Source of the DNA: a virus
Taxonomy: Duplodnaviria; Caudoviricetes
DNA length: 64,000 bases
Virus record (IMG/VR): IMGVR_UViG_3300029305_002795
Coordinates: 460 to 64,459 of that record
Direction: 5' to 3' (one strand)
A program made the translations under genes and the position numbers. Below the pieces are notes generated by a model. It had not been told where the DNA came from and ran no database searches. It was given only the letters and a program-made list of their open reading frames with translations. Each line of letters begins with the position of its first letter. Within the stretch, counting starts at the first letter, position 1. Shown here one piece after another: positions 1 to 64,000 of this stretch.

Positions 1-644
1 AAAAAAATCGACTGGCCGGCGGGAAAAATAAAATAAAAAATGTAATATGTTAGTAAATAAAAAACATAAAATTTTAATAGTTTTACAAGTATATAATTTT
101 AAATAAGTGTAAATAATAGTAGTAGTAAAACCATATACACGTAGCTAGCTTTTTTGTTTTTTGTACCCTTGTATTTTAGTATTTTAATATACTTAATTAG
201 CGAAGTTTTACAAGTGTTTTACGAGCTTTTTTGTTTTACTTAATAGTTTTATATTATTTTAGTTTTTTAGTACCCTTGTAGCTTATTGTAGTGTCTTTAA
301 AATAAGTTTTTTTAATATAGTAAAACCATATAACTAGGAAAACCTATGTAAATATAGGGCAATAGTTGTTATGCCTATTTCTCTTGGAAAATAATCCTAA
401 ACACTAAAAAACACTAGGCGAAAAACGCCAAAAGCCTTGTTATTACTGGATTTTAAGCCTATGGTTGTAAAGCCTTGATATTACTATGTTTCGCCAACCG
501 TAATCGCTCAAACGCCGTAGGGTCAAGGGATACCCTGCCCTACCCTTTATTTTAGTAAAAGTTTGTGGGGCTCACCCTACGTAAAAATTTCTCCCCCTCC
601 ATAACCCCTTCTTCAAAATTTTTTTTCGCCGTATATAAGGCTTC

Positions 645-784
645 TTCTTCAGGAAAAGGTGCTATTTCTTCAGTTTCTTCCGAAAAGTTCTTCCGGTTCT
701 TCAGGTTTGTTCCAAAATCAGCTGAACACGTTGGTACACAAGGGGTCCGACCTCTTTTCTTCAGGTTCTTCAGGGTTCTTCAGG
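645..784 (+). repeat. Cluster of TTCTTC(A/C)G(G/A/T) 9-mer direct repeats upstream of terS (candidate pac/TerS-binding region)
   Basis: Copies start at 645, 666, 675, 688, 697, 757, 766, 776; five are exact TTCTTCAGG. Confidence 0.8.
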
Positions 785-991
785 AAAAATTGAGTGTGTT
801 TTTACTATATATAAAAACAACACCACCGACAAAAAAGTTGAAGAAACGGAAGAAAAATCGCTAAAATAAATTAGTGGGTAATGGTAAACTATCCCAAAAA
901 ATTTTAGTATCCCGTTTTTGTTCAGGTTCCCGCCCTTGGATTATTTTTAAAATATGGTAATATAAGTAATATTAGAAAGGAGTTTATTTAC

Positions 992-1630
992 TTGCTAGAT
1001 TTAGAAGAAGTCAAAACGATGAAGATTCCTGGGTTGCCTAGGCTGACTGAGGAAAAATTAGAGTTTGTTGTTAGAACGTTAAATGGCGAAAATCCTCCGG
1101 ATGTTTATAGACAAGTGTGTAATATGGTGCCCGGCGAGGATGGGAAATATTTAGAGCCTAATAAAGCTAGTCAATGGCTAAATGCTATTTGGTATAAAGA
1201 GTACAAAGAGTATTATGAAAAATTATTAGCGGAGAGGGCTATTGTTGAACAAGGGTGGAATTTAGATATGTCCATTCTTGAACGTCGTAAACTTTATGCG
1301 CTAAATTATTTAGAGGTCGAGAGGTTAGCTCATGCGCACGATAAAGCTATTGCCTATTGGACAAAGAAAAAGTTAGAGGCAATTGAAAATGGTAATGAGA
1401 AGAAAATCGACTATTACGAAGAAAAAATAATCAAAGAAATTAAAAGTAAAAATATGGCTATTGCGAGTAACCAAGCTTGTCAACAGTCGCTTGAGGGACT
1501 GGATAAGCTTATGGGACTACAAACGGTGAATATTCACCATACTAGCGGCATTAATTTCTTTGGTGAAGATATGTGGGGCGACGAGGATGTTATTGACGGC
1601 GAAGCAGTCGAAATCCAAGAAGAAGATTAG
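992..1630 (+). CDS. terS: Putative terminase small subunit
   Basis: TTG start with AAAGGAG RBS; immediately upstream of and overlapping terL; helical N-terminus, acidic tail; assignment mainly positional. Confidence 0.6.
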   Translation: MLDLEEVKTMKIPGLPRLTEEKLEFVVRTLNGENPPDVYRQVCNMVPGEDGKYLEPNKASQWLNAIWYKEYKEYYEKLLAERAIVEQGWNLDMSILERRKLYALNYLEVERLAHAHDKAIAYWTKKKLEAIENGNEKKIDYYEEKIIKEIKSKNMAIASNQACQQSLEGLDKLMGLQTVNIHHTSGINFFGEDMWGDEDVIDGEAVEIQEED

Positions 1631-2900
1631 TGCGCTAAATATAAACCTTAAAAAAGCCGTCGGGCAGGGGTATGACGATTTTTGGAAATTCAAAGGTCGT
1701 TATAGAGTAGTCAAAGGCGGTCGTGGTAGTAAGAAATCTTGTACTACTGCATTATGGTTTATATCTAGTATGATGTATTATTACGAGAAGTATGGCTTGA
1801 AACCGCACTTGCTCGTAATTCGACGTTATTTTAACACTCATCAAGGTTCTACATTTGCTCAGTTAAAATGGGCGATTAAAAAATTAAAAGTTGCGCACTT
1901 GTGGAAAATTCGTAATTCACCTTTACAATTAACATATACACCAAGTGGACAAACTATTTTATTTAGGGGACTTGATGAACCTGATTCTATTACATCTATT
2001 ACGGTTGATGATGGTCATTTATGTTGGGTATGGATTGAAGAAGCTTTTCAATGTCAAAATGAAGAAGCTTTTAATAAATTAGATATGTCCATTCGTGGTG
2101 AGTTACCTAAACCACTATTTAAACAATTAACATTGACGTTTAACCCCTGGAGTGAAAATATTTGGCTGAAATCTCGGTTTTTTGACGTTCCGCCAAACCC
2201 TAATATTATGGCAGTCACGAAGAATTTTGACTGTAATGAATTTTTAGGGGACGACGATAGGCAAATATTTGAAGAAATGCGCATAAATAACCCACGACGT
2301 TTCCGTATCGAGGGAATGGGCGAATGGGGTATTGCGGAAGGTTTAATTTATAATAATGTAGTTGTTGAAGAATTTAACTGGCACGACCTTAAAACCAAAA
2401 AAGACAAATATGGAAATTTACAGTATCGTGAATATTATGGCTTAGACTTTGGTTATAGTAATGACCCTACTGCATTTTGCGCTTGTTTGGTAAACCAAAA
2501 AGAAAAAACTATACATATTTTTGATGAACTGTATATGTACCAAGCGACTAATAAACAAATTAGGGACGCTATTAAATTAAAAGGGTACGATAAATGTTTA
2601 ATTACAGGCGATAGTGAAGACCCTAGAACAATTAACGAGTTAAAATTATTAGGGTTAAGAATGGAAGGTGCCTTAAAAGGGCAAAATAGTGTTCTTCATG
2701 GTATCCAAAAAATTCAAGACTTTAAAATTATAGTTCATCCAAGATGTGTAAATGCACAAATTGAATTTTCTAACTATGTTTGGGATAAAGACCCTAAAAC
2801 AGCTAAAATCATTAATAAACCAATTGACGAGTTCAACCACTTTATGGATGCTTTCCGTTATGCGTTACATAGGGTTAATAATCCTGGCTTTAGTTGGTAA
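1587..2900 (+). CDS. terL: Terminase large subunit, PBSX/SPP1 family
   Basis: Walker A GGRGSKKS, Walker B WIEEA, TFNP, nuclease motifs GLDFGYSNDPTA and HFMDAFRY; start ATG 1587 chosen (frame open from TTG 1560). Confidence 0.95.
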   Translation: MLLTAKQSKSKKKISALNINLKKAVGQGYDDFWKFKGRYRVVKGGRGSKKSCTTALWFISSMMYYYEKYGLKPHLLVIRRYFNTHQGSTFAQLKWAIKKLKVAHLWKIRNSPLQLTYTPSGQTILFRGLDEPDSITSITVDDGHLCWVWIEEAFQCQNEEAFNKLDMSIRGELPKPLFKQLTLTFNPWSENIWLKSRFFDVPPNPNIMAVTKNFDCNEFLGDDDRQIFEEMRINNPRRFRIEGMGEWGIAEGLIYNNVVVEEFNWHDLKTKKDKYGNLQYREYYGLDFGYSNDPTAFCACLVNQKEKTIHIFDELYMYQATNKQIRDAIKLKGYDKCLITGDSEDPRTINELKLLGLRMEGALKGQNSVLHGIQKIQDFKIIVHPRCVNAQIEFSNYVWDKDPKTAKIINKPIDEFNHFMDAFRYALHRVNNPGFSW

Positions 2901-2901
2901 C

Positions 2902-2931
2902 TTTACAAATTTTGTTAATTTAATATATGTT
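2902..2931 (+). promoter_or_regulatory. Phage-type promoter TTTACA-N18-TATGTT driving candidate ncRNA and small ORFs
   Basis: One of eight copies with identical 18-nt spacing. Confidence 0.7.
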
Positions 2932-2940
2932 ATGTAGAAG

Positions 2941-3193
2941 GACAATTAAATTTAAACTGCGTTGCAGCGTAGCCCGCTACGAGAGTAAGGGAGGTGTGGA
3001 ATGCCTGCTACATCTATAACAAGAAAATACAGGTAGGGTCAATTCAGTAATGGGTTGACGGTTATAGGGAATAACCTAATGAAGATGTTTACATCTTTGA
3101 GCTATCGCTGGCTCCCAAGTAAGATAGCAACGAGTTTGTGGAATAGCAGTTGCACAATAACACCCTGCTTGACAGCCCGGAAAGACGGGCGCT
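2941..3193 (+). ncRNA. Candidate highly structured ncRNA or leader RNA (family unidentified)
   Basis: GC-richer than surroundings, no credible + strand ORF; at least 8 stems including G-U pairs and a GUAA tetraloop; enclosing stem 3031-3037/3164-3170. Confidence 0.65.
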
Positions 3194-3208
3194 TTAGAAA
3201 GGAAAATT

Positions 3209-3421
3209 ATGACGCTTGACGAATTAGAAGAACAATACGCTAAATTAAAAGAACGATATACAATAAGAAACCAACAATACGAAAATGGTGAAATATCGCC
3301 AGAAGTTTGGTCCAACGAATTGGATAGCTATTTAATAGCTTTTCAACTTATAAATAGATTAATGGAAGAGGCAGTAGAACAATTAAAGGCAATTAAAAAT
3401 GGAACCAAAATTATTCATTAA
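3209..3421 (+). CDS. Hypothetical protein
   Basis: GAAAGGA RBS; 70 aa helical. Confidence 0.75.
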   Translation: MTLDELEEQYAKLKERYTIRNQQYENGEISPEVWSNELDSYLIAFQLINRLMEEAVEQLKAIKNGTKIIH

Positions 3422-3605
3422 TGATAAACTCGTTGGAGCTTGGAAACAGTTTGAATCACGTATACTGTTTACAAAAGAATGCAGAAATCCTATTAAGTTA
3501 CAAATCGTGTTAGATGACGGACAAAAATTGGATGTGTGGGCTGATAAGGAAGATTTAAAAAGATGTGGCGTTTATTCGCAGGAGAACAAACAAAATGAAA
3601 CATAA
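3399..3605 (+). CDS. Hypothetical protein
   Basis: Overlapping in-series ORF, 68 aa. Confidence 0.65.
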   Translation: MEPKLFINDKLVGAWKQFESRILFTKECRNPIKLQIVLDDGQKLDVWADKEDLKRCGVYSQENKQNET

Positions 3606-3903
3606 CGAAATTAAATCATATTTTAGAAAACGTCTACAAAAAGAATTAAACGATATTGGAATTAAATGTTTAAATGTGGACGAGACTAATAACTTTGGCA
3701 GAATTTATTTAGTCAAAGACGAAGCAATGGAAACAAAGTTTCTTGTAAGTGCCTTCTTTAATACAGACGGATATAGCATTAATGTTTATCCACCTAAGAA
3801 GGTAATTTTAACTTTCAAAGATAGTGTAAAAGAGGCGCAAGATAGTTATACTAATCTTACGCCAATGTACGACCTTATTACGTTTTTAAAAGAAAATTGT
3901 TAG
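3595..3903 (+). CDS. Hypothetical protein
   Basis: AGGAG RBS before ATG 3595. Confidence 0.7.
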   Translation: MKHNEIKSYFRKRLQKELNDIGIKCLNVDETNNFGRIYLVKDEAMETKFLVSAFFNTDGYSINVYPPKKVILTFKDSVKEAQDSYTNLTPMYDLITFLKENC

Positions 3904-4073
3904 TCGTTTAAAGTTTTAGAATGTAAAGCTAAATTAACTAAAGTTAGTAACTTGACACCCACGTCATAAAGGGTGTCAATTTCTTGTGCTGTATAATGTT
4001 CTGTATATGAAACGTGCTTCGACAGTATTTTAAGTATGTCTATTAATTCGTTGTTTAATTTTTGCGACTCCAT
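3900..4073 (-). CDS. 57-aa hypothetical protein (MESQKLNNELIDILK...SKTLND), below ORF-track cutoff
   Basis: AAAAGGAGG RBS on minus strand (4081-4090); stop overlaps the convergent stop at 3901-3903. Confidence 0.7.
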   Translation of the reverse strand: MESQKLNNELIDILKILSKHVSYTEHYTAQEIDTLYDVGVKLLTLVNLALHSKTLND

Positions 4074-4173
4074 CCATATCGCCTCCTTTTATGTTATATT
4101 CCCATTGTATAACATATTTAAACATTTTAAAAGTGTTTTTTGTAAAAAGTTGTAGAAAATTAAGTTGAAAATT

Positions 4174-4183
4174 GTGTTATAAT
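4174..4183 (+). promoter_or_regulatory. Extended -10 promoter (GTGTTATAAT) upstream of portal operon
   Basis: TG-N-TATAAT about 50 nt before portal start. Confidence 0.5.
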
Positions 4184-4231
4184 AATTTAGAAGATTTCTA
4201 ATTCACTATAATAATAAAATAGGAGAATTAT

Positions 4232-5803
4232 ATGTTTTTAGATTTTGTAAAAGCTGGTTTACTAAGTGAAGAAACTTTAGTTCAAAAGTTAGAAAAACTA
4301 GGTAAGCCCCAAGAAGATTTCCTTTATATTAACATTGACGATTTTAAGAAAAGTACAACTAGAAAAGAAATGCTAGTTGCACAAGATTATTATGTTGGTA
4401 AACACGACATATTTAATAAGAAACGTTATTACATTGATAGGGAAGGTACACAACGTGAGGACGAGAAACTCGCTAATAATAAACTGGTACACCCTTATTT
4501 CACAAAACTGGTTAATCAAAAGGTTAATTACGTTTTAAGTAAAGAGTTTACAATGCAGGTTGACGAGGACGACAAGAAAGCAGTTGATTTTCGTGAAGCT
4601 TGTAAAGATTATTTTGATAAGGCATTTTTTAGACGTTTAAAAACTATTGGTAAACACGCTATTATTAACGGTATTGCGTGGATGCAAATATATTATGACA
4701 GACTTGGAAAACTATCGTTTAAACGTATTCCAAGCGAAGAAGTTATACCATTTTGGGCAGATGCGGAACATACTATTTTAGAAGGTTTAATCCGCTTTTA
4801 TAACATTACGGAATATAAACAAAACGGTGAAAAAGAGGATATTACTAAAGTCGAATATTACACAATTGAAGGCGTTTGGTATTACGAAATTAGAGACGGA
4901 AAATTAGTTATTGACAAGGAAGTAGTTACCGTTGAAAACCCTGCTAAAGGACATTTCCAAACTAAAGTTAAAAATAACAAAGGCGAGGAAGTTATTGAAC
5001 AACGTACTTGGAATAAAATACCGTTTGTAGCGTTTAAATACAACGACGAAGAAATTTCATTACTAAACTATGTAAAAACCTTAATTGACGACTATGACAA
5101 CCGTACAAGCGATACAAGCGACTTAATACAGGACGTTCCTAACGCAATTAGAGTTATTAAGGGTTACGGTGGTGGAGACAAAGGGGAGTTTTCTCAAAAT
5201 TTAGCTACATACAGAAATATTTTCGTTGATGAAAATGGTGGTGTAGACCAATTAGTAAGTGAAGCCGATACAACTTGCACCGAAGCGCATTTAAGTCGTG
5301 TTAAAGACGATATTTATGAAGCCGGAAACGGTGTAAATATACAAAAAGAAGCTTTAAGTGCTACATCAGGTGTTGCGTTAAAATTACGTTACGCCGACTT
5401 GGATGCCGACTGTATGGCAATGGCTAACAGTTTCGCTGCTAGTATCGAGGAAATATGTTGGTTTATTCAAATGGATTTAACTGCTAACGTGACCGAAGAA
5501 GAGTTTGAAGAGACTAAATTCGATATTTTATTCAACGCCGACGGTATTATTAACGAAACCGACGTTATTCTTAACTGTAAAAACTCATTGGGTGTTATTA
5601 GTAATGAAACTATTGTTGCTAACCACCCTTGGACAACTGATTTAGATAAAGAACTTGAACGTATAGAAGCCCAAAGGGAAGAAGAGCAAGAACTTATGGA
5701 AGAAGCCATGAATGACGGTTTTGGTACAACTAGACCTTCCGCTTCTATTAATCAAAACAGTACAAGAAATAAAACCATTACAGGCGCTAAAAAAGGTGAA
5801 TAA
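4232..5803 (+). CDS. Portal protein, SPP1 gp6-like
   Basis: KLANNKLVHPY, KRIPSEEVIPFW, IPFVAFKYN, LIDDYD, SGVALKLRY, NHPW motifs; position after terL. Confidence 0.95.
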   Translation: MFLDFVKAGLLSEETLVQKLEKLGKPQEDFLYINIDDFKKSTTRKEMLVAQDYYVGKHDIFNKKRYYIDREGTQREDEKLANNKLVHPYFTKLVNQKVNYVLSKEFTMQVDEDDKKAVDFREACKDYFDKAFFRRLKTIGKHAIINGIAWMQIYYDRLGKLSFKRIPSEEVIPFWADAEHTILEGLIRFYNITEYKQNGEKEDITKVEYYTIEGVWYYEIRDGKLVIDKEVVTVENPAKGHFQTKVKNNKGEEVIEQRTWNKIPFVAFKYNDEEISLLNYVKTLIDDYDNRTSDTSDLIQDVPNAIRVIKGYGGGDKGEFSQNLATYRNIFVDENGGVDQLVSEADTTCTEAHLSRVKDDIYEAGNGVNIQKEALSATSGVALKLRYADLDADCMAMANSFAASIEEICWFIQMDLTANVTEEEFEETKFDILFNADGIINETDVILNCKNSLGVISNETIVANHPWTTDLDKELERIEAQREEEQELMEEAMNDGFGTTRPSASINQNSTRNKTITGAKKGE

Positions 5804-6858
5804 TGGCTGAGGTCAATAAACGTAATGCAGAATATTGGCAACGTCGATTTGAACAAATACTAATTTCTAATGAAGAATTAGCAGTCGAATATGAAAAAGA
5901 ACTCGCTAAAATTTACGAGCAGGTTAAACTTGACGTACAAAAGGAATTAGAAGCTTTTTACACTCGTTATAGCACCGAAACAGGCTTAGACTTAGCGGAA
6001 GTTAAAAGAAGGCTAGACCCTAAACAATTAAAACGATTTAAAACGCAACAAAAAATTTATTTAGCGAAAGTCGAGGAATTAATTGAACAGGGAGCTAATT
6101 TAGAAAACTACTCTAAAACCTTACAAAAACTAGCCGCAAGGGCTTACGTTACGAAGTTGCAGGAAATCCAAAATAACCTTAATTCCTTAATAACTATATT
6201 AGCAGGACAACAAGAAGTAAATATGGCTAAAGTTTTAAATGCGTCGTATTTACAAGGTTATTTTAAAACTACCTTTGAACTTCAAAAAGGTTTAGGCTTT
6301 GGAATGTCGTTTACACAACCAAGTAATGAAACAGTTTTAAAAGTCCTTAAAACCCCCTGGAATGAAGGCAATTACTCAACTCATATTTGGAAAAACAAAG
6401 CTAAATTAACAAATTGGCTAAATAAAGATTTACCAAGACACTTTGCAGCCGGTTCAGGTGTTAAAGAAATGAGTACAGAATTAGCGGAAAAATTAGGTAC
6501 AAGTTATAATAATGCGGTTAGGTTAGTAAGAACAGAAGTTAATTATATTAGTAACCAATCCACAATGGACAGTTATAGGAATACTGGTGTAGTTAAAAAA
6601 TATCAAATATTAGCGACTTTAGATTCTCGTACAAGTGATATTTGTCGAGATATGGACGGTGAAATATTTAAAGTAAGCGAAAGTCAAGTAGCTGTAAATA
6701 CACCTCCTTTTCATGTTCGTTGTCGTACAACTACTGTTCCATATTTCGAGGACGATGAAGATGATTTGGAAAGAATTGCAGTAGGCTCAAAGGGTCAAGT
6801 TTACTATGTTCCAGGAAATATCACTTACCCTGAATGGGAAAAGAAATATCGAAAATAA
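5803..6858 (+). CDS. Minor capsid/head morphogenesis protein (SPP1 gp7 / Mu gpF-like)
   Basis: RLVRTE, ATLDSRTSDIC, PPFHVRCRTTTVPY motifs. Confidence 0.92.
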   Translation: MAEVNKRNAEYWQRRFEQILISNEELAVEYEKELAKIYEQVKLDVQKELEAFYTRYSTETGLDLAEVKRRLDPKQLKRFKTQQKIYLAKVEELIEQGANLENYSKTLQKLAARAYVTKLQEIQNNLNSLITILAGQQEVNMAKVLNASYLQGYFKTTFELQKGLGFGMSFTQPSNETVLKVLKTPWNEGNYSTHIWKNKAKLTNWLNKDLPRHFAAGSGVKEMSTELAEKLGTSYNNAVRLVRTEVNYISNQSTMDSYRNTGVVKKYQILATLDSRTSDICRDMDGEIFKVSESQVAVNTPPFHVRCRTTTVPYFEDDEDDLERIAVGSKGQVYYVPGNITYPEWEKKYRK

Positions 6859-6940
6859 TTCAAATTATAATAAAAAATATAGTTAAAAGGTGTTTACTAT
6901 TAAAATAACGGTGTCTAACCGCTAACGAAAAGGAGCAACA

Positions 6941-7558
6941 ATGGACAAGAAAAAATTACAAGAAATGGGATTAACGGAGGAACAAATTACAAAAGTTCTT
7001 ACCTCCCTAAAAGAAGGGTATGTTGAAAAACAAGCCCATGAACAGTCCACGTTAAAAGTTGAAACTTTAACAAAACAACTAAAAGAACGTGACGACCAAA
7101 TTGCAGGACTTAAAAAGTTTGAAGGTGATGCACAGGCTCTAAAAACTAAATTAGAAGAAATGGAAACAGCTAACAAAACAAAAGCTGACGAGTACAATCA
7201 AACACTTACTTTAGAAAGAAAGAAAAGTGCTATTAGATTAGCCTTGTTAGAAGATGAAGCTGGTAAACCATATGATGTATCAATGGTAGCAGGTATGTTC
7301 AATTTAGATACAATTAACCTAAATGAAGACGGCACTATTGCTAACGGTTTTAAAGAACAAAACGAAACTTTAAGAAAAGATAAAGCGTTCTTGTTCACAA
7401 CTAACCAAAGCACTAACCCAGGAACAAAGCGATTTGGAGAACCACCTAAAGATGGAACAAAAAATCCACCTGTAACCGACACACCTGAATCTTTTGGGTC
7501 TAGATTAGCCCAACAAAGATTAGCTATGATGGGTATTAAGCCAAAAACAGAAGAATAA
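6941..7558 (+). CDS. Capsid scaffolding protein (GP20-like)
   Basis: Coiled-coil, GLTEEQI N-terminus, KDKAFLF; precedes capsid genes. Confidence 0.85.
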   Translation: MDKKKLQEMGLTEEQITKVLTSLKEGYVEKQAHEQSTLKVETLTKQLKERDDQIAGLKKFEGDAQALKTKLEEMETANKTKADEYNQTLTLERKKSAIRLALLEDEAGKPYDVSMVAGMFNLDTINLNEDGTIANGFKEQNETLRKDKAFLFTTNQSTNPGTKRFGEPPKDGTKNPPVTDTPESFGSRLAQQRLAMMGIKPKTEE

Positions 7559-7580
7559 TTAATAGGAGGAAAAAGAACTT

Positions 7581-7910
7581 ATGGCTGTTAAAATGAAAAC
7601 AATCGAATACGCAAGCGCTAAAAACATTCTTGCTATTCCTGACCACTATGTAGCTATTGCTAGAAAATTAGAAAAAGATTCTGCATTAGCAGTTACAGAA
7701 GAAGGCAGAAAAATCGTTAAAGCAGGAACTATTTTCCCAGCTAACGACGCTACTGCAATTGGTGTTGTACTTAATGACTACGACGTTACAGACGGCGACC
7801 AACAAGCTGCAATCGTAATTCACGGCTTTGTTTTAGAAGAAAAACTACCAGCAAAACCAGCTGGCACCGTTGATTTACCACAAGTAGCGTTCATTAAAAA
7901 ATTAGGTTAA
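7581..7910 (+). CDS. Head decoration protein
   Basis: KIVKAGTIFPAND...GVVLNDYDVTDGD...HGFV; directly upstream of major capsid gene. Confidence 0.75.
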   Translation: MAVKMKTIEYASAKNILAIPDHYVAIARKLEKDSALAVTEEGRKIVKAGTIFPANDATAIGVVLNDYDVTDGDQQAAIVIHGFVLEEKLPAKPAGTVDLPQVAFIKKLG

Positions 7911-7936
7911 TAGAATACATTAGGAGAATATAAAAA

Positions 7937-9013
7937 ATGGCAAAATCAATTTATGAAATTTTTGATTCAAAAGCGATTGCGGCATACTGGACAGACGTAA
8001 ATGTTAATATGAAAGACTCTTACATTGGTCAACAGTTTTTCCCAGTTGCTAAACAAACAGGTTTAGAATTAGCTTGGATTAAAGGCAAAAACAACTTACC
8101 TATTGCGTTACAACCTTCTGCATTTGATACTAAAGCTTCATTACGTGACAGAATTGGTGTTAAAGAACTTTCAACTGAAATGCCTTTCTTCCGTGAAGCT
8201 ATGAGAATCGGTGAAAAAGATAGACAAAATATCGAAACTTTATTAGCAAAAGGCGAAAAATTCGCAGAACCAACAATTGCTAGAATTTTTGACGATATTG
8301 CTAACCTTGTTGAAGGTGGTAGAGTACAAGCAGAAAGAATGCGTATGTCATTATTGTCTGGTGGTACTATCGAAGTAACTGCTTCTGGCGAAACTGGACG
8401 TGACGCAAACTATGTTTACAATTACGACGCTGATGGCGAATTCCAAACTAAAAACGTTAAAACTTTAACTGCGGATGCTAAATGGTCAGCACACGCAACT
8501 TCAGACCCTATTGTTGACCTTGAAGAAGCAAAAGCTTATATGGCAGAAACATTCGGCGTTCAATCAACTAGAGTTCTTTTAAACTCAACAACTTTAAAAG
8601 ATTTATTAGCTTCTGAAAAAATCGCAAAAGCTATGAATCCAGTTGGTCACGCTAATGTTCATACAACTATTAACCAACGTAAAGCGTTTGTTGAACAAGA
8701 AACAGGCTTAACATTCATCGTTTACGATAAAATGTTCAAAAACGAACAAGGTCAAGAAGTTAAATTCTTCCCTAACGGTGTAGTAACATTACTTCCTTCT
8801 TACACATTAGGAAACACTTGGTACGGTACAACTCCTGAAGAATTTGATTTAATGTCTGGTTCAGAAGCTAACGTTTCAATCGTTGATACTGGTATCGCTA
8901 TTACAACATTAAAAGAAGCTCACCCAGTAAACGTTCAAACAATTGTTTCTGAAATCGTTCTTCCATCATTTGAAAGAATGAGCGACATTTACATCTTAAA
9001 AGCAAATGTTTAG
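7937..9013 (+). CDS. Major capsid protein (cap E family)
   Basis: 358 aa; GLELAWIKG, PSAFD, MPFFRE, NTWYGTTPEE, PVNVQTIVSEIVLPSFE motifs. Confidence 0.92.
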   Translation: MAKSIYEIFDSKAIAAYWTDVNVNMKDSYIGQQFFPVAKQTGLELAWIKGKNNLPIALQPSAFDTKASLRDRIGVKELSTEMPFFREAMRIGEKDRQNIETLLAKGEKFAEPTIARIFDDIANLVEGGRVQAERMRMSLLSGGTIEVTASGETGRDANYVYNYDADGEFQTKNVKTLTADAKWSAHATSDPIVDLEEAKAYMAETFGVQSTRVLLNSTTLKDLLASEKIAKAMNPVGHANVHTTINQRKAFVEQETGLTFIVYDKMFKNEQGQEVKFFPNGVVTLLPSYTLGNTWYGTTPEEFDLMSGSEANVSIVDTGIAITTLKEAHPVNVQTIVSEIVLPSFERMSDIYILKANV

Positions 9014-9033
9014 TTATTTTATAAAGCATAATT

Positions 9034-9058
9034 GGAGGGATTTATTCCCTCCTTTATT
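9034..9058 (+). terminator. Intrinsic terminator after major capsid gene
   Basis: GGAGGGA-TTTAT-TCCCTCC followed by TTTATT. Confidence 0.8.
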
Positions 9059-9085
9059 TAAAATTTTACAGAAAAGGAGTAAATA

Positions 9086-9442
9086 ATGACAAAATTTATC
9101 GTAAAAGGTGCGGTTAAATACGCTGGAAAAAACTATACATCAGGTTCAGTAGTGGACGTAGATGAAAAACACGTTGACGAGTTCAAATCTTATGGTTGGG
9201 AAATAGTTGATGAAGAACCTGCTAAAGAACCGGAAGAAGGTCAAGACCAAGATGGTCAAGATGCCGACGGTGAAGGCGAAGGTCAAGAAGGTGAAGGACA
9301 AGAAGGTGGCGAAGGCGACCCACAACCTGTTGACTACACAAAATTGACTAATGAACAATTAAGAGATTTATTAGACCAAAAAGAAATCAAATACGCTATG
9401 AACTACAATAAGGCTCAATTAATCGCTTTATTAGAAGGTTAA
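9086..9442 (+). CDS. Head-associated protein with acidic G/E/Q linker and C-terminal HeH/LEM-like domain
   Basis: DYTKLTNEQLRDLLDQKEIKY...KAQLIALL; low-complexity GEGQEG repeats. Confidence 0.7.
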   Translation: MTKFIVKGAVKYAGKNYTSGSVVDVDEKHVDEFKSYGWEIVDEEPAKEPEEGQDQDGQDADGEGEGQEGEGQEGGEGDPQPVDYTKLTNEQLRDLLDQKEIKYAMNYNKAQLIALLEG

Positions 9443-9461
9443 TAATAAGGAGTTAGGAACA

Positions 9462-9863
9462 TTGGAACCACTAGAAATTGTAAAGTTTAAATTAAATAAC
9501 TATAATATCCAATGGTCTGACCAAAACATACAATTTGTATTAGGCGAAGTAGACCAGTTCATTAAGACTTACTGTCAAATTAACAGTATTCCTGAAGAAA
9601 TGGTTTATATTCGTGCTAATTTTGTTGTTGACTATATTAGATATTTAACAGCTAACGACCCTACAAAAGAAAAAGACGTGGAAATAAATGTAGACCCTAA
9701 AGTTGGTGCTTTAACCTATATTACTTCCGGTGCTGTTTCTTATGGGTTTGCTAGTAACTCTACTGGAAAAAATAGTATAGCCAATGCACATACAAGCGAC
9801 CTTGATGAACTACTTACCAATTACAAATCACAACTAAATAAATTTAGGAGAGTTGTATGGTAA
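9462..9863 (+). CDS. Head-tail connector (adaptor)
   Basis: FIKTYC..IPEEM, G.VSY.F, QLNKFRRVVW; position. Confidence 0.8.
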   Translation: MEPLEIVKFKLNNYNIQWSDQNIQFVLGEVDQFIKTYCQINSIPEEMVYIRANFVVDYIRYLTANDPTKEKDVEINVDPKVGALTYITSGAVSYGFASNSTGKNSIANAHTSDLDELLTNYKSQLNKFRRVVW

Positions 9864-10249
9864 TTAAATATGGCTTTTTAGGCAACAAGATGTTATCAAA
9901 ATTAATGTATAAAGACCGCCTTACTGCTTCAAGGGAAGGTGAGTTGGAACGTAATTCTGATGGGAGTATGGGCTCGGACACTCTTAGCTCCTTTCTAGTT
10001 GATGAGCCTTGTTTGGTACACGAAACGACCAAGGACGCCTCAAAAGACGGTAATTTGGACGTCGCTCGCCAAGAAGTAATTGTTACAATATTTGTAGGTA
10101 ATTGCGGAATTCAACGTGGCGACGTTCTCGAATTATCGAAAGTGGACGAAACTGGTCACGTGTGTAAAGTCATTACAGGGTTAGCTGGACAACCTACATA
10201 TTATCCAGACCATTTGGAAATTAACCTATATGAATGGAAGGTGAGTTAA
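9857..10249 (+). CDS. Head closure/stopper protein
   Basis: Position and P..YPDHLEI C-terminal motif. Confidence 0.7.
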   Translation: MVIKYGFLGNKMLSKLMYKDRLTASREGELERNSDGSMGSDTLSSFLVDEPCLVHETTKDASKDGNLDVARQEVIVTIFVGNCGIQRGDVLELSKVDETGHVCKVITGLAGQPTYYPDHLEINLYEWKVS

Positions 10250-10659
10250 TGAGTGGGTTTAACCATAACGAATTTAAACAGTTTAGAAAAAACTTCCAAG
10301 GGTTAATTAATGATTACGATAATTTCCTAAATACTTTTTTGACCAAAGAAGGTATGCGTTGTATGGGTGCTTCCAAAAGACTAACACCTGTTGATACTGG
10401 TAAGTTAAAAGGGGCTTGGGAAGTAGTAGGACCGTTCAAACGTCACGGAAATGAACGTTACGTAATTATTAGAAATAATACAAAGTACGCTTCTTGGGTT
10501 GAAGACGGTCATAGAATTGTAAATCAATACGGTGATACTGGTAAATGGCAACCTGGACGTCATATGGGACGAATAGCGCTAACTAGAACCCAATTGCAGC
10601 TCGATAAACGCTTTGAAAAAGCTTTTGGGGACTTCTGTAAAGGGAAAGGGTTAAATTAA
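10249..10659 (+). CDS. HK97 gp10-like neck/tail completion protein
   Basis: TPVDTGKLKGAW, NNTKYASWVEDGHR motifs. Confidence 0.88.
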   Translation: MSGFNHNEFKQFRKNFQGLINDYDNFLNTFLTKEGMRCMGASKRLTPVDTGKLKGAWEVVGPFKRHGNERYVIIRNNTKYASWVEDGHRIVNQYGDTGKWQPGRHMGRIALTRTQLQLDKRFEKAFGDFCKGKGLN

Positions 10660-11153
10660 TGGCAAATTTCTTCCAAATTACACCTAACGAAATAATTAGC
10701 GCAGTTTGTAAATCTATTTATAAAGTGTTTGGTGACGACTTGTATATTTACAAAGAAAAAGAAACACACTTAAAACTTCCAGCCGTTACTGTTTACTGTA
10801 TCGACTATAACAAAATAAATGAACGTTCAGACCGATTTACAAATATTTTCAATATTATAATAAATTATTTTCCAGTAGACTCAATTATAATAAATAATAA
10901 AAGAACAGATATGTTCTCTACAACTGAAAAGATTATGGACTCAATAAGGTATATTAACCTTCCAGCTTTTCAAAAAGTAGGAGACCAATATGTGGAAACG
11001 ACACTTCCCAGCAAAGGTCAAGATTTTTCGGTAGACGAAAAAGAAGGATTTATGCAAATAAGTGTAACCTACACAGTAAGAACAAAATACATTAGCGCAC
11101 AACAAGCAGCGAAAATGGGCGAATTACAAATAATAATCAATGAAAACTGTTAA
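10659..11153 (+). CDS. Tail terminator-like protein
   Basis: Position directly before sheath; IYKE..LPA, IINYFP. Confidence 0.7.
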   Translation: MANFFQITPNEIISAVCKSIYKVFGDDLYIYKEKETHLKLPAVTVYCIDYNKINERSDRFTNIFNIIINYFPVDSIIINNKRTDMFSTTEKIMDSIRYINLPAFQKVGDQYVETTLPSKGQDFSVDEKEGFMQISVTYTVRTKYISAQQAAKMGELQIIINENC

Positions 11154-11177
11154 TACAAAAATAGGAGGATTATAAAT

Positions 11178-12701
11178 ATGGCAGGTGGAGTTTTCCAAAG
11201 TCAAAACAAAGTAAGAGCTGGTGCTTATATTAACTTTGAGTCTGTTCCAAAACCTATGACAAAAGTTGGTACAAGAGGCATTGCTACTATCGCTATTCCT
11301 TTAACTTGGGGCGATACTTTAACAGAACTTTATAGTACAGATTTAACAGACGGTTCTTCTTTAGCTAAAGTTGGTTTAGACGTAACTGACGAGGAAGCGT
11401 TAATTTTAAGAAAACTTTTAACACACACTTACAAAGCATTTATTTATAGATTAGATGCTGGTGGTAAACAAGCAGAAGCTACTGTTGGAACTAAAAAATT
11501 TACTGCTAAATATGCAGGTACTTTTGGTAACAACATTGAAATTGTAGTTCTTCAAAACTTATACGCTTATACAGGCACAACAACTGGCAACTTCTACACT
11601 AACGAAGAATTAGCGAATGGAACAATTCTTTATGGTGATGAAGGTTTAGATACTGCTATCGGAGTTGTTACTGCTTACTCTAATACAGATGGTATTAAAA
11701 TTACAGTTGGCGAAGGAACAGAAGAAACTGTTAGCGTTGCTACATCCGACGCTATTACATATACAGTTCAAACAATTGTAAACGGTGTTAAAAAAGACCA
11801 ACAAACAGTAAAAGACGGTTCAGGCTTAGTTGATAACGCTTATGTTGTTTTCGATGAATCAACTGCTTTACAAGTAACTGCTGGAACTCCTTTAACAGGT
11901 GGTACAGACGGAACTGTTGCAGATACTGCTTATACTGCTTACTTTGCAGAAATGGGTAAACATAAATTTGATACTATGGGTCTTCCTTACGCTACTTCAA
12001 AGGCTGTATTAGACGCCGGTAAATTATTCATTACTCAACAAAACGAAGATTACGGAAGAAAATGTAAATTAGTTGTATTAAAATCAGCTACAGATAGCGA
12101 CTATGTAATCAATTCAATTAACGGTTATAAAATAGTTGGCGAAACAGTAACTCCTGAAATCTTTGTTGCAGAAGTAACTGGTTTAGATGCTGGTGCGGCT
12201 ATTAATGAATCATTAACTTATCATGTAGTTGCTGACCCTGAAGTAGCAGTTGAAATCATCGACCAAATTCCTGATAAAGATATTGAAAAAGCATTAAATG
12301 CAGGTAAATTCATTTTATCAAAACGTGATGACGGTGCTATCGTAATCGAAAAAGATATTAACTCTTTCCATACATTTGTTCCTAAGAAAGGTTACGCTTT
12401 CTCTAAAAACAGAGTAAAAAGAACTTTAGATGAAATCGCTAATACTTTCAAATTAAAATGGACAACAACTTACGTTGGAAAAGTTGATAACAACGCTTCA
12501 GGTAGAGCTATTTACAAAGGTGATTGCATCAACTACCTAAATACATTACAAAACACTTACAACGCTATCCAAAACTTTAACCCTGAAACAGATATTGAAG
12601 TTATAGCTGGACAAGACATTGATGCGGTTGTTGTTAATTTAACAGTACAACCAGTTGATTCAATGGAAAAATTATACATGACAGTTAAGGTTAATGGATA
12701 A
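11178..12701 (+). CDS. Contractile tail sheath protein (XkdK-like)
   Basis: MAGGVF..QNKVRAGAYINF, LTGGTDG, IEKDINS, FSKNRVKRTLD, VQPVDSMEKLYMTV. Confidence 0.95.
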   Translation: MAGGVFQSQNKVRAGAYINFESVPKPMTKVGTRGIATIAIPLTWGDTLTELYSTDLTDGSSLAKVGLDVTDEEALILRKLLTHTYKAFIYRLDAGGKQAEATVGTKKFTAKYAGTFGNNIEIVVLQNLYAYTGTTTGNFYTNEELANGTILYGDEGLDTAIGVVTAYSNTDGIKITVGEGTEETVSVATSDAITYTVQTIVNGVKKDQQTVKDGSGLVDNAYVVFDESTALQVTAGTPLTGGTDGTVADTAYTAYFAEMGKHKFDTMGLPYATSKAVLDAGKLFITQQNEDYGRKCKLVVLKSATDSDYVINSINGYKIVGETVTPEIFVAEVTGLDAGAAINESLTYHVVADPEVAVEIIDQIPDKDIEKALNAGKFILSKRDDGAIVIEKDINSFHTFVPKKGYAFSKNRVKRTLDEIANTFKLKWTTTYVGKVDNNASGRAIYKGDCINYLNTLQNTYNAIQNFNPETDIEVIAGQDIDAVVVNLTVQPVDSMEKLYMTVKVNG

Positions 12702-12718
12702 TAAAGGAGGAACGATAA

Positions 12719-13177
12719 ATGATTTTAAATGCAGGTGATACAATTAGCGGGCAAGAGGGTAAAGTTACCGCTAATATCAACGGTGAAATCGTAGATATGT
12801 TTTACATCAAAACATTAGAAGCGACTGTTGAAAAAACAAAAGAAGAAGTTAGAACACTTGGTAAACGTGGCGTTCAGCATAAAACTATTGGTTGGACTGG
12901 TACTGGTTCATTAAGTGCTTACTATGTAACTAGCGACTTCTTAAAAATGGCAAACGATTATATCAAAAATGGTGTGGATACTTACTTCACAATTACCATT
13001 GAAAACAATGACCCTACTTCTACAATTGGCACTCAAACCGTTGTACTTTCAGGGGTAAACATTGACAACTTACCAGTTGCTAAAGTGGATGTTGAAGATT
13101 CTGTTTTAGACTTTGAAACTGACTTCACATTCAGCGACCTAGATATAATCAACTCATTTGGTCTTCCAGCCGTTTAA
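12719..13177 (+). CDS. Tail tube protein (XkdM-like)
   Basis: DTISGQEG, HKTIGWTGTG, NNDPTS.IG.QTV, DFTF. Confidence 0.93.
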   Translation: MILNAGDTISGQEGKVTANINGEIVDMFYIKTLEATVEKTKEEVRTLGKRGVQHKTIGWTGTGSLSAYYVTSDFLKMANDYIKNGVDTYFTITIENNDPTSTIGTQTVVLSGVNIDNLPVAKVDVEDSVLDFETDFTFSDLDIINSFGLPAV

Positions 13178-13205
13178 TTTATAATAAAAGAAAAGGAGCA
13201 AAACA

Positions 13206-13610
13206 ATGGCAAAAGATTTAATTAGTTTTCTAGCAAGTAATCCAGTTGCGGAATTGGTACAAGAAGTATCAATTCCGGGACGACTTGCTGGCTACACGTT
13301 TAAAATTAAACCTATTTCACAAAAAGAATACTACGACTATCAACAAAGATGTACAAGTATTGTAGGTAAGGATAAAGGGGTTAAATTTAATTCAGGACGA
13401 TTTAGCGAACTTATTATTTTAAACCACGTTATTGAACCTAATTTTAGAAGTGTAGAAGTTTTAGACCAACTTAAAGCTAAAACACCTGAGGAAGTTTTAA
13501 ATAAATTTTTCTTAGGTGGCGAGTTGCAAGAACTTACCGGAAAAATTAGTGAAATTTCAGGGTTTAACACTTCCGATGAAGAATTAGAGGAAGAAGTAAA
13601 AAACTCTTAA
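13206..13610 (+). CDS. Tail assembly chaperone (XkdN-like); long form by -1 frameshift ends at 13795
   Basis: Between tube and tape measure; slippery A-AAA-AAC at 13598-13604; -1 frame open to TAG 13793-13795. Confidence 0.88.
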   Translation: MAKDLISFLASNPVAELVQEVSIPGRLAGYTFKIKPISQKEYYDYQQRCTSIVGKDKGVKFNSGRFSELIILNHVIEPNFRSVEVLDQLKAKTPEEVLNKFFLGGELQELTGKISEISGFNTSDEELEEEVKNS

Positions 13611-13795
13611 CCGACAGAGATAGAGACACTTGGTTTGCCTATGTCTGTTGGAACAAACACCACAGATTCCCTAGTGAATACTTAACATTAAGTCGTGAAG
13701 AACAGGCTGCTATTAGGGTATTCATTACGGAAGATGCTAAACAACAAGAAAAACAAGCCAAAAAAGCCAAACAAACGAAAGGACGGAAAAGATAG

Positions 13796-15910
13796 ATGGC
13801 CGCTATAAATAATTCCCTTAATTTAAACGACCGTATGACGCCCGTTCTTCGTTCAATAATGAAAGCACTTGATTCCACACTTGTCGCAATGGCGAGTGTG
13901 GATAAAGTTTCTCAAAAAGCTTTCCAACAAGCTACACGTGATGCACAGAACGCTTCAAAAGCTATTGACGGTTTTAGAGCGTCGTTAGTTAATTCCTCTA
14001 GTTCTGTAAGAGGTGTAGAAACGTCTATGGACGGACTTATAGGAAAGGCTAAACAACTTTTAGCCACTTATGTAGGATTCCAAGGGTTAAGTAACCTAGT
14101 ATCGAGTGGAGACACCTTTATTGGCAACGTAGCACGTTTAGATTTAATGAACGACGGTCTACAAACAACCGCACAGTTACAACAACAAATTTATGAAGCG
14201 TCGCAAAGGTCTTTGGGTAATTATAACGAAATGACTGCAGCCGTTGCTAAATTAGGTATTACTGCTAATCACGCTTTTGGAAGTAGTAAAGAAATTGTAG
14301 CCTTTACCGAATTACTAAACAAACAATTCAGTATTGCAGGGGCGAGTCAATCCGAAAAAGCCGGCGCAATGTACCAATTAACACAGGCAATGGCATCAGG
14401 ACGTTTACAAGGGGACGAGTTCCGTTCAATCTTAGAAAACGCCCCAATGTTGGCTAAAACAATTGCCGACTCAATGGGCATGAACTATAAACAAATGAAG
14501 GAAGCTTCAACAAAGGGTTTAATTACTTCCGACATTATCAAAAAGGCTTTATTTAGTGTAGCCGACGAAACAAATAAAAAGTTTGCGGAAATGCCAATGA
14601 AATTTGGAGATTTGTGGATGCAAACTATAAATAAAGTTGTTAAAGGTTTAGAACCGCTACACATAAAATTTAGAGATTTGTGGAACAGTAGAGAATTCCA
14701 AGGGTTTATAGACGGAATGACAAACGGATTTGTAAAATTAATGCAATACGCCATCCCTGTTTTCACTGCAATAGCTGGAATGATAGCTTGGGTTGGGGAT
14801 ACTTGGGATTTATTAGCTCCGATTATAGGTGGAGTAACTGCCGCTCTTTTAGTTCATTATGGTGTTATAGCTTGGGGTTCCGCTATGAAGGCTAAAGCGT
14901 TTATGTTGGAGAAGGCTCAACTTATCGGTTCTACATTAGCTACAATGGGTTACACACTCGCAACCTTTGCGTCCACTTGGGCTACAAAGGGCTTCACAGT
15001 AGCGGCAAAGGGATTAGGGGTAGCACTTAAAGCTCTTCCACTTACTTGGATTCTTTACGCAGTGGTAGCGTTAATAGCTATTTTTTACTTTGTTATCGCA
15101 GTAATAAATGAGGTTATGGGAACCACACATAGTGCTACTGGAATTATAGTTGGTGCTATTACAGGGGCGGTAGCAATCATTTGGAATGTTTTATTAGCCT
15201 TAGGGGAATTTATATTTGGGGTAATTACTGGAGCCTGGAACTTGATAGCTATGTTCGCTAATTTCTTCGCAAACGTGTTCCATAACCCAGTAGCTGCCGG
15301 CATAGCTGCCTTTCAAGCATTGGGGATGGCTGTGTTGAATATTATTGGGGGTATTGCTAAAGCGTTGGATACTGTTTTCGGCAGTAACTTATACGAAAAT
15401 GTCGAAGGCTGGAAAACTGGTTTAAAACAAACAACAAACGAGTTCTTAAATAAGGCAGCCCAAGAGGGTAAGTACAACGAGGTTATGCCTTTAGTAGATA
15501 AAACTTTAAGTGAACTGGGTGGTTTCGGCGATTTAGGACGTATGGGAGTTAAAGATGCGTTTAACTTTGGATACGAAAAAGGCGACAATTTCCAACAAGG
15601 TATAAAAGACAATTTTAAAATTGGTAATAAAGTGTTTAATATGGACGACCAATTCTTTAAAGATATGCAAGCAGACTTGGCTAAAACTGCCGTAAACACA
15701 GGTAAACTAGCGGAAGGTGTAAACTTGGCAGACGAAGATGTTGAACTACTAAAAGAAAATGCTCGTGTAAACTTTGTAAATAAATTTACGACAATGACTC
15801 CAAACGTTAATGCTTCATTTGGAGATGTTCGTGAAACTGCTGACGTTAAAGGTATTATTGAAACACTTAAACAATCTGTTTTAGATGCTTTAGAAAGCAG
15901 TTTGACATAG
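13796..15910 (+). CDS. Tape measure protein
   Basis: QLTQAMASGRLQGDEFRSILENAP tape-measure N-terminal motif; Ala/Gly-rich hydrophobic middle. Confidence 0.95.
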   Translation: MAAINNSLNLNDRMTPVLRSIMKALDSTLVAMASVDKVSQKAFQQATRDAQNASKAIDGFRASLVNSSSSVRGVETSMDGLIGKAKQLLATYVGFQGLSNLVSSGDTFIGNVARLDLMNDGLQTTAQLQQQIYEASQRSLGNYNEMTAAVAKLGITANHAFGSSKEIVAFTELLNKQFSIAGASQSEKAGAMYQLTQAMASGRLQGDEFRSILENAPMLAKTIADSMGMNYKQMKEASTKGLITSDIIKKALFSVADETNKKFAEMPMKFGDLWMQTINKVVKGLEPLHIKFRDLWNSREFQGFIDGMTNGFVKLMQYAIPVFTAIAGMIAWVGDTWDLLAPIIGGVTAALLVHYGVIAWGSAMKAKAFMLEKAQLIGSTLATMGYTLATFASTWATKGFTVAAKGLGVALKALPLTWILYAVVALIAIFYFVIAVINEVMGTTHSATGIIVGAITGAVAIIWNVLLALGEFIFGVITGAWNLIAMFANFFANVFHNPVAAGIAAFQALGMAVLNIIGGIAKALDTVFGSNLYENVEGWKTGLKQTTNEFLNKAAQEGKYNEVMPLVDKTLSELGGFGDLGRMGVKDAFNFGYEKGDNFQQGIKDNFKIGNKVFNMDDQFFKDMQADLAKTAVNTGKLAEGVNLADEDVELLKENARVNFVNKFTTMTPNVNASFGDVRETADVKGIIETLKQSVLDALESSLT

Positions 15911-15922
15911 GGGGTTTAAATT

Positions 15923-16762
15923 ATGGCAATTAAATTTTATTTTTTACCAGTCGCACAAAGTGTAACACAATTAATAGTGGATATTAAGAAAAAACAATTA
16001 ACAAAAGCCAGCATTTTAAATTATGCTAAACAATTTTTTCTTAGCACTTTAACGTTACCAGTAAACCCTGAAATAATTGAGGTTACTACTAACAGTGATA
16101 ATAAAAAGACTAACGTTGTTAAATTAGGTCAAATTGTTATTCCTAAAGGGGTGGAATTGTCCACTTTAACTATCGAAAGTTTCTTTCCGGGACAAGCTAA
16201 TTTTATACAGGATACGGCTGCTAAATACTTACCGCCTTATTTGATAAGACCTATGAGTGCAGTATTTAGTAACTTTACACCTGAACAGTATTTCCAGTAT
16301 TTTGAAAACTTACAAAAGGCAGAAGTTCCTGTTAGGTTAATTGTTACCGAATGTGGAATTGATATGGATGTATTAGTAGAGTCCATTTCTAAAAAATACA
16401 TTACTTGCGATAGTGATTTGCACTATGTTCTAAATTTAATCGAATATAAAGACCACTCGCCAACTAAATTAAGACAAGCAGTAAAAACCACACAGGACGT
16501 AGCTTCCACAGTTAAAAAAGTAATACCATCTTTGCCCGATAGACAAAAGAAGGGATTAGCTATTGGGGATACTGTTGTTGTAAATGGTAAATACTTTTAT
16601 GATAGTTTTGGAGCTAGTCCTACTGGAACATTTACTAACTTTAAGGGTAAAATAAGTCATATAGCCAGCAACAAAAACGCTACAAACAAATATCACATAA
16701 CTACAATGGATGGCGGTTGGAGAGGCTGGGTTAAACAAGACCAAATACAAGGGGTTCAATAG
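15923..16762 (+). CDS. Tail tube initiator/baseplate hub protein (XkdP-like) with C-terminal SH3-like domain
   Basis: LPVNPE, IESFFP; C-terminal GDTVVVNG...YHIT..GGWRGWV. Confidence 0.8.
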   Translation: MAIKFYFLPVAQSVTQLIVDIKKKQLTKASILNYAKQFFLSTLTLPVNPEIIEVTTNSDNKKTNVVKLGQIVIPKGVELSTLTIESFFPGQANFIQDTAAKYLPPYLIRPMSAVFSNFTPEQYFQYFENLQKAEVPVRLIVTECGIDMDVLVESISKKYITCDSDLHYVLNLIEYKDHSPTKLRQAVKTTQDVASTVKKVIPSLPDRQKKGLAIGDTVVVNGKYFYDSFGASPTGTFTNFKGKISHIASNKNATNKYHITTMDGGWRGWVKQDQIQGVQ

Positions 16763-17770
16763 ATGGTCGATATTGAGATAATCGCAACCAAAAATGAAAA
16801 CGGAAAACAATGGGACATAGGGTCTATCTGTGAAGAAGTTAGTTTAAATTATGTTCTTAACGATACTGCTGCCACTATGGAAATTTCTTGTGTAAAAGTT
16901 CCGGAAATCGACCTTGTAGAAGGTGATGTTGTATCTTTAAAAGTTGACGGTGTTCATATGTTTTATGGCTGGATTTTTAAAAAGAGTTTTTCAGCTTATG
17001 AATCTGTTAAATATAAAGCTTACGATATTAAAAGATATTTAGCCTATAAAGACGTAATGGTTACTAGCGGCGAAACCGTTAATGAATTTTTTGAACGTAT
17101 TTGTAAAGCTGGAGAATTTCCTTACAAGGTAGTGGATACAAGTAGTTATAAAATACCAAGTAAAATCCATGACGGTGAAACCCTTAACACAATGTTGGAA
17201 TACGCTATAGACCAAACTTTTATAGGAACGGAAGAAAGGTTTTGTGTTCGTGCCAATGGTAGTACATTAGAATTAATAAATTGTGGAAAACAATTAACAG
17301 ACATAGTTATAGGGGACAAAAGTTTATTATTAGATTATGAATTTAGTACGGATATTGAGAATACTTATACGGTTTTTAAAGTTCAAAGGGAAGCTGAAGG
17401 CGAGGACCAAAAGAAGAAAAAGGAAGAGAACAAAGGGTTAAAACGTGATAAAGTTGTATGGACAGACCAAGAAAACGTTAAAAAATGGGGTGTCTTACAA
17501 TATTACGAAAAAATGGATTCTAAATGGACTATGTCGCAAATTAACGCCCATTTAGAACTTCTTAAAGCACGATATAACAAACAAACTAAAACTCTAAAAC
17601 TTGAATGTTTAGGGGACACAAAATGTATAGCTGGTAATATGATTACACTATTAATTTCCGATTTAGAGGAAGAAAAAGTGGCACAGGGTCACTATGTTTT
17701 AATTACTAGCGCTACACACAAAATTTCCCATAACGAACATACAATGAGTTTAGACGTGGAGGTAATTTAA
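16763..17770 (+). CDS. Baseplate hub protein (XkdQ/YqbQ-like)
   Basis: KAYDIKRYL, KKWGVLQYYE, LGDTKCIAG, HTMSL. Confidence 0.9.
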   Translation: MVDIEIIATKNENGKQWDIGSICEEVSLNYVLNDTAATMEISCVKVPEIDLVEGDVVSLKVDGVHMFYGWIFKKSFSAYESVKYKAYDIKRYLAYKDVMVTSGETVNEFFERICKAGEFPYKVVDTSSYKIPSKIHDGETLNTMLEYAIDQTFIGTEERFCVRANGSTLELINCGKQLTDIVIGDKSLLLDYEFSTDIENTYTVFKVQREAEGEDQKKKKEENKGLKRDKVVWTDQENVKKWGVLQYYEKMDSKWTMSQINAHLELLKARYNKQTKTLKLECLGDTKCIAGNMITLLISDLEEEKVAQGHYVLITSATHKISHNEHTMSLDVEVI

Positions 17771-18231
17771 TGGAATTTGGACAAGTAATTTTAGAGGCTA
17801 CAAAAAAAGCTAATCAACTTCCAGATAGCAGGTTTAGTGATGTTCTTACTGGTAAAGTAACAGGGGTAAATCCTTTAAAAATAAATATTAGTGAAAAATT
17901 ACAATTAACCGAAAAGAATTTAATTTTAAGTGCGTTTGTACAAGAAACTTGGATTAATGTACCAACAACCCCAAACCCTTTAGAACCAGCTGACGGAAAA
18001 TATCAACATAGACATTTCATAGATGCCGAAACAGAATTGGCAAATGACGGACAAGGAGCCGACCACAAACACGCAATTAAAATTTACACAGAGTTTGCAC
18101 ACCCTAAAATTTTATTATGGCGTGGTTTACAAGTGGGCGACTTTGTTTATTTATTAAGGGTAGCTAAAGGACAAACATACTTTGTATTACAACGCCAAGA
18201 AGGCATTACAAACGAATTTGGAGAACAGTAA
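17770..18231 (+). CDS. Baseplate spike-like protein (DUF2577/XkdR-like)
   Basis: G.VT.VNPLKI, H.H motifs, RGLQVGD.V.LLR..KGQ.YFVL. Confidence 0.8.
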   Translation: MEFGQVILEATKKANQLPDSRFSDVLTGKVTGVNPLKINISEKLQLTEKNLILSAFVQETWINVPTTPNPLEPADGKYQHRHFIDAETELANDGQGADHKHAIKIYTEFAHPKILLWRGLQVGDFVYLLRVAKGQTYFVLQRQEGITNEFGEQ

Positions 18232-18638
18232 TGATACCACAATTACAAACAAATGTAGAAACACAAGATATAGAATATGCAACCGAGCCCACTAAAACGT
18301 ATAAATTGGATTTTACCAATAAGCGTATTGTAGGGGTCACAGACGGTTTAGAAGCGTATAGAATTGCGGCACAAAAAATGTTAATGACTGAAAGATACGC
18401 CCACGTTATTTATGACGGCAATTATGGTTTTAATAAAAATAATTATATAGGTAAGGAATTTGATTTTATAAAAGGTTCCATTGAACGTGATATTTACGAA
18501 GCGCTAAGTCAAGACGATAGATTTCAAGGAATGGAAAATTTTATAATAACCAAAACAGGGATAGATAGTTGTACAATAACATTTAATATCAATTCTACTG
18601 AAGGTACGGTTCCAATGGAAATGAATGTGCAGGTGTAA
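18231..18638 (+). CDS. Baseplate protein, gp25-like (DUF2634/XkdS)
   Basis: PTKTYKLDF, KMLMTERYAHVIY..NYG, EALSQDDRF. Confidence 0.88.
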   Translation: MIPQLQTNVETQDIEYATEPTKTYKLDFTNKRIVGVTDGLEAYRIAAQKMLMTERYAHVIYDGNYGFNKNNYIGKEFDFIKGSIERDIYEALSQDDRFQGMENFIITKTGIDSCTITFNINSTEGTVPMEMNVQV

Positions 18639-18641
18639 TTT

Positions 18642-19823
18642 ATGACAATCGGAAGTTACTTAGAAATTTATACAAAAGAATATTTGTTAAATATGGCACT
18701 TGAAGAGGTAGACGACGAAACCGACAAAAGACAAGGCTCTGTAATATATGACACGTTGTCTATTTTTTGTACAAAAATGGCAGACGTTTTTATGGAATTT
18801 AAAAAAATAGTAGACCAAGCCTATATTATCGACGCCACCGAAGAACAAAAAATTGATTACAGGGTTGCGGAACGTGGTATTACAAGGGAACAAGCCACAA
18901 AGGCAGAAAGACTTGGAACTTTTACATACGCAAACGGTACTCCTGCTACTGTTCCAGTTGGTTCATTGTTTAGTACAATTGATGAAAATAAAGCTAATAT
19001 TATTAACTATAAAGTCGTTGGAAATTATGTTGTTGACGATGTAATTGTTCCTGGAAATTATGTTTTAGAATGTGAAACACCCGGAACAGTAGGAAACACT
19101 TATTACGGCGAAATTTTACCATTAACAGAAATGGATACTTTAGGGTCAGCCACTTTAACAACTGTTTTGACACCTGCCAGGGACAAGGAAACAAATGAAT
19201 CCGTTAAGGAACGCTATTTCGCTACATTTAATGTTGAAGCGTTTGGTGGTAACTTAGCGGATTACAAACAGTACATGAAAGAATTTGATGGTGTTGGTCA
19301 AAGTCAAATTTATCCAAGAACAAGTAAAGAAGATAAAACCATTGTTATTTCCTGTGTTGACCCTAGTAACCAACCAATTTCCGAAGAATACCAAAACACA
19401 ATCGAACAGACTTTGGACCCGGAAAACTTTTATGACAACGGAAATAATACAAAGGGTTTAGGTCTTGGGGTTGTACCTATTGGACATTATGTAGTAATAA
19501 CAGCTCCAACCGAAACAGTTTTGAATATCGAAATAGAAGCTATTTTAGGAAATACTGCTTATTTACCGACTGTACAAGCAAACATTGAAGCTAATATACA
19601 AGTCTATATTAAACAAATACAAGACCAATGGGCGGACGGTAACGGTGAATATAAATCTATTATTTACCACAACCAAATATTAGCAAATGCGATTAGGGCA
19701 GAAGGTGTTCAAAATATTGTTTCTTGTAAAATAAACGGTGAAGAAAAAGATATTGAATTAATACAAACTAAAGAAGAACAATTTATAGCAAAATTAGGAA
19801 CAGTGAATGTGAGTGTGGCTTAA
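18642..19823 (+). CDS. Baseplate wedge J-like protein (XkdT)
   Basis: DKRQGSVIYD, CETPGTVGN, FGGNLADYKQ, PIGH.V. Confidence 0.92.
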   Translation: MTIGSYLEIYTKEYLLNMALEEVDDETDKRQGSVIYDTLSIFCTKMADVFMEFKKIVDQAYIIDATEEQKIDYRVAERGITREQATKAERLGTFTYANGTPATVPVGSLFSTIDENKANIINYKVVGNYVVDDVIVPGNYVLECETPGTVGNTYYGEILPLTEMDTLGSATLTTVLTPARDKETNESVKERYFATFNVEAFGGNLADYKQYMKEFDGVGQSQIYPRTSKEDKTIVISCVDPSNQPISEEYQNTIEQTLDPENFYDNGNNTKGLGLGVVPIGHYVVITAPTETVLNIEIEAILGNTAYLPTVQANIEANIQVYIKQIQDQWADGNGEYKSIIYHNQILANAIRAEGVQNIVSCKINGEEKDIELIQTKEEQFIAKLGTVNVSVA

Positions 19824-20695
19824 TGGGTTTAGAACATTTAGTATCAACATCCGAATACGTGCCAGACGTCTACAAAGACGTTAAAGAAATGGACGAGCTT
19901 GTTAAAGCACAAGACCATAATTGGGACATTTTAATTAGTTTAGTAGATAAAGAGTACGCTAGATTTTACATACAAACAAGTGATGAAATCGGTGTGGAAC
20001 GTTTTGAAAGGGTTATGAAAATTACCGCTGACCCTTCCATTGAAACGTTAGAATTTAGAAAAGAACGTTTATTAGCTAGGTCAAACTCAACATTACCTTA
20101 TACAACAATTTGGCTAAGAAATTACCTTAATGCAGTTTTAGGGGAAACAAATTACGAGTTAGACGTTGATTATGACGACTTAATTATTACTTTATACGGT
20201 TTCTTATTGGATTATAGTTGGTCAAGGGAAGTTGCTAACACAATACGTGATATTAAACCTTGTGACGTTGTATTTATTAATATTCCGACATTAATTGAAA
20301 ATATAGAGTTTCAAAAATGGCTGGATGAAAATACTTGGAATAGCGATATTTGGAACGATGAAAATATTTGGAACGAATTTAACATTATTCCTAAAAACGA
20401 ATTACCTAATTATGTAAAACTTCCAGAAGGACATCAAAACACACAAACAATTTTAAATGAGTTAGGAAATATTAGATTAAATAATGAAACAACAATAAAT
20501 GAGCTTGGTATAAGTGTACAAAGTGGAACAATTTATGTAGAGTTTTTAGTACCAGAGGATATAAAACTATTAACCTATGTCGAAGTCCTTGATAAAAAGG
20601 GTGTTACTTTGCTCTATACACCTTGTTATATAGATACTCCAGCAGACACAAAATTAATTATAAGAATTACTTGTTACGAGAAAAAGGAGAATTAG
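19823..20695 (+). CDS. Baseplate protein (DUF2313/XkdU-like) with C-terminal extension
   Basis: Y.PDVY..VKE, G.ERFE..MKI, ETLEFRKERLL, IKPC. Confidence 0.85.
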   Translation: MGLEHLVSTSEYVPDVYKDVKEMDELVKAQDHNWDILISLVDKEYARFYIQTSDEIGVERFERVMKITADPSIETLEFRKERLLARSNSTLPYTTIWLRNYLNAVLGETNYELDVDYDDLIITLYGFLLDYSWSREVANTIRDIKPCDVVFINIPTLIENIEFQKWLDENTWNSDIWNDENIWNEFNIIPKNELPNYVKLPEGHQNTQTILNELGNIRLNNETTINELGISVQSGTIYVEFLVPEDIKLLTYVEVLDKKGVTLLYTPCYIDTPADTKLIIRITCYEKKEN

Positions 20696-20696
20696 C

Positions 20697-21032
20697 GTGA
20701 ACTTAACGACGTTTGAAATATGTATGTTATTAATCGCCGTTTTAGAAGGTGGAATTTTTATAGGTGGTTTAGCTGTTAGTATTAAATTCATAAACAGTCG
20801 CTTAGACCGATTAGAGAGAAACCAAGAAAAAACTTTAAAAGAGTATAAGGAACAAAATGAGAAAAATGTAGCATTGTTAAGGGAAGATATGAAACGCTAT
20901 AACAATGCTATGGAAAGACTTGCTGCAACAGAACAAGCTGTATCATCGTTAAGACAAAGAGTAATAACTTTAGAAGAACTTTACAACACAACTATTGATA
21001 AAATGACTAGCTGTCCTCATTATAATAAATAG
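20697..21032 (+). CDS. Membrane-anchored coiled-coil protein, possible holin-like
   Basis: GTG start; single N-terminal hydrophobic helix then coiled coil. Confidence 0.5.
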   Translation: MNLTTFEICMLLIAVLEGGIFIGGLAVSIKFINSRLDRLERNQEKTLKEYKEQNEKNVALLREDMKRYNNAMERLAATEQAVSSLRQRVITLEELYNTTIDKMTSCPHYNK

Positions 21033-21076
21033 AAAATAATAAACCATAATAAACTTAAAATTAATAAGGAGTAATT

Positions 21077-24000
21077 ATGAAGGAAATTCAAATTTTAAAT
21101 AATGGTGATACACTAAATGCCATAAGAACCAAAATTAACGAAAACTTTGAATTAATGGAACAAGGGGTAGGAGCCGACCCTTTAACCAAGTTTGGAGTGA
21201 ACGAGGGTAACGAAACAAACGGCGTAGCTGACCTTTTGGATATTACTGATGGAACTTTAAATTTCAAAGTTGGTGGGGAATATCCTAATTTAGTAACAAC
21301 GGGCGGAAACGGGGTTACAACTGAAATTGAAAACATTAATCCGCTATATTTAGAAAATTTAGCAGACGGAGAATATACAGTAGTAGTAGATGGTTCTAAT
21401 TCAAATATTACAGACGCCCAATTTTACTCACAATTACTTGAACCGGAAAATGCAAATGATGGGGATGTTTGGTTTAACGGCGAAAATTCCGTTTCTTATA
21501 GTGAAGATACTTACAATATAACACCTCAAACACGCCAATCTATCAATATAAATTGCATGACCAATATCGGCAATTTATATGTAGCCGCTGGACAAGGAAA
21601 GTTTATCTTAACAAGCGAAGACGGCGGAAAAAATTGGACTGAGAAAGAACTAACAACAACAGAAACAGATATTAATTTTGTTGCTTGTCTTGTTCACGAA
21701 AATATATTTCAGTTAGTTAGCTCAACAGGCATTATACACACTTCCACCGATTTAAAGACTTGGCAGAGTCGTGCAATAATTAACACAAATTCGGCAGTTA
21801 CAAATGTTAAAAAGTTAAATGGACGTTACTTCGCAACAACAGCTTCTGGACTGTTAGCTTATTCACCTGATATGTTGGCATTTAATACTTCTAAAGTAAC
21901 AGACTCCATTTCATTAAGAGATGTTATGTTTGCCAATAATACTTATTATGTATTAACGGAGGATAAACGTATATGTCAATCAACAGACTTAACGACTTGG
22001 ACGACACTTGTATCCATCAACGGTCCTACTTGTATGACTGCATATGAAAATGAGAATACTTTGTTAGGCGGAATAAATAGAGTTTATACATTTGACGTTA
22101 TTACCAAAAGTACTAAGGAAATAACCCTCCCCACAACTGGAACGGTTAGACATATTTCAGTAATGCCCGACAAAAGTGTTTTAGTGGTTGGGGATAATGG
22201 TATTTGCGCAATTTCAAAAGACCTTGTAAATTTTGAACAAATTTATTCTTCCGGAGCAAATTTGAAATATGTTCATAACAACTATATTATGGGCACAAAT
22301 GGAACAATTTTAGAATTAACACTAGACGGAAAATGGGTTCCTTACCCTTACATTCCAGTTGGCGAAGTAACAATTTCAGGCGGGGAAGTAACTTACTTTA
22401 CAACTTACCCATATAATTCAAATGGATTATTTGACGCTACTTCAAGTTCTTTTGGTTTATTAAGAACAGCCGCAGTGGTTGACGAGTTAAATTGTCATTG
22501 TTCGGATGCAGTTTTAACTCCAGCTAATTTATATAGCTTAAATAATTACAGAACAATGAATACAGAGTATCAATTGGACGAAAAAGTTGGTTGTCCATAT
22601 CACCATAACTTACAATTAACTTGTATTCAAGCAGGTACAACTTCTAACGAAGGACTTAATACAAGAGGTTCATTAGAAGCTGGTACAACAATTGAAGATG
22701 GAACTGTTATTTGGCAAGTTCAAGAACTTGGTGTTGCTGGTGGCGGTGGATTACCAATGTTTGCTCACATTTGGAGTGACCATATTTACAATGACGCTTC
22801 TTATTTAAGAGCCGATAACTTTTCTTGGCATTCTGGCGGAATGTATATTACAGCCTACGACATTTTAGAAGAACAATATAATCATGAAAAATCAGTTCAA
22901 AAAACAGAAAACGGAATTATATATAGATTAACTCCAGACAATTTTAAAATTGCCGATGTAAGTCAACAAGATAAAATACGTTCTTTATATGAAAATACTG
23001 GCTCTGCTTGGTATTATATTATTGATACAGAAAATAGATGTTTCAAATTACCTCGTGAAAAATATAAAAATACAGACCTCAAAAAATATTTATATTTCTA
23101 TGTAGGTCAATCAAAAAGACCTGAAACAGAAGTTAATTTAGCACAAATGAGTGAAGCTTTAAATAATAAAGTAGATTTAGATGGTGGAAATTATGAAGGT
23201 AGTGAATTAGAAGAATATATAAATGATACTTATTTAAGTGACAAAAGAACAAACTGTATCACAGAAATTCCACAAAGAATAAAATATACTCTTGTTAATG
23301 GTGTATTGACTGTTTTAGCTGGGTCTGTTATGATTGTTCCTTATGGCACAGAAGATTTAACAGCTCAGTATCCAACAGGTTCTACATTTATCCATGAAAA
23401 TTTTAAAGTAGCTGACACATCTTGGGATGGTGAAAGATTCTTTGTTTTAGCAGAAATTTTGAAAGATTTATCTCCAGTTGCGATTGGCACTGATACTAGA
23501 ATGATAATGCTGATGTATGATGGCACTATTAATACTAGCGCATCTCGATATGTTATTTCGGGCACAACTCCTAGTCAATCAACTACTTCGTATAGATGGT
23601 ATGATACAACAACAAATTTAATAAAAGAACATGACGGTACTAAGTGGAACACTAATACTTATCTAAGTTTTCCTTTTATGGTTTGTCAAGCAGATGGCAC
23701 GAATTTTACAAGTGTTGATGAAGTATTCAACGGTATGGGCTACATAGGTTCTACTATTTGGGTAGATAAAGGAGTTAAAGTTCTTATTCCAAATGGTAGA
23801 AATGATGATGGTACATTAAAAAACACAAAGTATAAAACTACTAAAGTTGAAACGCATACTGAGGAACCAATTACATCTAGACAACTAAGATATATTCTAT
23901 TGAATACTCAAAGGGTTCGTGGTAGTAATGTTGATAGAACTTATATACAAGAAGTACCACCACCTCACGACTTATCTGGCACAGGTTGGTTTAATCCAGT

Positions 24001-24460
24001 TGAAAATACTTTTAAATATTATTCAGTCGAAATAAATGATTGGGTTTTAGATAATATAGTTATTATTGGTAAGTTCCTTAACGCACAAGGTGTAATATCA
24101 AACTTCAAACCATATCAACCATTCAGAGCTGTGGATTATAATGACAAAACTGAAGTTAGCAGATGGGCAATGCCTTCAAATAAATATATTGATTTAACTT
24201 TAGGGGCTAGTAGTACCACTTATATCGCTCCTGCTAATGGGTGGTATTGCCTTAGAATAAGAATAACAGAAACAGACAAACAAGGTTCACTAGAAAATCA
24301 AACTACTGGTATATTTTCAAACAGTCATACTCCAGTGGCAAATAATTATAGCTATTGCTATATTCCAGCTAAAAAAGGGGATGAAGTTAAAGTATATTAC
24401 ACTGGAACAGTAAATAGCAGTATCTTTAGATTTGTCTATGCAGAAGGTGAGGTGCAATAA
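21077..24460 (+). CDS. Main tail fibre / receptor-binding protein (multi-domain)
   Basis: 1127 aa after baseplate; beta-propeller-like repeats (TSEDGGKNW, TSTDLKTW), collar-like region, C-terminal TNCITEIPQ...RAVDYND...YIAPANGW module. Confidence 0.85.
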   Translation: MKEIQILNNGDTLNAIRTKINENFELMEQGVGADPLTKFGVNEGNETNGVADLLDITDGTLNFKVGGEYPNLVTTGGNGVTTEIENINPLYLENLADGEYTVVVDGSNSNITDAQFYSQLLEPENANDGDVWFNGENSVSYSEDTYNITPQTRQSININCMTNIGNLYVAAGQGKFILTSEDGGKNWTEKELTTTETDINFVACLVHENIFQLVSSTGIIHTSTDLKTWQSRAIINTNSAVTNVKKLNGRYFATTASGLLAYSPDMLAFNTSKVTDSISLRDVMFANNTYYVLTEDKRICQSTDLTTWTTLVSINGPTCMTAYENENTLLGGINRVYTFDVITKSTKEITLPTTGTVRHISVMPDKSVLVVGDNGICAISKDLVNFEQIYSSGANLKYVHNNYIMGTNGTILELTLDGKWVPYPYIPVGEVTISGGEVTYFTTYPYNSNGLFDATSSSFGLLRTAAVVDELNCHCSDAVLTPANLYSLNNYRTMNTEYQLDEKVGCPYHHNLQLTCIQAGTTSNEGLNTRGSLEAGTTIEDGTVIWQVQELGVAGGGGLPMFAHIWSDHIYNDASYLRADNFSWHSGGMYITAYDILEEQYNHEKSVQKTENGIIYRLTPDNFKIADVSQQDKIRSLYENTGSAWYYIIDTENRCFKLPREKYKNTDLKKYLYFYVGQSKRPETEVNLAQMSEALNNKVDLDGGNYEGSELEEYINDTYLSDKRTNCITEIPQRIKYTLVNGVLTVLAGSVMIVPYGTEDLTAQYPTGSTFIHENFKVADTSWDGERFFVLAEILKDLSPVAIGTDTRMIMLMYDGTINTSASRYVISGTTPSQSTTSYRWYDTTTNLIKEHDGTKWNTNTYLSFPFMVCQADGTNFTSVDEVFNGMGYIGSTIWVDKGVKVLIPNGRNDDGTLKNTKYKTTKVETHTEEPITSRQLRYILLNTQRVRGSNVDRTYIQEVPPPHDLSGTGWFNPVENTFKYYSVEINDWVLDNIVIIGKFLNAQGVISNFKPYQPFRAVDYNDKTEVSRWAMPSNKYIDLTLGASSTTYIAPANGWYCLRIRITETDKQGSLENQTTGIFSNSHTPVANNYSYCYIPAKKGDEVKVYYTGTVNSSIFRFVYAEGEVQ

Positions 24461-24903
24461 TGTTTTTAGGTTATCAAAATGGAAAAATTAAATTTTATAC
24501 AGAACAACCACTAGACCAAACTTTTTATAATCTTGAAAAAGTAGAAGAAACAGATTTAGAATATGTTCTAGATGGTGAAGAATATGTTCTAAAAGATGAA
24601 GCTTGGGAAGAAAAACAAAAGCAAGCAGAAAAAGAACGTATAGCTAAACTTTCATTAACAAAAAGAGAAGTATTCCTAGGACTATATCAGGCAAAACAAA
24701 TAACACCTGATATGATTAAAGCACAAATTACAGACCCAGCAGTATTAATCGAATTTGAATACGCTAACGATTATTACCGAGGTAATCCATTAATTGATGT
24801 AATTGGAAACACTTTAGGAATAACAAGTGAACAACTAGATAAATTCTTTGAAACAAATGACTATACAACTTTATTAACTTCGGAAGGAGAAGTAAATGAG
24901 TAA
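24460..24903 (+). CDS. Putative tail fibre chaperone A
   Basis: Follows fibre; paralog of 26147-26602. Confidence 0.7.
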   Translation: MFLGYQNGKIKFYTEQPLDQTFYNLEKVEETDLEYVLDGEEYVLKDEAWEEKQKQAEKERIAKLSLTKREVFLGLYQAKQITPDMIKAQITDPAVLIEFEYANDYYRGNPLIDVIGNTLGITSEQLDKFFETNDYTTLLTSEGEVNE

Positions 24904-26147
24904 AGATATAAATTTAACAGAAGGGGCAGTAACAGAAGTTCTTAATGATAAAGTAGATATAGACTTTCAAAATGTTCCAAGTAATTCAGTAGGTTTTGCT
25001 AGATGTAGTACAGAAGTAACAAATTGTAGTACAGAAATACCGCAAAACATTAAACTTGATTTGACTGGTGGTGTTTTAACCCTAAAAGCTGGTTCTAAGG
25101 TTATTGTGCCGAATGGTTTTGAAGAAGATGGAACTACAGCTAAGTTTAATGAAGTGGTTATTGAAAGTGATATTGTTATACAACAAGCCACAGGAATTAC
25201 AAATACTGTATTTATGGCTTGTGTTTTTATCCAAGATGGAATTGCTTCTGGAATAGAGAGGATAAATTATTGGGAAAGTGGAAATGGTTCTTCTTATGCA
25301 AGAACTTGGGAACTATATTATAATACCGCAACTAATAAATGTTATACAGTTGATTCAGGTGCAAATACAGGTAGAACATTAAGTTTACCAATAGCATTAA
25401 TGAAAAATGACGCAAATGGTATTTGGACTTCTATTAACCAAACTTTCAATGGTATAGGTTACATTGGTTCAACTCTTTGGATTGATAAAGGAGTTAAAGG
25501 ATTAATTCCAAATGGAAGAAATGAGAATGGAAGTTTAAAGAATATTGAATTTATCACCAGTAATGTATTAACTTATCAAGTTAGTGCAAATGCCAATAAT
25601 ACTCCAATAAGATTGGATGGTAATACAATAGCTGGCGGTGTTTTATATTATGATAATGAAAAAAAATATTAATTATATTACAAGTTCTGGGGTTAATTTA
25701 AGACGTACATTTGCATTGGTTGGAACAGTGAGCGCAGATAGTAACGGAATAATTACTTCTTTGAATCCTAAAACAACTTTTAGAGCGGTTGATTATAATG
25801 ATTTTCAAACATTAAACAATAATGCACTTTTGGATAGTGATAAAAAAACGATTACTAGCTGGGGTTTTCCATCAACTAACAATAAAACCTTTACATTAGG
25901 TTCAAGTGGGGCAACGTATACAGCACCCGATGATGGTTGGTTTTGTGTTTCACTTGACACTAAAGGCTCTGGTTGTTACGGTGCTTTTTATAGAAATAAT
26001 ATATTGATACATCACCAAGAAACTGATAAACAAAATCAAACTTTTTGTATTTTTGCCCCTTTTGCAAAAGGAGATATTTTAAAAATTAGTTACGCAAATA
26101 TTTCATTACAATCTTTTAGATTTTATTATACGAAAGGAGTAATATAA
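24896..26147 (+). pseudogene. Second tail-fibre tip cassette split by frameshift at A8 run (ORFs 24896-25672 and 25638-26147)
   Basis: Collinear with last ~430 aa of main fibre; removing one A at 25659-25666 fuses the ORFs. Confidence 0.8.
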
Positions 26148-26602
26148 TGTACTTAGGTTATCAAGAAGGTAAAATTAAATTTTATACAGATGAGCCATTA
26201 GACGCTACTTTGTATAATCTTGAAAAAGTTGAATATACGCAAGATGAGTATGTTCTAGACGGTGAAGAATACGTATTGAAAGACGAAGCTTGGGAAGAAA
26301 AGCAAGCACAAAAAGAACGTGAAAGGATTGCTCAACTTTATCTAACAGGGGCAGACGTTGAGCGTGGAATTTACCAAGCTAAAGGTATGGACTTTGAGGA
26401 TATTTTAGCTTTTGTAACTACTAACCCTCCAGAAGGATTGGACATTAAAGCATTGAAAATTGAATTAAAAGCAAATAATTTTTATCGTGGAAATCCGTAT
26501 GTTTCAGCTATTGGACAACTGTTAGGGTTCACAGAAAAACAACTAGACCTATTCTTTGAAACTAATGATTACACTGTTTTATTACCAGTAGAAGGAAAAT
26601 AG
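26147..26602 (+). CDS. Putative tail fibre chaperone B
   Basis: LGYQ.GKIKFYT..PLD and YVLDGEEYVLKDEAWEEKQ shared with 24460-24903. Confidence 0.75.
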   Translation: MYLGYQEGKIKFYTDEPLDATLYNLEKVEYTQDEYVLDGEEYVLKDEAWEEKQAQKERERIAQLYLTGADVERGIYQAKGMDFEDILAFVTTNPPEGLDIKALKIELKANNFYRGNPYVSAIGQLLGFTEKQLDLFFETNDYTVLLPVEGK

Positions 26603-26603
26603 T

Positions 26604-26768
26604 ATGATAAAAAATTTGGTAAAAAAGTTTACTGAGTGGCTTCGTGAATGGGTAGCTATTCTAATAGTAACTGGTACAAGTCCAAGCCATTGGGTTTGTG
26701 TAAAAGTTAATAATTTGTGCGAAAAATTAGAAAATATTTTTAAAGTTTACGAAACAAATGAGGAGTAA
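26604..26768 (+). CDS. 54-aa hypothetical protein
   Basis: AAGGA RBS; fills gap between neighbours; translated by hand. Confidence 0.55.
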   Translation: MIKNLVKKFTEWLREWVAILIVTGTSPSHWVCVKVNNLCEKLENIFKVYETNEE

Positions 26769-26771
26769 TAA

Positions 26772-27032
26772 ATGCAAATAATCGAAACAACAGAATGGAC
26801 TGAAATAACTGCATTGAACGAAGATGATATTTATTATTTACAAGCAAACAGTGATGGAAACGACAGATTAATTGCCGTACCTTGTTATTGGGCTCAACAA
26901 GAAACAAAACCAGTTGACCTAAATACAGACGTGCTTGTTTGTACAGGGTTAAAAATCAAAGCTGGCGTGCCAGTATTCGTTAAAAGTGATATAGTTCCTA
27001 TAAGAATTAACGCTTTAAAGGTTGAACAATAA
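26772..27032 (+). CDS. Hypothetical protein (possible virion protein)
   Basis: GAGGAG RBS. Confidence 0.7.
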   Translation: MQIIETTEWTEITALNEDDIYYLQANSDGNDRLIAVPCYWAQQETKPVDLNTDVLVCTGLKIKAGVPVFVKSDIVPIRINALKVEQ

Positions 27033-27256
27033 TGGAAACTTTGTTTATAGATTTAACAAACAATGTTACAGAAGATTGTATAAGTTTAGTTGAAGTCTCA
27101 AAAGGCAATACACCCCCTAGTGAACCAATAACTGAGCCAGTCGTTAGCGCTAGGGGTGTTGTTACTTTTCCAGAAATTCCTAGCGTAGACGATGACGGCT
27201 TAGTAATATTTCAAAATACTCCGGTTCTTGACGAAACTGGGGTGCTAACTTTTTAG
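27032..27256 (+). CDS. Hypothetical protein
   Basis: Coupled start/stop with neighbour. Confidence 0.6.
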   Translation: METLFIDLTNNVTEDCISLVEVSKGNTPPSEPITEPVVSARGVVTFPEIPSVDDDGLVIFQNTPVLDETGVLTF

Positions 27257-27268
27257 GGAGACAAAATA

Positions 27269-28027
27269 ATGAAAGTAATTAAAAAAATTAAATGTGATTG
27301 TGGGGACTTACAGCACGATTATAATTCCTTAGCAAACATTCCTACAAATTTAGTAATTAAAGACGAATTAAACACGAAACAAGACACTTTGACAAGTGGA
27401 ACGAATATAAAAACAATTAACAATGAATCTATTTTAGGCAGTGGAAATATAGAAATAAAACAAAATGAAGGTGACTACATTCCTTTAGGAGCTTCTTTTT
27501 ATTTTACAAGCGTTCAATCTAATCCTAAATATTTAAAATCAAACGGTCAATGGAATGATGGAAATTTCTATACAACTTTCTATAATTGGTTAGTTGAGGA
27601 AAAAACAACAAACACTTCAAGAACAGATATTAAAAATATAAATGAAACTTATGGTGATTTTGATTTTGTTTTAAACCAAGACGAAAAGACTTTTAGATTA
27701 CCGCTGTTAAATGGTAGTGAAAGTTTAATTAGTGATAGATACGAAGATTTAACTTTTGGGGCAACAGAAACAAAGTATATTGCCCCCGCTAATGGTTGGG
27801 CTTCTTTTTGTAAAGTAGCAACAGCAGTCGGTCAATATATACAAGTTATAGCTGGTGGAATATCTACCAATTCAACATCTGCTACACAAACTCAATGGGT
27901 AAGGGTTATGCACCCAGTTACAAAGGGTATGACTTACACGCTTCAATATACTGCTGGCGGTGATGTTAAATTATCTAGATTTTGTTATGCCAAAAGTAAT
28001 GGCGATTTATATTTTTACGTTGGCTGA
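27269..28027 (+). CDS. Third fibre-related protein (collar-like domain plus YIAPANGW tip module)
   Basis: KQDTLTSGTNIKTINNESILGSGNI; FRLP; DLTFGA...YIAPANGW; ends LYFYVG. Confidence 0.7.
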   Translation: MKVIKKIKCDCGDLQHDYNSLANIPTNLVIKDELNTKQDTLTSGTNIKTINNESILGSGNIEIKQNEGDYIPLGASFYFTSVQSNPKYLKSNGQWNDGNFYTTFYNWLVEEKTTNTSRTDIKNINETYGDFDFVLNQDEKTFRLPLLNGSESLISDRYEDLTFGATETKYIAPANGWASFCKVATAVGQYIQVIAGGISTNSTSATQTQWVRVMHPVTKGMTYTLQYTAGGDVKLSRFCYAKSNGDLYFYVG

Positions 28028-28098
28028 AAATAAAAATCCTAAAGTCTCCCAAGGAATTGAACCTTGGACGCTGTTTAGGTTTCACATAGGAGGACAAA

Positions 28099-28554
28099 AT
28101 GATTCAATGGTATGTAGATGACGAAATTGGAATATTTTTTAGCGAAGAACCAAAAGTTTGTATTAGATACGTTCATGGCGATGAAACTAAGGAAGAAAAA
28201 GAAGAAATCAATAAAAAGCCATTTATAAATCGTACAGAATTAAAGGTACTTTTAATAGATTATGTAGAATCGGAAAAATATGAGTTCACCATTCCAAAAG
28301 ATTATACTTGGGATGGCGCCTCTATTCCTCGTATGTTTTGGAGATTAATTGGTCCAAAAACAGACCCAAGATTTTTAATACCAAGTTTAATCCATGACCA
28401 ATTATGCGAACATCACGAGTATGTAGATGGAGAAAGATATTTTTCCACTTGTGTATTTGAAAGACTTTTATATGTTTCAGGCGTAAATGCTTTTTCTAGA
28501 TGGATGATGAAACATAGCGTTGATAATTACCAAAAGTTTTGTGATTGGAAATAA
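28099..28554 (+). CDS. DUF1353-family protein
   Basis: YTWDGASIPRMFWR...LIHDQLC motif. Confidence 0.8.
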   Translation: MIQWYVDDEIGIFFSEEPKVCIRYVHGDETKEEKEEINKKPFINRTELKVLLIDYVESEKYEFTIPKDYTWDGASIPRMFWRLIGPKTDPRFLIPSLIHDQLCEHHEYVDGERYFSTCVFERLLYVSGVNAFSRWMMKHSVDNYQKFCDWK

Positions 28555-28970
28555 TGAAAATATTACCTGTAAAACCTATACCCTTTGGATATAAAAGTAT
28601 TTTAAAGGATAAATTTTTAAGTGGTGAGTTGCCGTTGACCAAAGGTTTCTATGGCGGGGAACTTTTTAAGGACACTACTGGTAAAAAGTTAAAAACAAAT
28701 TGTACTTTAGAGCACTTACAACCAAAAAGCAAAGGCGGAAGAAATAAATTATCTAATTATGTATTAGCTACGTTAGAAAATAACAATAAACGGGGAAATA
28801 ACCCTCTTTCTTGGTTTATTAATAAAGAAGCAATGGAAGAGTATTTAGCAGAAGTGGATAAAGCCAACATTCCAGAGTTAAAAGGTTATACAGACACAAT
28901 ACGCAAAACAGTAAGCGAAATATTAGAAAAAGAAAAGAAACAAGGAAAGAAACTAAATATTTTAATTTAG
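28554..28970 (+). CDS. HNH endonuclease-like protein
   Basis: TLEHLQPKSKGG...SNYVLA...NNKRGN. Confidence 0.8.
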   Translation: MKILPVKPIPFGYKSILKDKFLSGELPLTKGFYGGELFKDTTGKKLKTNCTLEHLQPKSKGGRNKLSNYVLATLENNNKRGNNPLSWFINKEAMEEYLAEVDKANIPELKGYTDTIRKTVSEILEKEKKQGKKLNILI

Positions 28971-28980
28971 GAGTGATTTT

Positions 28981-29580
28981 ATGAAAATTGGACAAAAAGG
29001 CGAAGAGTTAATTAAATTTTTTGAAGGTTTATACTTAGAAGCCTATAAATGTCCGGCGGGTGTTTGGACTATCGGTTGGGGACATACGGCAGGGGTTAAA
29101 CAAGGGGATAAAATTACAAAACAACAAGCTCAAGAACTTTTTGAAAACGACATGAAAGTTTATGAAGGTCATGTAAACCGTATTGTAAAATTACCTTTAA
29201 ATCAAAACCAGTTTGACGCACTTGTTTCGTTTTGTTATAACTGTGGACAAGGTAATTTGCAAAAATTAGTTAAAGGTCGTAATCACGAACAAATTGCAAA
29301 AACAATGTTGTTATACAACAAAGCAAACGGCAAGGTATTAAAAGGGTTAAAAACAAGACGAGAAATGGAACAAAAGTTGTTTTTAACCCCTGTCGTTGAT
29401 TTTGGAAATGAATTTCAAGTTACTGCTGGTGGATTAAATGTTAGAAGTGGAGTCGGAATTAAAAATAAAATTGTAGATGTATTAAGTAAAAACGATATTG
29501 TTAGAGTATATGAAGTTTCCGGTGATTGGGGTAACATTGGCAAAGGTTGGATTAACTTAAAATACACAAAGAAGGTATAA
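28981..29580 (+). CDS. Endolysin: GH24 lysozyme plus C-terminal SH3b domain
   Basis: FEGLYLEAYKCPAGVWTIGWGHT; LNQNQFDALVSF; LNVRSG...WG.IGKGWINL. Confidence 0.93.
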   Translation: MKIGQKGEELIKFFEGLYLEAYKCPAGVWTIGWGHTAGVKQGDKITKQQAQELFENDMKVYEGHVNRIVKLPLNQNQFDALVSFCYNCGQGNLQKLVKGRNHEQIAKTMLLYNKANGKVLKGLKTRREMEQKLFLTPVVDFGNEFQVTAGGLNVRSGVGIKNKIVDVLSKNDIVRVYEVSGDWGNIGKGWINLKYTKKV

Positions 29581-29739
29581 ATGGACGTTGATAAAGGTAT
29601 TACAACAACAGAGTTCAAATTGTTTAATTGGACAGTATTTAAAATTATAAGAAGATATGAACGAAATTATTTAGAGGAAGTTGAACCACTTTTACCAGTT
29701 ATGGAGGTAAACGTGAACAAAAAAGATGTTGATATGTAA
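29581..29739 (+). CDS. 52-aa hypothetical protein
   Basis: Starts immediately after endolysin stop; AAGG RBS; translated by hand. Confidence 0.5.
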   Translation: MDVDKGITTTEFKLFNWTVFKIIRRYERNYLEEVEPLLPVMEVNVNKKDVDM

Positions 29740-29898
29740 ACCTTTCTCTTTATAACGAATTCACATCACAGGGGGGCTTTGTTCTCCTTTATTTTTGCCC
29801 AATTTTATATTATACTATAACATATTAATCTTGAAACCTAGTAAACTAGGCATTTTTTAAGAGTTTAGTTAAGTAATATTAAAGGAGAATAGTAAGGA

Positions 29899-30219
29899 AT
29901 GAGATTTGTAGATAAAGCACATTTAAACACTATGCAAGTATGTTACTTGTTAGGTATTACCCCTAAAACTTTGAACAGTTGGTACAAATACATTAACGAA
30001 ACACCAGCCGACCAAATTCCAAAGGATTGTCCAGGATTACCACCGTATAAACAGAAAAACAAACACACTCAAAAATTATGGTGGGGCAACGACCTGCACA
30101 AACTTTATGCCTTCCAAAAATGGGTTCCAAAAGGCAGAGGTGGCTTAATGGGTCATATTAATAGTAAAAATTGGAGTAAACAATATTTCAAAGACACTAA
30201 AGGTAAATATAAAAATTAA
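29899..30219 (+). CDS. HTH DNA-binding protein (MerR/Xis-like fold)
   Basis: LNTMQVCYLLGITPKTLNSWY; AAAGGAG RBS. Confidence 0.7.
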   Translation: MRFVDKAHLNTMQVCYLLGITPKTLNSWYKYINETPADQIPKDCPGLPPYKQKNKHTQKLWWGNDLHKLYAFQKWVPKGRGGLMGHINSKNWSKQYFKDTKGKYKN

Positions 30220-30220
30220 C

Positions 30221-30250
30221 TTTATAATTTTTTAGGTTTTAATATATGTT
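30221..30250 (+). promoter_or_regulatory. Phage-type promoter TTTATA-N18-TATGTT
   Basis: Repeated motif. Confidence 0.7.
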
Positions 30251-30272
30251 AAACAGAAGGGGGGTTAAACCA

Positions 30273-30710
30273 ATGGCAAGAAAAATATTAACCGAATTAA
30301 ACCAAACAGTTAATAACGAAGAGTCGACTAATTTTGACGAGTTACTAGAAAACTATCTTAATAAAAAACAAGAATTAGATGTTCTAGACAAACTTGTAAA
30401 AAAATTAAGCGACCAAGTTAAAGCAGAAATGCAAAAACAAAATTTAAAATCTACAGACAAAAATGGGTATAAAATCCATTGTATAAAAAGTCAACGTGTT
30501 ACTTGGAACGAGGACGCTTTATTAGAAAAAGTTAAATCGTTTAATAAACCGGAATTAATTTGTACCGTTGAAAAAGTGGATGTACCTAATTTAGAAATAG
30601 CTATTATTAACGAAGAAGTTGATATTAACGAAGTTAAAGAATGTCAAAAAATTACAGAAGTAGTTACTCTAAAAATGAACAAAATTAAAGAGGTAAAAAC
30701 AGATGAGTGA
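30273..30710 (+). CDS. Hypothetical coiled-coil protein (Gam/gp157-like size and context)
   Basis: ATG 30273 after AGGGGGG; SQRVTWNEDALL. Confidence 0.65.
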   Translation: MARKILTELNQTVNNEESTNFDELLENYLNKKQELDVLDKLVKKLSDQVKAEMQKQNLKSTDKNGYKIHCIKSQRVTWNEDALLEKVKSFNKPELICTVEKVDVPNLEIAIINEEVDINEVKECQKITEVVTLKMNKIKEVKTDE

Positions 30711-30933
30711 ATATGTACAACAAGCAAAAACAGTAAAAATTAGCGCTATGTCAAAAGCTACTGTTCAAATTAATGGTTCTTATTTTAGTTTTTCGTATAG
30801 CGAAGAACGTGAACTTCCAGAAGACCAAAGTCGAGTTAATTTAGAAAAAGAACGTGAGTATCTTTGGGAAGACTTAAATAGTGAAGTCGATAACCAAATT
30901 GAACAAACAATACAAGCGTTAAAAAAAGTTTAA
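30703..30933 (+). CDS. Hypothetical protein
   Basis: GAGGT RBS. Confidence 0.7.
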   Translation: MSEYVQQAKTVKISAMSKATVQINGSYFSFSYSEERELPEDQSRVNLEKEREYLWEDLNSEVDNQIEQTIQALKKV

Positions 30934-31048
30934 ACATTATGTAAACTCTCCATTTAATCGCACGGACACTTCCTCTAATCCATATAGCACTTATCCCACG
31001 TTCCGTGCGTTTTTATTAAGTTTAAATTACAATTTAAAGTCATACTAA

Positions 31049-31091
31049 CCCCTACTGACCTCCTGACTTTCTTGTCGTAGGGGATTTTTTT
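31049..31091 (+). terminator. Probable intrinsic terminator
   Basis: CCCCTAC...GTAGGGG followed by ATTTTTTT. Confidence 0.6.
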
Positions 31092-31114
31092 ATGTAAATT
31101 TTTGTAATTAGTAT

Positions 31115-31144
31115 TTTATAATTTTAGTATTTTTGTTATATGTT
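31115..31144 (+). promoter_or_regulatory. Phage-type promoter TTTATA-N18-TATGTT upstream of initiator leader
   Basis: Repeated motif. Confidence 0.7.
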
Positions 31145-31294
31145 AATTGTGGGACTAGGTAAGGAGTTGCAAACCTTATCGAAAGTCTGGAATCTTTTCC
31201 GTCCCGATTGTCCCACCTTATTAGACGGAATTGTACGAGGAAAAGCGTATAGTTTTGAGAAAACTATATAGCTCCTAAAAAGGAGGAAAAATTT

Positions 31295-32239
31295 ATGCAA
31301 CGAGATTTTAAAGGTGTATGGATACCAAAACACATTTGGCTACACCCTGAATTAAGTATGTTGGACAAAGTTTTATTAGTAGAAATCGACAGTTTAGACC
31401 AAACGGACAGGGGTTGTTACGCTAGTAATAAATATTTAGCAGAGTTTTGTGGTTGTAGCGAAAGTGCTATTAGTAAGTCTATTTCTAAATTAACCAAACT
31501 AAAACTTTTATATTGTCAAAATTTTGATGGACGACAAAGGGAATTAAAAAGTAACTTAAACAGGTTAGTAAATTCTAATATTGAGCCTAGTAAAATTTAC
31601 GAGGCAGGTCAGGAAAATTTACTACAAAGTAATATAAATAATAAAACAACTAATAAATTAGATAATATTATTAGTTCTAAAGAACTTTTAAATAATACTA
31701 ATAATATTAGTTTAGAAGAAAATATTCCAAAAGGTCAATTATTTAGTACAAATGGTAAACCTAAAAAACAAGGTGAAAATCAATATAATACTGTTATAGA
31801 AAAATTATCTAGTAATCCAAAAGTAAGAACTGCTTTACAAAAATATTTAGCTTTTAGACGTAAAAAAGGTCTAACAATAGAACAATGGGAAACTATCGTT
31901 ACTAGATTTAAAAACGATACTACTGCAAAATGTAAATCGGTTGATGAGGCAGTTGATGCAATCGAAAAATGTTTAATGGACGGTAATATGAAATTGTTTT
32001 ATAAGGAGTACAATAACAAAAATTACAGTCAATTACAAAAAGCAACACCAGTAAATGTAAATCCTTCACAAGATTTAGTGTCAATTATACAACCGTCGGA
32101 TTTCTTGTATCAACAATTTTATTTTGATTTACCAAGTCAACCAACTAAATTAGACCCTGATTATATGCCTAATCTTTACCTGTTTGCAGATGGTTCTGTT
32201 AAACCTGAGGAATTGGTAGACCCAAAATACAAAAATTAA
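31295..32239 (+). CDS. Replication initiator/replisome organiser (N-terminal winged HTH)
   Basis: RDFKGVWIPK.IWL, EIDSLD, GCYASNKYLAEF; Asn-rich linker; followed by dnaC and dnaB. Confidence 0.85.
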   Translation: MQRDFKGVWIPKHIWLHPELSMLDKVLLVEIDSLDQTDRGCYASNKYLAEFCGCSESAISKSISKLTKLKLLYCQNFDGRQRELKSNLNRLVNSNIEPSKIYEAGQENLLQSNINNKTTNKLDNIISSKELLNNTNNISLEENIPKGQLFSTNGKPKKQGENQYNTVIEKLSSNPKVRTALQKYLAFRRKKGLTIEQWETIVTRFKNDTTAKCKSVDEAVDAIEKCLMDGNMKLFYKEYNNKNYSQLQKATPVNVNPSQDLVSIIQPSDFLYQQFYFDLPSQPTKLDPDYMPNLYLFADGSVKPEELVDPKYKN

Positions 32240-32338
32240 GGTGCCCGGCGTTCGTTTTAAGGTGGGTGAAATGTTATTTTAATATAATTTATCGTTTTAA
32301 TAATTTCATCGACCTTAAAAGCGATTTTAAACGCTCGG

Positions 32339-32368
32339 TTTACAAATTTAATAAAAATAATATAGGTT
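32339..32368 (+). promoter_or_regulatory. Phage-type promoter TTTACA-N18-TAGGTT
   Basis: Repeated motif variant. Confidence 0.65.
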
Positions 32369-32388
32369 ATGTAGAAGAGGTAAGTAAA

Positions 32389-32685
32389 ATGGAAAAAGAA
32401 TTAACCTTACAACAAAAATGTATTTTAGACGTATTAAGAAAAGGGTACGAAAACAAAGTCAACGTTGAGTATATTAGTAAACTAACAGGAATTAGTAAAA
32501 GAGAGGTTACTTATACTTTAGCAGAGTTACGAGAATTCTACCCTGTTTGCAGTACAAAAACAGACGGTGGCGGTGTTTGGATTGCGGATTGCAATAAAGA
32601 CATTGTAAAATTTGTAAAAGAAATGGAAAAATTACGAAATCAACACCAACTAACAATTAACTATATGGAGGCGCACATTAAGTAA
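32389..32685 (+). CDS. Small winged-HTH protein
   Basis: GAGGT RBS before ATG 32389; ISKLTGISKREV...L. Confidence 0.65.
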   Translation: MEKELTLQQKCILDVLRKGYENKVNVEYISKLTGISKREVTYTLAELREFYPVCSTKTDGGGVWIADCNKDIVKFVKEMEKLRNQHQLTINYMEAHIK

Positions 32686-33387
32686 ATGGCAACTTTTGAT
32701 AAGAAAAATTGTGCTTGTAAAGACCTTTGTTTACAATATAGTACGGATAAATGTAATAGTCTTTGTGAGGGGTATTGGTACGGCAACTATATATTAAGTC
32801 AATCAAATTTACCTGTTAAGTACCAGCAATACAAGGAATTACAAATTCCTGTTGATGACCCTGTTTCTTATAAGTTGCTAAAAGCCTTACAAGACGATAT
32901 TTATAGATTTGTTTACGAGGGCAGAAATTTATACATTTACAGTAATAACAACGGTAACGGAAAAACAACTTGGGCTACAAATTTAATGCACCAGTATTTT
33001 CACGAGGTTAAAGACTGGTGTGGTAGAACAATTAGAGGGGTATTTGTTTCTGTACCGATTTTTCTAATACAATTAAAAAATAGTATTAGTGTTCCAGACC
33101 CAAAGTTTGAACAGTTTAAGGAATCCTTAAGAATAGCGGATTTGGTTATTTGGGACGATATTGCACAAAGTAAACTATCAAATTATGAAATAGGGGTTTT
33201 ATACGCTTATATACAGGAAAGACTGTTAAGTGGCAAAAGTAATATTTATACAGGTACAACCACTAACAACACAATGGAATATAATTTAGGAACAGAATTG
33301 TATGGAAGGGTTAAAACTAACCTTTCCACAGTAGTTTTAAAGGCGGAGGCTTATAAAGTTAATGGTTTCTTTACAAATTCTCAATAA
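32686..33387 (+). CDS. dnaC: DnaC/IstB-like helicase loader ATPase
   Basis: Cys-rich N-terminus; NGNGKTT Walker A; LVIWDDI Walker B. Confidence 0.85.
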   Translation: MATFDKKNCACKDLCLQYSTDKCNSLCEGYWYGNYILSQSNLPVKYQQYKELQIPVDDPVSYKLLKALQDDIYRFVYEGRNLYIYSNNNGNGKTTWATNLMHQYFHEVKDWCGRTIRGVFVSVPIFLIQLKNSISVPDPKFEQFKESLRIADLVIWDDIAQSKLSNYEIGVLYAYIQERLLSGKSNIYTGTTTNNTMEYNLGTELYGRVKTNLSTVVLKAEAYKVNGFFTNSQ

Positions 33388-34654
33388 AATTTTAAATACA
33401 CAAAATGCGTCAATTTTGGATAGGTACGCTTTAACGGTTGAGTATTTTCCAGGGTACGAACAAGAATATAATTTTATACAGAGTCATTTAGACACTTATA
33501 AAAAAGTTCCGGATAAATCTACATTTTTAGATAAATTTCCAGAGTTTGAACTTTTTGATGTTCACGAGGGTGATGAGTATTTAGTAAACACCATCCGTGA
33601 AGAAAACTTGTATTACAAGAGTGTGGACGTTGTTAATACCGTAGCCGAAAAGTTAAAAACTAATGCAGATGACGCAGTTAGTTACCTATTAACACAGGTT
33701 GACACCTTAAAACCGTCACAAGTAATTACAGGGGTTAATATTATCGGGAACGCTAGGGAACGTTATGAAGCCTACAAAAGTAAACAAAATGTAGAAACCC
33801 CTGCCTATATTTCGACAGGTTTTGAAGAACTTGATAATTTACTCGGTGGTTGGGCTAAAGGGGAAGAGTTTGTTGTATTTTTTGCAAGAACTGGTCAAGG
33901 GAAATCCTGGATGTTGGCGAAAACAACGACCGAAGCTTTTTTGAATAATTATCGAGTTGGTTATATAAGTCCCGAAATGAGTGCAACTAAAATTGGTTAT
34001 CGTGTGGATACGATTATAAAAAACTTTTCAAATAAAGCCTTGGTAAGGGGTAAAGAGGTTGATGGGTATGAAGATTATATTAATATGTTAAGCGAGATGA
34101 ACAATCAATTTTTAGTAGCAACCCCAAAAGACTTTCAAAAAAGTATTACCGTTAGCAAGTTACGTTCTTTTTGTATAAATAACCAATTAGACATTTTAGC
34201 GATTGACGGTATTAGTTATTTAAGGGACGAAAGAAAACAACGTGGGGATAACAAAACCACAATGTTGACTAATATTAGTGAAGACCTTATGGCATTAAGT
34301 TGTGAACTACAAATTCCAATTTTAACCGTTGTACAATCAAACCGTGAAGGGGTAAGGGTTAATGGAGAAGCTGGTGTTCCGGAACTCGAAAATATTAGGG
34401 ACTCGGATGGTATCGCATTTAACGCCACAAAAGTAATTTCTATTAAACAGGCGGACGGTTTGTTGCAAATGGCAATTAAAAAACACAGGGACGGTGAAAT
34501 GGGTGGTGAATTAACATATACTTGGAATATTGATACTGGTGAATTCAAATTTACGCAAAATCCGTCAAATACCCCTAGTTACACCGCTCCACAAACGACC
34601 ACACCAACAAACTATATGAAACGACCAACAAAGACCAAAACAGATGTATTTTAG
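33362..34654 (+). CDS. dnaB: Replicative helicase, DnaB family
   Basis: ARTGQGKS, SPEM, AIDGISY, VQSNRE, DSDGI...AT.VI, KHRDGE. Confidence 0.93.
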   Translation: MVSLQILNKILNTQNASILDRYALTVEYFPGYEQEYNFIQSHLDTYKKVPDKSTFLDKFPEFELFDVHEGDEYLVNTIREENLYYKSVDVVNTVAEKLKTNADDAVSYLLTQVDTLKPSQVITGVNIIGNARERYEAYKSKQNVETPAYISTGFEELDNLLGGWAKGEEFVVFFARTGQGKSWMLAKTTTEAFLNNYRVGYISPEMSATKIGYRVDTIIKNFSNKALVRGKEVDGYEDYINMLSEMNNQFLVATPKDFQKSITVSKLRSFCINNQLDILAIDGISYLRDERKQRGDNKTTMLTNISEDLMALSCELQIPILTVVQSNREGVRVNGEAGVPELENIRDSDGIAFNATKVISIKQADGLLQMAIKKHRDGEMGGELTYTWNIDTGEFKFTQNPSNTPSYTAPQTTTPTNYMKRPTKTKTDVF

Positions 34655-34666
34655 AGGTGAGAAAAC

Positions 34667-35653
34667 GTGTTAAAAGTAGGTAATGCGTTAATAACTGTTC
34701 CAATAATTAATATTTTGCAAATATTGAAACAAGAGTTAAATTTGCGAGGTATTAATTTGCTTCACAAAATGGTTCCTGGACCTTCTAATATACAGGTTAC
34801 TTGTCCAGTTCATAACGGTGGACAAGAACGTAAACCAAGTTGCGGGATAAACACTGCAAGAAAACAAGGTGTAGAGTTTGGAACGGTACATTGTTTCACT
34901 TGTGGTTATAGGGCAAGTTTTCCGGAATTTGTAAGTGCTTGTTTTGGTAAACAGGATAACGGCGAATACGGCAAACATTGGCTTGTTAAAAAGTTTATTA
35001 GTTTAACAATTGAGGAACGACCAGACCTAGAGTTAAACCTAACTCGCAAACAGGTACAACGACCACAAATTGAGTATGTTAGTGAGGAAATTTTAGATAG
35101 TTACCGATACACCCATCCGTATTTATACCAAAGGGGTATGACCGACGAAATAATAGAACGTTACGATTTAGGATACGACCCTAATTTTAAATTACCTAAT
35201 ACAAACAACACTATTGAAACAGTTACTTTTCCAGTACGTGATATTAATGGGAATACTTTATTTGTAGCTAGGCGGGCAATTTACCAAAAATTATTCTATT
35301 ACCCTGAAGAAGTTGATAAGCCAATTTACGGTCTTTACGAATTAGACAAAACGGCTAAGGAAATAATAGTTTGTGAATCAATGTTTAACGCTTTAACTTG
35401 TCAAGTGTACGGCAGGCATGCGGTTGCATTACTTGGTTTAGGTACAGAATCACAATACCGACAGTTGGCTCAGTTACCTTGCAGAAAAATAATTATAGGG
35501 TTAGACCCTGACAAGGCAGGTAACAGGGCGGGACAAAAACTCAAACAAAAATTACAACGTAAAAAATTAGTATCATTTTTAGAAATACCGGAAGGAAAAG
35601 ATATTAACGACCTTACACGAGAAGAATTTAATAATCTAGTTGAATATTTTTAA
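34667..35653 (+). CDS. dnaG: DNA primase (CHC2 zinc finger plus TOPRIM)
   Basis: CPVH...HCFTCG; VCESMFNAL; LDPDKAG; KDIND. Confidence 0.92.
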   Translation: MLKVGNALITVPIINILQILKQELNLRGINLLHKMVPGPSNIQVTCPVHNGGQERKPSCGINTARKQGVEFGTVHCFTCGYRASFPEFVSACFGKQDNGEYGKHWLVKKFISLTIEERPDLELNLTRKQVQRPQIEYVSEEILDSYRYTHPYLYQRGMTDEIIERYDLGYDPNFKLPNTNNTIETVTFPVRDINGNTLFVARRAIYQKLFYYPEEVDKPIYGLYELDKTAKEIIVCESMFNALTCQVYGRHAVALLGLGTESQYRQLAQLPCRKIIIGLDPDKAGNRAGQKLKQKLQRKKLVSFLEIPEGKDINDLTREEFNNLVEYF

Positions 35654-35672
35654 ATATTTTTTATATTTTAAC

Positions 35673-35701
35673 TTGTAAAAAATATTTGGTTGTTCTATAA
35701 T
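35673..35701 (+). promoter_or_regulatory. Host sigma70-type promoter TTGTAA-N17-TATAAT
   Basis: Near-consensus hexamers with 17-nt spacer. Confidence 0.75.
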
Positions 35702-35785
35702 TAACTTAACAACAAGAACGGAACAAGTATAAACAAAGGACAAAAAGGGTAAACAGATAATATTAAAAGAAAAGGAGCGATTATT

Positions 35786-36496
35786 ATGACAATGGTAAAA
35801 ATTTACCGCAATTTAACTACAAAAGAGGTAGGTATTTTTAAAACAACTGAGGTTGATAAAACGGATGGCAGAATACACTATCTTTTAGAGGTAAAAGACG
35901 AACAGGGAACACCAATGGAAAAAAGAGTTTTAAACACTACTTTTAGAAGATGGTGGAAATTGGTTGAAGAGGTTGATTCAAAAGACTTACAAAAAACTTT
36001 AAATAAAATTTACTCGCCGGACGAGGAAGTTGAGGAAGAACCAACTATTGAAGACCTTAAAGAGTTAAATGATTCAGGTGTGGAACTTACAGAAGAGGAA
36101 TTAAAAATGTTTAAGGAACAATCTAAAGAAGTAGCTAAAACAGTTGTTAAGGAAAAGAAACCAGTTACTAAGAAAAAGGAAAGCACTGGGGTTGTAGAAT
36201 ACTTTGAAAAACGTGTACAAGAAATGGATGGTACAATTACAGAGTATAGCGAGCCAATGAAAAGGGTAGTTAAAGATAAAAACGGCAAAACTGTTATATT
36301 CTATATGGTACGTCCTAACAACGCTATAAAAATTTATATGAAAGACCAAATTGACGAAGTTGCTACAGACGGTGTTTTAGCTGTAGAACAACAAACATAT
36401 CCAAAACAGTTTCCATTCCGTTTAGAAATTAAGGAGCTAACCGAACAAAACAAAACAATATTGGAACACATATTAGAATTATTTGTATCGTTATAG
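35786..36496 (+). CDS. Hypothetical protein; C-terminal domain paralogous to 63417-63953
   Basis: AAAAGGAG RBS; NN...IDE...TYPKQ.P.R motif. Confidence 0.8.
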   Translation: MTMVKIYRNLTTKEVGIFKTTEVDKTDGRIHYLLEVKDEQGTPMEKRVLNTTFRRWWKLVEEVDSKDLQKTLNKIYSPDEEVEEEPTIEDLKELNDSGVELTEEELKMFKEQSKEVAKTVVKEKKPVTKKKESTGVVEYFEKRVQEMDGTITEYSEPMKRVVKDKNGKTVIFYMVRPNNAIKIYMKDQIDEVATDGVLAVEQQTYPKQFPFRLEIKELTEQNKTILEHILELFVSL

Positions 36497-36517
36497 TAGA
36501 ACCCTTCCCGAGTTCTA

Positions 36518-36548
36518 AGAACCAGTTTCGACCGCTGGTTCTTTTTTT
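36518..36548 (+). terminator. Intrinsic terminator
   Basis: GAACCAG-loop-CTGGTTC followed by T7. Confidence 0.8.
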
Positions 36549-36650
36549 ATGTAAATTAATATGTTGGGGGGTATTGTTTTATTTTTGTTTTTGTAGTTTA
36601 ATATTATAGTAAAATAACAAACTACAAAAAACACCAAGAGGAGTCAAAAG

Positions 36651-37238
36651 ATGGAAACGACAACAAGGATTATGAACAGTTACAGAGTTAGCAGTACAAA
36701 AAATTTAAGTTTAGAGCAATTAAGTTCTAAATATCGACAAACAAAAGACGATACATTAATCGCAGAAGCTTTTACAAGAATAAAAAATTTAATTTTTTTA
36801 ATAAAGAAAAGGGAATACCCACACATTGAAATTTGCGATATAATTAGCTTCGCTTTAGAAAAATTAGAAATGTGTTTATTAACTTACGTTCCAGGAAGTA
36901 GTAATAAATTTATTACATATTTTGGAAGGGTTTTTAAAAACAGGTTGAGACAAGAAACTCAACAACTAAACTATCAAAAAAGATGTGTTATTTTCAATAG
37001 TTATAGTTTAAATGGGTTAATGAGTGAAGGTTTTGACGTTGTTAATAATAAGGAAATAAATTGCAATATTATTGTACTTCCTAAAAATTTAACCGATAAA
37101 GAACGTCAGTATTGTTGTTTATTAGCAGCAGATTATGGCACTAATAAAGAAATAGCGGAATATATGAACGTTAGTACAATGACATTGTGTAATTTAAGAA
37201 AAAGTTTAAAAGTAAAATTAAAACCACTTTATAAATAA
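36651..37238 (+). CDS. Sigma-70-like factor (region 2 and region 4 HTH)
   Basis: DIISFALEKL..CL..Y...NKFITYF.RVFKNRL; LTDKERQ...TNKEIAEYMNVS..T. Confidence 0.75.
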   Translation: METTTRIMNSYRVSSTKNLSLEQLSSKYRQTKDDTLIAEAFTRIKNLIFLIKKREYPHIEICDIISFALEKLEMCLLTYVPGSSNKFITYFGRVFKNRLRQETQQLNYQKRCVIFNSYSLNGLMSEGFDVVNNKEINCNIIVLPKNLTDKERQYCCLLAADYGTNKEIAEYMNVSTMTLCNLRKSLKVKLKPLYK

Positions 37239-37257
37239 TCGGAAAATAATATATGTT
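37228..37257 (+). promoter_or_regulatory. Phage-type promoter TTTATA-N18-TATGTT for ssb-polA-dpdA-MTase
   Basis: Repeated motif. Confidence 0.7.
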
Positions 37258-37305
37258 AATTGTACAGGGTACAAAGTATAACAGACAAAAAAGGAGAAAT
37301 TACAA

Positions 37306-37989
37306 ATGGCACGATTTCAGGCTAAAGATGTAGAAAACTACAAAACCAGTAACGGAGGGTCATTTTTTAGTTTAGCAAATGACAAAGATTATGCCCGAGT
37401 TAGATTAATGTACAACGACATGAACGACGTAGAGTTATTTTCAGTTCACGAAGTGGAAGTGAACGGTCAAACTTACTGGGTAAACTGTTTACGTGAATAC
37501 GACCAACCAGTTGACGACTGCCCATTATGTAAAGCCGGCAACAGATTACAAGTTAAAATGTGGGTTCCATTATATTTAGTAGATACAGATGAAGTTAAAA
37601 TTTGGGAACGTGGTAGAACATTTATTTCTAAATTAGAAAGTGCGAATAGACGTTTTAACCCACTTGTTTCTAACATTTTTGAAATTGAAAGAAACGGTAA
37701 AAAAGGCGACCAAAACACAACTTACGAGTTAATTCAAACTCAACACGACGACGTTTCATTACAAGAGTTGCCGGAACCACCACAAATTGAAGGAACTATT
37801 GTAAAAACTTTATCTTTTGAAGAATTACAAGATTTCGTACAAACTGGTAAACTTGCAGGTGCGACTTCTGCAACTCGCAACCCAGCAACCGACAGACGAC
37901 CAACTTCAAATAATGAAGCTCCTGTTACTAGACGTACAACATCTAGAACAAGAGGTACAAGTGAACAACCTAAAACAGACTTATTTTAA
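37306..37989 (+). CDS. ssb: Single-stranded DNA-binding protein (gp32-like, Zn-binding)
   Basis: FFSLAND, VNC...CPLC, KIWERG, RNGKKGD..TTY; flexible tail ending KTDLF. Confidence 0.8.
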   Translation: MARFQAKDVENYKTSNGGSFFSLANDKDYARVRLMYNDMNDVELFSVHEVEVNGQTYWVNCLREYDQPVDDCPLCKAGNRLQVKMWVPLYLVDTDEVKIWERGRTFISKLESANRRFNPLVSNIFEIERNGKKGDQNTTYELIQTQHDDVSLQELPEPPQIEGTIVKTLSFEELQDFVQTGKLAGATSATRNPATDRRPTSNNEAPVTRRTTSRTRGTSEQPKTDLF

Positions 37990-38001
37990 TGAGGTGTAAA
38001 G

Positions 38002-40278
38002 GTGGCATTATTTGATTTAGGTTCTCGTGGTAACAAAAGTAACGACACTAAATTAGCTAAAAAAATAAAGTCTCATACTACAATCCCTGGAGCCGTTCGT
38101 ATTACGGGCGGTTCCTCTTTATTAGAAATGGTCAAGACAAGTGTAGCGTTAGCGCAAAAACATTTAGCTCAATATGCCGATAGTTACGAAGTTATTAGAG
38201 ACGAGGAAGGTTTAAAAGATTATATCGACTGTATTTTAGAAAATAACATATATTCGATAGACACGGAAACAACAAGTTTAGACCCTATTACAACCACAAT
38301 TGCAGGGTTTAGTATGTACACTCCAGGTAGAAAAGCGGTGTATGTACCTTTAAATCACGTTAGTTATATAACAAACGTAAAAAGTAAAGACCAAGTGGAA
38401 ATGAATATCGCTACGGAACAGTTAAACCGTATTAAAGACGTTCCGGCTGTACTTTTTAATGCTAAATTTGACTATCGTGTGATTAAACACACTTTAGGGG
38501 TTAAATTAAACGTTTATTATGACGGTTATTTAGCCGGAAAGTTACTAAACGAGAACGAATTGGACGGCGGTTTAAAAGCGTTACATGCGAAGTATTGTTT
38601 AGACGGTAAACAGGACGCTTTATCGTTCAGTGATTTGTTTAAAGGTATTCCGTTTACACACGTCCCAGTTAGTACAGGATATTTATATGCTGCAAGGGAC
38701 GCAGAAATTACTTGGGAACTTTATGAATTCCAAAAACAATATTTAGACTTAAATGCGGAACGTGAAGACTTACGTCGTGTAGCGGAAGTATTTTGGAATA
38801 TTGAAATGCCTATTGTTCCTATTGTTGCGCAAACAGAGGATAACGGTGTTAAGTTAGACGTAGGGTATTGCGAAGAACTTTCCGAAAAATACCACAAACT
38901 ATTAGACGAAAAATTAGAACGTTTTTATAAAATTTGTGAAATGTATAAAAACGAAATTGACAGTTATAGAATTAGAACTAAAGACAACAAGTTAAGCGAC
39001 CCTATAAACATTGGTAGCCCGACGCAAGTGGCAATTTTGTTATACGACATTATTGGACTTGAAAACAAGGATAAAAGAAAAGCTAGGGGTACAGGCGAAG
39101 AAATTTTATCCGAGTTAAAACACGAAGTTTGCGAGGCTATTTTAGATTATAGGGGGGTTAATAAACTATTAACCACTTATATAGACAAAATGCCTGGAGT
39201 AATTAATAGCAAAACAGGTAAGGTTCATTGCAGTTTTAACCAGTACGGCGCAGTAACAGGACGTTTTTCAAGTTCCGACCCTAATATGCAGAACATACCT
39301 TCTCACAATAACGACATTAGAAAAATGTTTTTAGCCGATGAGGGTTATTATATGTTAGGTTGTGACTATTCTGCGCAAGAACCACGTTTAACAAGTCATA
39401 TGTGCCAAGACGCTAAAATGATTCAAGCGTATAAAGACGGTAAGGATTTATATTGCGAAATTGCGTCTATTGCTTTTGGTGTACCTTATGACGAGTGTAA
39501 AGAGTTCCGACCGGACGGCACTAAAAACCCTAAAGGTAAGGAACGACGTAACCAAGCAAAAGCTATTGTATTAGGTGTTTGTTACGGAAAACAAGTACCT
39601 TCTATTGCACAAGACTTAGGTGTACCAGTTAAAACAGCCCAAGAAATTTACGATAAGGTAATGACAGAATTTCCTGGATTGTTTACCTTTATGATGGACA
39701 GTCAAAATATGGCTCGTGAAGTTGGTTATGTTACTACAAACTGGGGCAGAAAAAGACGTTTGCCGGATATGCAAATACCACAATATGAATTTACGGTGGA
39801 TAGTAGTAAGAGTGTTAATTTCGACCCATTATTTGACGACGAAACAAGCGAAGTTGAATTAACAGAGGAAGAAATTATACAGTACACTAACCAGTTGAAT
39901 TCTTGTCGTGGCTGGAAACAAAAAAATGCTTTAATCGAAAGTATGAAACAAGAGGGCATCAAGGTTAAAGAAAACACCATGAAAATTTTAGAGGCGGAAA
40001 GACAATGTGTAAACGCTAGAATTCAAGGTAGTGCTTCCGATTTAACCAAAAAGGCTATATATTTATTAGGTACTAACGAAGAACTTAATGAATTAGGTTT
40101 TCAACTTTTACTATATGTACACGATGAAATTATTGGACAATGTCCTATGGAAAATGTTGTACGAGTTAAAGAGTTAGTAGAAAAATGTATGGTTGACGCT
40201 GGTAGTGATTTAAGTGTACCGTTGGTATGCGATACGGAAATAAGCAAAGGGTGGTATCATGAGCCAATCGAAGTTTAA
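38002..40278 (+). CDS. polA: DNA polymerase family A (3'-5' exonuclease plus polymerase)
   Basis: DTETTSLD, FNAKFD, YAARDA; TGRFSSSDPNMQNIP; DYSAQEPR; R..AKAIVLG..YG; YVHDE. Confidence 0.97.
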   Translation: MALFDLGSRGNKSNDTKLAKKIKSHTTIPGAVRITGGSSLLEMVKTSVALAQKHLAQYADSYEVIRDEEGLKDYIDCILENNIYSIDTETTSLDPITTTIAGFSMYTPGRKAVYVPLNHVSYITNVKSKDQVEMNIATEQLNRIKDVPAVLFNAKFDYRVIKHTLGVKLNVYYDGYLAGKLLNENELDGGLKALHAKYCLDGKQDALSFSDLFKGIPFTHVPVSTGYLYAARDAEITWELYEFQKQYLDLNAEREDLRRVAEVFWNIEMPIVPIVAQTEDNGVKLDVGYCEELSEKYHKLLDEKLERFYKICEMYKNEIDSYRIRTKDNKLSDPINIGSPTQVAILLYDIIGLENKDKRKARGTGEEILSELKHEVCEAILDYRGVNKLLTTYIDKMPGVINSKTGKVHCSFNQYGAVTGRFSSSDPNMQNIPSHNNDIRKMFLADEGYYMLGCDYSAQEPRLTSHMCQDAKMIQAYKDGKDLYCEIASIAFGVPYDECKEFRPDGTKNPKGKERRNQAKAIVLGVCYGKQVPSIAQDLGVPVKTAQEIYDKVMTEFPGLFTFMMDSQNMAREVGYVTTNWGRKRRLPDMQIPQYEFTVDSSKSVNFDPLFDDETSEVELTEEEIIQYTNQLNSCRGWKQKNALIESMKQEGIKVKENTMKILEAERQCVNARIQGSASDLTKKAIYLLGTNEELNELGFQLLLYVHDEIIGQCPMENVVRVKELVEKCMVDAGSDLSVPLVCDTEISKGWYHEPIEV

Positions 40279-41197
40279 TTTTTATTATGCAGGTATTCAA
40301 CATAAATCGGCTGACGATTTAATTGTTAGCTTAAATGGTAACTTGTTAAGAAGTTACTACAACGATAAAACAGCCATTGGCAAGTTAATAGAATTAAAAA
40401 AAGAGGGCAAGTGGAAAGGCAAACTATTGGTTGATAGTGGTGCCTTTACCTCTTGGACTAAAGGTGTAAAAATTTGTCCGGACGATTATATTAATTGGAT
40501 AAATGAAAATAGCGAGTATGTAGATTATTTTATACAACTCGATACAATTCCAGGAAGTCCCGATGAACCACCAACACTAGAACAAGCTAAACAAGCTACC
40601 GAAGAATCCTGGAATAACTATTTGTATATGTTAGAAAAGGTTAATTGTCCTTTCAAAATACTTCCTGTATTCCACAAAAGGGAACCTATTTCGTTTTTAA
40701 AACAAATTGTTGAACATAAAATCGACGGCAAACCAGTTGATTATATTTGTTTTGGTGGGTTGGCTCGTATTAGAAATTTAGCAGAGTCGGAACGTTGGTA
40801 TCGTGATTGTTTCGACGCTATACAACACAGTAGCAACCCAAATGTAAAAATCCATAATTTAGGGTGTGCCGATACGGATATTTTGGAAAAATACCCATTT
40901 TATAGCAGTGACGCTACAAGTTGGCTATTTAAAAGTAGTGTAGGCGCAATTATGACCGATTACGGAACAATTTTTGTAAGTAATAACGTAAGTAAGGAGT
41001 TTAAACATATCGAAAATTTAACTCCCGAAGTTAAACAACATATTTTAGAAGAGTGTGAAGAGTGGGGTTTAGATTTTGAACAACTAAAAGAAACTTATAA
41101 AGCACGCTCGTTGTTCAATGTTCGTTACCTGCAAAGATGGGCGGATAACTACCAATACAAAGGTCAAAAAAGTTTTAAAAGAAAAAGATTATTTTAG
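40259..41197 (+). CDS. dpdA: DpdA-like 7-deazaguanine DNA transglycosylase (TGT fold)
   Basis: LLVDSGAFTSW, FIQLDTIPG, LPVFH, FGG, IHNLG, YPFYSSDATSW; next to que genes. Confidence 0.85.
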   Translation: MSQSKFNFYYAGIQHKSADDLIVSLNGNLLRSYYNDKTAIGKLIELKKEGKWKGKLLVDSGAFTSWTKGVKICPDDYINWINENSEYVDYFIQLDTIPGSPDEPPTLEQAKQATEESWNNYLYMLEKVNCPFKILPVFHKREPISFLKQIVEHKIDGKPVDYICFGGLARIRNLAESERWYRDCFDAIQHSSNPNVKIHNLGCADTDILEKYPFYSSDATSWLFKSSVGAIMTDYGTIFVSNNVSKEFKHIENLTPEVKQHILEECEEWGLDFEQLKETYKARSLFNVRYLQRWADNYQYKGQKSFKRKRLF

Positions 41198-41205
41198 GAG
41201 GATAT

Positions 41206-42051
41206 ATGGAAAAGAAAATTGTACACAAAATTGAAGAAGGTATGAACCCTCAAGACGTACTTTGTACAACATACCAAATGAGAAATTTTTATCGTCAATT
41301 TGGAACTGGGTTTTTTAGTAATTTAGATGTAATGAACATTATACAACACCATAAAGCTGCAAAGATGTCTAAATCCGGAATGAACGTTTTAGACGTTTGT
41401 TGTGGTCGTTCAATGATGTTACCGTTGTTGCGCTATTATAGTAAAAATATTAACAGTTACACAGGGGTAGATATTAGTGAAACTAATATTAAAGAAGCAA
41501 AACGTGGTTGTGCAATTAGAAGCAAAGAGTTAGAAGAGGACGAGGTTGGAAATTACTACCCATTCAAAACTGACTGGGTTTTAAGTAACGTGGCTGAAAT
41601 GTCTAAACATTTAGAAGCCGGAACAATGGACTTTATCGTGTACACAAGTGCTATTGAGCATATGCATAAAGACGTTGGTTATCAGTCACTAAAAGAGTGT
41701 AAAACATTATTAGCAAAAGACGGTTTAATGTTTTTATCTTGTCCAAACACTCCTGGAAATGGTTATGAAACACAATATGCGGCACACGTTTATGAATGGG
41801 GTTACGACGAATTAAAAGAAGCGTTAGACGAATTAGGTTTTGAAATCGTGCAAGAAGTTGGTTTAGTGTTACAAGCAAAAGACGTTGAACCATTAATAGC
41901 AGAACAACCTGCCGAAGTTCAAGAATTTATCGGTAAATTAAAAGACTATTTACCAAGCGAATGGCTAACATCAATTTTAGCAATTCCTTTCCCAAAAACA
42001 GCAAAAGAAGTTTTATTTGTGGTTAAGAAAAAAGTTAATAAATTATTTTAA
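41206..42051 (+). CDS. Class I SAM-dependent methyltransferase, small-molecule (UbiG/Methyltransf_11-like) type
   Basis: VLDVCCG, YTGVDIS, DFIVYTSAIEHM, LAKDGLMFLSCPN; no DPPY/NPPY/PC DNA-MTase motif. Confidence 0.9.
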   Translation: MEKKIVHKIEEGMNPQDVLCTTYQMRNFYRQFGTGFFSNLDVMNIIQHHKAAKMSKSGMNVLDVCCGRSMMLPLLRYYSKNINSYTGVDISETNIKEAKRGCAIRSKELEEDEVGNYYPFKTDWVLSNVAEMSKHLEAGTMDFIVYTSAIEHMHKDVGYQSLKECKTLLAKDGLMFLSCPNTPGNGYETQYAAHVYEWGYDELKEALDELGFEIVQEVGLVLQAKDVEPLIAEQPAEVQEFIGKLKDYLPSEWLTSILAIPFPKTAKEVLFVVKKKVNKLF

Positions 42052-42054
42052 AAC

Positions 42055-42084
42055 TTTATAAAACCATTAAAAATAATATATGTT
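42055..42084 (+). promoter_or_regulatory. Phage-type promoter TTTATA-N18-TATGTT for queD-queE-folE-dnaN operon
   Basis: Repeated motif. Confidence 0.7.
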
Positions 42085-42103
42085 AATTAAGGGGGAAACC
42101 AAA

Positions 42104-42454
42104 ATGTATAAAGTAAGTAAACGAATGGAAATAGCAGGTTCACACCAACTTAACCTTAGCTATGAAAGTAAATGTGAAAACCTGCACGGACATAACTGGA
42201 TTGTAACTGTTTATGTACAAGCCGAAACACTAGACCAAGACGGAATGGTGATTGATTTTACACACCTAAAAAAATGTATTCATGGTAAATTAGACCACGC
42301 ACATTTGAACGACGTTGTGGACTGTAACCCTACTGCTGAAAATTTAGCTTTATGGATTGCACAGGAAGTTAATTTAATTCGTCCGGGGGCTAGTTGTTAC
42401 AAGGTAACAGTTCAAGAGTCCGAGGGTAACGTGGCAATTTGGGAGATGGATTAA
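42104..42454 (+). CDS. queD: 6-carboxytetrahydropterin synthase
   Basis: CENLHGHNW, IDF, LDH..LN, PTAENLA, ESEG. Confidence 0.95.
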   Translation: MYKVSKRMEIAGSHQLNLSYESKCENLHGHNWIVTVYVQAETLDQDGMVIDFTHLKKCIHGKLDHAHLNDVVDCNPTAENLALWIAQEVNLIRPGASCYKVTVQESEGNVAIWEMD

Positions 42455-42627
42455 TGGTAATTTTACACAAATCCACGTTTGATATAAAATTGAGTTCCAC
42501 TAAAGCACACCACATAAATGACGCCGAGTGGCAGGAATTAGTACAAGTTTTAGAACAATATTGTGCTAAATATAACTATGTTATAAGTAACTTAGATTTA
42601 ATTATGGAGAAGTATAATGAAAATTAA
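42454..42627 (+). CDS. 57-aa hypothetical protein inside que cluster
   Basis: TAATG coupling to queD; overlaps queE start. Confidence 0.6.
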   Translation: MVILHKSTFDIKLSSTKAHHINDAEWQELVQVLEQYCAKYNYVISNLDLIMEKYNEN

Positions 42628-43282
42628 TGAAATATTTAAGTCGATAAGTGGGGAAGCTGCAAAAGCAGGTTTTCCTGTAATTTTTATTAGAACTTACGGC
42701 TGTAATTTACGTTGCAGTTATTGTGATACAATGTATGCCGTAGAGGGTGGGGAATATAAAGAAATGACCCCTAAAGAAATTTTAGAAACTTGTGAAAACA
42801 TGAACTTAAAACGTGTAGTTTTTACAGGTGGGGAACCATTAATCCAGCCAGATGCTGCCGAGTTAGTGGATTTACTTTGTAACAATGGTTACGAAGTAGA
42901 AATTGAAACAAATGGTGCGGTCAGTTTACCAAAGTTTCACCAAACGTTAAGAACAAAAAATAAATACAAACTTTCATACACAATGGATTATAAAGGTCAT
43001 TCAAGTTTAATGACTAAAAAAATGATAGAAGAAAATTTAGAATTTTTATTAGATAAGGACGTTCTTAAATTTGTAGTAGGTTGCAGTGAAGACTTAATGC
43101 AGGTTTACGAAACATTAAAACATTACGACATTAGAGCCCAAGTGTTTATTAGTCCTGTATTTGGAAAAATCGAGCCTAAAGAAATTGTGGACTTTATTTT
43201 AACCAATAGTTTTTTAACGGATTGTAGAGTACAATTACAACTTCACAAATTAATTTGGGACGTAAATCAAAGAGGTGTATAG
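42617..43282 (+). CDS. queE: 7-carboxy-7-deazaguanine synthase (radical SAM)
   Basis: EIFKSISGE, FIRTYGCNLRCSYCDT, TGGEPL, ETNG, QLQLHK. Confidence 0.95.
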   Translation: MKINEIFKSISGEAAKAGFPVIFIRTYGCNLRCSYCDTMYAVEGGEYKEMTPKEILETCENMNLKRVVFTGGEPLIQPDAAELVDLLCNNGYEVEIETNGAVSLPKFHQTLRTKNKYKLSYTMDYKGHSSLMTKKMIEENLEFLLDKDVLKFVVGCSEDLMQVYETLKHYDIRAQVFISPVFGKIEPKEIVDFILTNSFLTDCRVQLQLHKLIWDVNQRGV

Positions 43283-43284
43283 TA

Positions 43285-43908
43285 ATGGCAGTAGATAAAA
43301 ATAAATTTATGTATGAAGAATATGACGGAACAAAAAAGTTTCGTGATTTTAGTGTTAAATACCATTGTAATGAGTTATTAAAAGCATTAGGGGCTGACCT
43401 AGAAAGTCCTGGAATGTGTGAAACTCCGGAACGAATGGCTAAATATTTAATGGAAGTATTTGAAGGACAATTATACACAAACGAAGAAATTGCCAAAAAA
43501 TTCGATAAACAATTTGAAATCGGTAGTGATGACTTAGTTATTGTAAAAGACATTACAGTATTTAGTCATTGTGAACATCATATGGCTTTAATGTATGATG
43601 GCAAAATCGCAATCGCATATTTACCACAAGACGGCAAAGTGTTAGGACTATCGAAGTTTGCAAGAATTGCGGAGTTAGTTTGTAAAAGATTCCAAGTTCA
43701 AGAACGAATTGTACGAGATATTGCGGAAGTGTTGACGCTATTAGGCATGAAAGACTTTATGGTCGTTATGTACGATACTAAGCACGCTTGCATGACTACA
43801 CGTGGGGTCAAAAACTATACTTCTAAAACCGACGCATTATTAACAAAAGGTTTATTTAGAGAAAAAGACCAATTAGAAGATAGAGTATTAAGGTCATTAG
43901 GACTATAA
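43285..43908 (+). CDS. folE: GTP cyclohydrolase I
   Basis: ETPERMAK, FSHCEHHM, GLSKFARI, QVQER, HACMTTRG. Confidence 0.95.
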   Translation: MAVDKNKFMYEEYDGTKKFRDFSVKYHCNELLKALGADLESPGMCETPERMAKYLMEVFEGQLYTNEEIAKKFDKQFEIGSDDLVIVKDITVFSHCEHHMALMYDGKIAIAYLPQDGKVLGLSKFARIAELVCKRFQVQERIVRDIAEVLTLLGMKDFMVVMYDTKHACMTTRGVKNYTSKTDALLTKGLFREKDQLEDRVLRSLGL

Positions 43909-43923
43909 CGAAAAGGAGCAAAA

Positions 43924-45009
43924 ATGTTAAAAGTAAAAACAAAAACACTACAAGAAATGACACAAAAGGCAATGAAAGGTGCTAGTAACAATAAAATTTT
44001 GCCTTTAACAAGTATGTTAGCAATTGAATTAAAAACTAACGTATTAACTTTAACAACAACCGACTTTTCTAATTATTTAGAAATTAAACAAGACAAAGTA
44101 GAAGGTGAAGATTTTTATGTCGTTGTACAGGCTGATATTTTTAGTAAACTTATTGGAAAGCTTTCAACAGAAGAAGTAACATTAACAGTTGAAGGAAATG
44201 TATTAACAGTAAAAGCAAACGGAACTTATAAACTAGAATTACCAGTTGATGAAGATGGTTCTTTAGTACAATTTCCTGAATATAAGAAAAATTTAGATGC
44301 GACTACTACATTTATTAAACTAGCAACTTTAAAATCTATTTTAACAACAAACAAAGCGTCAGTTGCGCAGGATATGGTTGTACCTGCTTTAACAGGTTAT
44401 TATATTGACGCAAACGGTGTTTTAACAAGTGATAGTTTTGTAGCTTGTCATAATAAAGTAACGGGATTAAATGATTCATTTATGTTACCTTGTCAAGTTG
44501 TTGAACTGTTTAACGTTTTAGACCAAGAAGACGTAAGTGTTACAGTTGGTGAAACAGACGTTGTGTTTGACACAAATGGCGCAACAATTTACGGTAAACT
44601 ATTAATGGAAAAAGATAATTTCCCAGTAGAAGCTATTAACAACTATTTGAAAACTTCTTTCGATAGTAAATGTAAATTGCCAAAAGACGCATTATTAAGT
44701 GTTTTAGACCGTATGATTTTATTTGTTGGCAATTACGATAAAAATGAAGTGTATTTAACATTTACAACAGACGGCATTACATTTGAAAGTAGAAAAGGTA
44801 CTGGTAAGGAACTTGTTAAATACGGTGAAAGTGAAAACTTTAAACCATTTACTTGCTGTATCGACATTGAAATTTTAAAAGCACAAATACAAGCACAACA
44901 AACAGAAGTAATTGACTTGTATTACGGCAACCCTGGCGCTATTAAATTAGCTTCTGGCGCTATTGTACAAATTGTTTCTTTAAGCGAAGATGACAGGGTA
45001 GGTGCATAA
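43924..45009 (+). CDS. dnaN: Sliding clamp, DNA polymerase III beta-like
   Basis: 361 aa; N..ILP, LTLTTTD, LTGYY, TSD, GKL...FP, L.VLDRM three-domain pattern. Confidence 0.9.
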   Translation: MLKVKTKTLQEMTQKAMKGASNNKILPLTSMLAIELKTNVLTLTTTDFSNYLEIKQDKVEGEDFYVVVQADIFSKLIGKLSTEEVTLTVEGNVLTVKANGTYKLELPVDEDGSLVQFPEYKKNLDATTTFIKLATLKSILTTNKASVAQDMVVPALTGYYIDANGVLTSDSFVACHNKVTGLNDSFMLPCQVVELFNVLDQEDVSVTVGETDVVFDTNGATIYGKLLMEKDNFPVEAINNYLKTSFDSKCKLPKDALLSVLDRMILFVGNYDKNEVYLTFTTDGITFESRKGTGKELVKYGESENFKPFTCCIDIEILKAQIQAQQTEVIDLYYGNPGAIKLASGAIVQIVSLSEDDRVGA

Positions 45010-45010
45010 A

Positions 45011-45811
45011 ATGGCAAGATTGAACTTAACTAATTTGACAAAGTTAGTTAAAAGTTCTACAGAGGAGGGCGTTGCGGACTCGCAACGCTTTCTTATGGAA
45101 CTTTTGAATAGTATTGAAAAAACGGAAAACGAAAGTAAACAAGGAAAAAGTAGCGTGGCATATAAACCTTCTTCTATGAATTGTGTTCGCATGATGTACT
45201 ATTACATGACAGATGCCCAAAAAGATGAACAACCAATGGAAGCCGGACTAATCGGTATTTGTGAAAGTGGTACAGACCGACACGAAAGAATCCAGCAAGC
45301 AATTTGCGATATGAAAAAGAATGGGTACGAGTGCGAATATATAGACGTCGCTACCTATATTAAAGAAAACAATATCCCGGATTTGGAAATTATCGAACAA
45401 AAAGGGTATGAAACAAAACTTTGGCACAAAACTTTAAATTTACGTTTTATGTGTGACGGAATTATTAATTATCGTGGAAACCATTTTATTTTAGAAATTA
45501 AAACAGAAGCAAGTTTTAAATGGCAATCTCGTGAAGGTGTAGACCCTGCACACTATACACAAGCTTGCACTTATAGTCATTGCTTTAAAATACCTAATGT
45601 TTTATTTTTGTATGAAAATAGGGATAATTGTGGCAAAAAATGTTTTGTTTACACACCAACAAAAGAACAAATTGAAGAATTAGTGTTAAATAAAATAGCG
45701 GACTGCGATAAACATATTAACGAAAACCGAGTTCCGGCAATACCTGCCAATGTAACGGCTAAAACTTGCCGTTATTGTGTGTACAAAACAATTTGCAAAG
45801 GTACTTTTTAA
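45011..45811 (+). CDS. PD-(D/E)XK exonuclease (Cas4/RecB-like)
   Basis: KPSSMNC.R, GT..HE.IQ, CDGI, LEIKT, Q...Y, C.YC.Y...C. Confidence 0.85.
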   Translation: MARLNLTNLTKLVKSSTEEGVADSQRFLMELLNSIEKTENESKQGKSSVAYKPSSMNCVRMMYYYMTDAQKDEQPMEAGLIGICESGTDRHERIQQAICDMKKNGYECEYIDVATYIKENNIPDLEIIEQKGYETKLWHKTLNLRFMCDGIINYRGNHFILEIKTEASFKWQSREGVDPAHYTQACTYSHCFKIPNVLFLYENRDNCGKKCFVYTPTKEQIEELVLNKIADCDKHINENRVPAIPANVTAKTCRYCVYKTICKGTF

Positions 45812-46293
45812 TGAAAAATTGTGGCAAAGTATTTGAAAAAGAAATTCGTAAGCAATTTGACGATTTACGTGACGTTTCGGTAGATAGAATTAATGACAAC
45901 GTTGGCTATGCTGGTGCCTATAATATAGCCGATTTAATTGTCTATCGTAAACCATATAAATATTACATTGAACTAAAAAGTACAAAAGGAACAAGTTTTC
46001 CGTTTGACAGGGTTAATTTAAGAGCTTTAACAGATATGCAATACGCCTCGTTAGTTACTGGGGTGGATTGCTATTTTATTATATGGTTTATTGATTTAGA
46101 TAGAACTATCGCTATTAATGCTAGGGAACTTTATAATCAAATACACGTTCACGAAAGAAAAAGTATAGGAACTAAATCTTTTCAACATTTCGATTTTATC
46201 GAGGTACAAGGCGAAAAGAAACGAAAATACTATAAATATAACCTAATCGAATTATTAGATGAATTTGACAAGGAAACGAGAAGAAATGGCTAA
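45811..46293 (+). CDS. RecU-like Holliday junction resolvase
   Basis: GKVFEKEI, DLIVY, YIELKST..TSFPF. Confidence 0.75.
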   Translation: MKNCGKVFEKEIRKQFDDLRDVSVDRINDNVGYAGAYNIADLIVYRKPYKYYIELKSTKGTSFPFDRVNLRALTDMQYASLVTGVDCYFIIWFIDLDRTIAINARELYNQIHVHERKSIGTKSFQHFDFIEVQGEKKRKYYKYNLIELLDEFDKETRRNG

Positions 46294-46822
46294 ATTAAAT
46301 ACAGAAAGTTTGTTATTAAAAACCGACCCTGAAAAAATTAGGGAAACGGAAAATAAAATTAAAGAAAATGCGTCTAAGGTGGACGAAATTGTACAACGTT
46401 TAGTTGACGATTATGCAAAACCATTAGACCAATATATTGAACAATGTACGCAAATAATTACAGACCAACAAAACCCACCAACTGACGAGGAGTTGGACGA
46501 TATGTGCATGACTATTCCTTGTTACTTATATTTTACAGGGGAAGGACAGGAAGCATTAGGGTTACGTGAAGATATTGCAAAGGCAATTAAAATGGAATTG
46601 TATAACAATGCGTACGAACAAGCGACAGGTACAATTGCGGATAAAACTGCAACTGCCGAGTTAGCAAGCCAACACGAATTTATTATTCATAGTTGTTACC
46701 AAAGAGCCTATAAACAATTAAAAATAAAATATGAAATAGGCTTGGAACTTTTAAATAGTATTAAAAAAGTAATTAGTAGACGTCAAAATGCCCTTAACTT
46801 AACAGGCAGGGCTCATAATTAG
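46286..46822 (+). CDS. Hypothetical helical protein (possible recombination mediator)
   Basis: Directly upstream of recA; SIKKVISRR C-terminus; function speculative. Confidence 0.55.
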   Translation: MAKLNTESLLLKTDPEKIRETENKIKENASKVDEIVQRLVDDYAKPLDQYIEQCTQIITDQQNPPTDEELDDMCMTIPCYLYFTGEGQEALGLREDIAKAIKMELYNNAYEQATGTIADKTATAELASQHEFIIHSCYQRAYKQLKIKYEIGLELLNSIKKVISRRQNALNLTGRAHN

Positions 46823-46830
46823 GAGGGTTT

Positions 46831-47976
46831 ATGAGTAAACTGGATGAATTATTTACCGAAATAAATAAGACCTATAAGGAACAAGTCGCAACAGTTGGTA
46901 AAGTACGACCAAAATTATCCGTTATACCATTATCTAGCTTAACTGCTTGTTATAGTTTATACGGTGGTATTCCAAGGGGACGAGTTATTGAATTTTTTGG
47001 GGAAGAAAATGGTGGTAAAACAACAACTGCTTTAGACATTGTAGCTAACGCACAAAAGTGTTTTCAACAAGAGTATGAACACGAAATTCAAAGTTTAGAA
47101 AGTCAACCTAAATTAAATAAGACCGACGAACAGAGATTGCAATATTTGCAAAACAGGGGCAGGGGTCAAGCTATTATTTGGATTGACTGTGAAAATACTT
47201 TTGACGAGGACTGGGCTAGAACATTAGGGGTAAACGTTGAAACCCTTTATTTTATGCAACCATTATCACAAAGTGCGGAACAGATTTTCGACAATATTGA
47301 AAGTATGGTTAATACTGGGGAAGTTGGTTTAGTTGTTTTAGATAGTCTTGGTGCAATGTTATCGCAACAAGAGTGGGAAAAAAGTATGGAAGAAAAAACA
47401 TACTGCGGAATAGCCGGACCGCTTACAAGGTTTAGTAAAAAGATAGAATACGCTTGTGCTAGATACGGTTGTACGTTTATTGGCATAAACCAAATGCGTG
47501 AGGACATTTCTAATAGTTATAGTGTGTATAAAACTCCGGGCGGAAAAACTTGGAAGCACGTTTGTTCATTACGTTTAATGTTTAGTAAAGGATGTTATTA
47601 CAGTGAACAATACAAAGACTTAACAAGAAGTGCAGACGGTGCGGCTGGCAATTACGTTAATTTACGAATTGAAAAAACTAAAGTATGTAAACCGGATAGA
47701 AAGAATGGTAGTTATACCCTAAATTATTCTTTAGGTGTGGATAAGTATATGGATTTAGTAGAAGTGGCGTTAAAATACGGCTTAATTGTACAGACTGGGG
47801 CTTGGTACACTATAATGCAGGATATAGAAAATGGTGAACCGTTGTCCGACGCTGAAGGCAATTTACTTAAATTTAATGGTAAATCTAAACTTATTGAGTT
47901 TTTAAGGGAAGAATGGGAACTTTATAATTGTTTAGAACAAATATTATTGGAGCAAATTAGTGGCACTATTCAATAA
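46831..47976 (+). CDS. recA: RecA/UvsX-like recombinase
   Basis: GGIPRGRVIEFFGEENGGKTT, WIDCENTFD, VVLDSLGAM, INQMRE, TPGGK. Confidence 0.95.
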   Translation: MSKLDELFTEINKTYKEQVATVGKVRPKLSVIPLSSLTACYSLYGGIPRGRVIEFFGEENGGKTTTALDIVANAQKCFQQEYEHEIQSLESQPKLNKTDEQRLQYLQNRGRGQAIIWIDCENTFDEDWARTLGVNVETLYFMQPLSQSAEQIFDNIESMVNTGEVGLVVLDSLGAMLSQQEWEKSMEEKTYCGIAGPLTRFSKKIEYACARYGCTFIGINQMREDISNSYSVYKTPGGKTWKHVCSLRLMFSKGCYYSEQYKDLTRSADGAAGNYVNLRIEKTKVCKPDRKNGSYTLNYSLGVDKYMDLVEVALKYGLIVQTGAWYTIMQDIENGEPLSDAEGNLLKFNGKSKLIEFLREEWELYNCLEQILLEQISGTIQ

Positions 47977-48304
47977 AAATGAAATAAACATTAGTCCTAA
48001 AATTCTGGAACTAATAAATAGACGTAGACGTCAAATATTAGTTCATTCGTACCTTTACTATAAATGGGATACTAACTTAATTAGCGATTTTACTTTTGAC
48101 AGTTGGTGCAAGGAATTGTTTAAACTCCAAAAACAGTACCCAAGAGAAACAGAAAAAGCAGTATTTCCGGAAGCCTTTAAGAATTGGACTGGTTTTAGTG
48201 GGTACGATTTATTTTCTCACGATAACATGACGGAAGCTTGGGCTAGGTTTAAAGCGCTACAACTCGATACATTTTATAAAAACAATAAAAATAATATATG
48301 TTAG
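47960..48304 (+). CDS. Stand-alone protein resembling domain Ia of NAD-dependent DNA ligase
   Basis: HSYLYY..D..ISD..FD....EL..LQ..YP matches the LigA Ia pattern; no adenylation domain. Confidence 0.7.
   Translation: MALFNKNEINISPKILELINRRRRQILVHSYLYYKWDTNLISDFTFDSWCKELFKLQKQYPRETEKAVFPEAFKNWTGFSGYDLFSHDNMTEAWARFKALQLDTFYKNNKNNIC
48273..48302 (+). promoter_or_regulatory. Phage-type promoter TTTATA-N18-TATGTT for resolvase/clamp-loader operon
   Basis: Repeated motif. Confidence 0.7.
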
Positions 48305-48322
48305 TTGTAAGGGGGTTATTAC

Positions 48323-48646
48323 GTGAATACTCGAAAATATAGTTCAAAACAAGAAAAGTATGTGGCTAAATCATTAGGTGGTAAAGTTCAACCAAATAGT
48401 GGAGCTACCCCATTTTTAAAGGGTGATGTTGTGGCTAATGATTGGTTAGTAGAATGTAAAACTCAAACAACCAGTAAAAAATCTATAACCATTAAGAAAG
48501 AGTGGTTAGAAAAATTAGAGGAAGAACGTTTTGCAATGAGAAAACCAAATATGACGTTAGCTTTTAATTTTGGACCGGATGAAGAAATATATTATGTAAT
48601 AACCGAAAAAACAATGAAAACGTTAATGAAGGGAGAAAGAGAATGA
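48323..48646 (+). CDS. Hjc-like PD-(D/E)XK nuclease/resolvase
   Basis: QE..VAK.LGG..QPNSGA...KGDV...LVECKT. Confidence 0.8.
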   Translation: MNTRKYSSKQEKYVAKSLGGKVQPNSGATPFLKGDVVANDWLVECKTQTTSKKSITIKKEWLEKLEEERFAMRKPNMTLAFNFGPDEEIYYVITEKTMKTLMKGERE

Positions 48647-48984
48647 ACGTTGAAAGAGAACTACTTAAATACTTATTATTAGAAAAAATTCAGGAATCGG
48701 ATTTTAAACGTGTGGAAATAACACGATACGAAGATAACGCAGTTGGCGTTAAATTAGAGGGTCAACCTTTTGGTGTTATTGGGGGACTAATTGCAGCGGT
48801 TAGGGCAGTAGCCGAAAGCGGTCATATGACAACCGACGCCGTAATAGAAATGATTCAATTGGGTGTAGATTTCACAGAGCAACGAGAAACAACAAAACTC
48901 GTAGGGGACGATGAAACGCCCGAAATATTTAAAATGTTTGAAAACTACATTAAAAACGATTTAACTGAAGAAGGAGAGGAATAA
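48643..48984 (+). CDS. Hypothetical protein
   Basis: Coupled ORF with GGAG RBS. Confidence 0.7.
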   Translation: MNVERELLKYLLLEKIQESDFKRVEITRYEDNAVGVKLEGQPFGVIGGLIAAVRAVAESGHMTTDAVIEMIQLGVDFTEQRETTKLVGDDETPEIFKMFENYIKNDLTEEGEE

Positions 48985-50000
48985 TGTCTCGTAAAACATT
49001 AGCAATTAAATATAGACCTAAAACGTTTAACGACGTAACTGAACAAAGTTCTGTTATAGCAATTTTACAAAACCAATTAGAAACTAAAACACACAAAAAT
49101 TGCTATTTGTTTACAGGGAGTGCAGGTACAGGAAAAACAACTTCCGCACGTATTTTTGCAAACGAGTTAAACGGCGGAAAAGGTACACCAATTGAAATTG
49201 ATGCTGCTTCCAACAATGGGGTTGACCAAGTTAGAACAATTATCGACCAAGCTAAATTGAAAGCTTTGGATAGCGACTATAAAGTATTTATCATAGACGA
49301 GGTACACGCCGTAAGTAATGCAGGTTTCCAAGCTATGTTAAAACTAATTGAGGAACCACCTGCACACGCAATATTTATTATGTGTACAACCGACCCACAA
49401 AAATTGCCGGCTACAATTTTATCTAGGGTTCAACGTTACGATTTCAAAAAAATTAGTTTGGACGGTGTAGTTAAAAGACTAACCTATATTTTAGAACAAG
49501 AAATAAAAGAAGGAAGACAAATACAATACACCGACGAAGCAGTTGAATATATTGCAAAGGTTGCCGACGGTGGTATGCGTGACGCAATTACGTTAATGGA
49601 TAAGTGTTTATCGTTTAACGAATTGTTAAACACAAAAAACGTACTTGAAGCGTTAGGGGCAGTAGATTATGGCACAATGTGCGATTTATTGTCCGCTATC
49701 GGTACAGAGAATATAAAAGGTTGTATAGAAATTGTGGAAAAAGTTTACAATAGTGGACTTGATTTAACACAGTTTATGAAGCAATTTTGGTTATTTGTTT
49801 TGGACGTTAATAAATATGCCTTGTTTAAAGATTTCAAATATACACAATTGCCTTCTACTTTAGAATCTAGACTGAACGAATTAACGGAATATGCAGTAGG
49901 CAATTTATTAACCGATTTATTAGAATTAAACAATAACCTAAAACGTGAAACAAACGTTAAACAGTATGTAGAAGCTACTTTGTTTGATTGGGTGGACTAA
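48984..50000 (+). CDS. dnaX: Clamp loader ATPase, gamma/tau-like
   Basis: LAIKYRP, GSAGTGKTT, EIDAASNNGVD, IIDEVH, LK.IEEPP, TILSR, GGMRDA. Confidence 0.95.
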   Translation: MSRKTLAIKYRPKTFNDVTEQSSVIAILQNQLETKTHKNCYLFTGSAGTGKTTSARIFANELNGGKGTPIEIDAASNNGVDQVRTIIDQAKLKALDSDYKVFIIDEVHAVSNAGFQAMLKLIEEPPAHAIFIMCTTDPQKLPATILSRVQRYDFKKISLDGVVKRLTYILEQEIKEGRQIQYTDEAVEYIAKVADGGMRDAITLMDKCLSFNELLNTKNVLEALGAVDYGTMCDLLSAIGTENIKGCIEIVEKVYNSGLDLTQFMKQFWLFVLDVNKYALFKDFKYTQLPSTLESRLNELTEYAVGNLLTDLLELNNNLKRETNVKQYVEATLFDWVD

Positions 50001-50001
50001 T

Positions 50002-50832
50002 ATGATTGGACAAAAAAGATTATTAGGTATTATAGATAAGTTATCCGAAAAGGATTTTCCAAGGTTTGTCCTCCTGGTGGGTGCAAGGGGTTCAGGTAAA
50101 AAGTTATTAAGTAAAGCTATTGCCGATAAATTGGGCTATCCCCTTGTTCCTATCGGAGTAAGTGTTGAGGAGGTAAGGGAAGTAATAACAAACTCTTACA
50201 CAAACACGGAACCAGTTGTTTATGTTTTAGCCGATACTGATAAAATGAGTATTCAAGCTAAAAATGCTTTACTAAAAGTAACCGAGGAACCACCACAAAA
50301 GGCTTATTTTATTTTAACAGTAACAGACCCAGCAAACACACTAAAAACTTTAATAAGCAGGGCATGCGTTTTGGTTATGGACGAATATAACGAAAATGAA
50401 TTATTTAGTTATTATTGTAGTAAACGTGACCCGGACACCCTTGATTTAGCATTGGGTACGTATATTTCCAAAATAGCTAGTAACCCACAAGAAGTGGATA
50501 TGTTAGCAACTTACGACATAAACGAATTTCAAGAGTTTGTAAGAACTGTTGCGTTTAATTTACACACAGTAAGCTCAGCAAACGCTTTTAAAATCGAACA
50601 TAAACTAGCGCTTAAAAAAGATGAAGATAAATGGGACTTGTTATTATTTTTGCAAGCCCTTAAATACGAGTTAGTTGCGCACTATATGGAAATTGGGGAA
50701 AAGAAATACCTAAAAACTTATTTCCTAGCTTGTGGGTTGGTAAAAGAATTAATGTACAAAAATTCTGTAAATAAACAATATTGTTTAGACCAGTTCATTC
50801 TTGCAGTGCGTAAGGTATGGAGGGAAGAATGA
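50002..50832 (+). CDS. holB: Clamp loader delta-prime-like subunit
   Basis: G.RGSGK, NALLKVTEEPP, TLISR. Confidence 0.8.
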   Translation: MIGQKRLLGIIDKLSEKDFPRFVLLVGARGSGKKLLSKAIADKLGYPLVPIGVSVEEVREVITNSYTNTEPVVYVLADTDKMSIQAKNALLKVTEEPPQKAYFILTVTDPANTLKTLISRACVLVMDEYNENELFSYYCSKRDPDTLDLALGTYISKIASNPQEVDMLATYDINEFQEFVRTVAFNLHTVSSANAFKIEHKLALKKDEDKWDLLLFLQALKYELVAHYMEIGEKKYLKTYFLACGLVKELMYKNSVNKQYCLDQFILAVRKVWREE

Positions 50833-51761
50833 ACCTAGCCGAACTAAAAAAATCTATTGTGGATAAAAATTTGGATAATGTGTATATTTTTACAGGCGAC
50901 GAAATTAAAATTATGAACATTTATACACACCAAATTGCAAAGGTACAAAATAGAACATTAACAAGAAAAGACACCGTTGCCGAAATATTTAAAACTTTAA
51001 AAATTGCAAAACTAACAAAAGAATCTAACGTGTATGTTATTTTAGACGACTTTGCATTTTTAAAGGAAGAAAAGTATTGGGAACAGTTAATGACTGCAAC
51101 AAAAGACCATACAATTATTTTAATTTATAGTCATTTGGATAAACGTGGCAAGTTTTACAAAACATATAAAGATAAAATATGCGAATTTGAAAAGTTAAAC
51201 GAAGTAATGCTTGCGAAGTACGTCCAAAAAGAAATAGACCTAACCACAGATTCCGCAAAACAATTAAGTTTGATGTGCGATAATTCCTACAACCGTATTT
51301 TATTAGAAGTGGACAAATTAAAAAACTTATCGCAAGTTTATAATATTAAACATGAAGAAGCTTTTGGTAAAATGTTAAAAGAAGGATTAATATATACACA
51401 GGAAACGGAAATAGTTTTTAAGTTAGTTGACGCAATTTGTAAAAGGGACGTGGAAACTACTTTTAAACTATTGAAGGACTTGGATGTAACTAAGGAGTCG
51501 CCAATAGCAATTTTAAGTTTACTATACACTAATATCAAATCAATTTTACTTGTTAGTGTTTGTCCCCCAGGAGCTAAAGTAAGTGAAACTACTGGGTTGA
51601 CAGGGTGGCAAATTAAAATGGTTTACGAAAAAGGTTATCACTATGAACCTAGTGAACTATTAGACATTATGGGACAAATTAAATACACAGACGAGGCTAT
51701 TAAAATAGGTAAAATAGAACCTCAAAACGCAATACCTTTTTTAGTAGCTAATGTAATGTAG
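50829..51761 (+). CDS. holA: Clamp loader delta-like subunit
   Basis: VYIFTGDE, LDKRGKFYK, RILLEVDKL, VFKLVDAI, E.IKIG. Confidence 0.8.
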   Translation: MNLAELKKSIVDKNLDNVYIFTGDEIKIMNIYTHQIAKVQNRTLTRKDTVAEIFKTLKIAKLTKESNVYVILDDFAFLKEEKYWEQLMTATKDHTIILIYSHLDKRGKFYKTYKDKICEFEKLNEVMLAKYVQKEIDLTTDSAKQLSLMCDNSYNRILLEVDKLKNLSQVYNIKHEEAFGKMLKEGLIYTQETEIVFKLVDAICKRDVETTFKLLKDLDVTKESPIAILSLLYTNIKSILLVSVCPPGAKVSETTGLTGWQIKMVYEKGYHYEPSELLDIMGQIKYTDEAIKIGKIEPQNAIPFLVANVM

Positions 51762-51769
51762 GAGTAATT

Positions 51770-51934
51770 ATGCAGGACGAAACAAAAAGAGTTTTTTGTC
51801 GTAGATGTGGACGAGAACTAAAAAGTAAAGCAGGTAAAGAATTAGGATTTGGACCAAGTTGTTATAAAAAGTACATTAAGGAACTAAACGTTTCCACAAG
51901 GAAAAAATTATTTACTATCGACAAGGAGACATAG
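51770..51934 (+). CDS. 54-aa zinc-binding protein (DUF6011-like)
   Basis: CRRCGRELK...GFGPSC; AGGAG RBS; contains RKKLF; translated by hand. Confidence 0.75.
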   Translation: MQDETKRVFCRRCGRELKSKAGKELGFGPSCYKKYIKELNVSTRKKLFTIDKET

Positions 51935-51935
51935 A

Positions 51936-52295
51936 ATGCGTTTATTGGAGGAGTGGCAGTACAAGTTTGTAGAAAACAGTTTAAGGAATTATTTTAAACT
52001 AAAACAAAGTACAGCCGAAACAGATTGCAAGGTCTGTCAAGCAATTGAACGAGCGTTGCAGTTTTTCAAAGACACACAACATGAAATGATTATGTACGAG
52101 TATTACTTTAATCATCTAGATTACGAAAAGAAGTTCACACCGTTCGGACACCACATGACAGTTTTTGAAGATATTGCAGGTAGAACTTCCTCCAATGGTT
52201 ATTTTGTAAGACGTGAAATAATGTACAAAGTGGCTATGTATCTTTATTCAAACGGTGTTTTTAAATTTGAGGACAATATAAAGGAAATAAAATGA
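51936..52295 (+). CDS. Hypothetical protein
   Basis: AAGGAG RBS. Confidence 0.7.
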   Translation: MRLLEEWQYKFVENSLRNYFKLKQSTAETDCKVCQAIERALQFFKDTQHEMIMYEYYFNHLDYEKKFTPFGHHMTVFEDIAGRTSSNGYFVRREIMYKVAMYLYSNGVFKFEDNIKEIK

Positions 52296-52540
52296 TTGAA
52301 TTAGACGAAGAAGATAAACGAAAAGCAATTAATTTAGCAATGACTATTGAGTGTGGTATTTACCCAATGGAAAACGTACTAAATTTAATTAGCGAAGCGC
52401 CGGATGCAATGGAAAGTATAATTTGGTTTTGGTGGGACTTTAATAAAATGACTAGAGATGTTGCTCGTGCAGTTATTTATGAAAAGTGTAAAAAACATTT
52501 ACAAAAATGTTTAGCACAAGGTACAGTTCCACACCCTTAA
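52292..52540 (+). CDS. Hypothetical protein
   Basis: AAGGA RBS, ATGA overlap. Confidence 0.7.
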   Translation: MIELDEEDKRKAINLAMTIECGIYPMENVLNLISEAPDAMESIIWFWWDFNKMTRDVARAVIYEKCKKHLQKCLAQGTVPHP

Positions 52541-52759
52541 AATACGATTTAACAAGGGTTAAATTATGGGGTAATACTAACTAACCTATTTATAATTTCA
52601 ACCACCTTAAAACCGATTTAAACGAGGGTAAACACAATTATTTTAAAATAATTATAAAGGTTTAATTTTATTCTCTTTACCCCCCTCCTGAACATGAGGC
52701 TAAACTGTTCTTTTACTACATTATTTATATTAATTTTTGTTACAAAAACATTTTTAAAC

Positions 52760-52788
52760 TTGTAAAATATTTTTTATTTTGTTATACT
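52760..52788 (+). promoter_or_regulatory. Host-type promoter TTGTAA-N17-TATACT with TG extension
   Basis: Near consensus. Confidence 0.75.
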
Positions 52789-52826
52789 AAAAAAGTAAAA
52801 ACAAGTTTAAAAAGGAGATAAATTAA

Positions 52827-53009
52827 ATGGCAGGATTTGCTGAAATTAGAAAAATTCAAAAAGTACCGACAGGGTTCATTTTTACGTTCCCTAAAAAGTT
52901 TGCAGACCGTTTGGAATTAACTGGTACCGAGTTATTAAAAATTACTTGTGCCGATACTCCGGACAAATTGGTTATTGATATTATTAGAACAGACAGCGTG
53001 GGCGAATAG
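52827..53009 (+). CDS. AbrB/MazE-like small DNA-binding protein
   Basis: RKIQKV..G...TFPKKFA..LEL...L.I swapped-hairpin pattern. Confidence 0.6.
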   Translation: MAGFAEIRKIQKVPTGFIFTFPKKFADRLELTGTELLKITCADTPDKLVIDIIRTDSVGE

Positions 53010-53024
53010 ATTTCGCCCTTTTTT
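53000..53024 (+). terminator. Intrinsic terminator overlapping the stop of the AbrB-like gene
   Basis: GGGCGAA-TAGAT-TTCGCCC-TTTTTT. Confidence 0.8.
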
Positions 53025-53051
53025 ATTGAATATGAAGAGAAGGAAAAAGTT

Positions 53052-53597
53052 ATGATGTTAGAAGAGAAAAAATTAGCAAAGTCTATTGACAATTACAAAA
53101 CACCTTTGAAGGAACAGGTATTAACCGAAATTTACAAGTATGCTAAATACAGAAATAACATAGCGATTAAAAAGATTAATAGAGCCGGAATTATGGGTGA
53201 AAGTGGTGTAGCTATGTATTTATCAGGAACTAGAAAATACTTGTTAAAGGGTATCGTTGACCCTAAAAGATATGGCTCTTATATGTACGAAGTAATAGAC
53301 AAATGTCGTGCTAAATGTTTGCAACAACTAACTCCAAAAGATGATGAAAAATGGAGTCCAAAACAATTATGGAACGCCACACGTCAAAAACCTACACAAC
53401 AACCTCCACAAGTACAAACTTCAAAACCATTAAAACCAGACCAATATTGTCTATTAATAGATAATGAACCTATTAAACTTTATAACTCAATAATTGAGTG
53501 TAAAGCATACGGACAAGCATTAATCGACACAAACAAAGACAAAGAAATCAATATGCAAATCAAAGGTATTAAGTTTTTTAATATAGAGGAGGTATAA
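53052..53597 (+). CDS. Hypothetical protein
   Basis: AAGGA RBS; 181 aa. Confidence 0.7.
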   Translation: MMLEEKKLAKSIDNYKTPLKEQVLTEIYKYAKYRNNIAIKKINRAGIMGESGVAMYLSGTRKYLLKGIVDPKRYGSYMYEVIDKCRAKCLQQLTPKDDEKWSPKQLWNATRQKPTQQPPQVQTSKPLKPDQYCLLIDNEPIKLYNSIIECKAYGQALIDTNKDKEINMQIKGIKFFNIEEV

Positions 53598-54106
53598 TGA
53601 ACGAATTTGAATTATTAGAACAAGCGGCAAATGACCTTGTTAAAAGAATAAAAGAATTAAGAACCAAGCAAACGGAAAAACAAGAAAAGTCTGTTACAAG
53701 ATGGCGAGGTAATGAGGGAGACCGTTATTGGTACGTAGACGACACTGACGAAGTCACATACAGTTATGAAGAAAATCTTGGGACAGATGATTTTCGTTAT
53801 TGTACAGGTAATTATTTTGAAACGGAACATGAATGTGAGCAATATTTTAAAAACTTAAAAACAAAACAAGAATTAAAAGATTTAGCCTTAAAATTAAATA
53901 ATGGTAAAGAAATAGATTGGAGTGATACAGAACAAACTAAATTCTTTATCGTTTTAAATTGCACTAAAGACTACTTGGAACAAAATCATACTTATATAAT
54001 ATGTGATGTTGGACAAGTGCATTGTTTGGATAGGGGATTTCTAACTGAGGCTATAATGGAAATAGGAAAAGACAATTTAATTAATCTAATAAAAAGTGGA
54101 GTATAA
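53597..54106 (+). CDS. Hypothetical phage protein
   Basis: GGAGG RBS; RW...GD.YWY, GNYFETE motifs. Confidence 0.75.
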   Translation: MNEFELLEQAANDLVKRIKELRTKQTEKQEKSVTRWRGNEGDRYWYVDDTDEVTYSYEENLGTDDFRYCTGNYFETEHECEQYFKNLKTKQELKDLALKLNNGKEIDWSDTEQTKFFIVLNCTKDYLEQNHTYIICDVGQVHCLDRGFLTEAIMEIGKDNLINLIKSGV

Positions 54107-54277
54107 ATGGAAGCACAAATAGAAGAATTAAAACAACAAAGGGACGAAAACTTTAAAAAGTTAGGACAATGGCAATTACAAAAACATTACTATGAACATA
54201 AAATTAAATGCCTAACAGAGGCACAAGAAGAATTATGTCATCGTATTGTAAGGATGGAACGAGACTATGGAGCCTAG
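54107..54277 (+). CDS. 56-aa coiled-coil hypothetical protein
   Basis: GGAG RBS; translated by hand. Confidence 0.6.
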   Translation: MEAQIEELKQQRDENFKKLGQWQLQKHYYEHKIKCLTEAQEELCHRIVRMERDYGA

Positions 54278-54605
54278 ATTTCAATTTAGGGTTTGGAAAG
54301 GTTTAGAAAATAGAATGGTTTATGATGTATTATACTTAAACCCATTAATTCTTGACCCTAAAATAGACCCTGAAAATGTACATAACAAAGTCATGCAATG
54401 TTCCGGATTAAAAGACAAAAACGGTAAACTTATTTATGAAGGGGACATTGTTAAAATTTGCGATAAATTTATTGACGGAATTAAATTTGGATGTGGCTGT
54501 TTTGTACTCAAAAAAGCTATGTTTCAAGGCGAAGCTACTTATTGGCCGTTAAATCATATGGAAGTAATAGGAAATATTTACGAGAACGAGGATTTATTAG
54601 AATGA
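54267..54605 (+). CDS. YopX-family protein
   Basis: FRVW, MQCSGLKDKNGKLIYEGDIV, EVIGNIYENEDLL. Confidence 0.9.
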   Translation: MEPRFQFRVWKGLENRMVYDVLYLNPLILDPKIDPENVHNKVMQCSGLKDKNGKLIYEGDIVKICDKFIDGIKFGCGCFVLKKAMFQGEATYWPLNHMEVIGNIYENEDLLE

Positions 54606-55090
54606 ATTACCATAACATAACACACGATGATATGCTAAACGGAGAGGGTCTAAGGGTTGTACTTTGGGTTGCAGGTTGCGAAAACAACTGCAAAGGGTGT
54701 CAAAACCCTGAAACACACGACCCAAATGGAGGAATACCTTTTGATATTGAAGCCGGTATGGAAATAGCACAGTCTGCAATGCATTCACATTGCGCAGGTT
54801 TAACAATATCAGGAGGAGACCCATTATATCCAGGTAATGTTGCGGAAGTAACTACAATTTGCAAAGACTTCAAAGACTCTTTTCCAGATAAAACAGTTTG
54901 GCTATATACTGGGTACACTTGGGAACAAGTTAAAGATTACGAAGTTATGCAATATATAGATGTCTTGTGTGAAGGCAGGTTTGTAGAAGAACTAGCCGAC
55001 GAGAATTGTAAATGGGTAGGCAGTACAAACCAAAGAGTAATTAATGTACCGGAAAGTTTAAAATTAGGAAAATTAGTATTAGAAGGGTAG
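54602..55090 (+). CDS. nrdG: Anaerobic ribonucleotide reductase activating enzyme (radical SAM)
   Basis: NGEGLRVVLWVAGC.NNCKGCQNP, GLTISGGDPL, WLYTGY, DVLCEGRF, GSTNQRVI. Confidence 0.9.
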   Translation: MNYHNITHDDMLNGEGLRVVLWVAGCENNCKGCQNPETHDPNGGIPFDIEAGMEIAQSAMHSHCAGLTISGGDPLYPGNVAEVTTICKDFKDSFPDKTVWLYTGYTWEQVKDYEVMQYIDVLCEGRFVEELADENCKWVGSTNQRVINVPESLKLGKLVLEG

Positions 55091-55092
55091 TC

Positions 55093-55287
55093 ATGCAAAT
55101 AGATATGTTAGAAGTAGTAAATACAATGCCTGTTACAAAGGAAGAGAAGGAGTCGGCAATTTTAACCATGATTGATGCCGATTCCAAAGACTGGACTTTT
55201 ATATATGAAGGGGACAAGATTAAACATATACAATATAACGGCGTGGTGCAACGCAAAGTATTAACAATAAACATAGGAGAAGAATAA
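55093..55287 (+). CDS. Hypothetical protein
   Basis: In-series ORF. Confidence 0.6.
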   Translation: MQIDMLEVVNTMPVTKEEKESAILTMIDADSKDWTFIYEGDKIKHIQYNGVVQRKVLTINIGEE

Positions 55288-55496
55288 TGGATACTGACAA
55301 TATACCTCCATTTATGACAGGACTATTAATAGGAATAATGGGCTGTCTAATTATAGGTCTTCTGGCAATTGAAGGTGAAGATGTTCAATTTAAAAGCCAG
55401 CTCTGCAAACAATTATATTCTAACACAGGCAAGTATTTAGAATGCACAACAAAGTCCAGTTTTGAAATTATAAAGGTAATAAAAGGAATAGATTAA
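55287..55496 (+). CDS. Small single-pass membrane protein with Cys pair; paralog of 55870-56088
   Basis: N-terminal TM; CKQLY...KY..C.TK. Confidence 0.7.
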   Translation: MDTDNIPPFMTGLLIGIMGCLIIGLLAIEGEDVQFKSQLCKQLYSNTGKYLECTTKSSFEIIKVIKGID

Positions 55497-55678
55497 TGAT
55501 TAAATATTATTGTGATAAATGTGGAAAAGAATTACAATGTGGAAATTTTGCAACGGTAACATACCAAAGCAAAGTAACAACATTTGGATGCAGGAACGAA
55601 GAAGAATGGCAATTATATCCACTATGTGAAATGGAATTAACAAGTAACTTTCTAAACCCTAATATTAAGAAAGGGTAA
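55496..55678 (+). CDS. Small zinc-ribbon-like protein
   Basis: YYCDKCGKE N-terminus. Confidence 0.6.
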   Translation: MIKYYCDKCGKELQCGNFATVTYQSKVTTFGCRNEEEWQLYPLCEMELTSNFLNPNIKKG

Positions 55679-55681
55679 CAG

Positions 55682-55873
55682 ATGAATAATTTTGAAAAGA
55701 TAACACAAATGAGCATTGATGAGATGGCTTTGTTTCTTGTGGAAATTATTGGCTCAACCTGCAGTTTCTGTCCACATCAAGAAAAACCTATTGGTTATTG
55801 TGATGACATTGATTGTGACCAAGAACATATACAAGGCATTAAACAATGGCTTTTACAAGAGGTGGAAGAATGA
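55682..55873 (+). CDS. Small Cys-rich protein (DUF3850-like phage family)
   Basis: NNFEKI..MSIDEMA.FL, C..C, I.QWL.QEVE. Confidence 0.6.
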   Translation: MNNFEKITQMSIDEMALFLVEIIGSTCSFCPHQEKPIGYCDDIDCDQEHIQGIKQWLLQEVEE

Positions 55874-56088
55874 GTGGAGATGGCTTATTTGGATTGATTA
55901 CATTTATCGTAACTATAGGTTTTACTTTTGGTGCTGGTTTAACAATAGGAATAAACGAAACTACAGCCGAAATTAAACAAAATATATGCAAGCAACTTTA
56001 CATAAAAGATACAAACAAATATATAGACTGCAATACAAAAGATATTAACGAAAATATTAAGCTAATAAAGGACATAACCAATGACTAA
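55870..56088 (+). CDS. Small single-pass membrane protein with Cys pair; paralog of 55287-55496
   Basis: N-terminal TM; CKQLY...KY..C.TK. Confidence 0.7.
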   Translation: MSGDGLFGLITFIVTIGFTFGAGLTIGINETTAEIKQNICKQLYIKDTNKYIDCNTKDINENIKLIKDITND

Positions 56089-56590
56089 AAATAACGAACA
56101 GATAATAATTGATAAAGATAAATTTGTTGAAGCAGAAAACCAACCTATTAACCAAGAAGCAGTAAATAAATTTATAGAACAAACAGATAAATTTTATATT
56201 GATGGTGTTGATGTGAGTGGGTGCTTAGTTTTTAACAATAAATGGGGAACTCCATTATGCAATCCCACCGAGGATATTAGAGAAGCGATATGCTGTGAGG
56301 ATAATCCTAATTGTTTATATAAAAAATACAAACGCAAAGAGCAAGAATGCGATAATTTACAAGGGGAAATATCACATTATGAACATGATTTAGGTTGGTG
56401 TAGTAGTCTAATAGACCATTATGAAGAAAAGTTAATGAAAACTTTTTATGCTTTACATCAAATACAATTACATAATCTAAAAATTAAAGATAAAGATATC
56501 CACCTTATTCTAAAAGAAGTTAAGGAAGATTTAAAAGAATATAATAAAATGAAAAACGAAGAACTAGATAAGAAGGTCAAAGATGAATAA
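56081..56590 (+). CDS. Hypothetical protein with Cys motif and coiled coil
   Basis: IDGVDVSGC, C..NPNC.YK..KRKEQEC. Confidence 0.7.
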   Translation: MTKNNEQIIIDKDKFVEAENQPINQEAVNKFIEQTDKFYIDGVDVSGCLVFNNKWGTPLCNPTEDIREAICCEDNPNCLYKKYKRKEQECDNLQGEISHYEHDLGWCSSLIDHYEEKLMKTFYALHQIQLHNLKIKDKDIHLILKEVKEDLKEYNKMKNEELDKKVKDE

Positions 56591-56703
56591 CACATATTGT
56601 GCCAAAAGTTACGATTGCAAAAAGACATCTTGTCCTAGACATTTAAAAGGTTTTAATGGATTATATATTAGTTTAGCTGAGTTTGATTGTGAGGTAGTGT
56701 TAA

Positions 56704-56889
56704 ATGAGTTACAAACTAACGATGGAACAACTAATTCAATTGAAACAGAATAAATTATTTTTAAGGTATGTAAAAAGACTGGAAAATTCTATTAAGGAAA
56801 TAAGAAAACAACTAAATAACGGTCATAGACCTGAACGAAAAATACAAAATATTGAACTAATCGTACAGGAAATAGAAAAGTACATTTAA
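56704..56889 (+). CDS. Hypothetical protein
   Basis: GAGGT RBS. Confidence 0.6.
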   Translation: MSYKLTMEQLIQLKQNKLFLRYVKRLENSIKEIRKQLNNGHRPERKIQNIELIVQEIEKYI

Positions 56890-56919
56890 TTTATAATTTT
56901 TTAAAAAAGACTATATGTT
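56890..56919 (+). promoter_or_regulatory. Phage-type promoter TTTATA-N18-TATGTT for nucleotide-hydrolase genes
   Basis: Repeated motif. Confidence 0.7.
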
Positions 56920-56938
56920 ATATAGGAAGGAGTTATTT

Positions 56939-57298
56939 ATGGACGAAAAAGAGTATGAAGATTGGAAACAAACCTTAAAAGAACATAAAGTTTGTCCAGG
57001 AGTTAAACACGACACAGGCAAACCGTTAATTGCCGACATGATTCAAGATTATAAACCACAGTTATTAGAACTTTGCAAGGTTTACGAGTACGGAACAAAA
57101 ACATACGGACGAGGAAACTGGAAAGAGTTGGAAGACGGTAAAGAACGACTTACCAATGCAATGATAAGACATTTTCTAAAAGAGGACGAGGTGTACGACG
57201 AAGAAACAGGATTATTGCATGCGGCACAAGTATTTTTTAATGCTGGTGGAAGATTGTATTTTATACTAAAAGAAATGGAAGAAAAGGAAAATAAATAA
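56939..57298 (+). CDS. dATP/dGTP diphosphohydrolase-like protein (DUF5664)
   Basis: GVKHDTGKP, V..YG..TY...NW, AM.RH, D.ETGL.H. Confidence 0.8.
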   Translation: MDEKEYEDWKQTLKEHKVCPGVKHDTGKPLIADMIQDYKPQLLELCKVYEYGTKTYGRGNWKELEDGKERLTNAMIRHFLKEDEVYDEETGLLHAAQVFFNAGGRLYFILKEMEEKENK

Positions 57299-57771
57299 TG
57301 AAACATTTAATTGATATAGTTTGTGGTGATTTAAAATATTTACCAGTTTATGCAAACGACACAGATTTCTGTATGGATGTAAAAGTAATAGCACCAAGAA
57401 ACGGTTTCACACTAACTCCAGGTTCATGCAATATGTTTAGAACTGGAATTAAAGTAAAAGTTCCTTATGGTTACGGATTAAAAATACACCCACGTTCTTC
57501 AACTGGTTGTAAATTGCATTGTAGACTTGCAAATGGAACTGCAATTATTGATGCTGGGTACAGGGACGAAATAAAACTTGTATTGCACAACTTTGGAAAC
57601 CAAACACAAATAATAGAAGACGGACAACGTGTGGCTCAATTAGAATTAGTTAAAAAAGAAGACATTGAGTGGAATATCGTGCCGGACGATGAAAATTTTA
57701 GAAAAGGTGATAGGGGCGGTGGTATCGGCTCTACTGGTTTTGGTAACGGAATAAAATGGGAAAAAGTATAA
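57298..57771 (+). CDS. dut: Trimeric dUTPase
   Basis: PRSS, IIDAGYR, GQRVAQL, RGGGIGSTG; divergent motif 1. Confidence 0.92.
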   Translation: MKHLIDIVCGDLKYLPVYANDTDFCMDVKVIAPRNGFTLTPGSCNMFRTGIKVKVPYGYGLKIHPRSSTGCKLHCRLANGTAIIDAGYRDEIKLVLHNFGNQTQIIEDGQRVAQLELVKKEDIEWNIVPDDENFRKGDRGGGIGSTGFGNGIKWEKV

Positions 57772-57977
57772 TGACAGAACCAGTTATAGAAATACGTAAG
57801 TTAAAGGCTTTTGCTGAAATACAAAAAGCAGGAATTGACGTTTCTGTTGAATACGGTACGTTTACAAAAGACCAGGCGTTTCAACATAAACGTACTATTG
57901 ATTTTTTAGTTAAAACCGTATCGGATTATGCAACTTTTTGTAACGATTTAGACCAAGACAAGGAAAATAAACAATGA
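57771..57977 (+). CDS. Hypothetical protein
   Basis: TAATG coupling. Confidence 0.6.
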   Translation: MTEPVIEIRKLKAFAEIQKAGIDVSVEYGTFTKDQAFQHKRTIDFLVKTVSDYATFCNDLDQDKENKQ

Positions 57978-58198
57978 CAGGATTCCTAATTTATTTTTGT
58001 ATAACTGGATTAATATGTTTTACTAGATGCTATTATTGTTTAGAAATAGTAAAGGACGAGGACGTAATAGCTGCATTTGGACCTCTTGTTCATAAACCAT
58101 ATATTATATATTTAGTTCTATTATTACTTGGATTTGTTTTATTGCCAATAGAAATAATTTGGGGAGTATACGAGTTATTAACCGGAAAAAATGGCTAA
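57974..58198 (+). CDS. Two-TM membrane protein
   Basis: Two hydrophobic segments; AAGGA RBS. Confidence 0.65.
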   Translation: MTGFLIYFCITGLICFTRCYYCLEIVKDEDVIAAFGPLVHKPYIIYLVLLLLGFVLLPIEIIWGVYELLTGKNG

Positions 58199-58391
58199 AG
58201 AACGTAAACGTAAGCAACATATACTTTGCGCAGATTGCAAATACCACCATTGCAAAAACACTTGTATTCATGGAGAGGGACTTTGTGACGGAAGGTGTAC
58301 CAAGACCAACAACCATAGAAATTGTAGCAAGTCCGGTTGCATACATTACGAGGTAGACCCATTTTTCATAGAGGGGGCAGATATATGGTAG
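58191..58391 (+). CDS. Cys-rich small protein
   Basis: CADCKYHHC...C...C...C...C...C. Confidence 0.6.
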   Translation: MAKERKRKQHILCADCKYHHCKNTCIHGEGLCDGRCTKTNNHRNCSKSGCIHYEVDPFFIEGADIW

Positions 58392-58573
58392 AAAACCTGA
58401 AGAAAAACGACGATAAAAAAAGAGTCCATAAGGGTTTATGGACAAAAGAAGAATTAGAGGTTGTTTATCGTAATTATAGGAAGCTTACAATTAAAGAAAT
58501 TAATGCTTTGTTACCTAACAGAAGTTTCTGTGCAGTTAAAAATAAAATAAAGAAAATAAAATTTAGCTCTTAA
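58385..58573 (+). CDS. Myb/SANT-like HTH protein
   Basis: WTKEELEVV...Y...TIKEI...LPNRS..AVKNK. Confidence 0.65.
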   Translation: MVENLKKNDDKKRVHKGLWTKEELEVVYRNYRKLTIKEINALLPNRSFCAVKNKIKKIKFSS

Positions 58574-58606
58574 TTTCATAACCATTCCTTTCTTTATAAA
58601 CAAACT

Positions 58607-58641
58607 AAAACCGACCGTATTTCTACAGTCGGTTTTCTTTT
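58607..58641. terminator. Probable bidirectional terminator
   Basis: AAAACCGAC...GTCGGTTTTCTTTT between convergent genes. Confidence 0.75.
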
Positions 58642-58756
58642 GCAATTTGCAATTTTAGTTGCTTTGCAATTTGGGAAATGGAGGTCTTGGGGTTGGTTTG
58701 CAATTCTCTATACAGCTATTTGCAATTCTGTCGCTTGCAATTTGCAATTTGCAATT
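58640..58756. repeat. TTGCAAT array 1 (8 copies)
   Basis: Counted by eye; the TTGCAA core is palindromic. Confidence 0.9.
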
Positions 58757-59002
58757 TTAGCGATACGTTCCAAGCACCCTGCCGTACTTGTCGTATTGCG
58801 TAACAGTTCCGTTTGAGTTTTTCTTGTATTTGTATTGAACGCTGCCATATTTGTCATATTGCACAGTTCTACCGTTAGAATAACTTCTTGTATGACCTGT
58901 TACATAACCGGAGTTATTCCTAATAGTTTTTTTAGTAGAACTCGCAAAAACAACAGAACATAGCATTGTACATACAAGTACAATTGAAATAATGTTCTTC
59001 AT
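58757..59002 (-). CDS. Small secreted protein with signal peptide and QYDKYG repeats
   Basis: MKNIISIVLVCTMLCSVVFA signal; AAAGGT RBS; own promoter. Confidence 0.8.
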   Translation of the reverse strand: MKNIISIVLVCTMLCSVVFASSTKKTIRNNSGYVTGHTRSYSNGRTVQYDKYGSVQYKYKKNSNGTVTQYDKYGRVLGTYR

Positions 59003-59043
59003 TTTTGAACCTTTCTATTTAGTTTGGTTTTTACCATAATATT

Positions 59044-59071
59044 ATTATAATATATTTTAAATATTTTACAA
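59044..59071 (-). promoter_or_regulatory. Host-type promoter TTGTAA-N16-TATAAT for minus-strand gene
   Basis: Reverse complement of 59044-59071. Confidence 0.65.
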
Positions 59072-59184
59072 GTGTTTTTTTAATAAAACTTAATAATATT
59101 AAAATATATATAATATAAGGGTTACAAGGGATTTTTCATGGCATACATATATATTAATTTTTGTAAATAAAAAATATAAAACTA

Positions 59185-59212
59185 TTGTAAAATATTTTAT
59201 ATATGGTATTAT
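59185..59212 (+). promoter_or_regulatory. Early host-type promoter TTGTAA-N16-TATTAT with TG extension
   Basis: Same layout at 60691-60718 and 63262-63289. Confidence 0.65.
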
Positions 59213-59252
59213 TAAAATATAAAGTTAATAGTTAAATGTGAAAGGGTACATT

Positions 59253-59564
59253 ATGAACCTAATTAAAGTAAACAAAAGGAAAAAATACTTAAATGTATTT
59301 GATTTGTGGAGTTGTATTGACACAAGAGACCACGTTGATTTTGTTATCGACCGTTATATCACAAATAAAACAAAAAAGTGCAATATGATGGTTTTAACAT
59401 TTACCCATAATGGACTAATTATTAAAGACAGGGCGTTTTTAAGTAGGATACACGACCATATTCAAAACAGTTATCCAAAAGCGTTAGTGCAAGACATTAC
59501 AATACAATGCCAATACGCCCCTGAAATTGTTAAAAGTTATATCGCAGTGAGCAGTGCATTTTAG
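59253..59564 (+). CDS. Early hypothetical protein
   Basis: GAAAGGG RBS. Confidence 0.7.
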   Translation: MNLIKVNKRKKYLNVFDLWSCIDTRDHVDFVIDRYITNKTKKCNMMVLTFTHNGLIIKDRAFLSRIHDHIQNSYPKALVQDITIQCQYAPEIVKSYIAVSSAF

Positions 59565-59576
59565 AAAGGGTTTAAC

Positions 59577-59762
59577 ATGACTAAAAAAGTAATAGCGACA
59601 AACGGATTTCTAAATATAGTCGATATAATTCACGAGTTTGATGATTTTGTGGTGCTAGACGACGGTTCACAACACGTTGTTATTTATGAAAAAGAAGTAC
59701 CGTTCTTTATCTACAACGATGAAGAATACTGCTTAAACGATTTTATTAGAACTAACATATAG
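59577..59762 (+). CDS. Early hypothetical protein
   Basis: GAAAGGG RBS. Confidence 0.7.
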   Translation: MTKKVIATNGFLNIVDIIHEFDDFVVLDDGSQHVVIYEKEVPFFIYNDEEYCLNDFIRTNI

Positions 59763-59773
59763 GAGACTTAACA

Positions 59774-60001
59774 ATGGCTAAAGATGAATCACAATTAATA
59801 TATGAATTCCTTTTACAGAACGAACTGTACACACAAAGAGAACTTGATATAGCTTGTAGTGTGGGCGGTTTTAATATTGAAACCCTCAACTATTTAGTTT
59901 ATCGAGAAACTTCATACCACGATATTGAACAGTTATGGCAATGCGAAAGAAAAACTTATTTCTTTAATAACGAAATCATTAAAAAACTTGGTTTAGAATA
60001 A
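59774..60001 (+). CDS. Early hypothetical protein
   Basis: AGGAG RBS. Confidence 0.7.
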   Translation: MAKDESQLIYEFLLQNELYTQRELDIACSVGGFNIETLNYLVYRETSYHDIEQLWQCERKTYFFNNEIIKKLGLE

Positions 60002-60018
60002 AATAGGAGAAAATAAAA

Positions 60019-60189
60019 ATGAGAGAAAATATTTGTCCAGTATGTAATAGTAATGATTTGAATTTCGACGGTTTTGAACTTGTAGAGGAATCTAAAGGTT
60101 ACTTTAACTGTGAATGTTTAGAATGTGGAACCACTTTTAAACAATGGTACAGACTAAAATTTGTTGAAATAACAAACGTTGAACCATAA
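60019..60189 (+). CDS. 56-aa zinc-ribbon protein
   Basis: CPVC...C.EC; AGGAG RBS; translated by hand. Confidence 0.7.
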   Translation: MRENICPVCNSNDLNFDGFELVEESKGYFNCECLECGTTFKQWYRLKFVEITNVEP

Positions 60190-60205
60190 ATAGGAGAAAA
60201 TAAAA

Positions 60206-60655
60206 ATGAATAAAGAAACATATATCGAAATGAAGCACAGACATGAACAAGAATACAACGATTTTACAAAAGACGCAATTTACTGGGCTTTTGGTCAAAA
60301 GCAATTCGATGAACTGCTAGAAAAATTAAATATGAGCCTAGACAAGTTTAAAAAAGAATTTGCTAGTTATTACGGCGGTGGCTTTATTAGAAAAAGTAAA
60401 ATAAAAGAAGCTGAACAACTGTCCGAAAGACATTGGCACGAAATGCAAGCACGACTAAAAAGTGATTTTGACTTTGCAAAAAGTGCATTTCGTTACGAGT
60501 TAGGCAATTATGAATACATTTATAGTTATAGGTTGACCGAAGTGTTTGCAGCCCTAGGCGTAACTACTAAACAAGTAAATGAAAATGAATTACTAAATAA
60601 AGCCTTTAACGAAGCCAAAAAAGAATATATGGACTGGGCTTGTGAGAACTGTTGA
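60206..60655 (+). CDS. Conserved-looking phage early protein
   Basis: WAFGQKQF, GGGF, AFRYELGNYEY motifs. Confidence 0.75.
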   Translation: MNKETYIEMKHRHEQEYNDFTKDAIYWAFGQKQFDELLEKLNMSLDKFKKEFASYYGGGFIRKSKIKEAEQLSERHWHEMQARLKSDFDFAKSAFRYELGNYEYIYSYRLTEVFAALGVTTKQVNENELLNKAFNEAKKEYMDWACENC

Positions 60656-60760
60656 TTGTAACAAATTGTTAAAATACACCATATAAACTATTTAAAATAT
60701 AAAAAATTATGTTAAAATAATAATATAAAGTTAATAGTTAATTAATGAAAGGAACAAACT

Positions 60761-61054
60761 ATGGGCGCATGTGACAAATTTATGACATTAAAAGGCGATA
60801 TGACTAAAGAACAAGTAAAGGAAGTCTTTTACAAAAGACAAGAAGAAGACCGTTGGGAATACGGAAACGACCCTTACAATGGCTCATTCACTACATTTAG
60901 TGGTATCGAGTTCAAATGGCAAAAATACGATAATGAAGATGATGCTGGAAGTTTTGTTTTAGATAAACAGGAAAAATGGGGTCCAGCCTTTGCAGTCAAG
61001 GTTGAGAACGATACTCAAAATATTTGGGTTGTTGGTGGCTGGGCAGCAGAATAA
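60761..61054 (+). CDS. Early hypothetical protein
   Basis: MGAC N-terminus, EKWGPA...W.VGGWAAE. Confidence 0.75.
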   Translation: MGACDKFMTLKGDMTKEQVKEVFYKRQEEDRWEYGNDPYNGSFTTFSGIEFKWQKYDNEDDAGSFVLDKQEKWGPAFAVKVENDTQNIWVVGGWAAE

Positions 61055-61129
61055 ATGGAAAATTTACTTACGTTGATAGTTAAAATAGTTACATTGGTCA
61101 TTGTAAATGCAATGGCAGGTGTATTTTAG
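61055..61129 (+). CDS. 24-aa hydrophobic peptide
   Basis: MENLLTLIVKIVTLVIVNAMAGVF; starts right after upstream stop. Confidence 0.4.
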   Translation: MENLLTLIVKIVTLVIVNAMAGVF

Positions 61130-61145
61130 AAAGGATTAAATTATT

Positions 61146-61316
61146 ATGAGTAAAAGATGTTATGTAAGTCCAAGTTTCAAAAACTATAAATGTACATATA
61201 GTTCATCAAATCAATGTACATATAGTTACCAATCATATTGCAACGAGACTACAAAACAAGAACGTGAGGCTTATGAATACCAAGTAAGAAAACACGGCGA
61301 ACAAGAACAGGAGTAG
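61146..61316 (+). CDS. 56-aa Cys/Tyr/Ser-rich hypothetical protein
   Basis: GAAAGGA RBS; internal 15-bp repeat AATGTACATATAGTT x2. Confidence 0.55.
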   Translation: MSKRCYVSPSFKNYKCTYSSSNQCTYSYQSYCNETTKQEREAYEYQVRKHGEQEQE

Positions 61317-61320
61317 TACA

Positions 61321-61614
61321 ATGGCTAAACGAGTTGCAATGAAAGAATTCCGAAAAGAACTAAAATCTAAAGGCAAACGTGATTTAAAACGTTATAACCT
61401 AGTATATGAATTTCAATATACTACCAAAATGGGAACTGCTGTATATAGAGTAATTCTATTTTATATGGACAGGGACTATCGTTTATTAGATTACACTTGG
61501 AAAATGAGGGATGTAATCGGCGTAAAATACAAAGACGGTTATGCAAAAGTGTATGACGAGTTTGTACCTAGATTACAATACAATTTTCCAGAGTTAAAGG
61601 TTACAAGGTTATAG
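61321..61614 (+). CDS. Early hypothetical protein
   Basis: AGGAG RBS. Confidence 0.7.
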   Translation: MAKRVAMKEFRKELKSKGKRDLKRYNLVYEFQYTTKMGTAVYRVILFYMDRDYRLLDYTWKMRDVIGVKYKDGYAKVYDEFVPRLQYNFPELKVTRL

Positions 61615-61625
61615 GAGTAGGAATA

Positions 61626-61907
61626 ATGGAACACGAATTTTTATTAACAGAACCTCAATGGGGTCCAAGTGCATACTTATTAATGACACACAATCTTTAT
61701 TTCTATGTTTCCGTTGATGGTGAACCAATGACTAACTTATTTAGAAATGCGAGACTTGCAATAGAACAATATTGTTACAGTGATATAGAATTCGTAACTG
61801 AATTTTTACACGGAGTACACTTTGGTGATTGCAGTTTTGGTGATAACTATTACGGTCAATTAACTAAACAAATGTTTGAACGAATTAACAAAGAGAGAAG
61901 GTACTAA
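61626..61907 (+). CDS. Early hypothetical protein
   Basis: AGGAG RBS. Confidence 0.7.
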   Translation: MEHEFLLTEPQWGPSAYLLMTHNLYFYVSVDGEPMTNLFRNARLAIEQYCYSDIEFVTEFLHGVHFGDCSFGDNYYGQLTKQMFERINKERRY

Positions 61908-62266
61908 TGCCAAACGTAGACCAAGTAATACAAAAACATTTCAATAAACCACACCACGAAGTTCCACATGAAGAAAAATATGGATACTTAATAGGACTAA
62001 TAGGTTTAGAAAATGCGATACCATATATTCCATATAGTAAAATTGTATTGTTAAATGCGTATGAAGCGGGCAATGTAAATTTTAATAGTAATCATTATGG
62101 GAGAACTGGGTTTAATCTAATAGCTTGGGAACAGGCTGGTTGCAGGTTATTTAGAGCCTACCAACATAAAACAGGAATAACAAGTTGGTCACTTTCACAA
62201 GGTGTTTGTATAATGAAAGAAGTCGCTAGATTAAGTATAAAGGACGAAGTAAGATGCGTACAGTAA
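61907..62266 (+). CDS. Early hypothetical protein
   Basis: TAATG coupling; WSLSQGVCIMKE. Confidence 0.7.
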   Translation: MPNVDQVIQKHFNKPHHEVPHEEKYGYLIGLIGLENAIPYIPYSKIVLLNAYEAGNVNFNSNHYGRTGFNLIAWEQAGCRLFRAYQHKTGITSWSLSQGVCIMKEVARLSIKDEVRCVQ

Positions 62267-62607
62267 ATACAATAGACTATAAAAAACTATCCAGTTCTCA
62301 AAAGGAGAGGTTGCTTAAAAATTTATATGAGAAATACCAGTTGGAAATAACATTAGAGAGGGAGGCTGTAAAAAGTAACCCTGATATTCAATTAACAGAT
62401 TTCGCTGGTGTTCCTGATTGTTGTATTAGCAATTTTCACCATAACTATTATTTTAGAACTAAAAAAGGTATGAAAGCTGAAAAATATTCCACACTTGGCG
62501 GGCTAATAAGAGAAATAAAAAAATTAATAAAAACTTTCAATTATAATATATGTTCTAATATAAGAATATATTATCATAAACAACATATATTTAGCCTTGA
62601 AATATGA
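62254..62607 (+). CDS. Early hypothetical protein
   Basis: AAGGA RBS. Confidence 0.65.
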   Translation: MRTVNTIDYKKLSSSQKERLLKNLYEKYQLEITLEREAVKSNPDIQLTDFAGVPDCCISNFHHNYYFRTKKGMKAEKYSTLGGLIREIKKLIKTFNYNICSNIRIYYHKQHIFSLEI

Positions 62608-62634
62608 TTTTTATTTTAACTATTAACTTAAAAA

Positions 62635-62661
62635 CCTCCTAGAAATAGGAGGCTTTCTTTT
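62635..62661 (+). terminator. Intrinsic terminator
   Basis: CCTCCTA-GAAA-TAGGAGG-CTTTCTTTT. Confidence 0.8.
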
Positions 62662-62663
62662 GT

Positions 62664-62745
62664 TTGCAATTTGCAATTTTGTGTTTGCAATTTTACCGCT
62701 TGCAATTTGCAATTTTCTCGTTTGCAATTTGCAATTTGCAATTTT
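62664..62745. repeat. TTGCAAT array 2 (8 copies)
   Basis: Copies near 62664, 62671, 62685, 62700, 62707, 62722, 62729, 62736. Confidence 0.9.
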
Positions 62746-63416
62746 CTGTTTTTATACAGGATTTTTGTCCACTTTTTAATTGTCCGATTGACACTTTTAA
62801 AAATCCTTTGGAACCGTTGCGACAGTAGGACATGCGCTGTAACCCTTGTAACACTAGGATTTTCGCTTGGTATGTAAATCTATATACTATACAATTCACA
62901 ATAGTATTCAGATTTGTATAGTATCGGCTAAAACTCAATAATAATAGGCTTTTTGACTTTCGCATTAGGTTCAAATGCCTGTCGTTATTAGGTTTTACGG
63001 TTTTATATTTTAGTTACCATAAAATTATAAAAAATAACATAGTACAAAAAAAGTATTTTACATTTTTTAATATTTTAGAAAATTGCTTAATAGTTTTAAA
63101 AAATCGCTACACTAAAAAAACTCCTACATATATACTAAAATATTAATAAAACTTAATCTAACTTAATATAACTTTACAATTTTAAAAAATAAAAAATGCC
63201 GGTTTTACAAGGGTTTGAGACATATATTATTAAGTTTTATTAAAATAATACGTTTAAACTATTTAAAATATTTAAACAGATGGTATTATACAAGTATAAG
63301 GGACAGCGACAAAGACCGCTTAACACTAAAGTAAATAATATATATAGTTAGTTTAATTAATCGGTACACGTTAAAACCTTATAAGCGTTTAATAGTTAAA
63401 ATAAAGGAAAAACATT

Positions 63417-63953
63417 ATGGCACAAGTTAAAACTAACAAAAAAGCACAAGCAAGCGAAGTTAAAAAAAGCGAAGTTAAAACAGAAAATGCACAAGTTATC
63501 GAAACATTAGAAGCACAAGTTAAAGCCTTAGAAGCTAAAAAAGCGCAAAAAATCGAGAATTTAGAAAAACGTGTTAGCGCTAATGCTAGTTTACAAGTTA
63601 TTAAAAAATATATCGAAGAAAACAAAGATTTTAGCTTAAAGCCTTGTAATAATGAATTCCATAAAATCTTTGTAAAATACAAGGAAAAAAATTGTATGTT
63701 TTTATTAATAAAATCTAATAATATGGTTACACTTTACACTAAAAGCAGAATCGATGAGCTACAAGGTATAGAAAATAACACTTATCCGAAACAGTATCCG
63801 CACCGCACTACATACAAGGCGGAAGAACTAACAAGCGATTTTTTAAACTATGTTTTTAATAAAGCGGTGCAGGATATTCCTGTTAAAGCGGAAAAAGCTA
63901 CAATTGCGGAACTAAAAGCTAAAATTGCGGAATTACAAGCACAAAAAAATTAA
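63417..63953 (+). CDS. Hypothetical protein: coiled-coil ends around a domain paralogous to 35786-36496
   Basis: AAAAGGA RBS; NN...IDE...TYPKQYPHR. Confidence 0.8.
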   Translation: MAQVKTNKKAQASEVKKSEVKTENAQVIETLEAQVKALEAKKAQKIENLEKRVSANASLQVIKKYIEENKDFSLKPCNNEFHKIFVKYKEKNCMFLLIKSNNMVTLYTKSRIDELQGIENNTYPKQYPHRTTYKAEELTSDFLNYVFNKAVQDIPVKAEKATIAELKAKIAELQAQKN

Positions 63954-64000
63954 TTAAGTTAAAAAAACAGTTACCAAGGCGCTAACCTAAAAAATTAGCG

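Follow-up and report, generated by a model that had tools for sequence, protein, structure and literature searches.

A new structured RNA family of gut phage heads a moron-like cassette between terL and portal and ends in a widespread, apparently undescribed hairpin signal

Several described phage elements are relevant to the RNA reported here. ROOL and GOLLD are large, ornate phage-borne RNAs without known function, each an Rfam family. Morons are promoter-gene-terminator units inserted between phage late genes. The boxB hairpin of lambda has the form A-GCCCU-GAAAA/GAAGA-AGGGC-A, and lambda-type boxB/N pairs co-evolve. We compared these systems, together with the phi29 pRNA, with a ~250-base RNA (2941-3193, + strand) of the window, by which we mean the whole 64,000-nt stretch of DNA analysed, part of a 64.4-kb virus record of IMG/VR. 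Like ROOL and GOLLD, the RNA is phage-encoded and contains multiple helices, and the wider family of its terminal hairpin often adjoins tRNA genes. In contrast to them, it is much smaller (~200-250 nt) and has no Rfam match at either threshold used. Searched against Rfam 15 at the gathering threshold, the window gave no RNA matches, and the segment 2850-3260, searched at E up to 10, returned only two chance-level sRNA matches (18 and 16 bits). Homologous loci yielded tRNAs only. Thus, the covariance-model scan of Rfam that an earlier note on this DNA had put forward as a check returned no family for the RNA.

The RNA is located in a 1.33-kb interval separating terL (1560-2900, Terminase_3) from an SPP1-type portal gene (4232-5803), which agrees with the earlier placement between terminase and portal. 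In the closest TerL relatives in IMG/VR (76-80% identity; 76-79% in L003-L005) these genes are adjacent, with a gap of ~60 nt, and the segment 2901-4231 is therefore an insertion. Apart from a promoter and the RNA, it carries three small ORFs (70, 68 and 102 aa) and a terminator-like hairpin, as well as a 57-aa ORF in divergent orientation. The 70-aa ORF with its RBS GAAAGGA (3197-3421, + strand; ATG at 3209, 18 nt after the terminal hairpin of the RNA) is absent from some relatives, and the 68-aa ORF (3399-3605, + strand) is, by comparison with relatives, also an optional member of the cassette. The 102-aa ORF (3595-3903, + strand) is the constant member: its six full-length homologues (48-94% identity) and one 72-aa fragment, which come from metagenomes, are all found between terL and portal. 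No families were found for the cassette ORFs in Pfam, PHROG or PADLOC. A protein atlas gave neither a family nor a lead for the 102-aa ORF, for which structure matches rest on a model with pLDDT 0.55, and a 112-aa ORF had no relatives among viral contigs. No tRNA or tmRNA is present in the window.

Downstream of the ORFs, a terminator-like hairpin UUGACACCC / GGGUGUCAA followed by UUUCUUGU (3953-3990, + strand) is the probable end of the cassette transcript. It was missed by the terminator scan because its loop is 9 nt long, and it falls within the 57-aa ORF of the minus strand (3900-4073). The minus-strand region of this ORF (3900-4125) has a strong GGAGG RBS and a promoter-like site at 4131-4104, and relatives have small minus-strand ORFs at the same site. 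Similarly to morons, the cassette has its own promoter, a terminator-like hairpin, variable content, and an insertion site between adjacent genes; unlike morons, it is headed by a conserved structured RNA of 250 nt rather than by a short leader. Given a promoter that belongs to a class (see below), the terminator-like hairpin (recognized from sequence only) and the adjacency of terL and portal in L003-L005, the roughly 1.3-kb insertion is, by its make-up, a moron-like cassette.

The promoter of the cassette, TTTACA-N18-TATGTT (2902-2931, + strand), is followed by a conserved start region, ATGTAGAAG, that extends to position 2940. The earlier note had proposed that the RNA has its own promoter, and this view is strengthened by the finding of a promoter class: TTTAYA-N18-TAKGTT has eight exact matches in the window, all on the + strand (2902, 30221, 31115, 32339, 37228, 42055, 48273 and 56890), versus 0.34 expected. 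A 39-nt copy at 32339-32377, 85% identical and located before a gene, shares the following ATGTAGAAG. The promoter is kept in relatives both with and without the RNA. The class is phage-specific. Since its promoter belongs to this class, the RNA is very probably transcribed, with a predicted start at ~2938. The cassette promoter is the sole member of the class in the first 30 kb, packaging genes included, while the other seven are located between 30 and 57 kb, where they presumably precede replication and DNA-modification transcription units. Expression of the RNA would then be timed with replication genes and not with the packaging genes on either side of it.

The region 2941-3193 has a minimum free energy (MFE) of –81 kcal/mol (RNAfold, z = –3.88). 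Dinucleotide shuffling gave no equally good fold in 200 trials, which bears out the expectation that it folds better than shuffled controls. The minus strand folds less well (z = –2.80). G+C content reaches its maximum of 0.43 at the RNA versus ~0.30-0.36 in adjoining segments. All the stems listed in the earlier note are present, and the MFE fold reproduces most of them. No ORF of note was found over the RNA stretch; moreover, indels between homologues are not multiples of three, and hence the stretch is non-coding. Homologues were collected from contigs with the 102-aa ORF and from one metagenome pattern scan. Besides the window copy, six were found (L083, L084, L085, L090, L335 and L336), all of which come from relatives of the window phage and form one lineage. 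No match to the RNA was obtained in GenBank phages by DNA search, and neither nhmmer nor blastn found it in 80 TerL-anchored loci. One further locus (L319) gave a weak nhmmer match and was rejected as a homologue, the alignment showing the terminal hairpin to be the main driver of the match.

We projected the MFE structure of the window RNA on a sequence-only MAFFT alignment of the seven sequences. Pairing was observed in 77% of cells, compared to 34-42% when the 3′ partners were slid, and 27 pairs were changed on both sides, compared to 7-13 in the slid controls. The observed covariation score was reached by 0 of 500 shuffles, a statistic that is inflated by shared ancestry, as the comparative set, here and below, consists of just seven related sequences of one lineage. 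Of the 50 pairs that RNAalifold predicted from five sequences, 12 have undergone compensatory change, and the prediction recovered seven helices: the 2992-3015 hairpin, the closing helix, the GUAA and AGGGA hairpins, 3081-3098, 3101-3128, and the terminal hairpin, but not the variable arm. Homologues also fold better than their shuffles (z from –1.5 to –4.1). Four pairs of the GUAA hairpin of L336 differ from those of the window, and nine perfect pairs still form. Several G-U pairs are invariant, identifying the + strand as the RNA strand. Selection at the RNA level, which the earlier note had deduced from G-U pairs and a GNRA loop, is thus backed by covariation as well as by conserved G-U pairs of the + strand. 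We conclude that the ~250-base RNA is, on comparative sequence grounds, a new structured RNA family of gut phage.

From the 5′ end, the RNA starts with two small hairpins, CTGC-GTT-GCAG and CGTAG-CCCG-CTACG (2957-2981, + strand). They are kept in L083, L090 and L335 with changes in loops only, and are absent from L084, L085 and L336. No covariation was found in them among homologues, CGTAG/CTACG being invariant where present. The hairpin AGGTGTGG/CTACATCT (in RNA letters AGGUGUGG / CUACAUCU; 2992-3015) has an 8-nt loop and is paired in 95% of cells across the seven sequences, with one U-A pair changed to A-U, one G-U changed to G-C, and one G-U invariant. It is followed by a single strand, AUAACAAGAAAAUA (3016-3029), which is A-rich, boxA-like, and the most conserved unpaired stretch of the RNA: its invariant columns are shared by all seven homologues, and L090, L335 and L336 read UCUUUAACAA there, which we take to be the core of E. 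coli rrn boxA. The multi-helix domain (3030-3171) is closed by pairing of 3030-3037 with 3164-3171, which is the true extent of the enclosing helix and takes in the UG of the UGACA that precedes the terminal hairpin. Within the domain, covariation supports the GUAA-loop hairpin (3038-3059), the AGGGA-loop hairpin (3060-3076), the AAGATG/CATCTT hairpin (3081-3098), and the GCTATC/GATAGC hairpin with loop GGCUCCCA (3101-3128). The variable arm (3129-3163) is without comparative support, and conservation of its TTGTG/CACAA stem (3136-3157) was not found among homologues. Hence, the stem list of the earlier note holds for seven helices, whereas TTGTG/CACAA and the 5′ CGTAG/CTACG stem are without comparative support. 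In L084, an extra 200-nt 5′ domain (3172-3372) contains GGUGCAAAUCC, a string typical of cobalamin riboswitches; Rfam gave no match to it.

The earlier note had also suggested that the CUCCC loop could pair with the AGGGA loop or with GGGAG at 2989-2993. The second partner is unlikely because GGGAG is missing in three homologues that keep CUCCC. The AGGGA and CUCCC loops are complementary. Five sequences keep both of them unchanged, which leaves no covariation to score, and in the L090/L335 variant the two have been replaced together. This pattern is compatible with a contact between the two loops, which we treat as a candidate only.

Comparison of relatives revealed that the RNA is an optional, exchangeable module. 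It is followed by the 70-aa ORF in the window, L084 and L090, by the 68-aa ORF in a contig of sequencing run X8, and by the 102-aa ORF in L085, and the distance from the terminal hairpin to the AUG is 17-19 nt whichever ORF comes next. In L087-L089 the promoter leads straight into the 102-aa ORF and the RNA is absent. L083 and L085 have, in addition, a second folded segment unrelated to the first; it too terminates in this hairpin, whose stem has changed in a compensatory manner. DNA contigs of sequencing runs contain additional mosaic variants of the cassette. In one of them (contig 11, run X8) the promoter runs directly into the 68-aa ORF, and a direct repeat, AGAAGGACAATTAAA / AGTAGAACAATTAAA (2936-2950 and 3373-3387), coincides with the joint of the variant, which suggests that recombination between repeats of this kind removes or exchanges members of the cassette. 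At the terL-proximal end of the insertion site of L089, which is devoid of the RNA, there is an HNH_3 homing-endonuclease gene (218-838). Non-coding RNAs can thus be optional and swappable members of cassettes, just like accessory genes.

The exchangeability of the RNA bears on the loose analogy with the phi29 pRNA that had been drawn earlier, considered here as a packaging RNA that would assemble on the portal via kissing loops. The two have in common that they are phage RNAs of at most a few hundred bases with hairpin loops able to pair, and the position between terminase and portal together with the complementary loops is all that points to a packaging role. On the other hand, the RNA is dispensable in relatives: it is missing from L003-L005 and L087-L089, whose TerL and portal are 76-98% identical to those of the window phage. 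In L089, the TerL and portal ends are 94% and 98% identical to those of the window and flank a cassette that has the promoter and the 102-aa ORF. Packaging-gene ends that are near-identical and yet come without the RNA exclude a pRNA-like role, and we reject it. The phage type and the packaging enzyme also differ from those of phi29, the window phage having a classical large terminase and an SPP1-type portal; the promoter is of the replication-gene class, and no match to the Rfam pRNA model was found.

The last element of the RNA is a 22-nt terminal module (3170-3191, + strand), in which UGACA is followed by GCCCG-GAAAGA-CGGGC (stem 3175-3190). Its score with covariance model R1 is 35 bits, and no other significant copy was found in the window. 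In general form, the motif consists of UGAC-R and a 5-bp stem closed by G-C with the loop GAAAGA; position 3191 is G in the window and A in most copies. We searched with a 21-nt pattern, TGACARCCYGGAAAGACRGGY, which has 17 fixed bases and four two-fold degenerate ones and would be expected by chance about once in IMG/VR (our estimate). It matches at least 118 viral contigs of IMG/VR and at least 120 bacterial and archaeal genome contigs from many phyla. Matches in cultured phages include those of Stenotrophomonas, Bacteroides, Ralstonia, Bacillus, Erwinia, Rhodobacter and others, and lie mostly in unannotated intergenic DNA. This wide occurrence had gone unnoticed in the earlier note. There are mostly one or two sites per genome or record (five were searched whole).

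The flanks of the hairpin are not conserved (81 distinct contexts), save for C at –1 (53%) and A at +1 (78%). The pattern used to retrieve most sites prescribes much of the stem, so that only two measures of pairing are unbiased: the count of degenerate pairs (81 contexts) and a test with the 5′ half (46 sites). In the former, the two degenerate pairs, read on the hairpin strand, are exclusively Watson-Crick or G-U, with 0 C-A combinations versus ~19 expected. In the latter, sites were chosen by the 5′ half alone, and 35 of 46 pair at four of four positions, compared to 2 of 46 in a shifted control. Further copies found in the hairpin loci have many other stems, always with G-GAAAGA-C and the 5′ UGAC-R. 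In 30-odd hairpin loci compared with Rfam, nothing beyond tRNAs and one unrelated sRNA was reported, whether at the gathering or at a relaxed threshold. The hairpin is not described in the searchable literature, where its sequence strings occur only in unrelated random synthetic sequence; nor was a description found in the literature on phage hairpins, tRNA, ribozymes and antitermination. It is a very widespread and apparently undescribed phage RNA signal, absent both from Rfam and from the searchable literature.

We next consider what adjoins the hairpin. A tRNA on the same strand starts 1-8 nt (mostly 4-6) after it in 14 of 171 contexts, versus none on the opposite strand. Long ORFs flanking the hairpin are mostly co-oriented (209 versus 95). 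The hairpin is followed by a variety of genes (KTSC, DUF6321, SSB and unknowns), and none of the protein families encoded next to it was found repeatedly across contexts, the clusters merely mirroring related phages. Compared with shuffles, the excess of structure is modest and similar on the two sides (z = –0.7 upstream, –1.0 downstream), and given this lack of asymmetry the family data do not show the hairpin to be specifically a 3′ end. An intrinsic terminator was considered and is unlikely: the window copy is followed by GCUUUAG, without a U-tract, and the + strand terminator scan flags none there. Across the family, a TTTT run is present within 9 nt in 31 of 169 members (18%).

These data are relevant to the possibility, raised in the earlier note, that the RNA is a regulatory leader for the ORFs at 3209-3903. 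According to this explanation, the folded RNA would sense a ligand, protein or temperature and control the next ORF at the level of translation or stability, the hairpin at –18 serving as an operator or as a 5′ stabilizer beside the RBS. The RNA does sit between the promoter and the first ORF, the hairpin-AUG spacing stays at 17-19 nt regardless of the ORF, and in many other phages the hairpin is found a few tens of nucleotides upstream of start codons. However, distances from the hairpin to the next ORF start, determined with a crude ORF caller, do not differ from those of an opposite-strand control, and the hairpin also precedes tRNAs, which are untranslated. No terminator/antiterminator or RBS-sequestering alternative fold was found in the RNA, and the RBS (3197-3203) is unpaired in both the MFE and centroid folds. 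The downstream gene is interchangeable (three ORFs in relatives) and heterogeneous across the hairpin family. With three different following ORFs and no expression platform, the leader hypothesis is weakened, and we consider it rather unlikely.

Among known elements, the closest analogy to the hairpin is the nut-type boxB of lambda. Both are read on one strand and have a GC-rich 5-bp stem, GCCC-N/N-GGGC, with A on both sides and a purine, GAA-rich loop; in some temperate phages the hairpin also occupies nutL, nutR or late-leader positions. In BUCT708 it lies 146 nt downstream of a cro/cI-type gene; in an E. coli prophage (NZ_CM132251.1) it follows a cI-like gene and is part of a 1-kb ORF-free leader; in phiEt88 it comes after a Q-like antiterminator gene and before tRNA-Phe. 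These are positions of the nut/qut type. Together with the boxA-like sequence of the most conserved single strand of the window RNA, these similarities might point to antitermination of the nut or put kind, in which the boxA-like strand and the boxB-like hairpin, joined by the closing helix, modify the polymerase for read-through. The differences argue against it. The hairpin has a hexaloop, GAAAGA, in place of the GNRA-like pentaloop of boxB, a G-C closing pair and an obligatory 5′ UGAC-R, and its 6-nt loop, in contrast to the co-evolving boxB/N pairs, stays constant between phages of Bacillota, Bacteroidota and Pseudomonadota. There is no family-wide boxA: in 160-odd contexts, boxA-like matches are not enriched near the hairpin relative to downstream, reverse-strand and shuffled controls, and in the window the boxA-like strand lies ~140 nt upstream of the hairpin in sequence, compared to the few nt that separate boxA from boxB in a nut site. 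No arginine-rich, N-like ORF was found among the cassette ORFs. The put RNA, as described in its paper, is a different, two-stem RNA from which GAAAGA is absent, and many copies of the hairpin abut tRNAs, often at 4-6 nt, or stand in tandem arrays. We therefore find a nut- or put-like role unlikely. In the E. coli prophage (locus L331), the ORF-free leader with the hairpin (3548-4579) is GC-rich and is located between the cI-like repressor gene and early-left genes; the sequence DAKTRKSAEQQQLAAN, found further downstream in a 45-aa frame, is similar to the arginine-rich motif of lambda N, possibly by chance.

Could the RNA be catalytic? Either the multi-helix domain or the hairpin together with the flanking UGAC might cut the transcript into modules, and the RNA does have a multi-helix junction with a GNRA loop and a possible loop-loop contact. 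Hammerhead ribozymes are, in addition, found beside the hairpin at two other loci. Yet they occur at only 2 of ~240 hairpin sites, and the window RNA itself has no match to a ribozyme family at E up to 10 and lacks the hammerhead core CUGANGA...GAAA. A conserved unit of 22 nt with unconserved flanks is also too small for any known self-cleaver, and the theta-ribozyme paper describes an element different from the hairpin. We regard self-cleavage as highly improbable. At the first of the two hammerhead loci (L169, positions 1-1470 of a 5.6-kb contig), five hairpins are spaced ~180-280 nt apart over 1.5 kb of ORF-free DNA that includes one tRNA, and the third hairpin copy is immediately followed by the core of a type I hammerhead (CUGAUGAG...CGAAAC). 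L289 has a second hammerhead, at a distance of 165 nt from its hairpin. Neither of the two was reported by Rfam.

The explanation that we favor, tentatively, is that of a modular non-coding RNA whose terminal hairpin acts as a punctuation or recognition signal for a conserved, probably host, factor, and whose folded domain is stable and acts in trans. The host is the most likely source of the factor because the loop is unchanged across phyla. An independent moron-like unit between terL and portal, with non-coding 5′ ~250 nt, would be transcribed from a phage-specific promoter of the replication/DNA-modification class. The transcript would fold into the 5′ hairpin, the A-rich single strand, the multi-helix domain with its GUAA, AGGGA and CUCCC loops, and the terminal hairpin. 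The latter would mark the boundary between the folded RNA and whatever follows, be it a tRNA, another RNA or an RBS. Bound by the conserved factor, it might set or stabilize one of two ends, that of the folded RNA on its 3′ side or, alternatively, the 5′ edge of the downstream message. The upstream folded domain could then persist as a stable non-coding RNA and serve in trans as a decoy or a binding platform.

A more far-reaching proposal, possible though less likely than not, is that the UGAC-R/GAAAGA hairpin is a universal transcript punctuation read by a conserved component of the host RNA-processing, ribosomal or transcription machinery, and that the window RNA belongs to a large, so far unrecognized class of non-coding RNA cassettes, each comprising a folded domain and the hairpin, exchanged among phages as genes are and acting in trans in the infected cell. 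Almost letter for letter, the 22-nt hairpin recurs in phages of Bacillota, Bacteroidota, Actinomycetota, Pseudomonadota and other groups. If the reading favored above is right, a signal so constant across hosts would have to be read by something universal. The identity of the reader would expose a general step of phage gene expression, such as processing, stabilization or polymerase modification. The hairpin would provide a simple marker for loci of phage non-coding RNAs, and gut phages would have gained a new structured RNA family with an architecture supported by covariation.

Several RNAs found near the hairpin in other phages deserve mention. In the Bacteroides phage BS-TP2 (L332, 3027-3134) a tRNA-like RNA of 108 nt starts ~4 nt after the hairpin. 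Rfam tRNA matches of 108-124 nt, compared to a model length of 71 nt, are thus seen after the hairpin in BS-TP2 and also form arrays in L293 and L320. ARAGORN does not call most of them, and they may be tRNA-like RNAs with an insertion of ~40 nt. Finally, the second folded module of L083 (1530-1727) and a segment upstream of the hairpin in the unrelated locus L329 (hairpin at ~6506-6535, minus strand) have common blocks, UGGUGCGUUAA, UACAAAU and GAGA-CGCUUGUA, which may represent another recurrent phage RNA domain.

Follow-up and report, generated by a model that had tools for sequence, protein, structure and literature searches.

Several proteins encoded by this phage DNA, a stretch of 64,000 nucleotides (the window), carry a Leu-Phe (LF) pair at or near one end of the chain, raising the question of whether these ends are a shared docking peptide and, if so, which partner receives them. 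An earlier note on this DNA had proposed that every such tail belongs to one code for binding the phage's own DnaN sliding clamp. Here we ask how far that proposal holds.

LF ends in the window

The ends at issue, those of DpdA, the methyltransferase (MTase), SSB, DnaB, PolA, the ligase-related Nlig-Ia protein, the DUF6011 protein, QueD, QueE and FolE, are all present in the sequence as the earlier note quoted them, and its gene identities are correct: DnaN is a full-length beta-clamp homolog and DpdA matches phrog_887. The genes with LF or related ends are:

33362–34654, + strand: DnaB-type helicase (DnaB_C, E=3e-24), ending TKTDVF
34667–35653, + strand: Toprim primase (Toprim_2, E=9e-14), ending NLVEYF
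37306–37989, + strand: T4 gp32-like Zn SSB (phrog_14578), ending PKTDLF
38002–40278, + strand: family A DNA polymerase with 3'-5' exonuclease, PolA (DNA_pol_A, E=2e-90)
40259–41197, + strand: DpdA-type DNA 7-deazaguanine transglycosylase (phrog_887, E=9e-48)
41206–42051, + strand: class-I SAM methyltransferase (Methyltransf_23, E=9e-15)
47960–48304, + strand: stand-alone ligase Ia-domain protein, Nlig-Ia (PF22745, E=1.4e-27)
51770–51934, + strand: DUF6011 small Zn protein (PF19474, E=4e-10)

Among the 104 ORFs of the window, three end in LF compared to 0.31 expected (P=0.004) and four end in [LVIM]F compared to 0.90 expected (P=0.013), and all four of the latter lie within eight consecutive genes (P about 8e-4, given four hits). 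LF also occupies residues 3-4 in three window ORFs, against an expectation of 0.31. These numbers argue against chance as the origin of the LF tails. The DUF6011 protein carries TRKKLF at 51896–51913, six residues before its C-terminus, and its sole ortholog in the compared loci (n = 1) has HKKLFKKT; it is possibly a minor carrier of the motif.

A basic LF motif is conserved across relatives

In relatives, the C-terminal consensus on DpdA and the class-I SAM MTase is [KR][KR]x-L-F-COOH; in the window the two tails read KRKRLF (41177–41194) and KVNKLF (42031–42048). LF ends 71 of 79 DpdA orthologs and 28 of 32 homologs in another set, while 93 of 120 MTase homologs in the database end in K..KLF and the MTase ends in LF in 9/9 loci; tail-less MTase forms end ..EILFIVRK. 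An unbiased scan found 117 LF-ending ORFs among 1834, compared to about 5.5 by chance. DNA-modification enzymes, together with one unknown family whose genes sit immediately upstream of dnaN, account for at least 106 of the 117. Other basic-LF carriers in relatives are PF01555 DNA methylases and ArcS-like, DpdM-like, PAPS-reductase-like and DUF6884 proteins.

Across cassettes, the LF tail is gained or lost jointly by MTase and DpdA: LF is absent from both enzymes in ParB-linked DpdA cassettes (Mufasa8, Knocker, L134–L136) and in tail-less MTase cassettes. This co-variation, together with the presence of the same tail on bona fide PF01555 DNA methylases, lends indirect support to the earlier note's suggestion that the MTase acts on DNA.

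The genes for the soluble enzymes of the CDG pathway follow immediately, none with an LF tail:

42080–42454, + strand: QueD (Pfam)
between QueD and QueE, within 42080–43908, + strand: 62-aa ORF
42617–43282, + strand: QueE (Pfam)
43255–43908, + strand: FolE (Pfam)

As had been noted, these precursor enzymes end differently (QueD in WEMD, QueE in QRGV, FolE in SLGL). The frequency of LF ends is 0% among their orthologs (41-49 each), and no basic-LF end was seen on FolE, QueD, QueE or QueC of relatives. These results support an LF motif that is confined to enzymes acting on DNA and missing from those that make the soluble precursor.

In tightly packed genes, a recurrent tail could instead be chance or a by-product of nucleotide signals, with the tail codons serving as the next gene's Shine-Dalgarno site and AT-rich spacer. 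Such readings do exist: AAAGGAGG reads K-G-G, AGGAGG reads R-R and TTATTTTAA reads L-F-stop, and a Shine-Dalgarno site is embedded in the tail of an ArcS-like protein (locus L001, AAAAGGAGG-TTATTT-TAATG) and in Queuovirinae tails (CAGGAG-CTCTTC-TAATG). However, every one of the six Leu codons and the two Phe codons is used for the LF tail in relatives, with ten codon pairs among window-type DpdAs and eight among those of Queuovirinae type, and there is no ORF within 40 nt downstream of the DpdA 3' end in at least 21 of 54 cases, or of the MTase in 7 of 10. Because synonymous codons are used and the tail is kept without an adjacent downstream gene, LF is under selection at the protein level. 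In the window, moreover, the MTase tail contains no Shine-Dalgarno site, as 28 nt separate it from queD. Genes packed just as tightly (queD, queE, folE, dnaN and cas4) never end in LF. With the window statistics also opposed to chance, this explanation is scarcely credible and we reject it for L-F; it still holds for some R-R pairs and for the Q-E of the Queuovirinae tail, which overlaps the Shine-Dalgarno site of the clamp gene (CAGGAG).

An N-terminal version of the code, M-x-L-F, is conserved on PolA and Nlig-Ia. PolA begins M-A-L-F (38002–38013) and continues with a basic linker about 55 residues long; its exonuclease domain starts at residue 62, and its GTG start has a good Shine-Dalgarno site (GAGGTG-N5-GTG). 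LF falls within residues 2-7 of 22 of 44 unique PolA ortholog N-termini, compared to 27 of 1319 in the background, and 43 of the 44 have a hydrophobic pair near the N-terminus. Nlig-Ia also begins M-A-L-F (47960–47971), from a GTG with a good Shine-Dalgarno site (GGAG-N7-GTG), and 7 of 10 orthologs begin M[AS]LF or MLF. A 19-kb stretch around the replication module of phage FA88 yielded no DpdA homolog, yet the code is kept there: PolA starts MALF, Nlig-Ia starts MNLF and a DNA MTase carries KKSLFSL. The DnaN end of FA88 is acidic as well. The idea of one tail code stands in part: the data support a single conserved protein-level motif that unites the tails of DpdA and the MTase with the MALF starts found on PolA and Nlig-Ia, but the SSB and DnaB tails, with their variable penultimate residue and acidic context, fall outside it.

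In the AF2 model of DpdA (pLDDT 91.7), the last helix stops at residue 296, and the stretch 297-312 is modelled as coil whose pLDDT drops from 71 to 45. The LF tail is exposed in this model, lying beyond the fold rather than packed on it. A non-specific DNA-binding or autoregulatory appendage, with its basic residues contacting the backbone and LF serving as a wedge or folded onto the enzyme itself, would suit the facts that the C-terminal carriers all act on DNA and that lysine/arginine-rich tails generally raise DNA affinity. We nonetheless judge it very improbable: besides the unpacked tail of the model, an invariant terminal L-F behind variable basic residues, in some DpdA homologs separated from them by G-G spacers (KKGGLF), is typical of a pocket anchor, the Queuovirinae form [VI]QELF is not basic, and an appendage gives no rationale for the N-terminal M-x-L-F of PolA and Nlig-Ia.

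SSB, DnaB, primase and initiator tails point to a second code

In its full version, the earlier proposal also placed SSB and DnaB in the clamp-binding code. In the window, SSB ends in LF and DnaB in VF, each after K-T-D, and the two tails co-vary across lineages. Their orthologs, however, keep a terminal aromatic residue in an acidic context, opposite to that of the DpdA and MTase tails, and vary the residue before it. Of 75 SSB orthologs, 52 end in F, preceded by E, V, R, A, N, Q or K; the ending RRAGM occurs in 12 SSBs. The 44 DnaB orthologs include 33 with a terminal F and 10 with a terminal Y (EDVF, SEVF, EEEY, SPF). LF ends are seen once in each family, and the aromatic-end variants include DDEF, QEVF, SRF and EEEY. 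As the penultimate residue varies among orthologs, the LF of the window SSB is incidental. The primase is a weaker member of the acidic-aromatic class (59% of its orthologs have an aromatic terminal residue), and the initiator also ends acidic-aromatic with a variable penultimate residue.

Acidic C-terminal tails with a terminal Phe are known from E. coli SSB (SSB-Ct, DDDIPF) and T7 gp2.5 and gp4. The window SSB, DnaB, primase and initiator resemble these in ending acidic and aromatic on a disordered tail, and SSB-Ct, T7 and gp32 tails offer a better model for SSB and DnaB only, being a misfit for the basic-LF tails of DpdA and MTase. The likeness extends to the SSB fold, since Foldseek returned gp32 of T4 and RB69 as best matches (prob 1.00); H48, C61, C72 and C75 are invariant and the C-terminal region is disordered. 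The C-terminal domain of T4 gp32 contacts other replisome proteins (PDB 8gme, gp32-Dda). In Queuovirinae-type loci, an SF2 helicase ends in DDDIPF, the exact E. coli SSB tail, while DpdA separately ends in ELF. Judging from these comparisons, SSB, DnaB, primase and initiator share an acidic-aromatic tail system distinct from the LF code, and a single clamp-binding code that includes them is improbable.

DnaN as the candidate receptor

The window encodes a clamp and its loader:

43924–45009, + strand: DnaN beta sliding clamp (Pfam PF00712, 39.4 bits, cut-off 24.4)
48984–51761, + strand: clamp loader, three subunits (Pfam and PHROG matches)
48984–50000, + strand: DnaX-like subunit
49984–50832, + strand: delta'-like subunit
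50817–51761, + strand: delta-like subunit

A profile of DnaN matches PDB 4tr6 as a full-length beta clamp (E=1.6e-24). In window-type loci, the DpdA cassette sits between PolA and DnaN. In Queuovirinae-type loci, ..ELF ends 35 of 37 DpdAs and the clamp gene begins 0-1 nt past the DpdA stop in most loci, often overlapping as TAATG; its product is a beta-clamp homolog (hhalign 92%, E=5e-7; PDB E=6e-5). The two genes also adjoin in RHEph04, VpKK5, JenP1, PaMx25, CAjan, BcepGomr and Ssp-JY38. Two deeply divergent phage lineages share this pairing of an LF-tailed DpdA with a neighboring beta-clamp gene. In addition, the last ten residues of DnaN have a mean net charge of -3.0 (68 orthologs), and DpdA tails +3.0. 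Synteny, co-variation, charge complementarity and the client list together suggest DnaN as the most likely receptor of the LF tail.

We favor, with moderate confidence, a model in which the LF end-peptide docks DNA-acting enzymes on the phage DnaN and couples modification to replication. The core of the peptide would be an invariant Leu-Phe preceded by positive charge on a flexible extension, the charge of the N-terminal M-x-L-F possibly coming from the free amino group. It would mark proteins acting on newly made duplex DNA, namely PolA, Nlig-Ia, DpdA and the SAM methyltransferase in the window, with the further LF-bearing modification proteins in relatives. The peptide pocket of DnaN, loaded by the phage's own three-subunit loader, would receive it, and its basic residues would be matched by the acidic DnaN C-terminus. 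Riding the clamp behind the fork, DpdA and the methyltransferase would modify DNA during its synthesis, with the free base provided by FolE, QueD and QueE.

Docking elsewhere, on the host beta clamp, the gp32-like SSB core, the helicase or the clamp loader, is unlikely but a serious contender. Co-occurrence cannot single out DnaN because every window-type locus also has PolA, SSB, Cas4 and RecA, and the synteny argument is weakened because replication genes cluster anyway. A counter-example is Cellulophaga phage phi38:2, which has DnaN near its deazaguanine cluster, yet a tail-less DpdA; L137 has DnaN with DpdA and MTase both tail-less; and R5C and Pan1 carry the tails QVSLF and QQYLFGGL without a phage clamp, so that a host clamp, which near-canonical QVSLF-type tails would fit, or another partner would be needed there. 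Against a different receptor, PolA itself bears the motif, and a polymerase, a ligase-related protein, methylases and a base-exchanging glycosylase make up a classic clamp tool-belt. The adjacent, often overlapping DpdA and clamp genes of an independent lineage and the acidic DnaN end also speak for DnaN, and SSB and helicase, having acidic tails of their own, look like carriers of the second code.

The tail sequence itself speaks partly for and partly against DnaN. Beta-clamp motifs of the form Q-phi-x-L-F (QL[SD]LF) or the hexapeptide Q-phi-x-L-x-L occur in Pol II, III and IV, Pol I, MutS, Hda and delta (10.64898/2026.05.27.728225; PMC9690074; PMC5397184). In favor of DnaN, the LF of Q-phi-x-L-F fills subsite I of bacterial clamps, with positions 1, 4 and 5 mattering most (10.64898/2026.05.27.728225). 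Against it, the window-type tail matches this motif at L-F alone, Gln and the aliphatic position 2 being replaced by Lys/Arg; among 153 unique tails, position -5 is Gln in only 16 and K/R in 88. Such a basic context is unusual among bacterial clamp motifs. Mycobacteriophage Rosebush reaches about 28% modification (96,530 dPreQ0 per 10^6 nucleotides; PMC6884629), and the one mycobacteriophage DpdA examined, that of Knocker, has no LF tail, which together count against DnaN docking. In the delta-like subunit, a basic-L-phi element lies ahead of the VYVxxDD strand, a weak indication.

Comparison with known systems

Like the bacterial beta-clamp motif, the phage tails are short peptides on a flexible terminus or linker with an invariant L-F anchor, placed at C- or N-termini (that of Hda is N-terminal) and carried by polymerases and DNA-repair or processing proteins; the proposed receptor is likewise a genuine DnaN homolog, served by a DnaX/delta/delta' loader of its own. 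Unlike it, the phage motif forms the extreme terminus of the chain in almost every carrier, and the carriers include hypermodification enzymes.

The T4/RB69 clamp gp45 serves the gp43 polymerase as well as gp33 and gp55, which have C-terminal hydrophobic tails. Here too, a phage-encoded clamp would be a platform for non-polymerase proteins through extreme C-terminal L/F-rich peptides, but gp45 is a PCNA-like trimer rather than a bacterial-type beta homolog, T4 tails are acidic-hydrophobic rather than basic, and the non-polymerase clients of T4 are transcription factors, not modification enzymes. Eukaryotic DNMT1 and UNG2 are tethered to PCNA through PIP boxes (QxxLxxFF), coupling a DNA methyltransferase and a base-excising or base-exchanging enzyme to a clamp and allowing nascent DNA to be processed immediately; as clamp family, motif and domain of life all differ, this is an analogy only.

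In the literature, we found no paper linking DpdA to a clamp or describing DNA hypermodification enzymes as clamp clients, and the papers on phage DpdA systems (DpdA1-4; PMC6884629, PMC10516641) make no mention of the tail or a clamp. The window shares with those systems a DpdA accompanied by FolE, QueD and QueE. It differs in that QueC was not found in this phage, where the slot held by QueC in relatives is taken by the MTase, which is of the class-I SAM type and not a DUF3109/YkgJ-type DpdM. Streptococcus phage Dp-1, whose DNA carries dPreQ1, has the same DnaN and clamp-loader module, and its gp7, to which the window DpdA is 37% identical, ends in RQRRLF.

The replication module and its predicted clamp

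The complete phage record is 64,459 bp long, with ~33% G+C and all genes on the + strand, and its replication module lies at window positions 31-52 kb. The closest named phages are Bacillus phage Flasso and Streptococcus phages Dp-1 and MS1; the polymerase is closest to that of Clostridium phage FA88.

Genes of the replication module
31295-32239, +, HTH_36 protein, putative replication initiator
33362-34654, +, DnaB
34667-35653, +, Toprim primase
37306-37989, +, SSB
38002-40278, +, family A polymerase with 3'-5' exonuclease (PolA)
40259-41197, +, DpdA
41206-42051, +, class-I SAM methyltransferase (MTase)
42080-43908, +, QueD, QueE and FolE
43924-45009, +, DnaN
between DnaN and the ligase Ia-domain protein, +, Cas4-like nuclease, RecU-like protein and RecA/UvsX-like recombinase
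47960-48304, +, stand-alone ligase Ia-domain protein (Nlig-Ia)
48984-51761, +, three clamp-loader subunits (DnaX-like, delta'-like and delta-like)
51770-51934, +, DUF6011 zinc protein

DnaN scored 39.4 bits against PF00712 (cut-off 24.4), and its profile positions 1-352 aligned to residues 4-373 of PDB 4tr6 (E=1.6e-24); judged by these alignments, it is a genuine full-length, three-domain beta-clamp homolog, and the DnaX-like, delta'-like and delta-like genes encode its cognate loader. DpdA matched phrog_887 (E=9e-48), has homologs among the DpdAs of phages such as Dp-1, 9g and CAjan, and adjoins queD, queE and folE. With TGT-fold homology and this linkage to genes for synthesis of preQ0 or 7-carboxy-7-deazaguanine (CDG), it is a predicted DNA guanine transglycosylase. 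The replisome is mosaic: next to a putative T4 gp32-type zinc SSB it has a polymerase of family A and a beta clamp of bacterial type with its loader.

A basic Leu-Phe tail on DpdA and the methyltransferase

The earlier note had read the Leu-Phe (LF) tails of DpdA (KRKRLF), MTase (KVNKLF), SSB (PKTDLF) and DnaB (TKTDVF) as one variant clamp-binding code for the phage DnaN. All of the termini it quoted were found in the sequence, and the MALF starts of PolA and Nlig-Ia are both GTG codons with good Shine-Dalgarno sites. LF ends three of the 104 ORFs in the window, against 0.31 expected (P=0.004), and four of the 104 end in [LVIM]F, all of them inside eight consecutive genes (P ~8e-4). Another ORF (54491-55090) starts MWLF by the longest-ORF rule; its start was probably mis-called.

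The window was compared with 80 related viral loci, every one with the order SSB-PolA-DpdA-(cassette)-DnaN-Cas4-RecA. The tails of DpdA and MTase held up among homologs: DpdA ends in LF in 71 of the 79 loci compared and in 28 of the 32 homologs from databases, reaching down to 38% identity; for MTase the counts are 9 of 9 loci and 93 of the 120 homologs from databases. The tail consensus is [KR][KR]x-L-F-COOH (hereafter basic-LF), in which the basic residues vary (KKGGLF, for example) and L and F are invariant across unique tails (72 from DpdA, 61 from MTase and 20 others).

A scan of 1834 clustered ORFs, drawn from the 80 loci together with the window region, found 117 ending in LF, against ~5.5 by chance; 80 of these are DpdA and 10 are MTase. 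The LF end is present on six of seven members of the PF01555 N6/N4 DNA methylase family, and other LF-ending ORFs encode ArcS-like DUF5591, DpdM-like CxxCxxCC/YkgJ and PAPS-reductase/DndC-like proteins, an HNH endonuclease and DUF6884 proteins adjoining DpdA. A family of ~171 aa without a Pfam match, encoded directly upstream of dnaN, has a basic-LF end in all four members.

Members of the ~171-aa family (L numbers denote the fetched related loci)
L046:4263-4775
L050:13515-14042
L052
L064

FolE, QueD and QueE orthologs never carried an LF tail in the loci scan, and QueC carried one at most once, on a QueC-sized ORF (L059:10905-11762). The tail-less DpdAs of the loci set are fusions to QueF or QueC, the junctions of which retain an internal relic of the tail (RKRSL[IF] or KNKSLF). 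In the QueF-fusion phages PolA begins M[GS]LL[NS]IK, not MxLF.

Fusions of DpdA
DpdA-QueF: L035:4953-6524, L047, L060, L063, L075, L076
DpdA-QueC: L045:5287-7098

Of 44 unique PolA N-termini, 22 have LF somewhere in residues 2-7, compared to a background of 27 in 1319, and 43 have some hydrophobic pair in that stretch, followed by a basic linker. Seven of ten Nlig-Ia orthologs start M[AS]LF or MLF.

The motif is selected at the protein level

The last codons of genes in packed operons may hold the ribosome-binding site and spacer of the next gene, which could produce a recurrent tail as a by-product. However, LF in DpdAs from loci with the window's gene order is encoded by ten codon pairs, with all six Leu codons used. 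Basic-LF is also kept where no ORF follows within 40 nt, which applies to at least 21 of the 54 unique 3' ends of DpdA and to 7 of 10 for MTase. The synonymous codons and the tails without a downstream ORF rule out a Shine-Dalgarno or spacer origin of the L-F; as none of the equally tightly packed genes in the loci ends in LF either, the basic-LF motif is under selection at the protein level. Some R-R pairs in the tails are confounded by Shine-Dalgarno overlap, and the Q-E before LF in Queuovirinae-type tails is encoded by CAGGAG, exactly at the expected Shine-Dalgarno position of the clamp gene, so the likeness of these tails to the Gln-containing canonical motif is confounded as well.

In the AF2 model of DpdA (pLDDT 91.7), the final helix stops at residue 296 and residues 297-312 form a coil in which pLDDT drops from 71 to 45, while the PolA motif precedes a ~55-residue linker ahead of the exonuclease domain. 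Both motifs are predicted to lie on exposed, flexible segments, for DpdA on the basis of the model, and the C-terminal coil of DpdA would look like a docking appendage. Basic-LF very probably serves DNA-acting enzymes as a functional docking label.

SSB and DnaB tails form a separate, acidic-aromatic class

SSB orthologs end in Phe in 52 of 75 cases, with a penultimate residue that varies (DDEF, QEVF, SRF, TDAF), and 12 end RRAGM. DnaB orthologs end EDVF, SEVF, EEEY or SPF, and an aromatic end is frequent on orthologs of the primase and of the 31295-type initiator. For this HTH_36 initiator (31295-32239), 94% of orthologs have an aromatic end (..DVEF, ..GVYF, ..DDEVF); the window copy ends ..PKYKN. 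In SSB (37306-37989), H48, C61, C72 and C75 are invariant (a His/Cys3 zinc site) and the C-terminal region is disordered. Its best five Foldseek matches were gp32 of T4 and RB69 (probability 1.00, E ~1e-5), which mark it as a predicted T4 gp32-type protein with an OB fold and zinc site; T7 gp2.5 was excluded as a model, since the fold and zinc site are gp32-like. Given the variable penultimate residue and the gp32-like SSB, the SSB and DnaB tails are best read as acidic-aromatic ends of the gp32, T7 or SSB-Ct type, and the LF that ends the window's SSB is, judged by its orthologs, incidental. The single LF code of the earlier note stands as a conserved class for DpdA and MTase, whereas the SSB and DnaB tails, with their variable penultimate residue, belong elsewhere.

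Two other tails were observed in the loci. In Queuovirinae-type loci, a helicase-like protein of the SF2 (ResIII/DEAD) type (L099:527-2410, with 21 orthologs) ends DDDIPF, identical to the E. coli SSB C-terminal tail, and may act as a mimic of host SSB that gains access to its binding partners. A dCMP-deaminase-family protein of ~161 aa (L001:12264-12764 and 25 orthologs) always ends in Tyr (..KEMY, ..GKMY, ..KVIY).

The phage DnaN as candidate receptor

The clamp is the best candidate receptor on several counts. The set of carriers, which comprises a polymerase, methylases, a protein related to ligase and a glycosylase that exchanges bases, fits the classic clamp tool-belt. Distant DpdAs (~25-29% identity) with LF-type tails, which belong to Queuovirinae, Rhizobium phages, BcepGomr and a Synechococcus phage, adjoin or lie at most two genes from a 'processivity factor' gene, after which the polymerase gene mostly comes. 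Their tails include IQELF, VMELF, QPGLF, EQRLF, QQGLFV and PVLF, and the adjoining polymerases start ..GLFW.. or ..GFFW... The Queuovirinae-type 'processivity factor' is a divergent beta-clamp homolog. Among further loci, 35 of 37 have an ..ELF tail, and in most the clamp gene begins 0-1 nt past the stop.

DpdAs linked to ParB (Mufasa8, Knocker, L134-L136) have no tail, and the tail-less MTase variants lie in ParB-DpdA-MTase cassettes where DpdA is tail-less too and the next genes are QueT, or QueD, QueE and FolE.

ParB_N - DpdA (tail-less) - MTase (tail-less) cassettes, on unrelated phage backbones
L137 and L138:8679-11301
L139:8486-12388

This co-variation of the two tails argues for the clamp as receptor, and ParB may be an alternative means of bringing DpdA to DNA. 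Charge points the same way, since the acidic C-termini of DnaN (mean net charge -3.0 over the last ten residues) complement the basic DpdA tails (+3.0). The code is independent of DpdA, to judge by FA88: the 19 kb around its replication module gave no DpdA homolog, and there PolA still starts MALF and Nlig-Ia MNLF, a DNA methylase has KKSLFSL, and the end of DnaN is acidic. The delta-like loader subunit has a basic-L-phi element ahead of its VYVxxDD strand, which we take, as a weak correspondence, to be roughly the place where E. coli delta inserts ..SLF...

A rule by which the tail occurs if and only if a phage clamp is present is broken in both directions: phi38:2 and L137 have DnaN and a tail-less DpdA, and for R5C and Pan1 the tails are of the QVSLF type and we could find no clamp gene in the genomes. 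The 430-aa DpdAs of these two Nanhaivirus phages (L091 and L096) end in near-canonical QVSLF and QQYLFGGL and may use the host clamp. In the window-type lineage, co-occurrence cannot tell DnaN from other replisome proteins. The HMM alignment of DnaN keeps T-D of ..TD(G/S)HRL.. and not HRL; this segment presumably corresponds to the canonical pocket residues, with an uncertain mapping to E. coli numbering. Complex prediction for DnaN with DpdA residues 279-312, a single job without controls, gave ipSAE of 0.04 and 0.00, values that count neither for nor against binding. The main text of the phage-host interactome paper (PMC4840434) reports no interactions of Dp-1 gp7 (DpdA) or gp10 (DnaN). Weighing the sequence evidence, we lean towards docking of the LF label on the phage DnaN.

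Relation to known clamp clients

Functional analogues of the proposed phage clamp clients exist in T4, as clients of its gp45 clamp, and in eukaryotes, where DNMT1 and UNG2 bind PCNA. The closest known system is the bacterial clamp-binding motif Q-phi-x-L-F, which occupies a hydrophobic cleft formed by clamp domains II and III. The phage tails share only its L-F (positions 4-5, kept through synonymous codons), whereas basic residues replace the Gln and the aliphatic position. In the window, position 1 is K in DpdA and V in MTase, and across 153 unique tails the -5 residue is Q in 16 and K or R in 88; position 2 (-4) is mostly K, R or N. The Gln of Queuovirinae tails falls at -4, not -5, and coincides with the Shine-Dalgarno site. 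The phage tail would be a basic variant of this motif, without Gln and with clients new to it.

According to work on 7-deazaguanines, DpdA acts after replication; how whole genomes are modified efficiently is left unexplained, and whether later steps (reduction, amidation, methylation) act on DNA or on the free base is not settled (PMC6884629, PMC10516641). Neither paper mentions a tail or a clamp, and among the papers searched none connects a clamp with DpdA or with methylases of phages. Terminal positive charge plus Leu-Phe could, as a tentative generalization, be an address label of this Firmicute-phage replisome, by which a hypermodification tool-belt (DpdA, SAM and N6/N4 methylases, and ArcS-, DpdM- and DndC-like enzymes) would be loaded onto the phage beta clamp, with modification travelling with the clamp along nascent DNA. 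A clamp-docking label common to DpdA and downstream enzymes would supply a mechanism for efficient genome modification, and its presence or absence would separate, by sequence alone, the pathway steps that occur on DNA from those that act on the free base; both the mechanism and this sorting rule are testable in culturable phages (Dp-1, CAjan, 9g). Known clamp-binding motifs would then extend to Gln-less forms, and bacterial-type clamps would gain a new client class; were the receptor not the clamp, the motif would still mark an unrecognised interaction hub in a large phage group.

A methyltransferase in the place of QueC

QueC (PF06508) is absent from the complete phage genome. In 9 of the 10 loci with MTase, the enzyme lies in the slot of QueC, and 9 of these 10 lack QueC. 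The window enzyme (41206-42051) is a class-I Rossmann SAM methyltransferase for which a sequence search of the PDB gave no match. An identity with DpdM, the preQ1-DNA methyltransferase, is ruled out by fold, as DpdM is a DUF3109/YkgJ Cys-cluster metalloprotein (PMC10516641). With FolE, QueD and QueE as the only synthesis enzymes, the pathway would stop at CDG, and this endpoint together with the LF tail suggests that MTase methylates a CDG-derived base on DNA, which would be a modification not yet described. If the label does sort pathway steps, the QueC-replacing MTase is predicted to act on DNA-borne 7-carboxy-7-deazaguanine, and the phage product may be a new, methylated CDG-type base.
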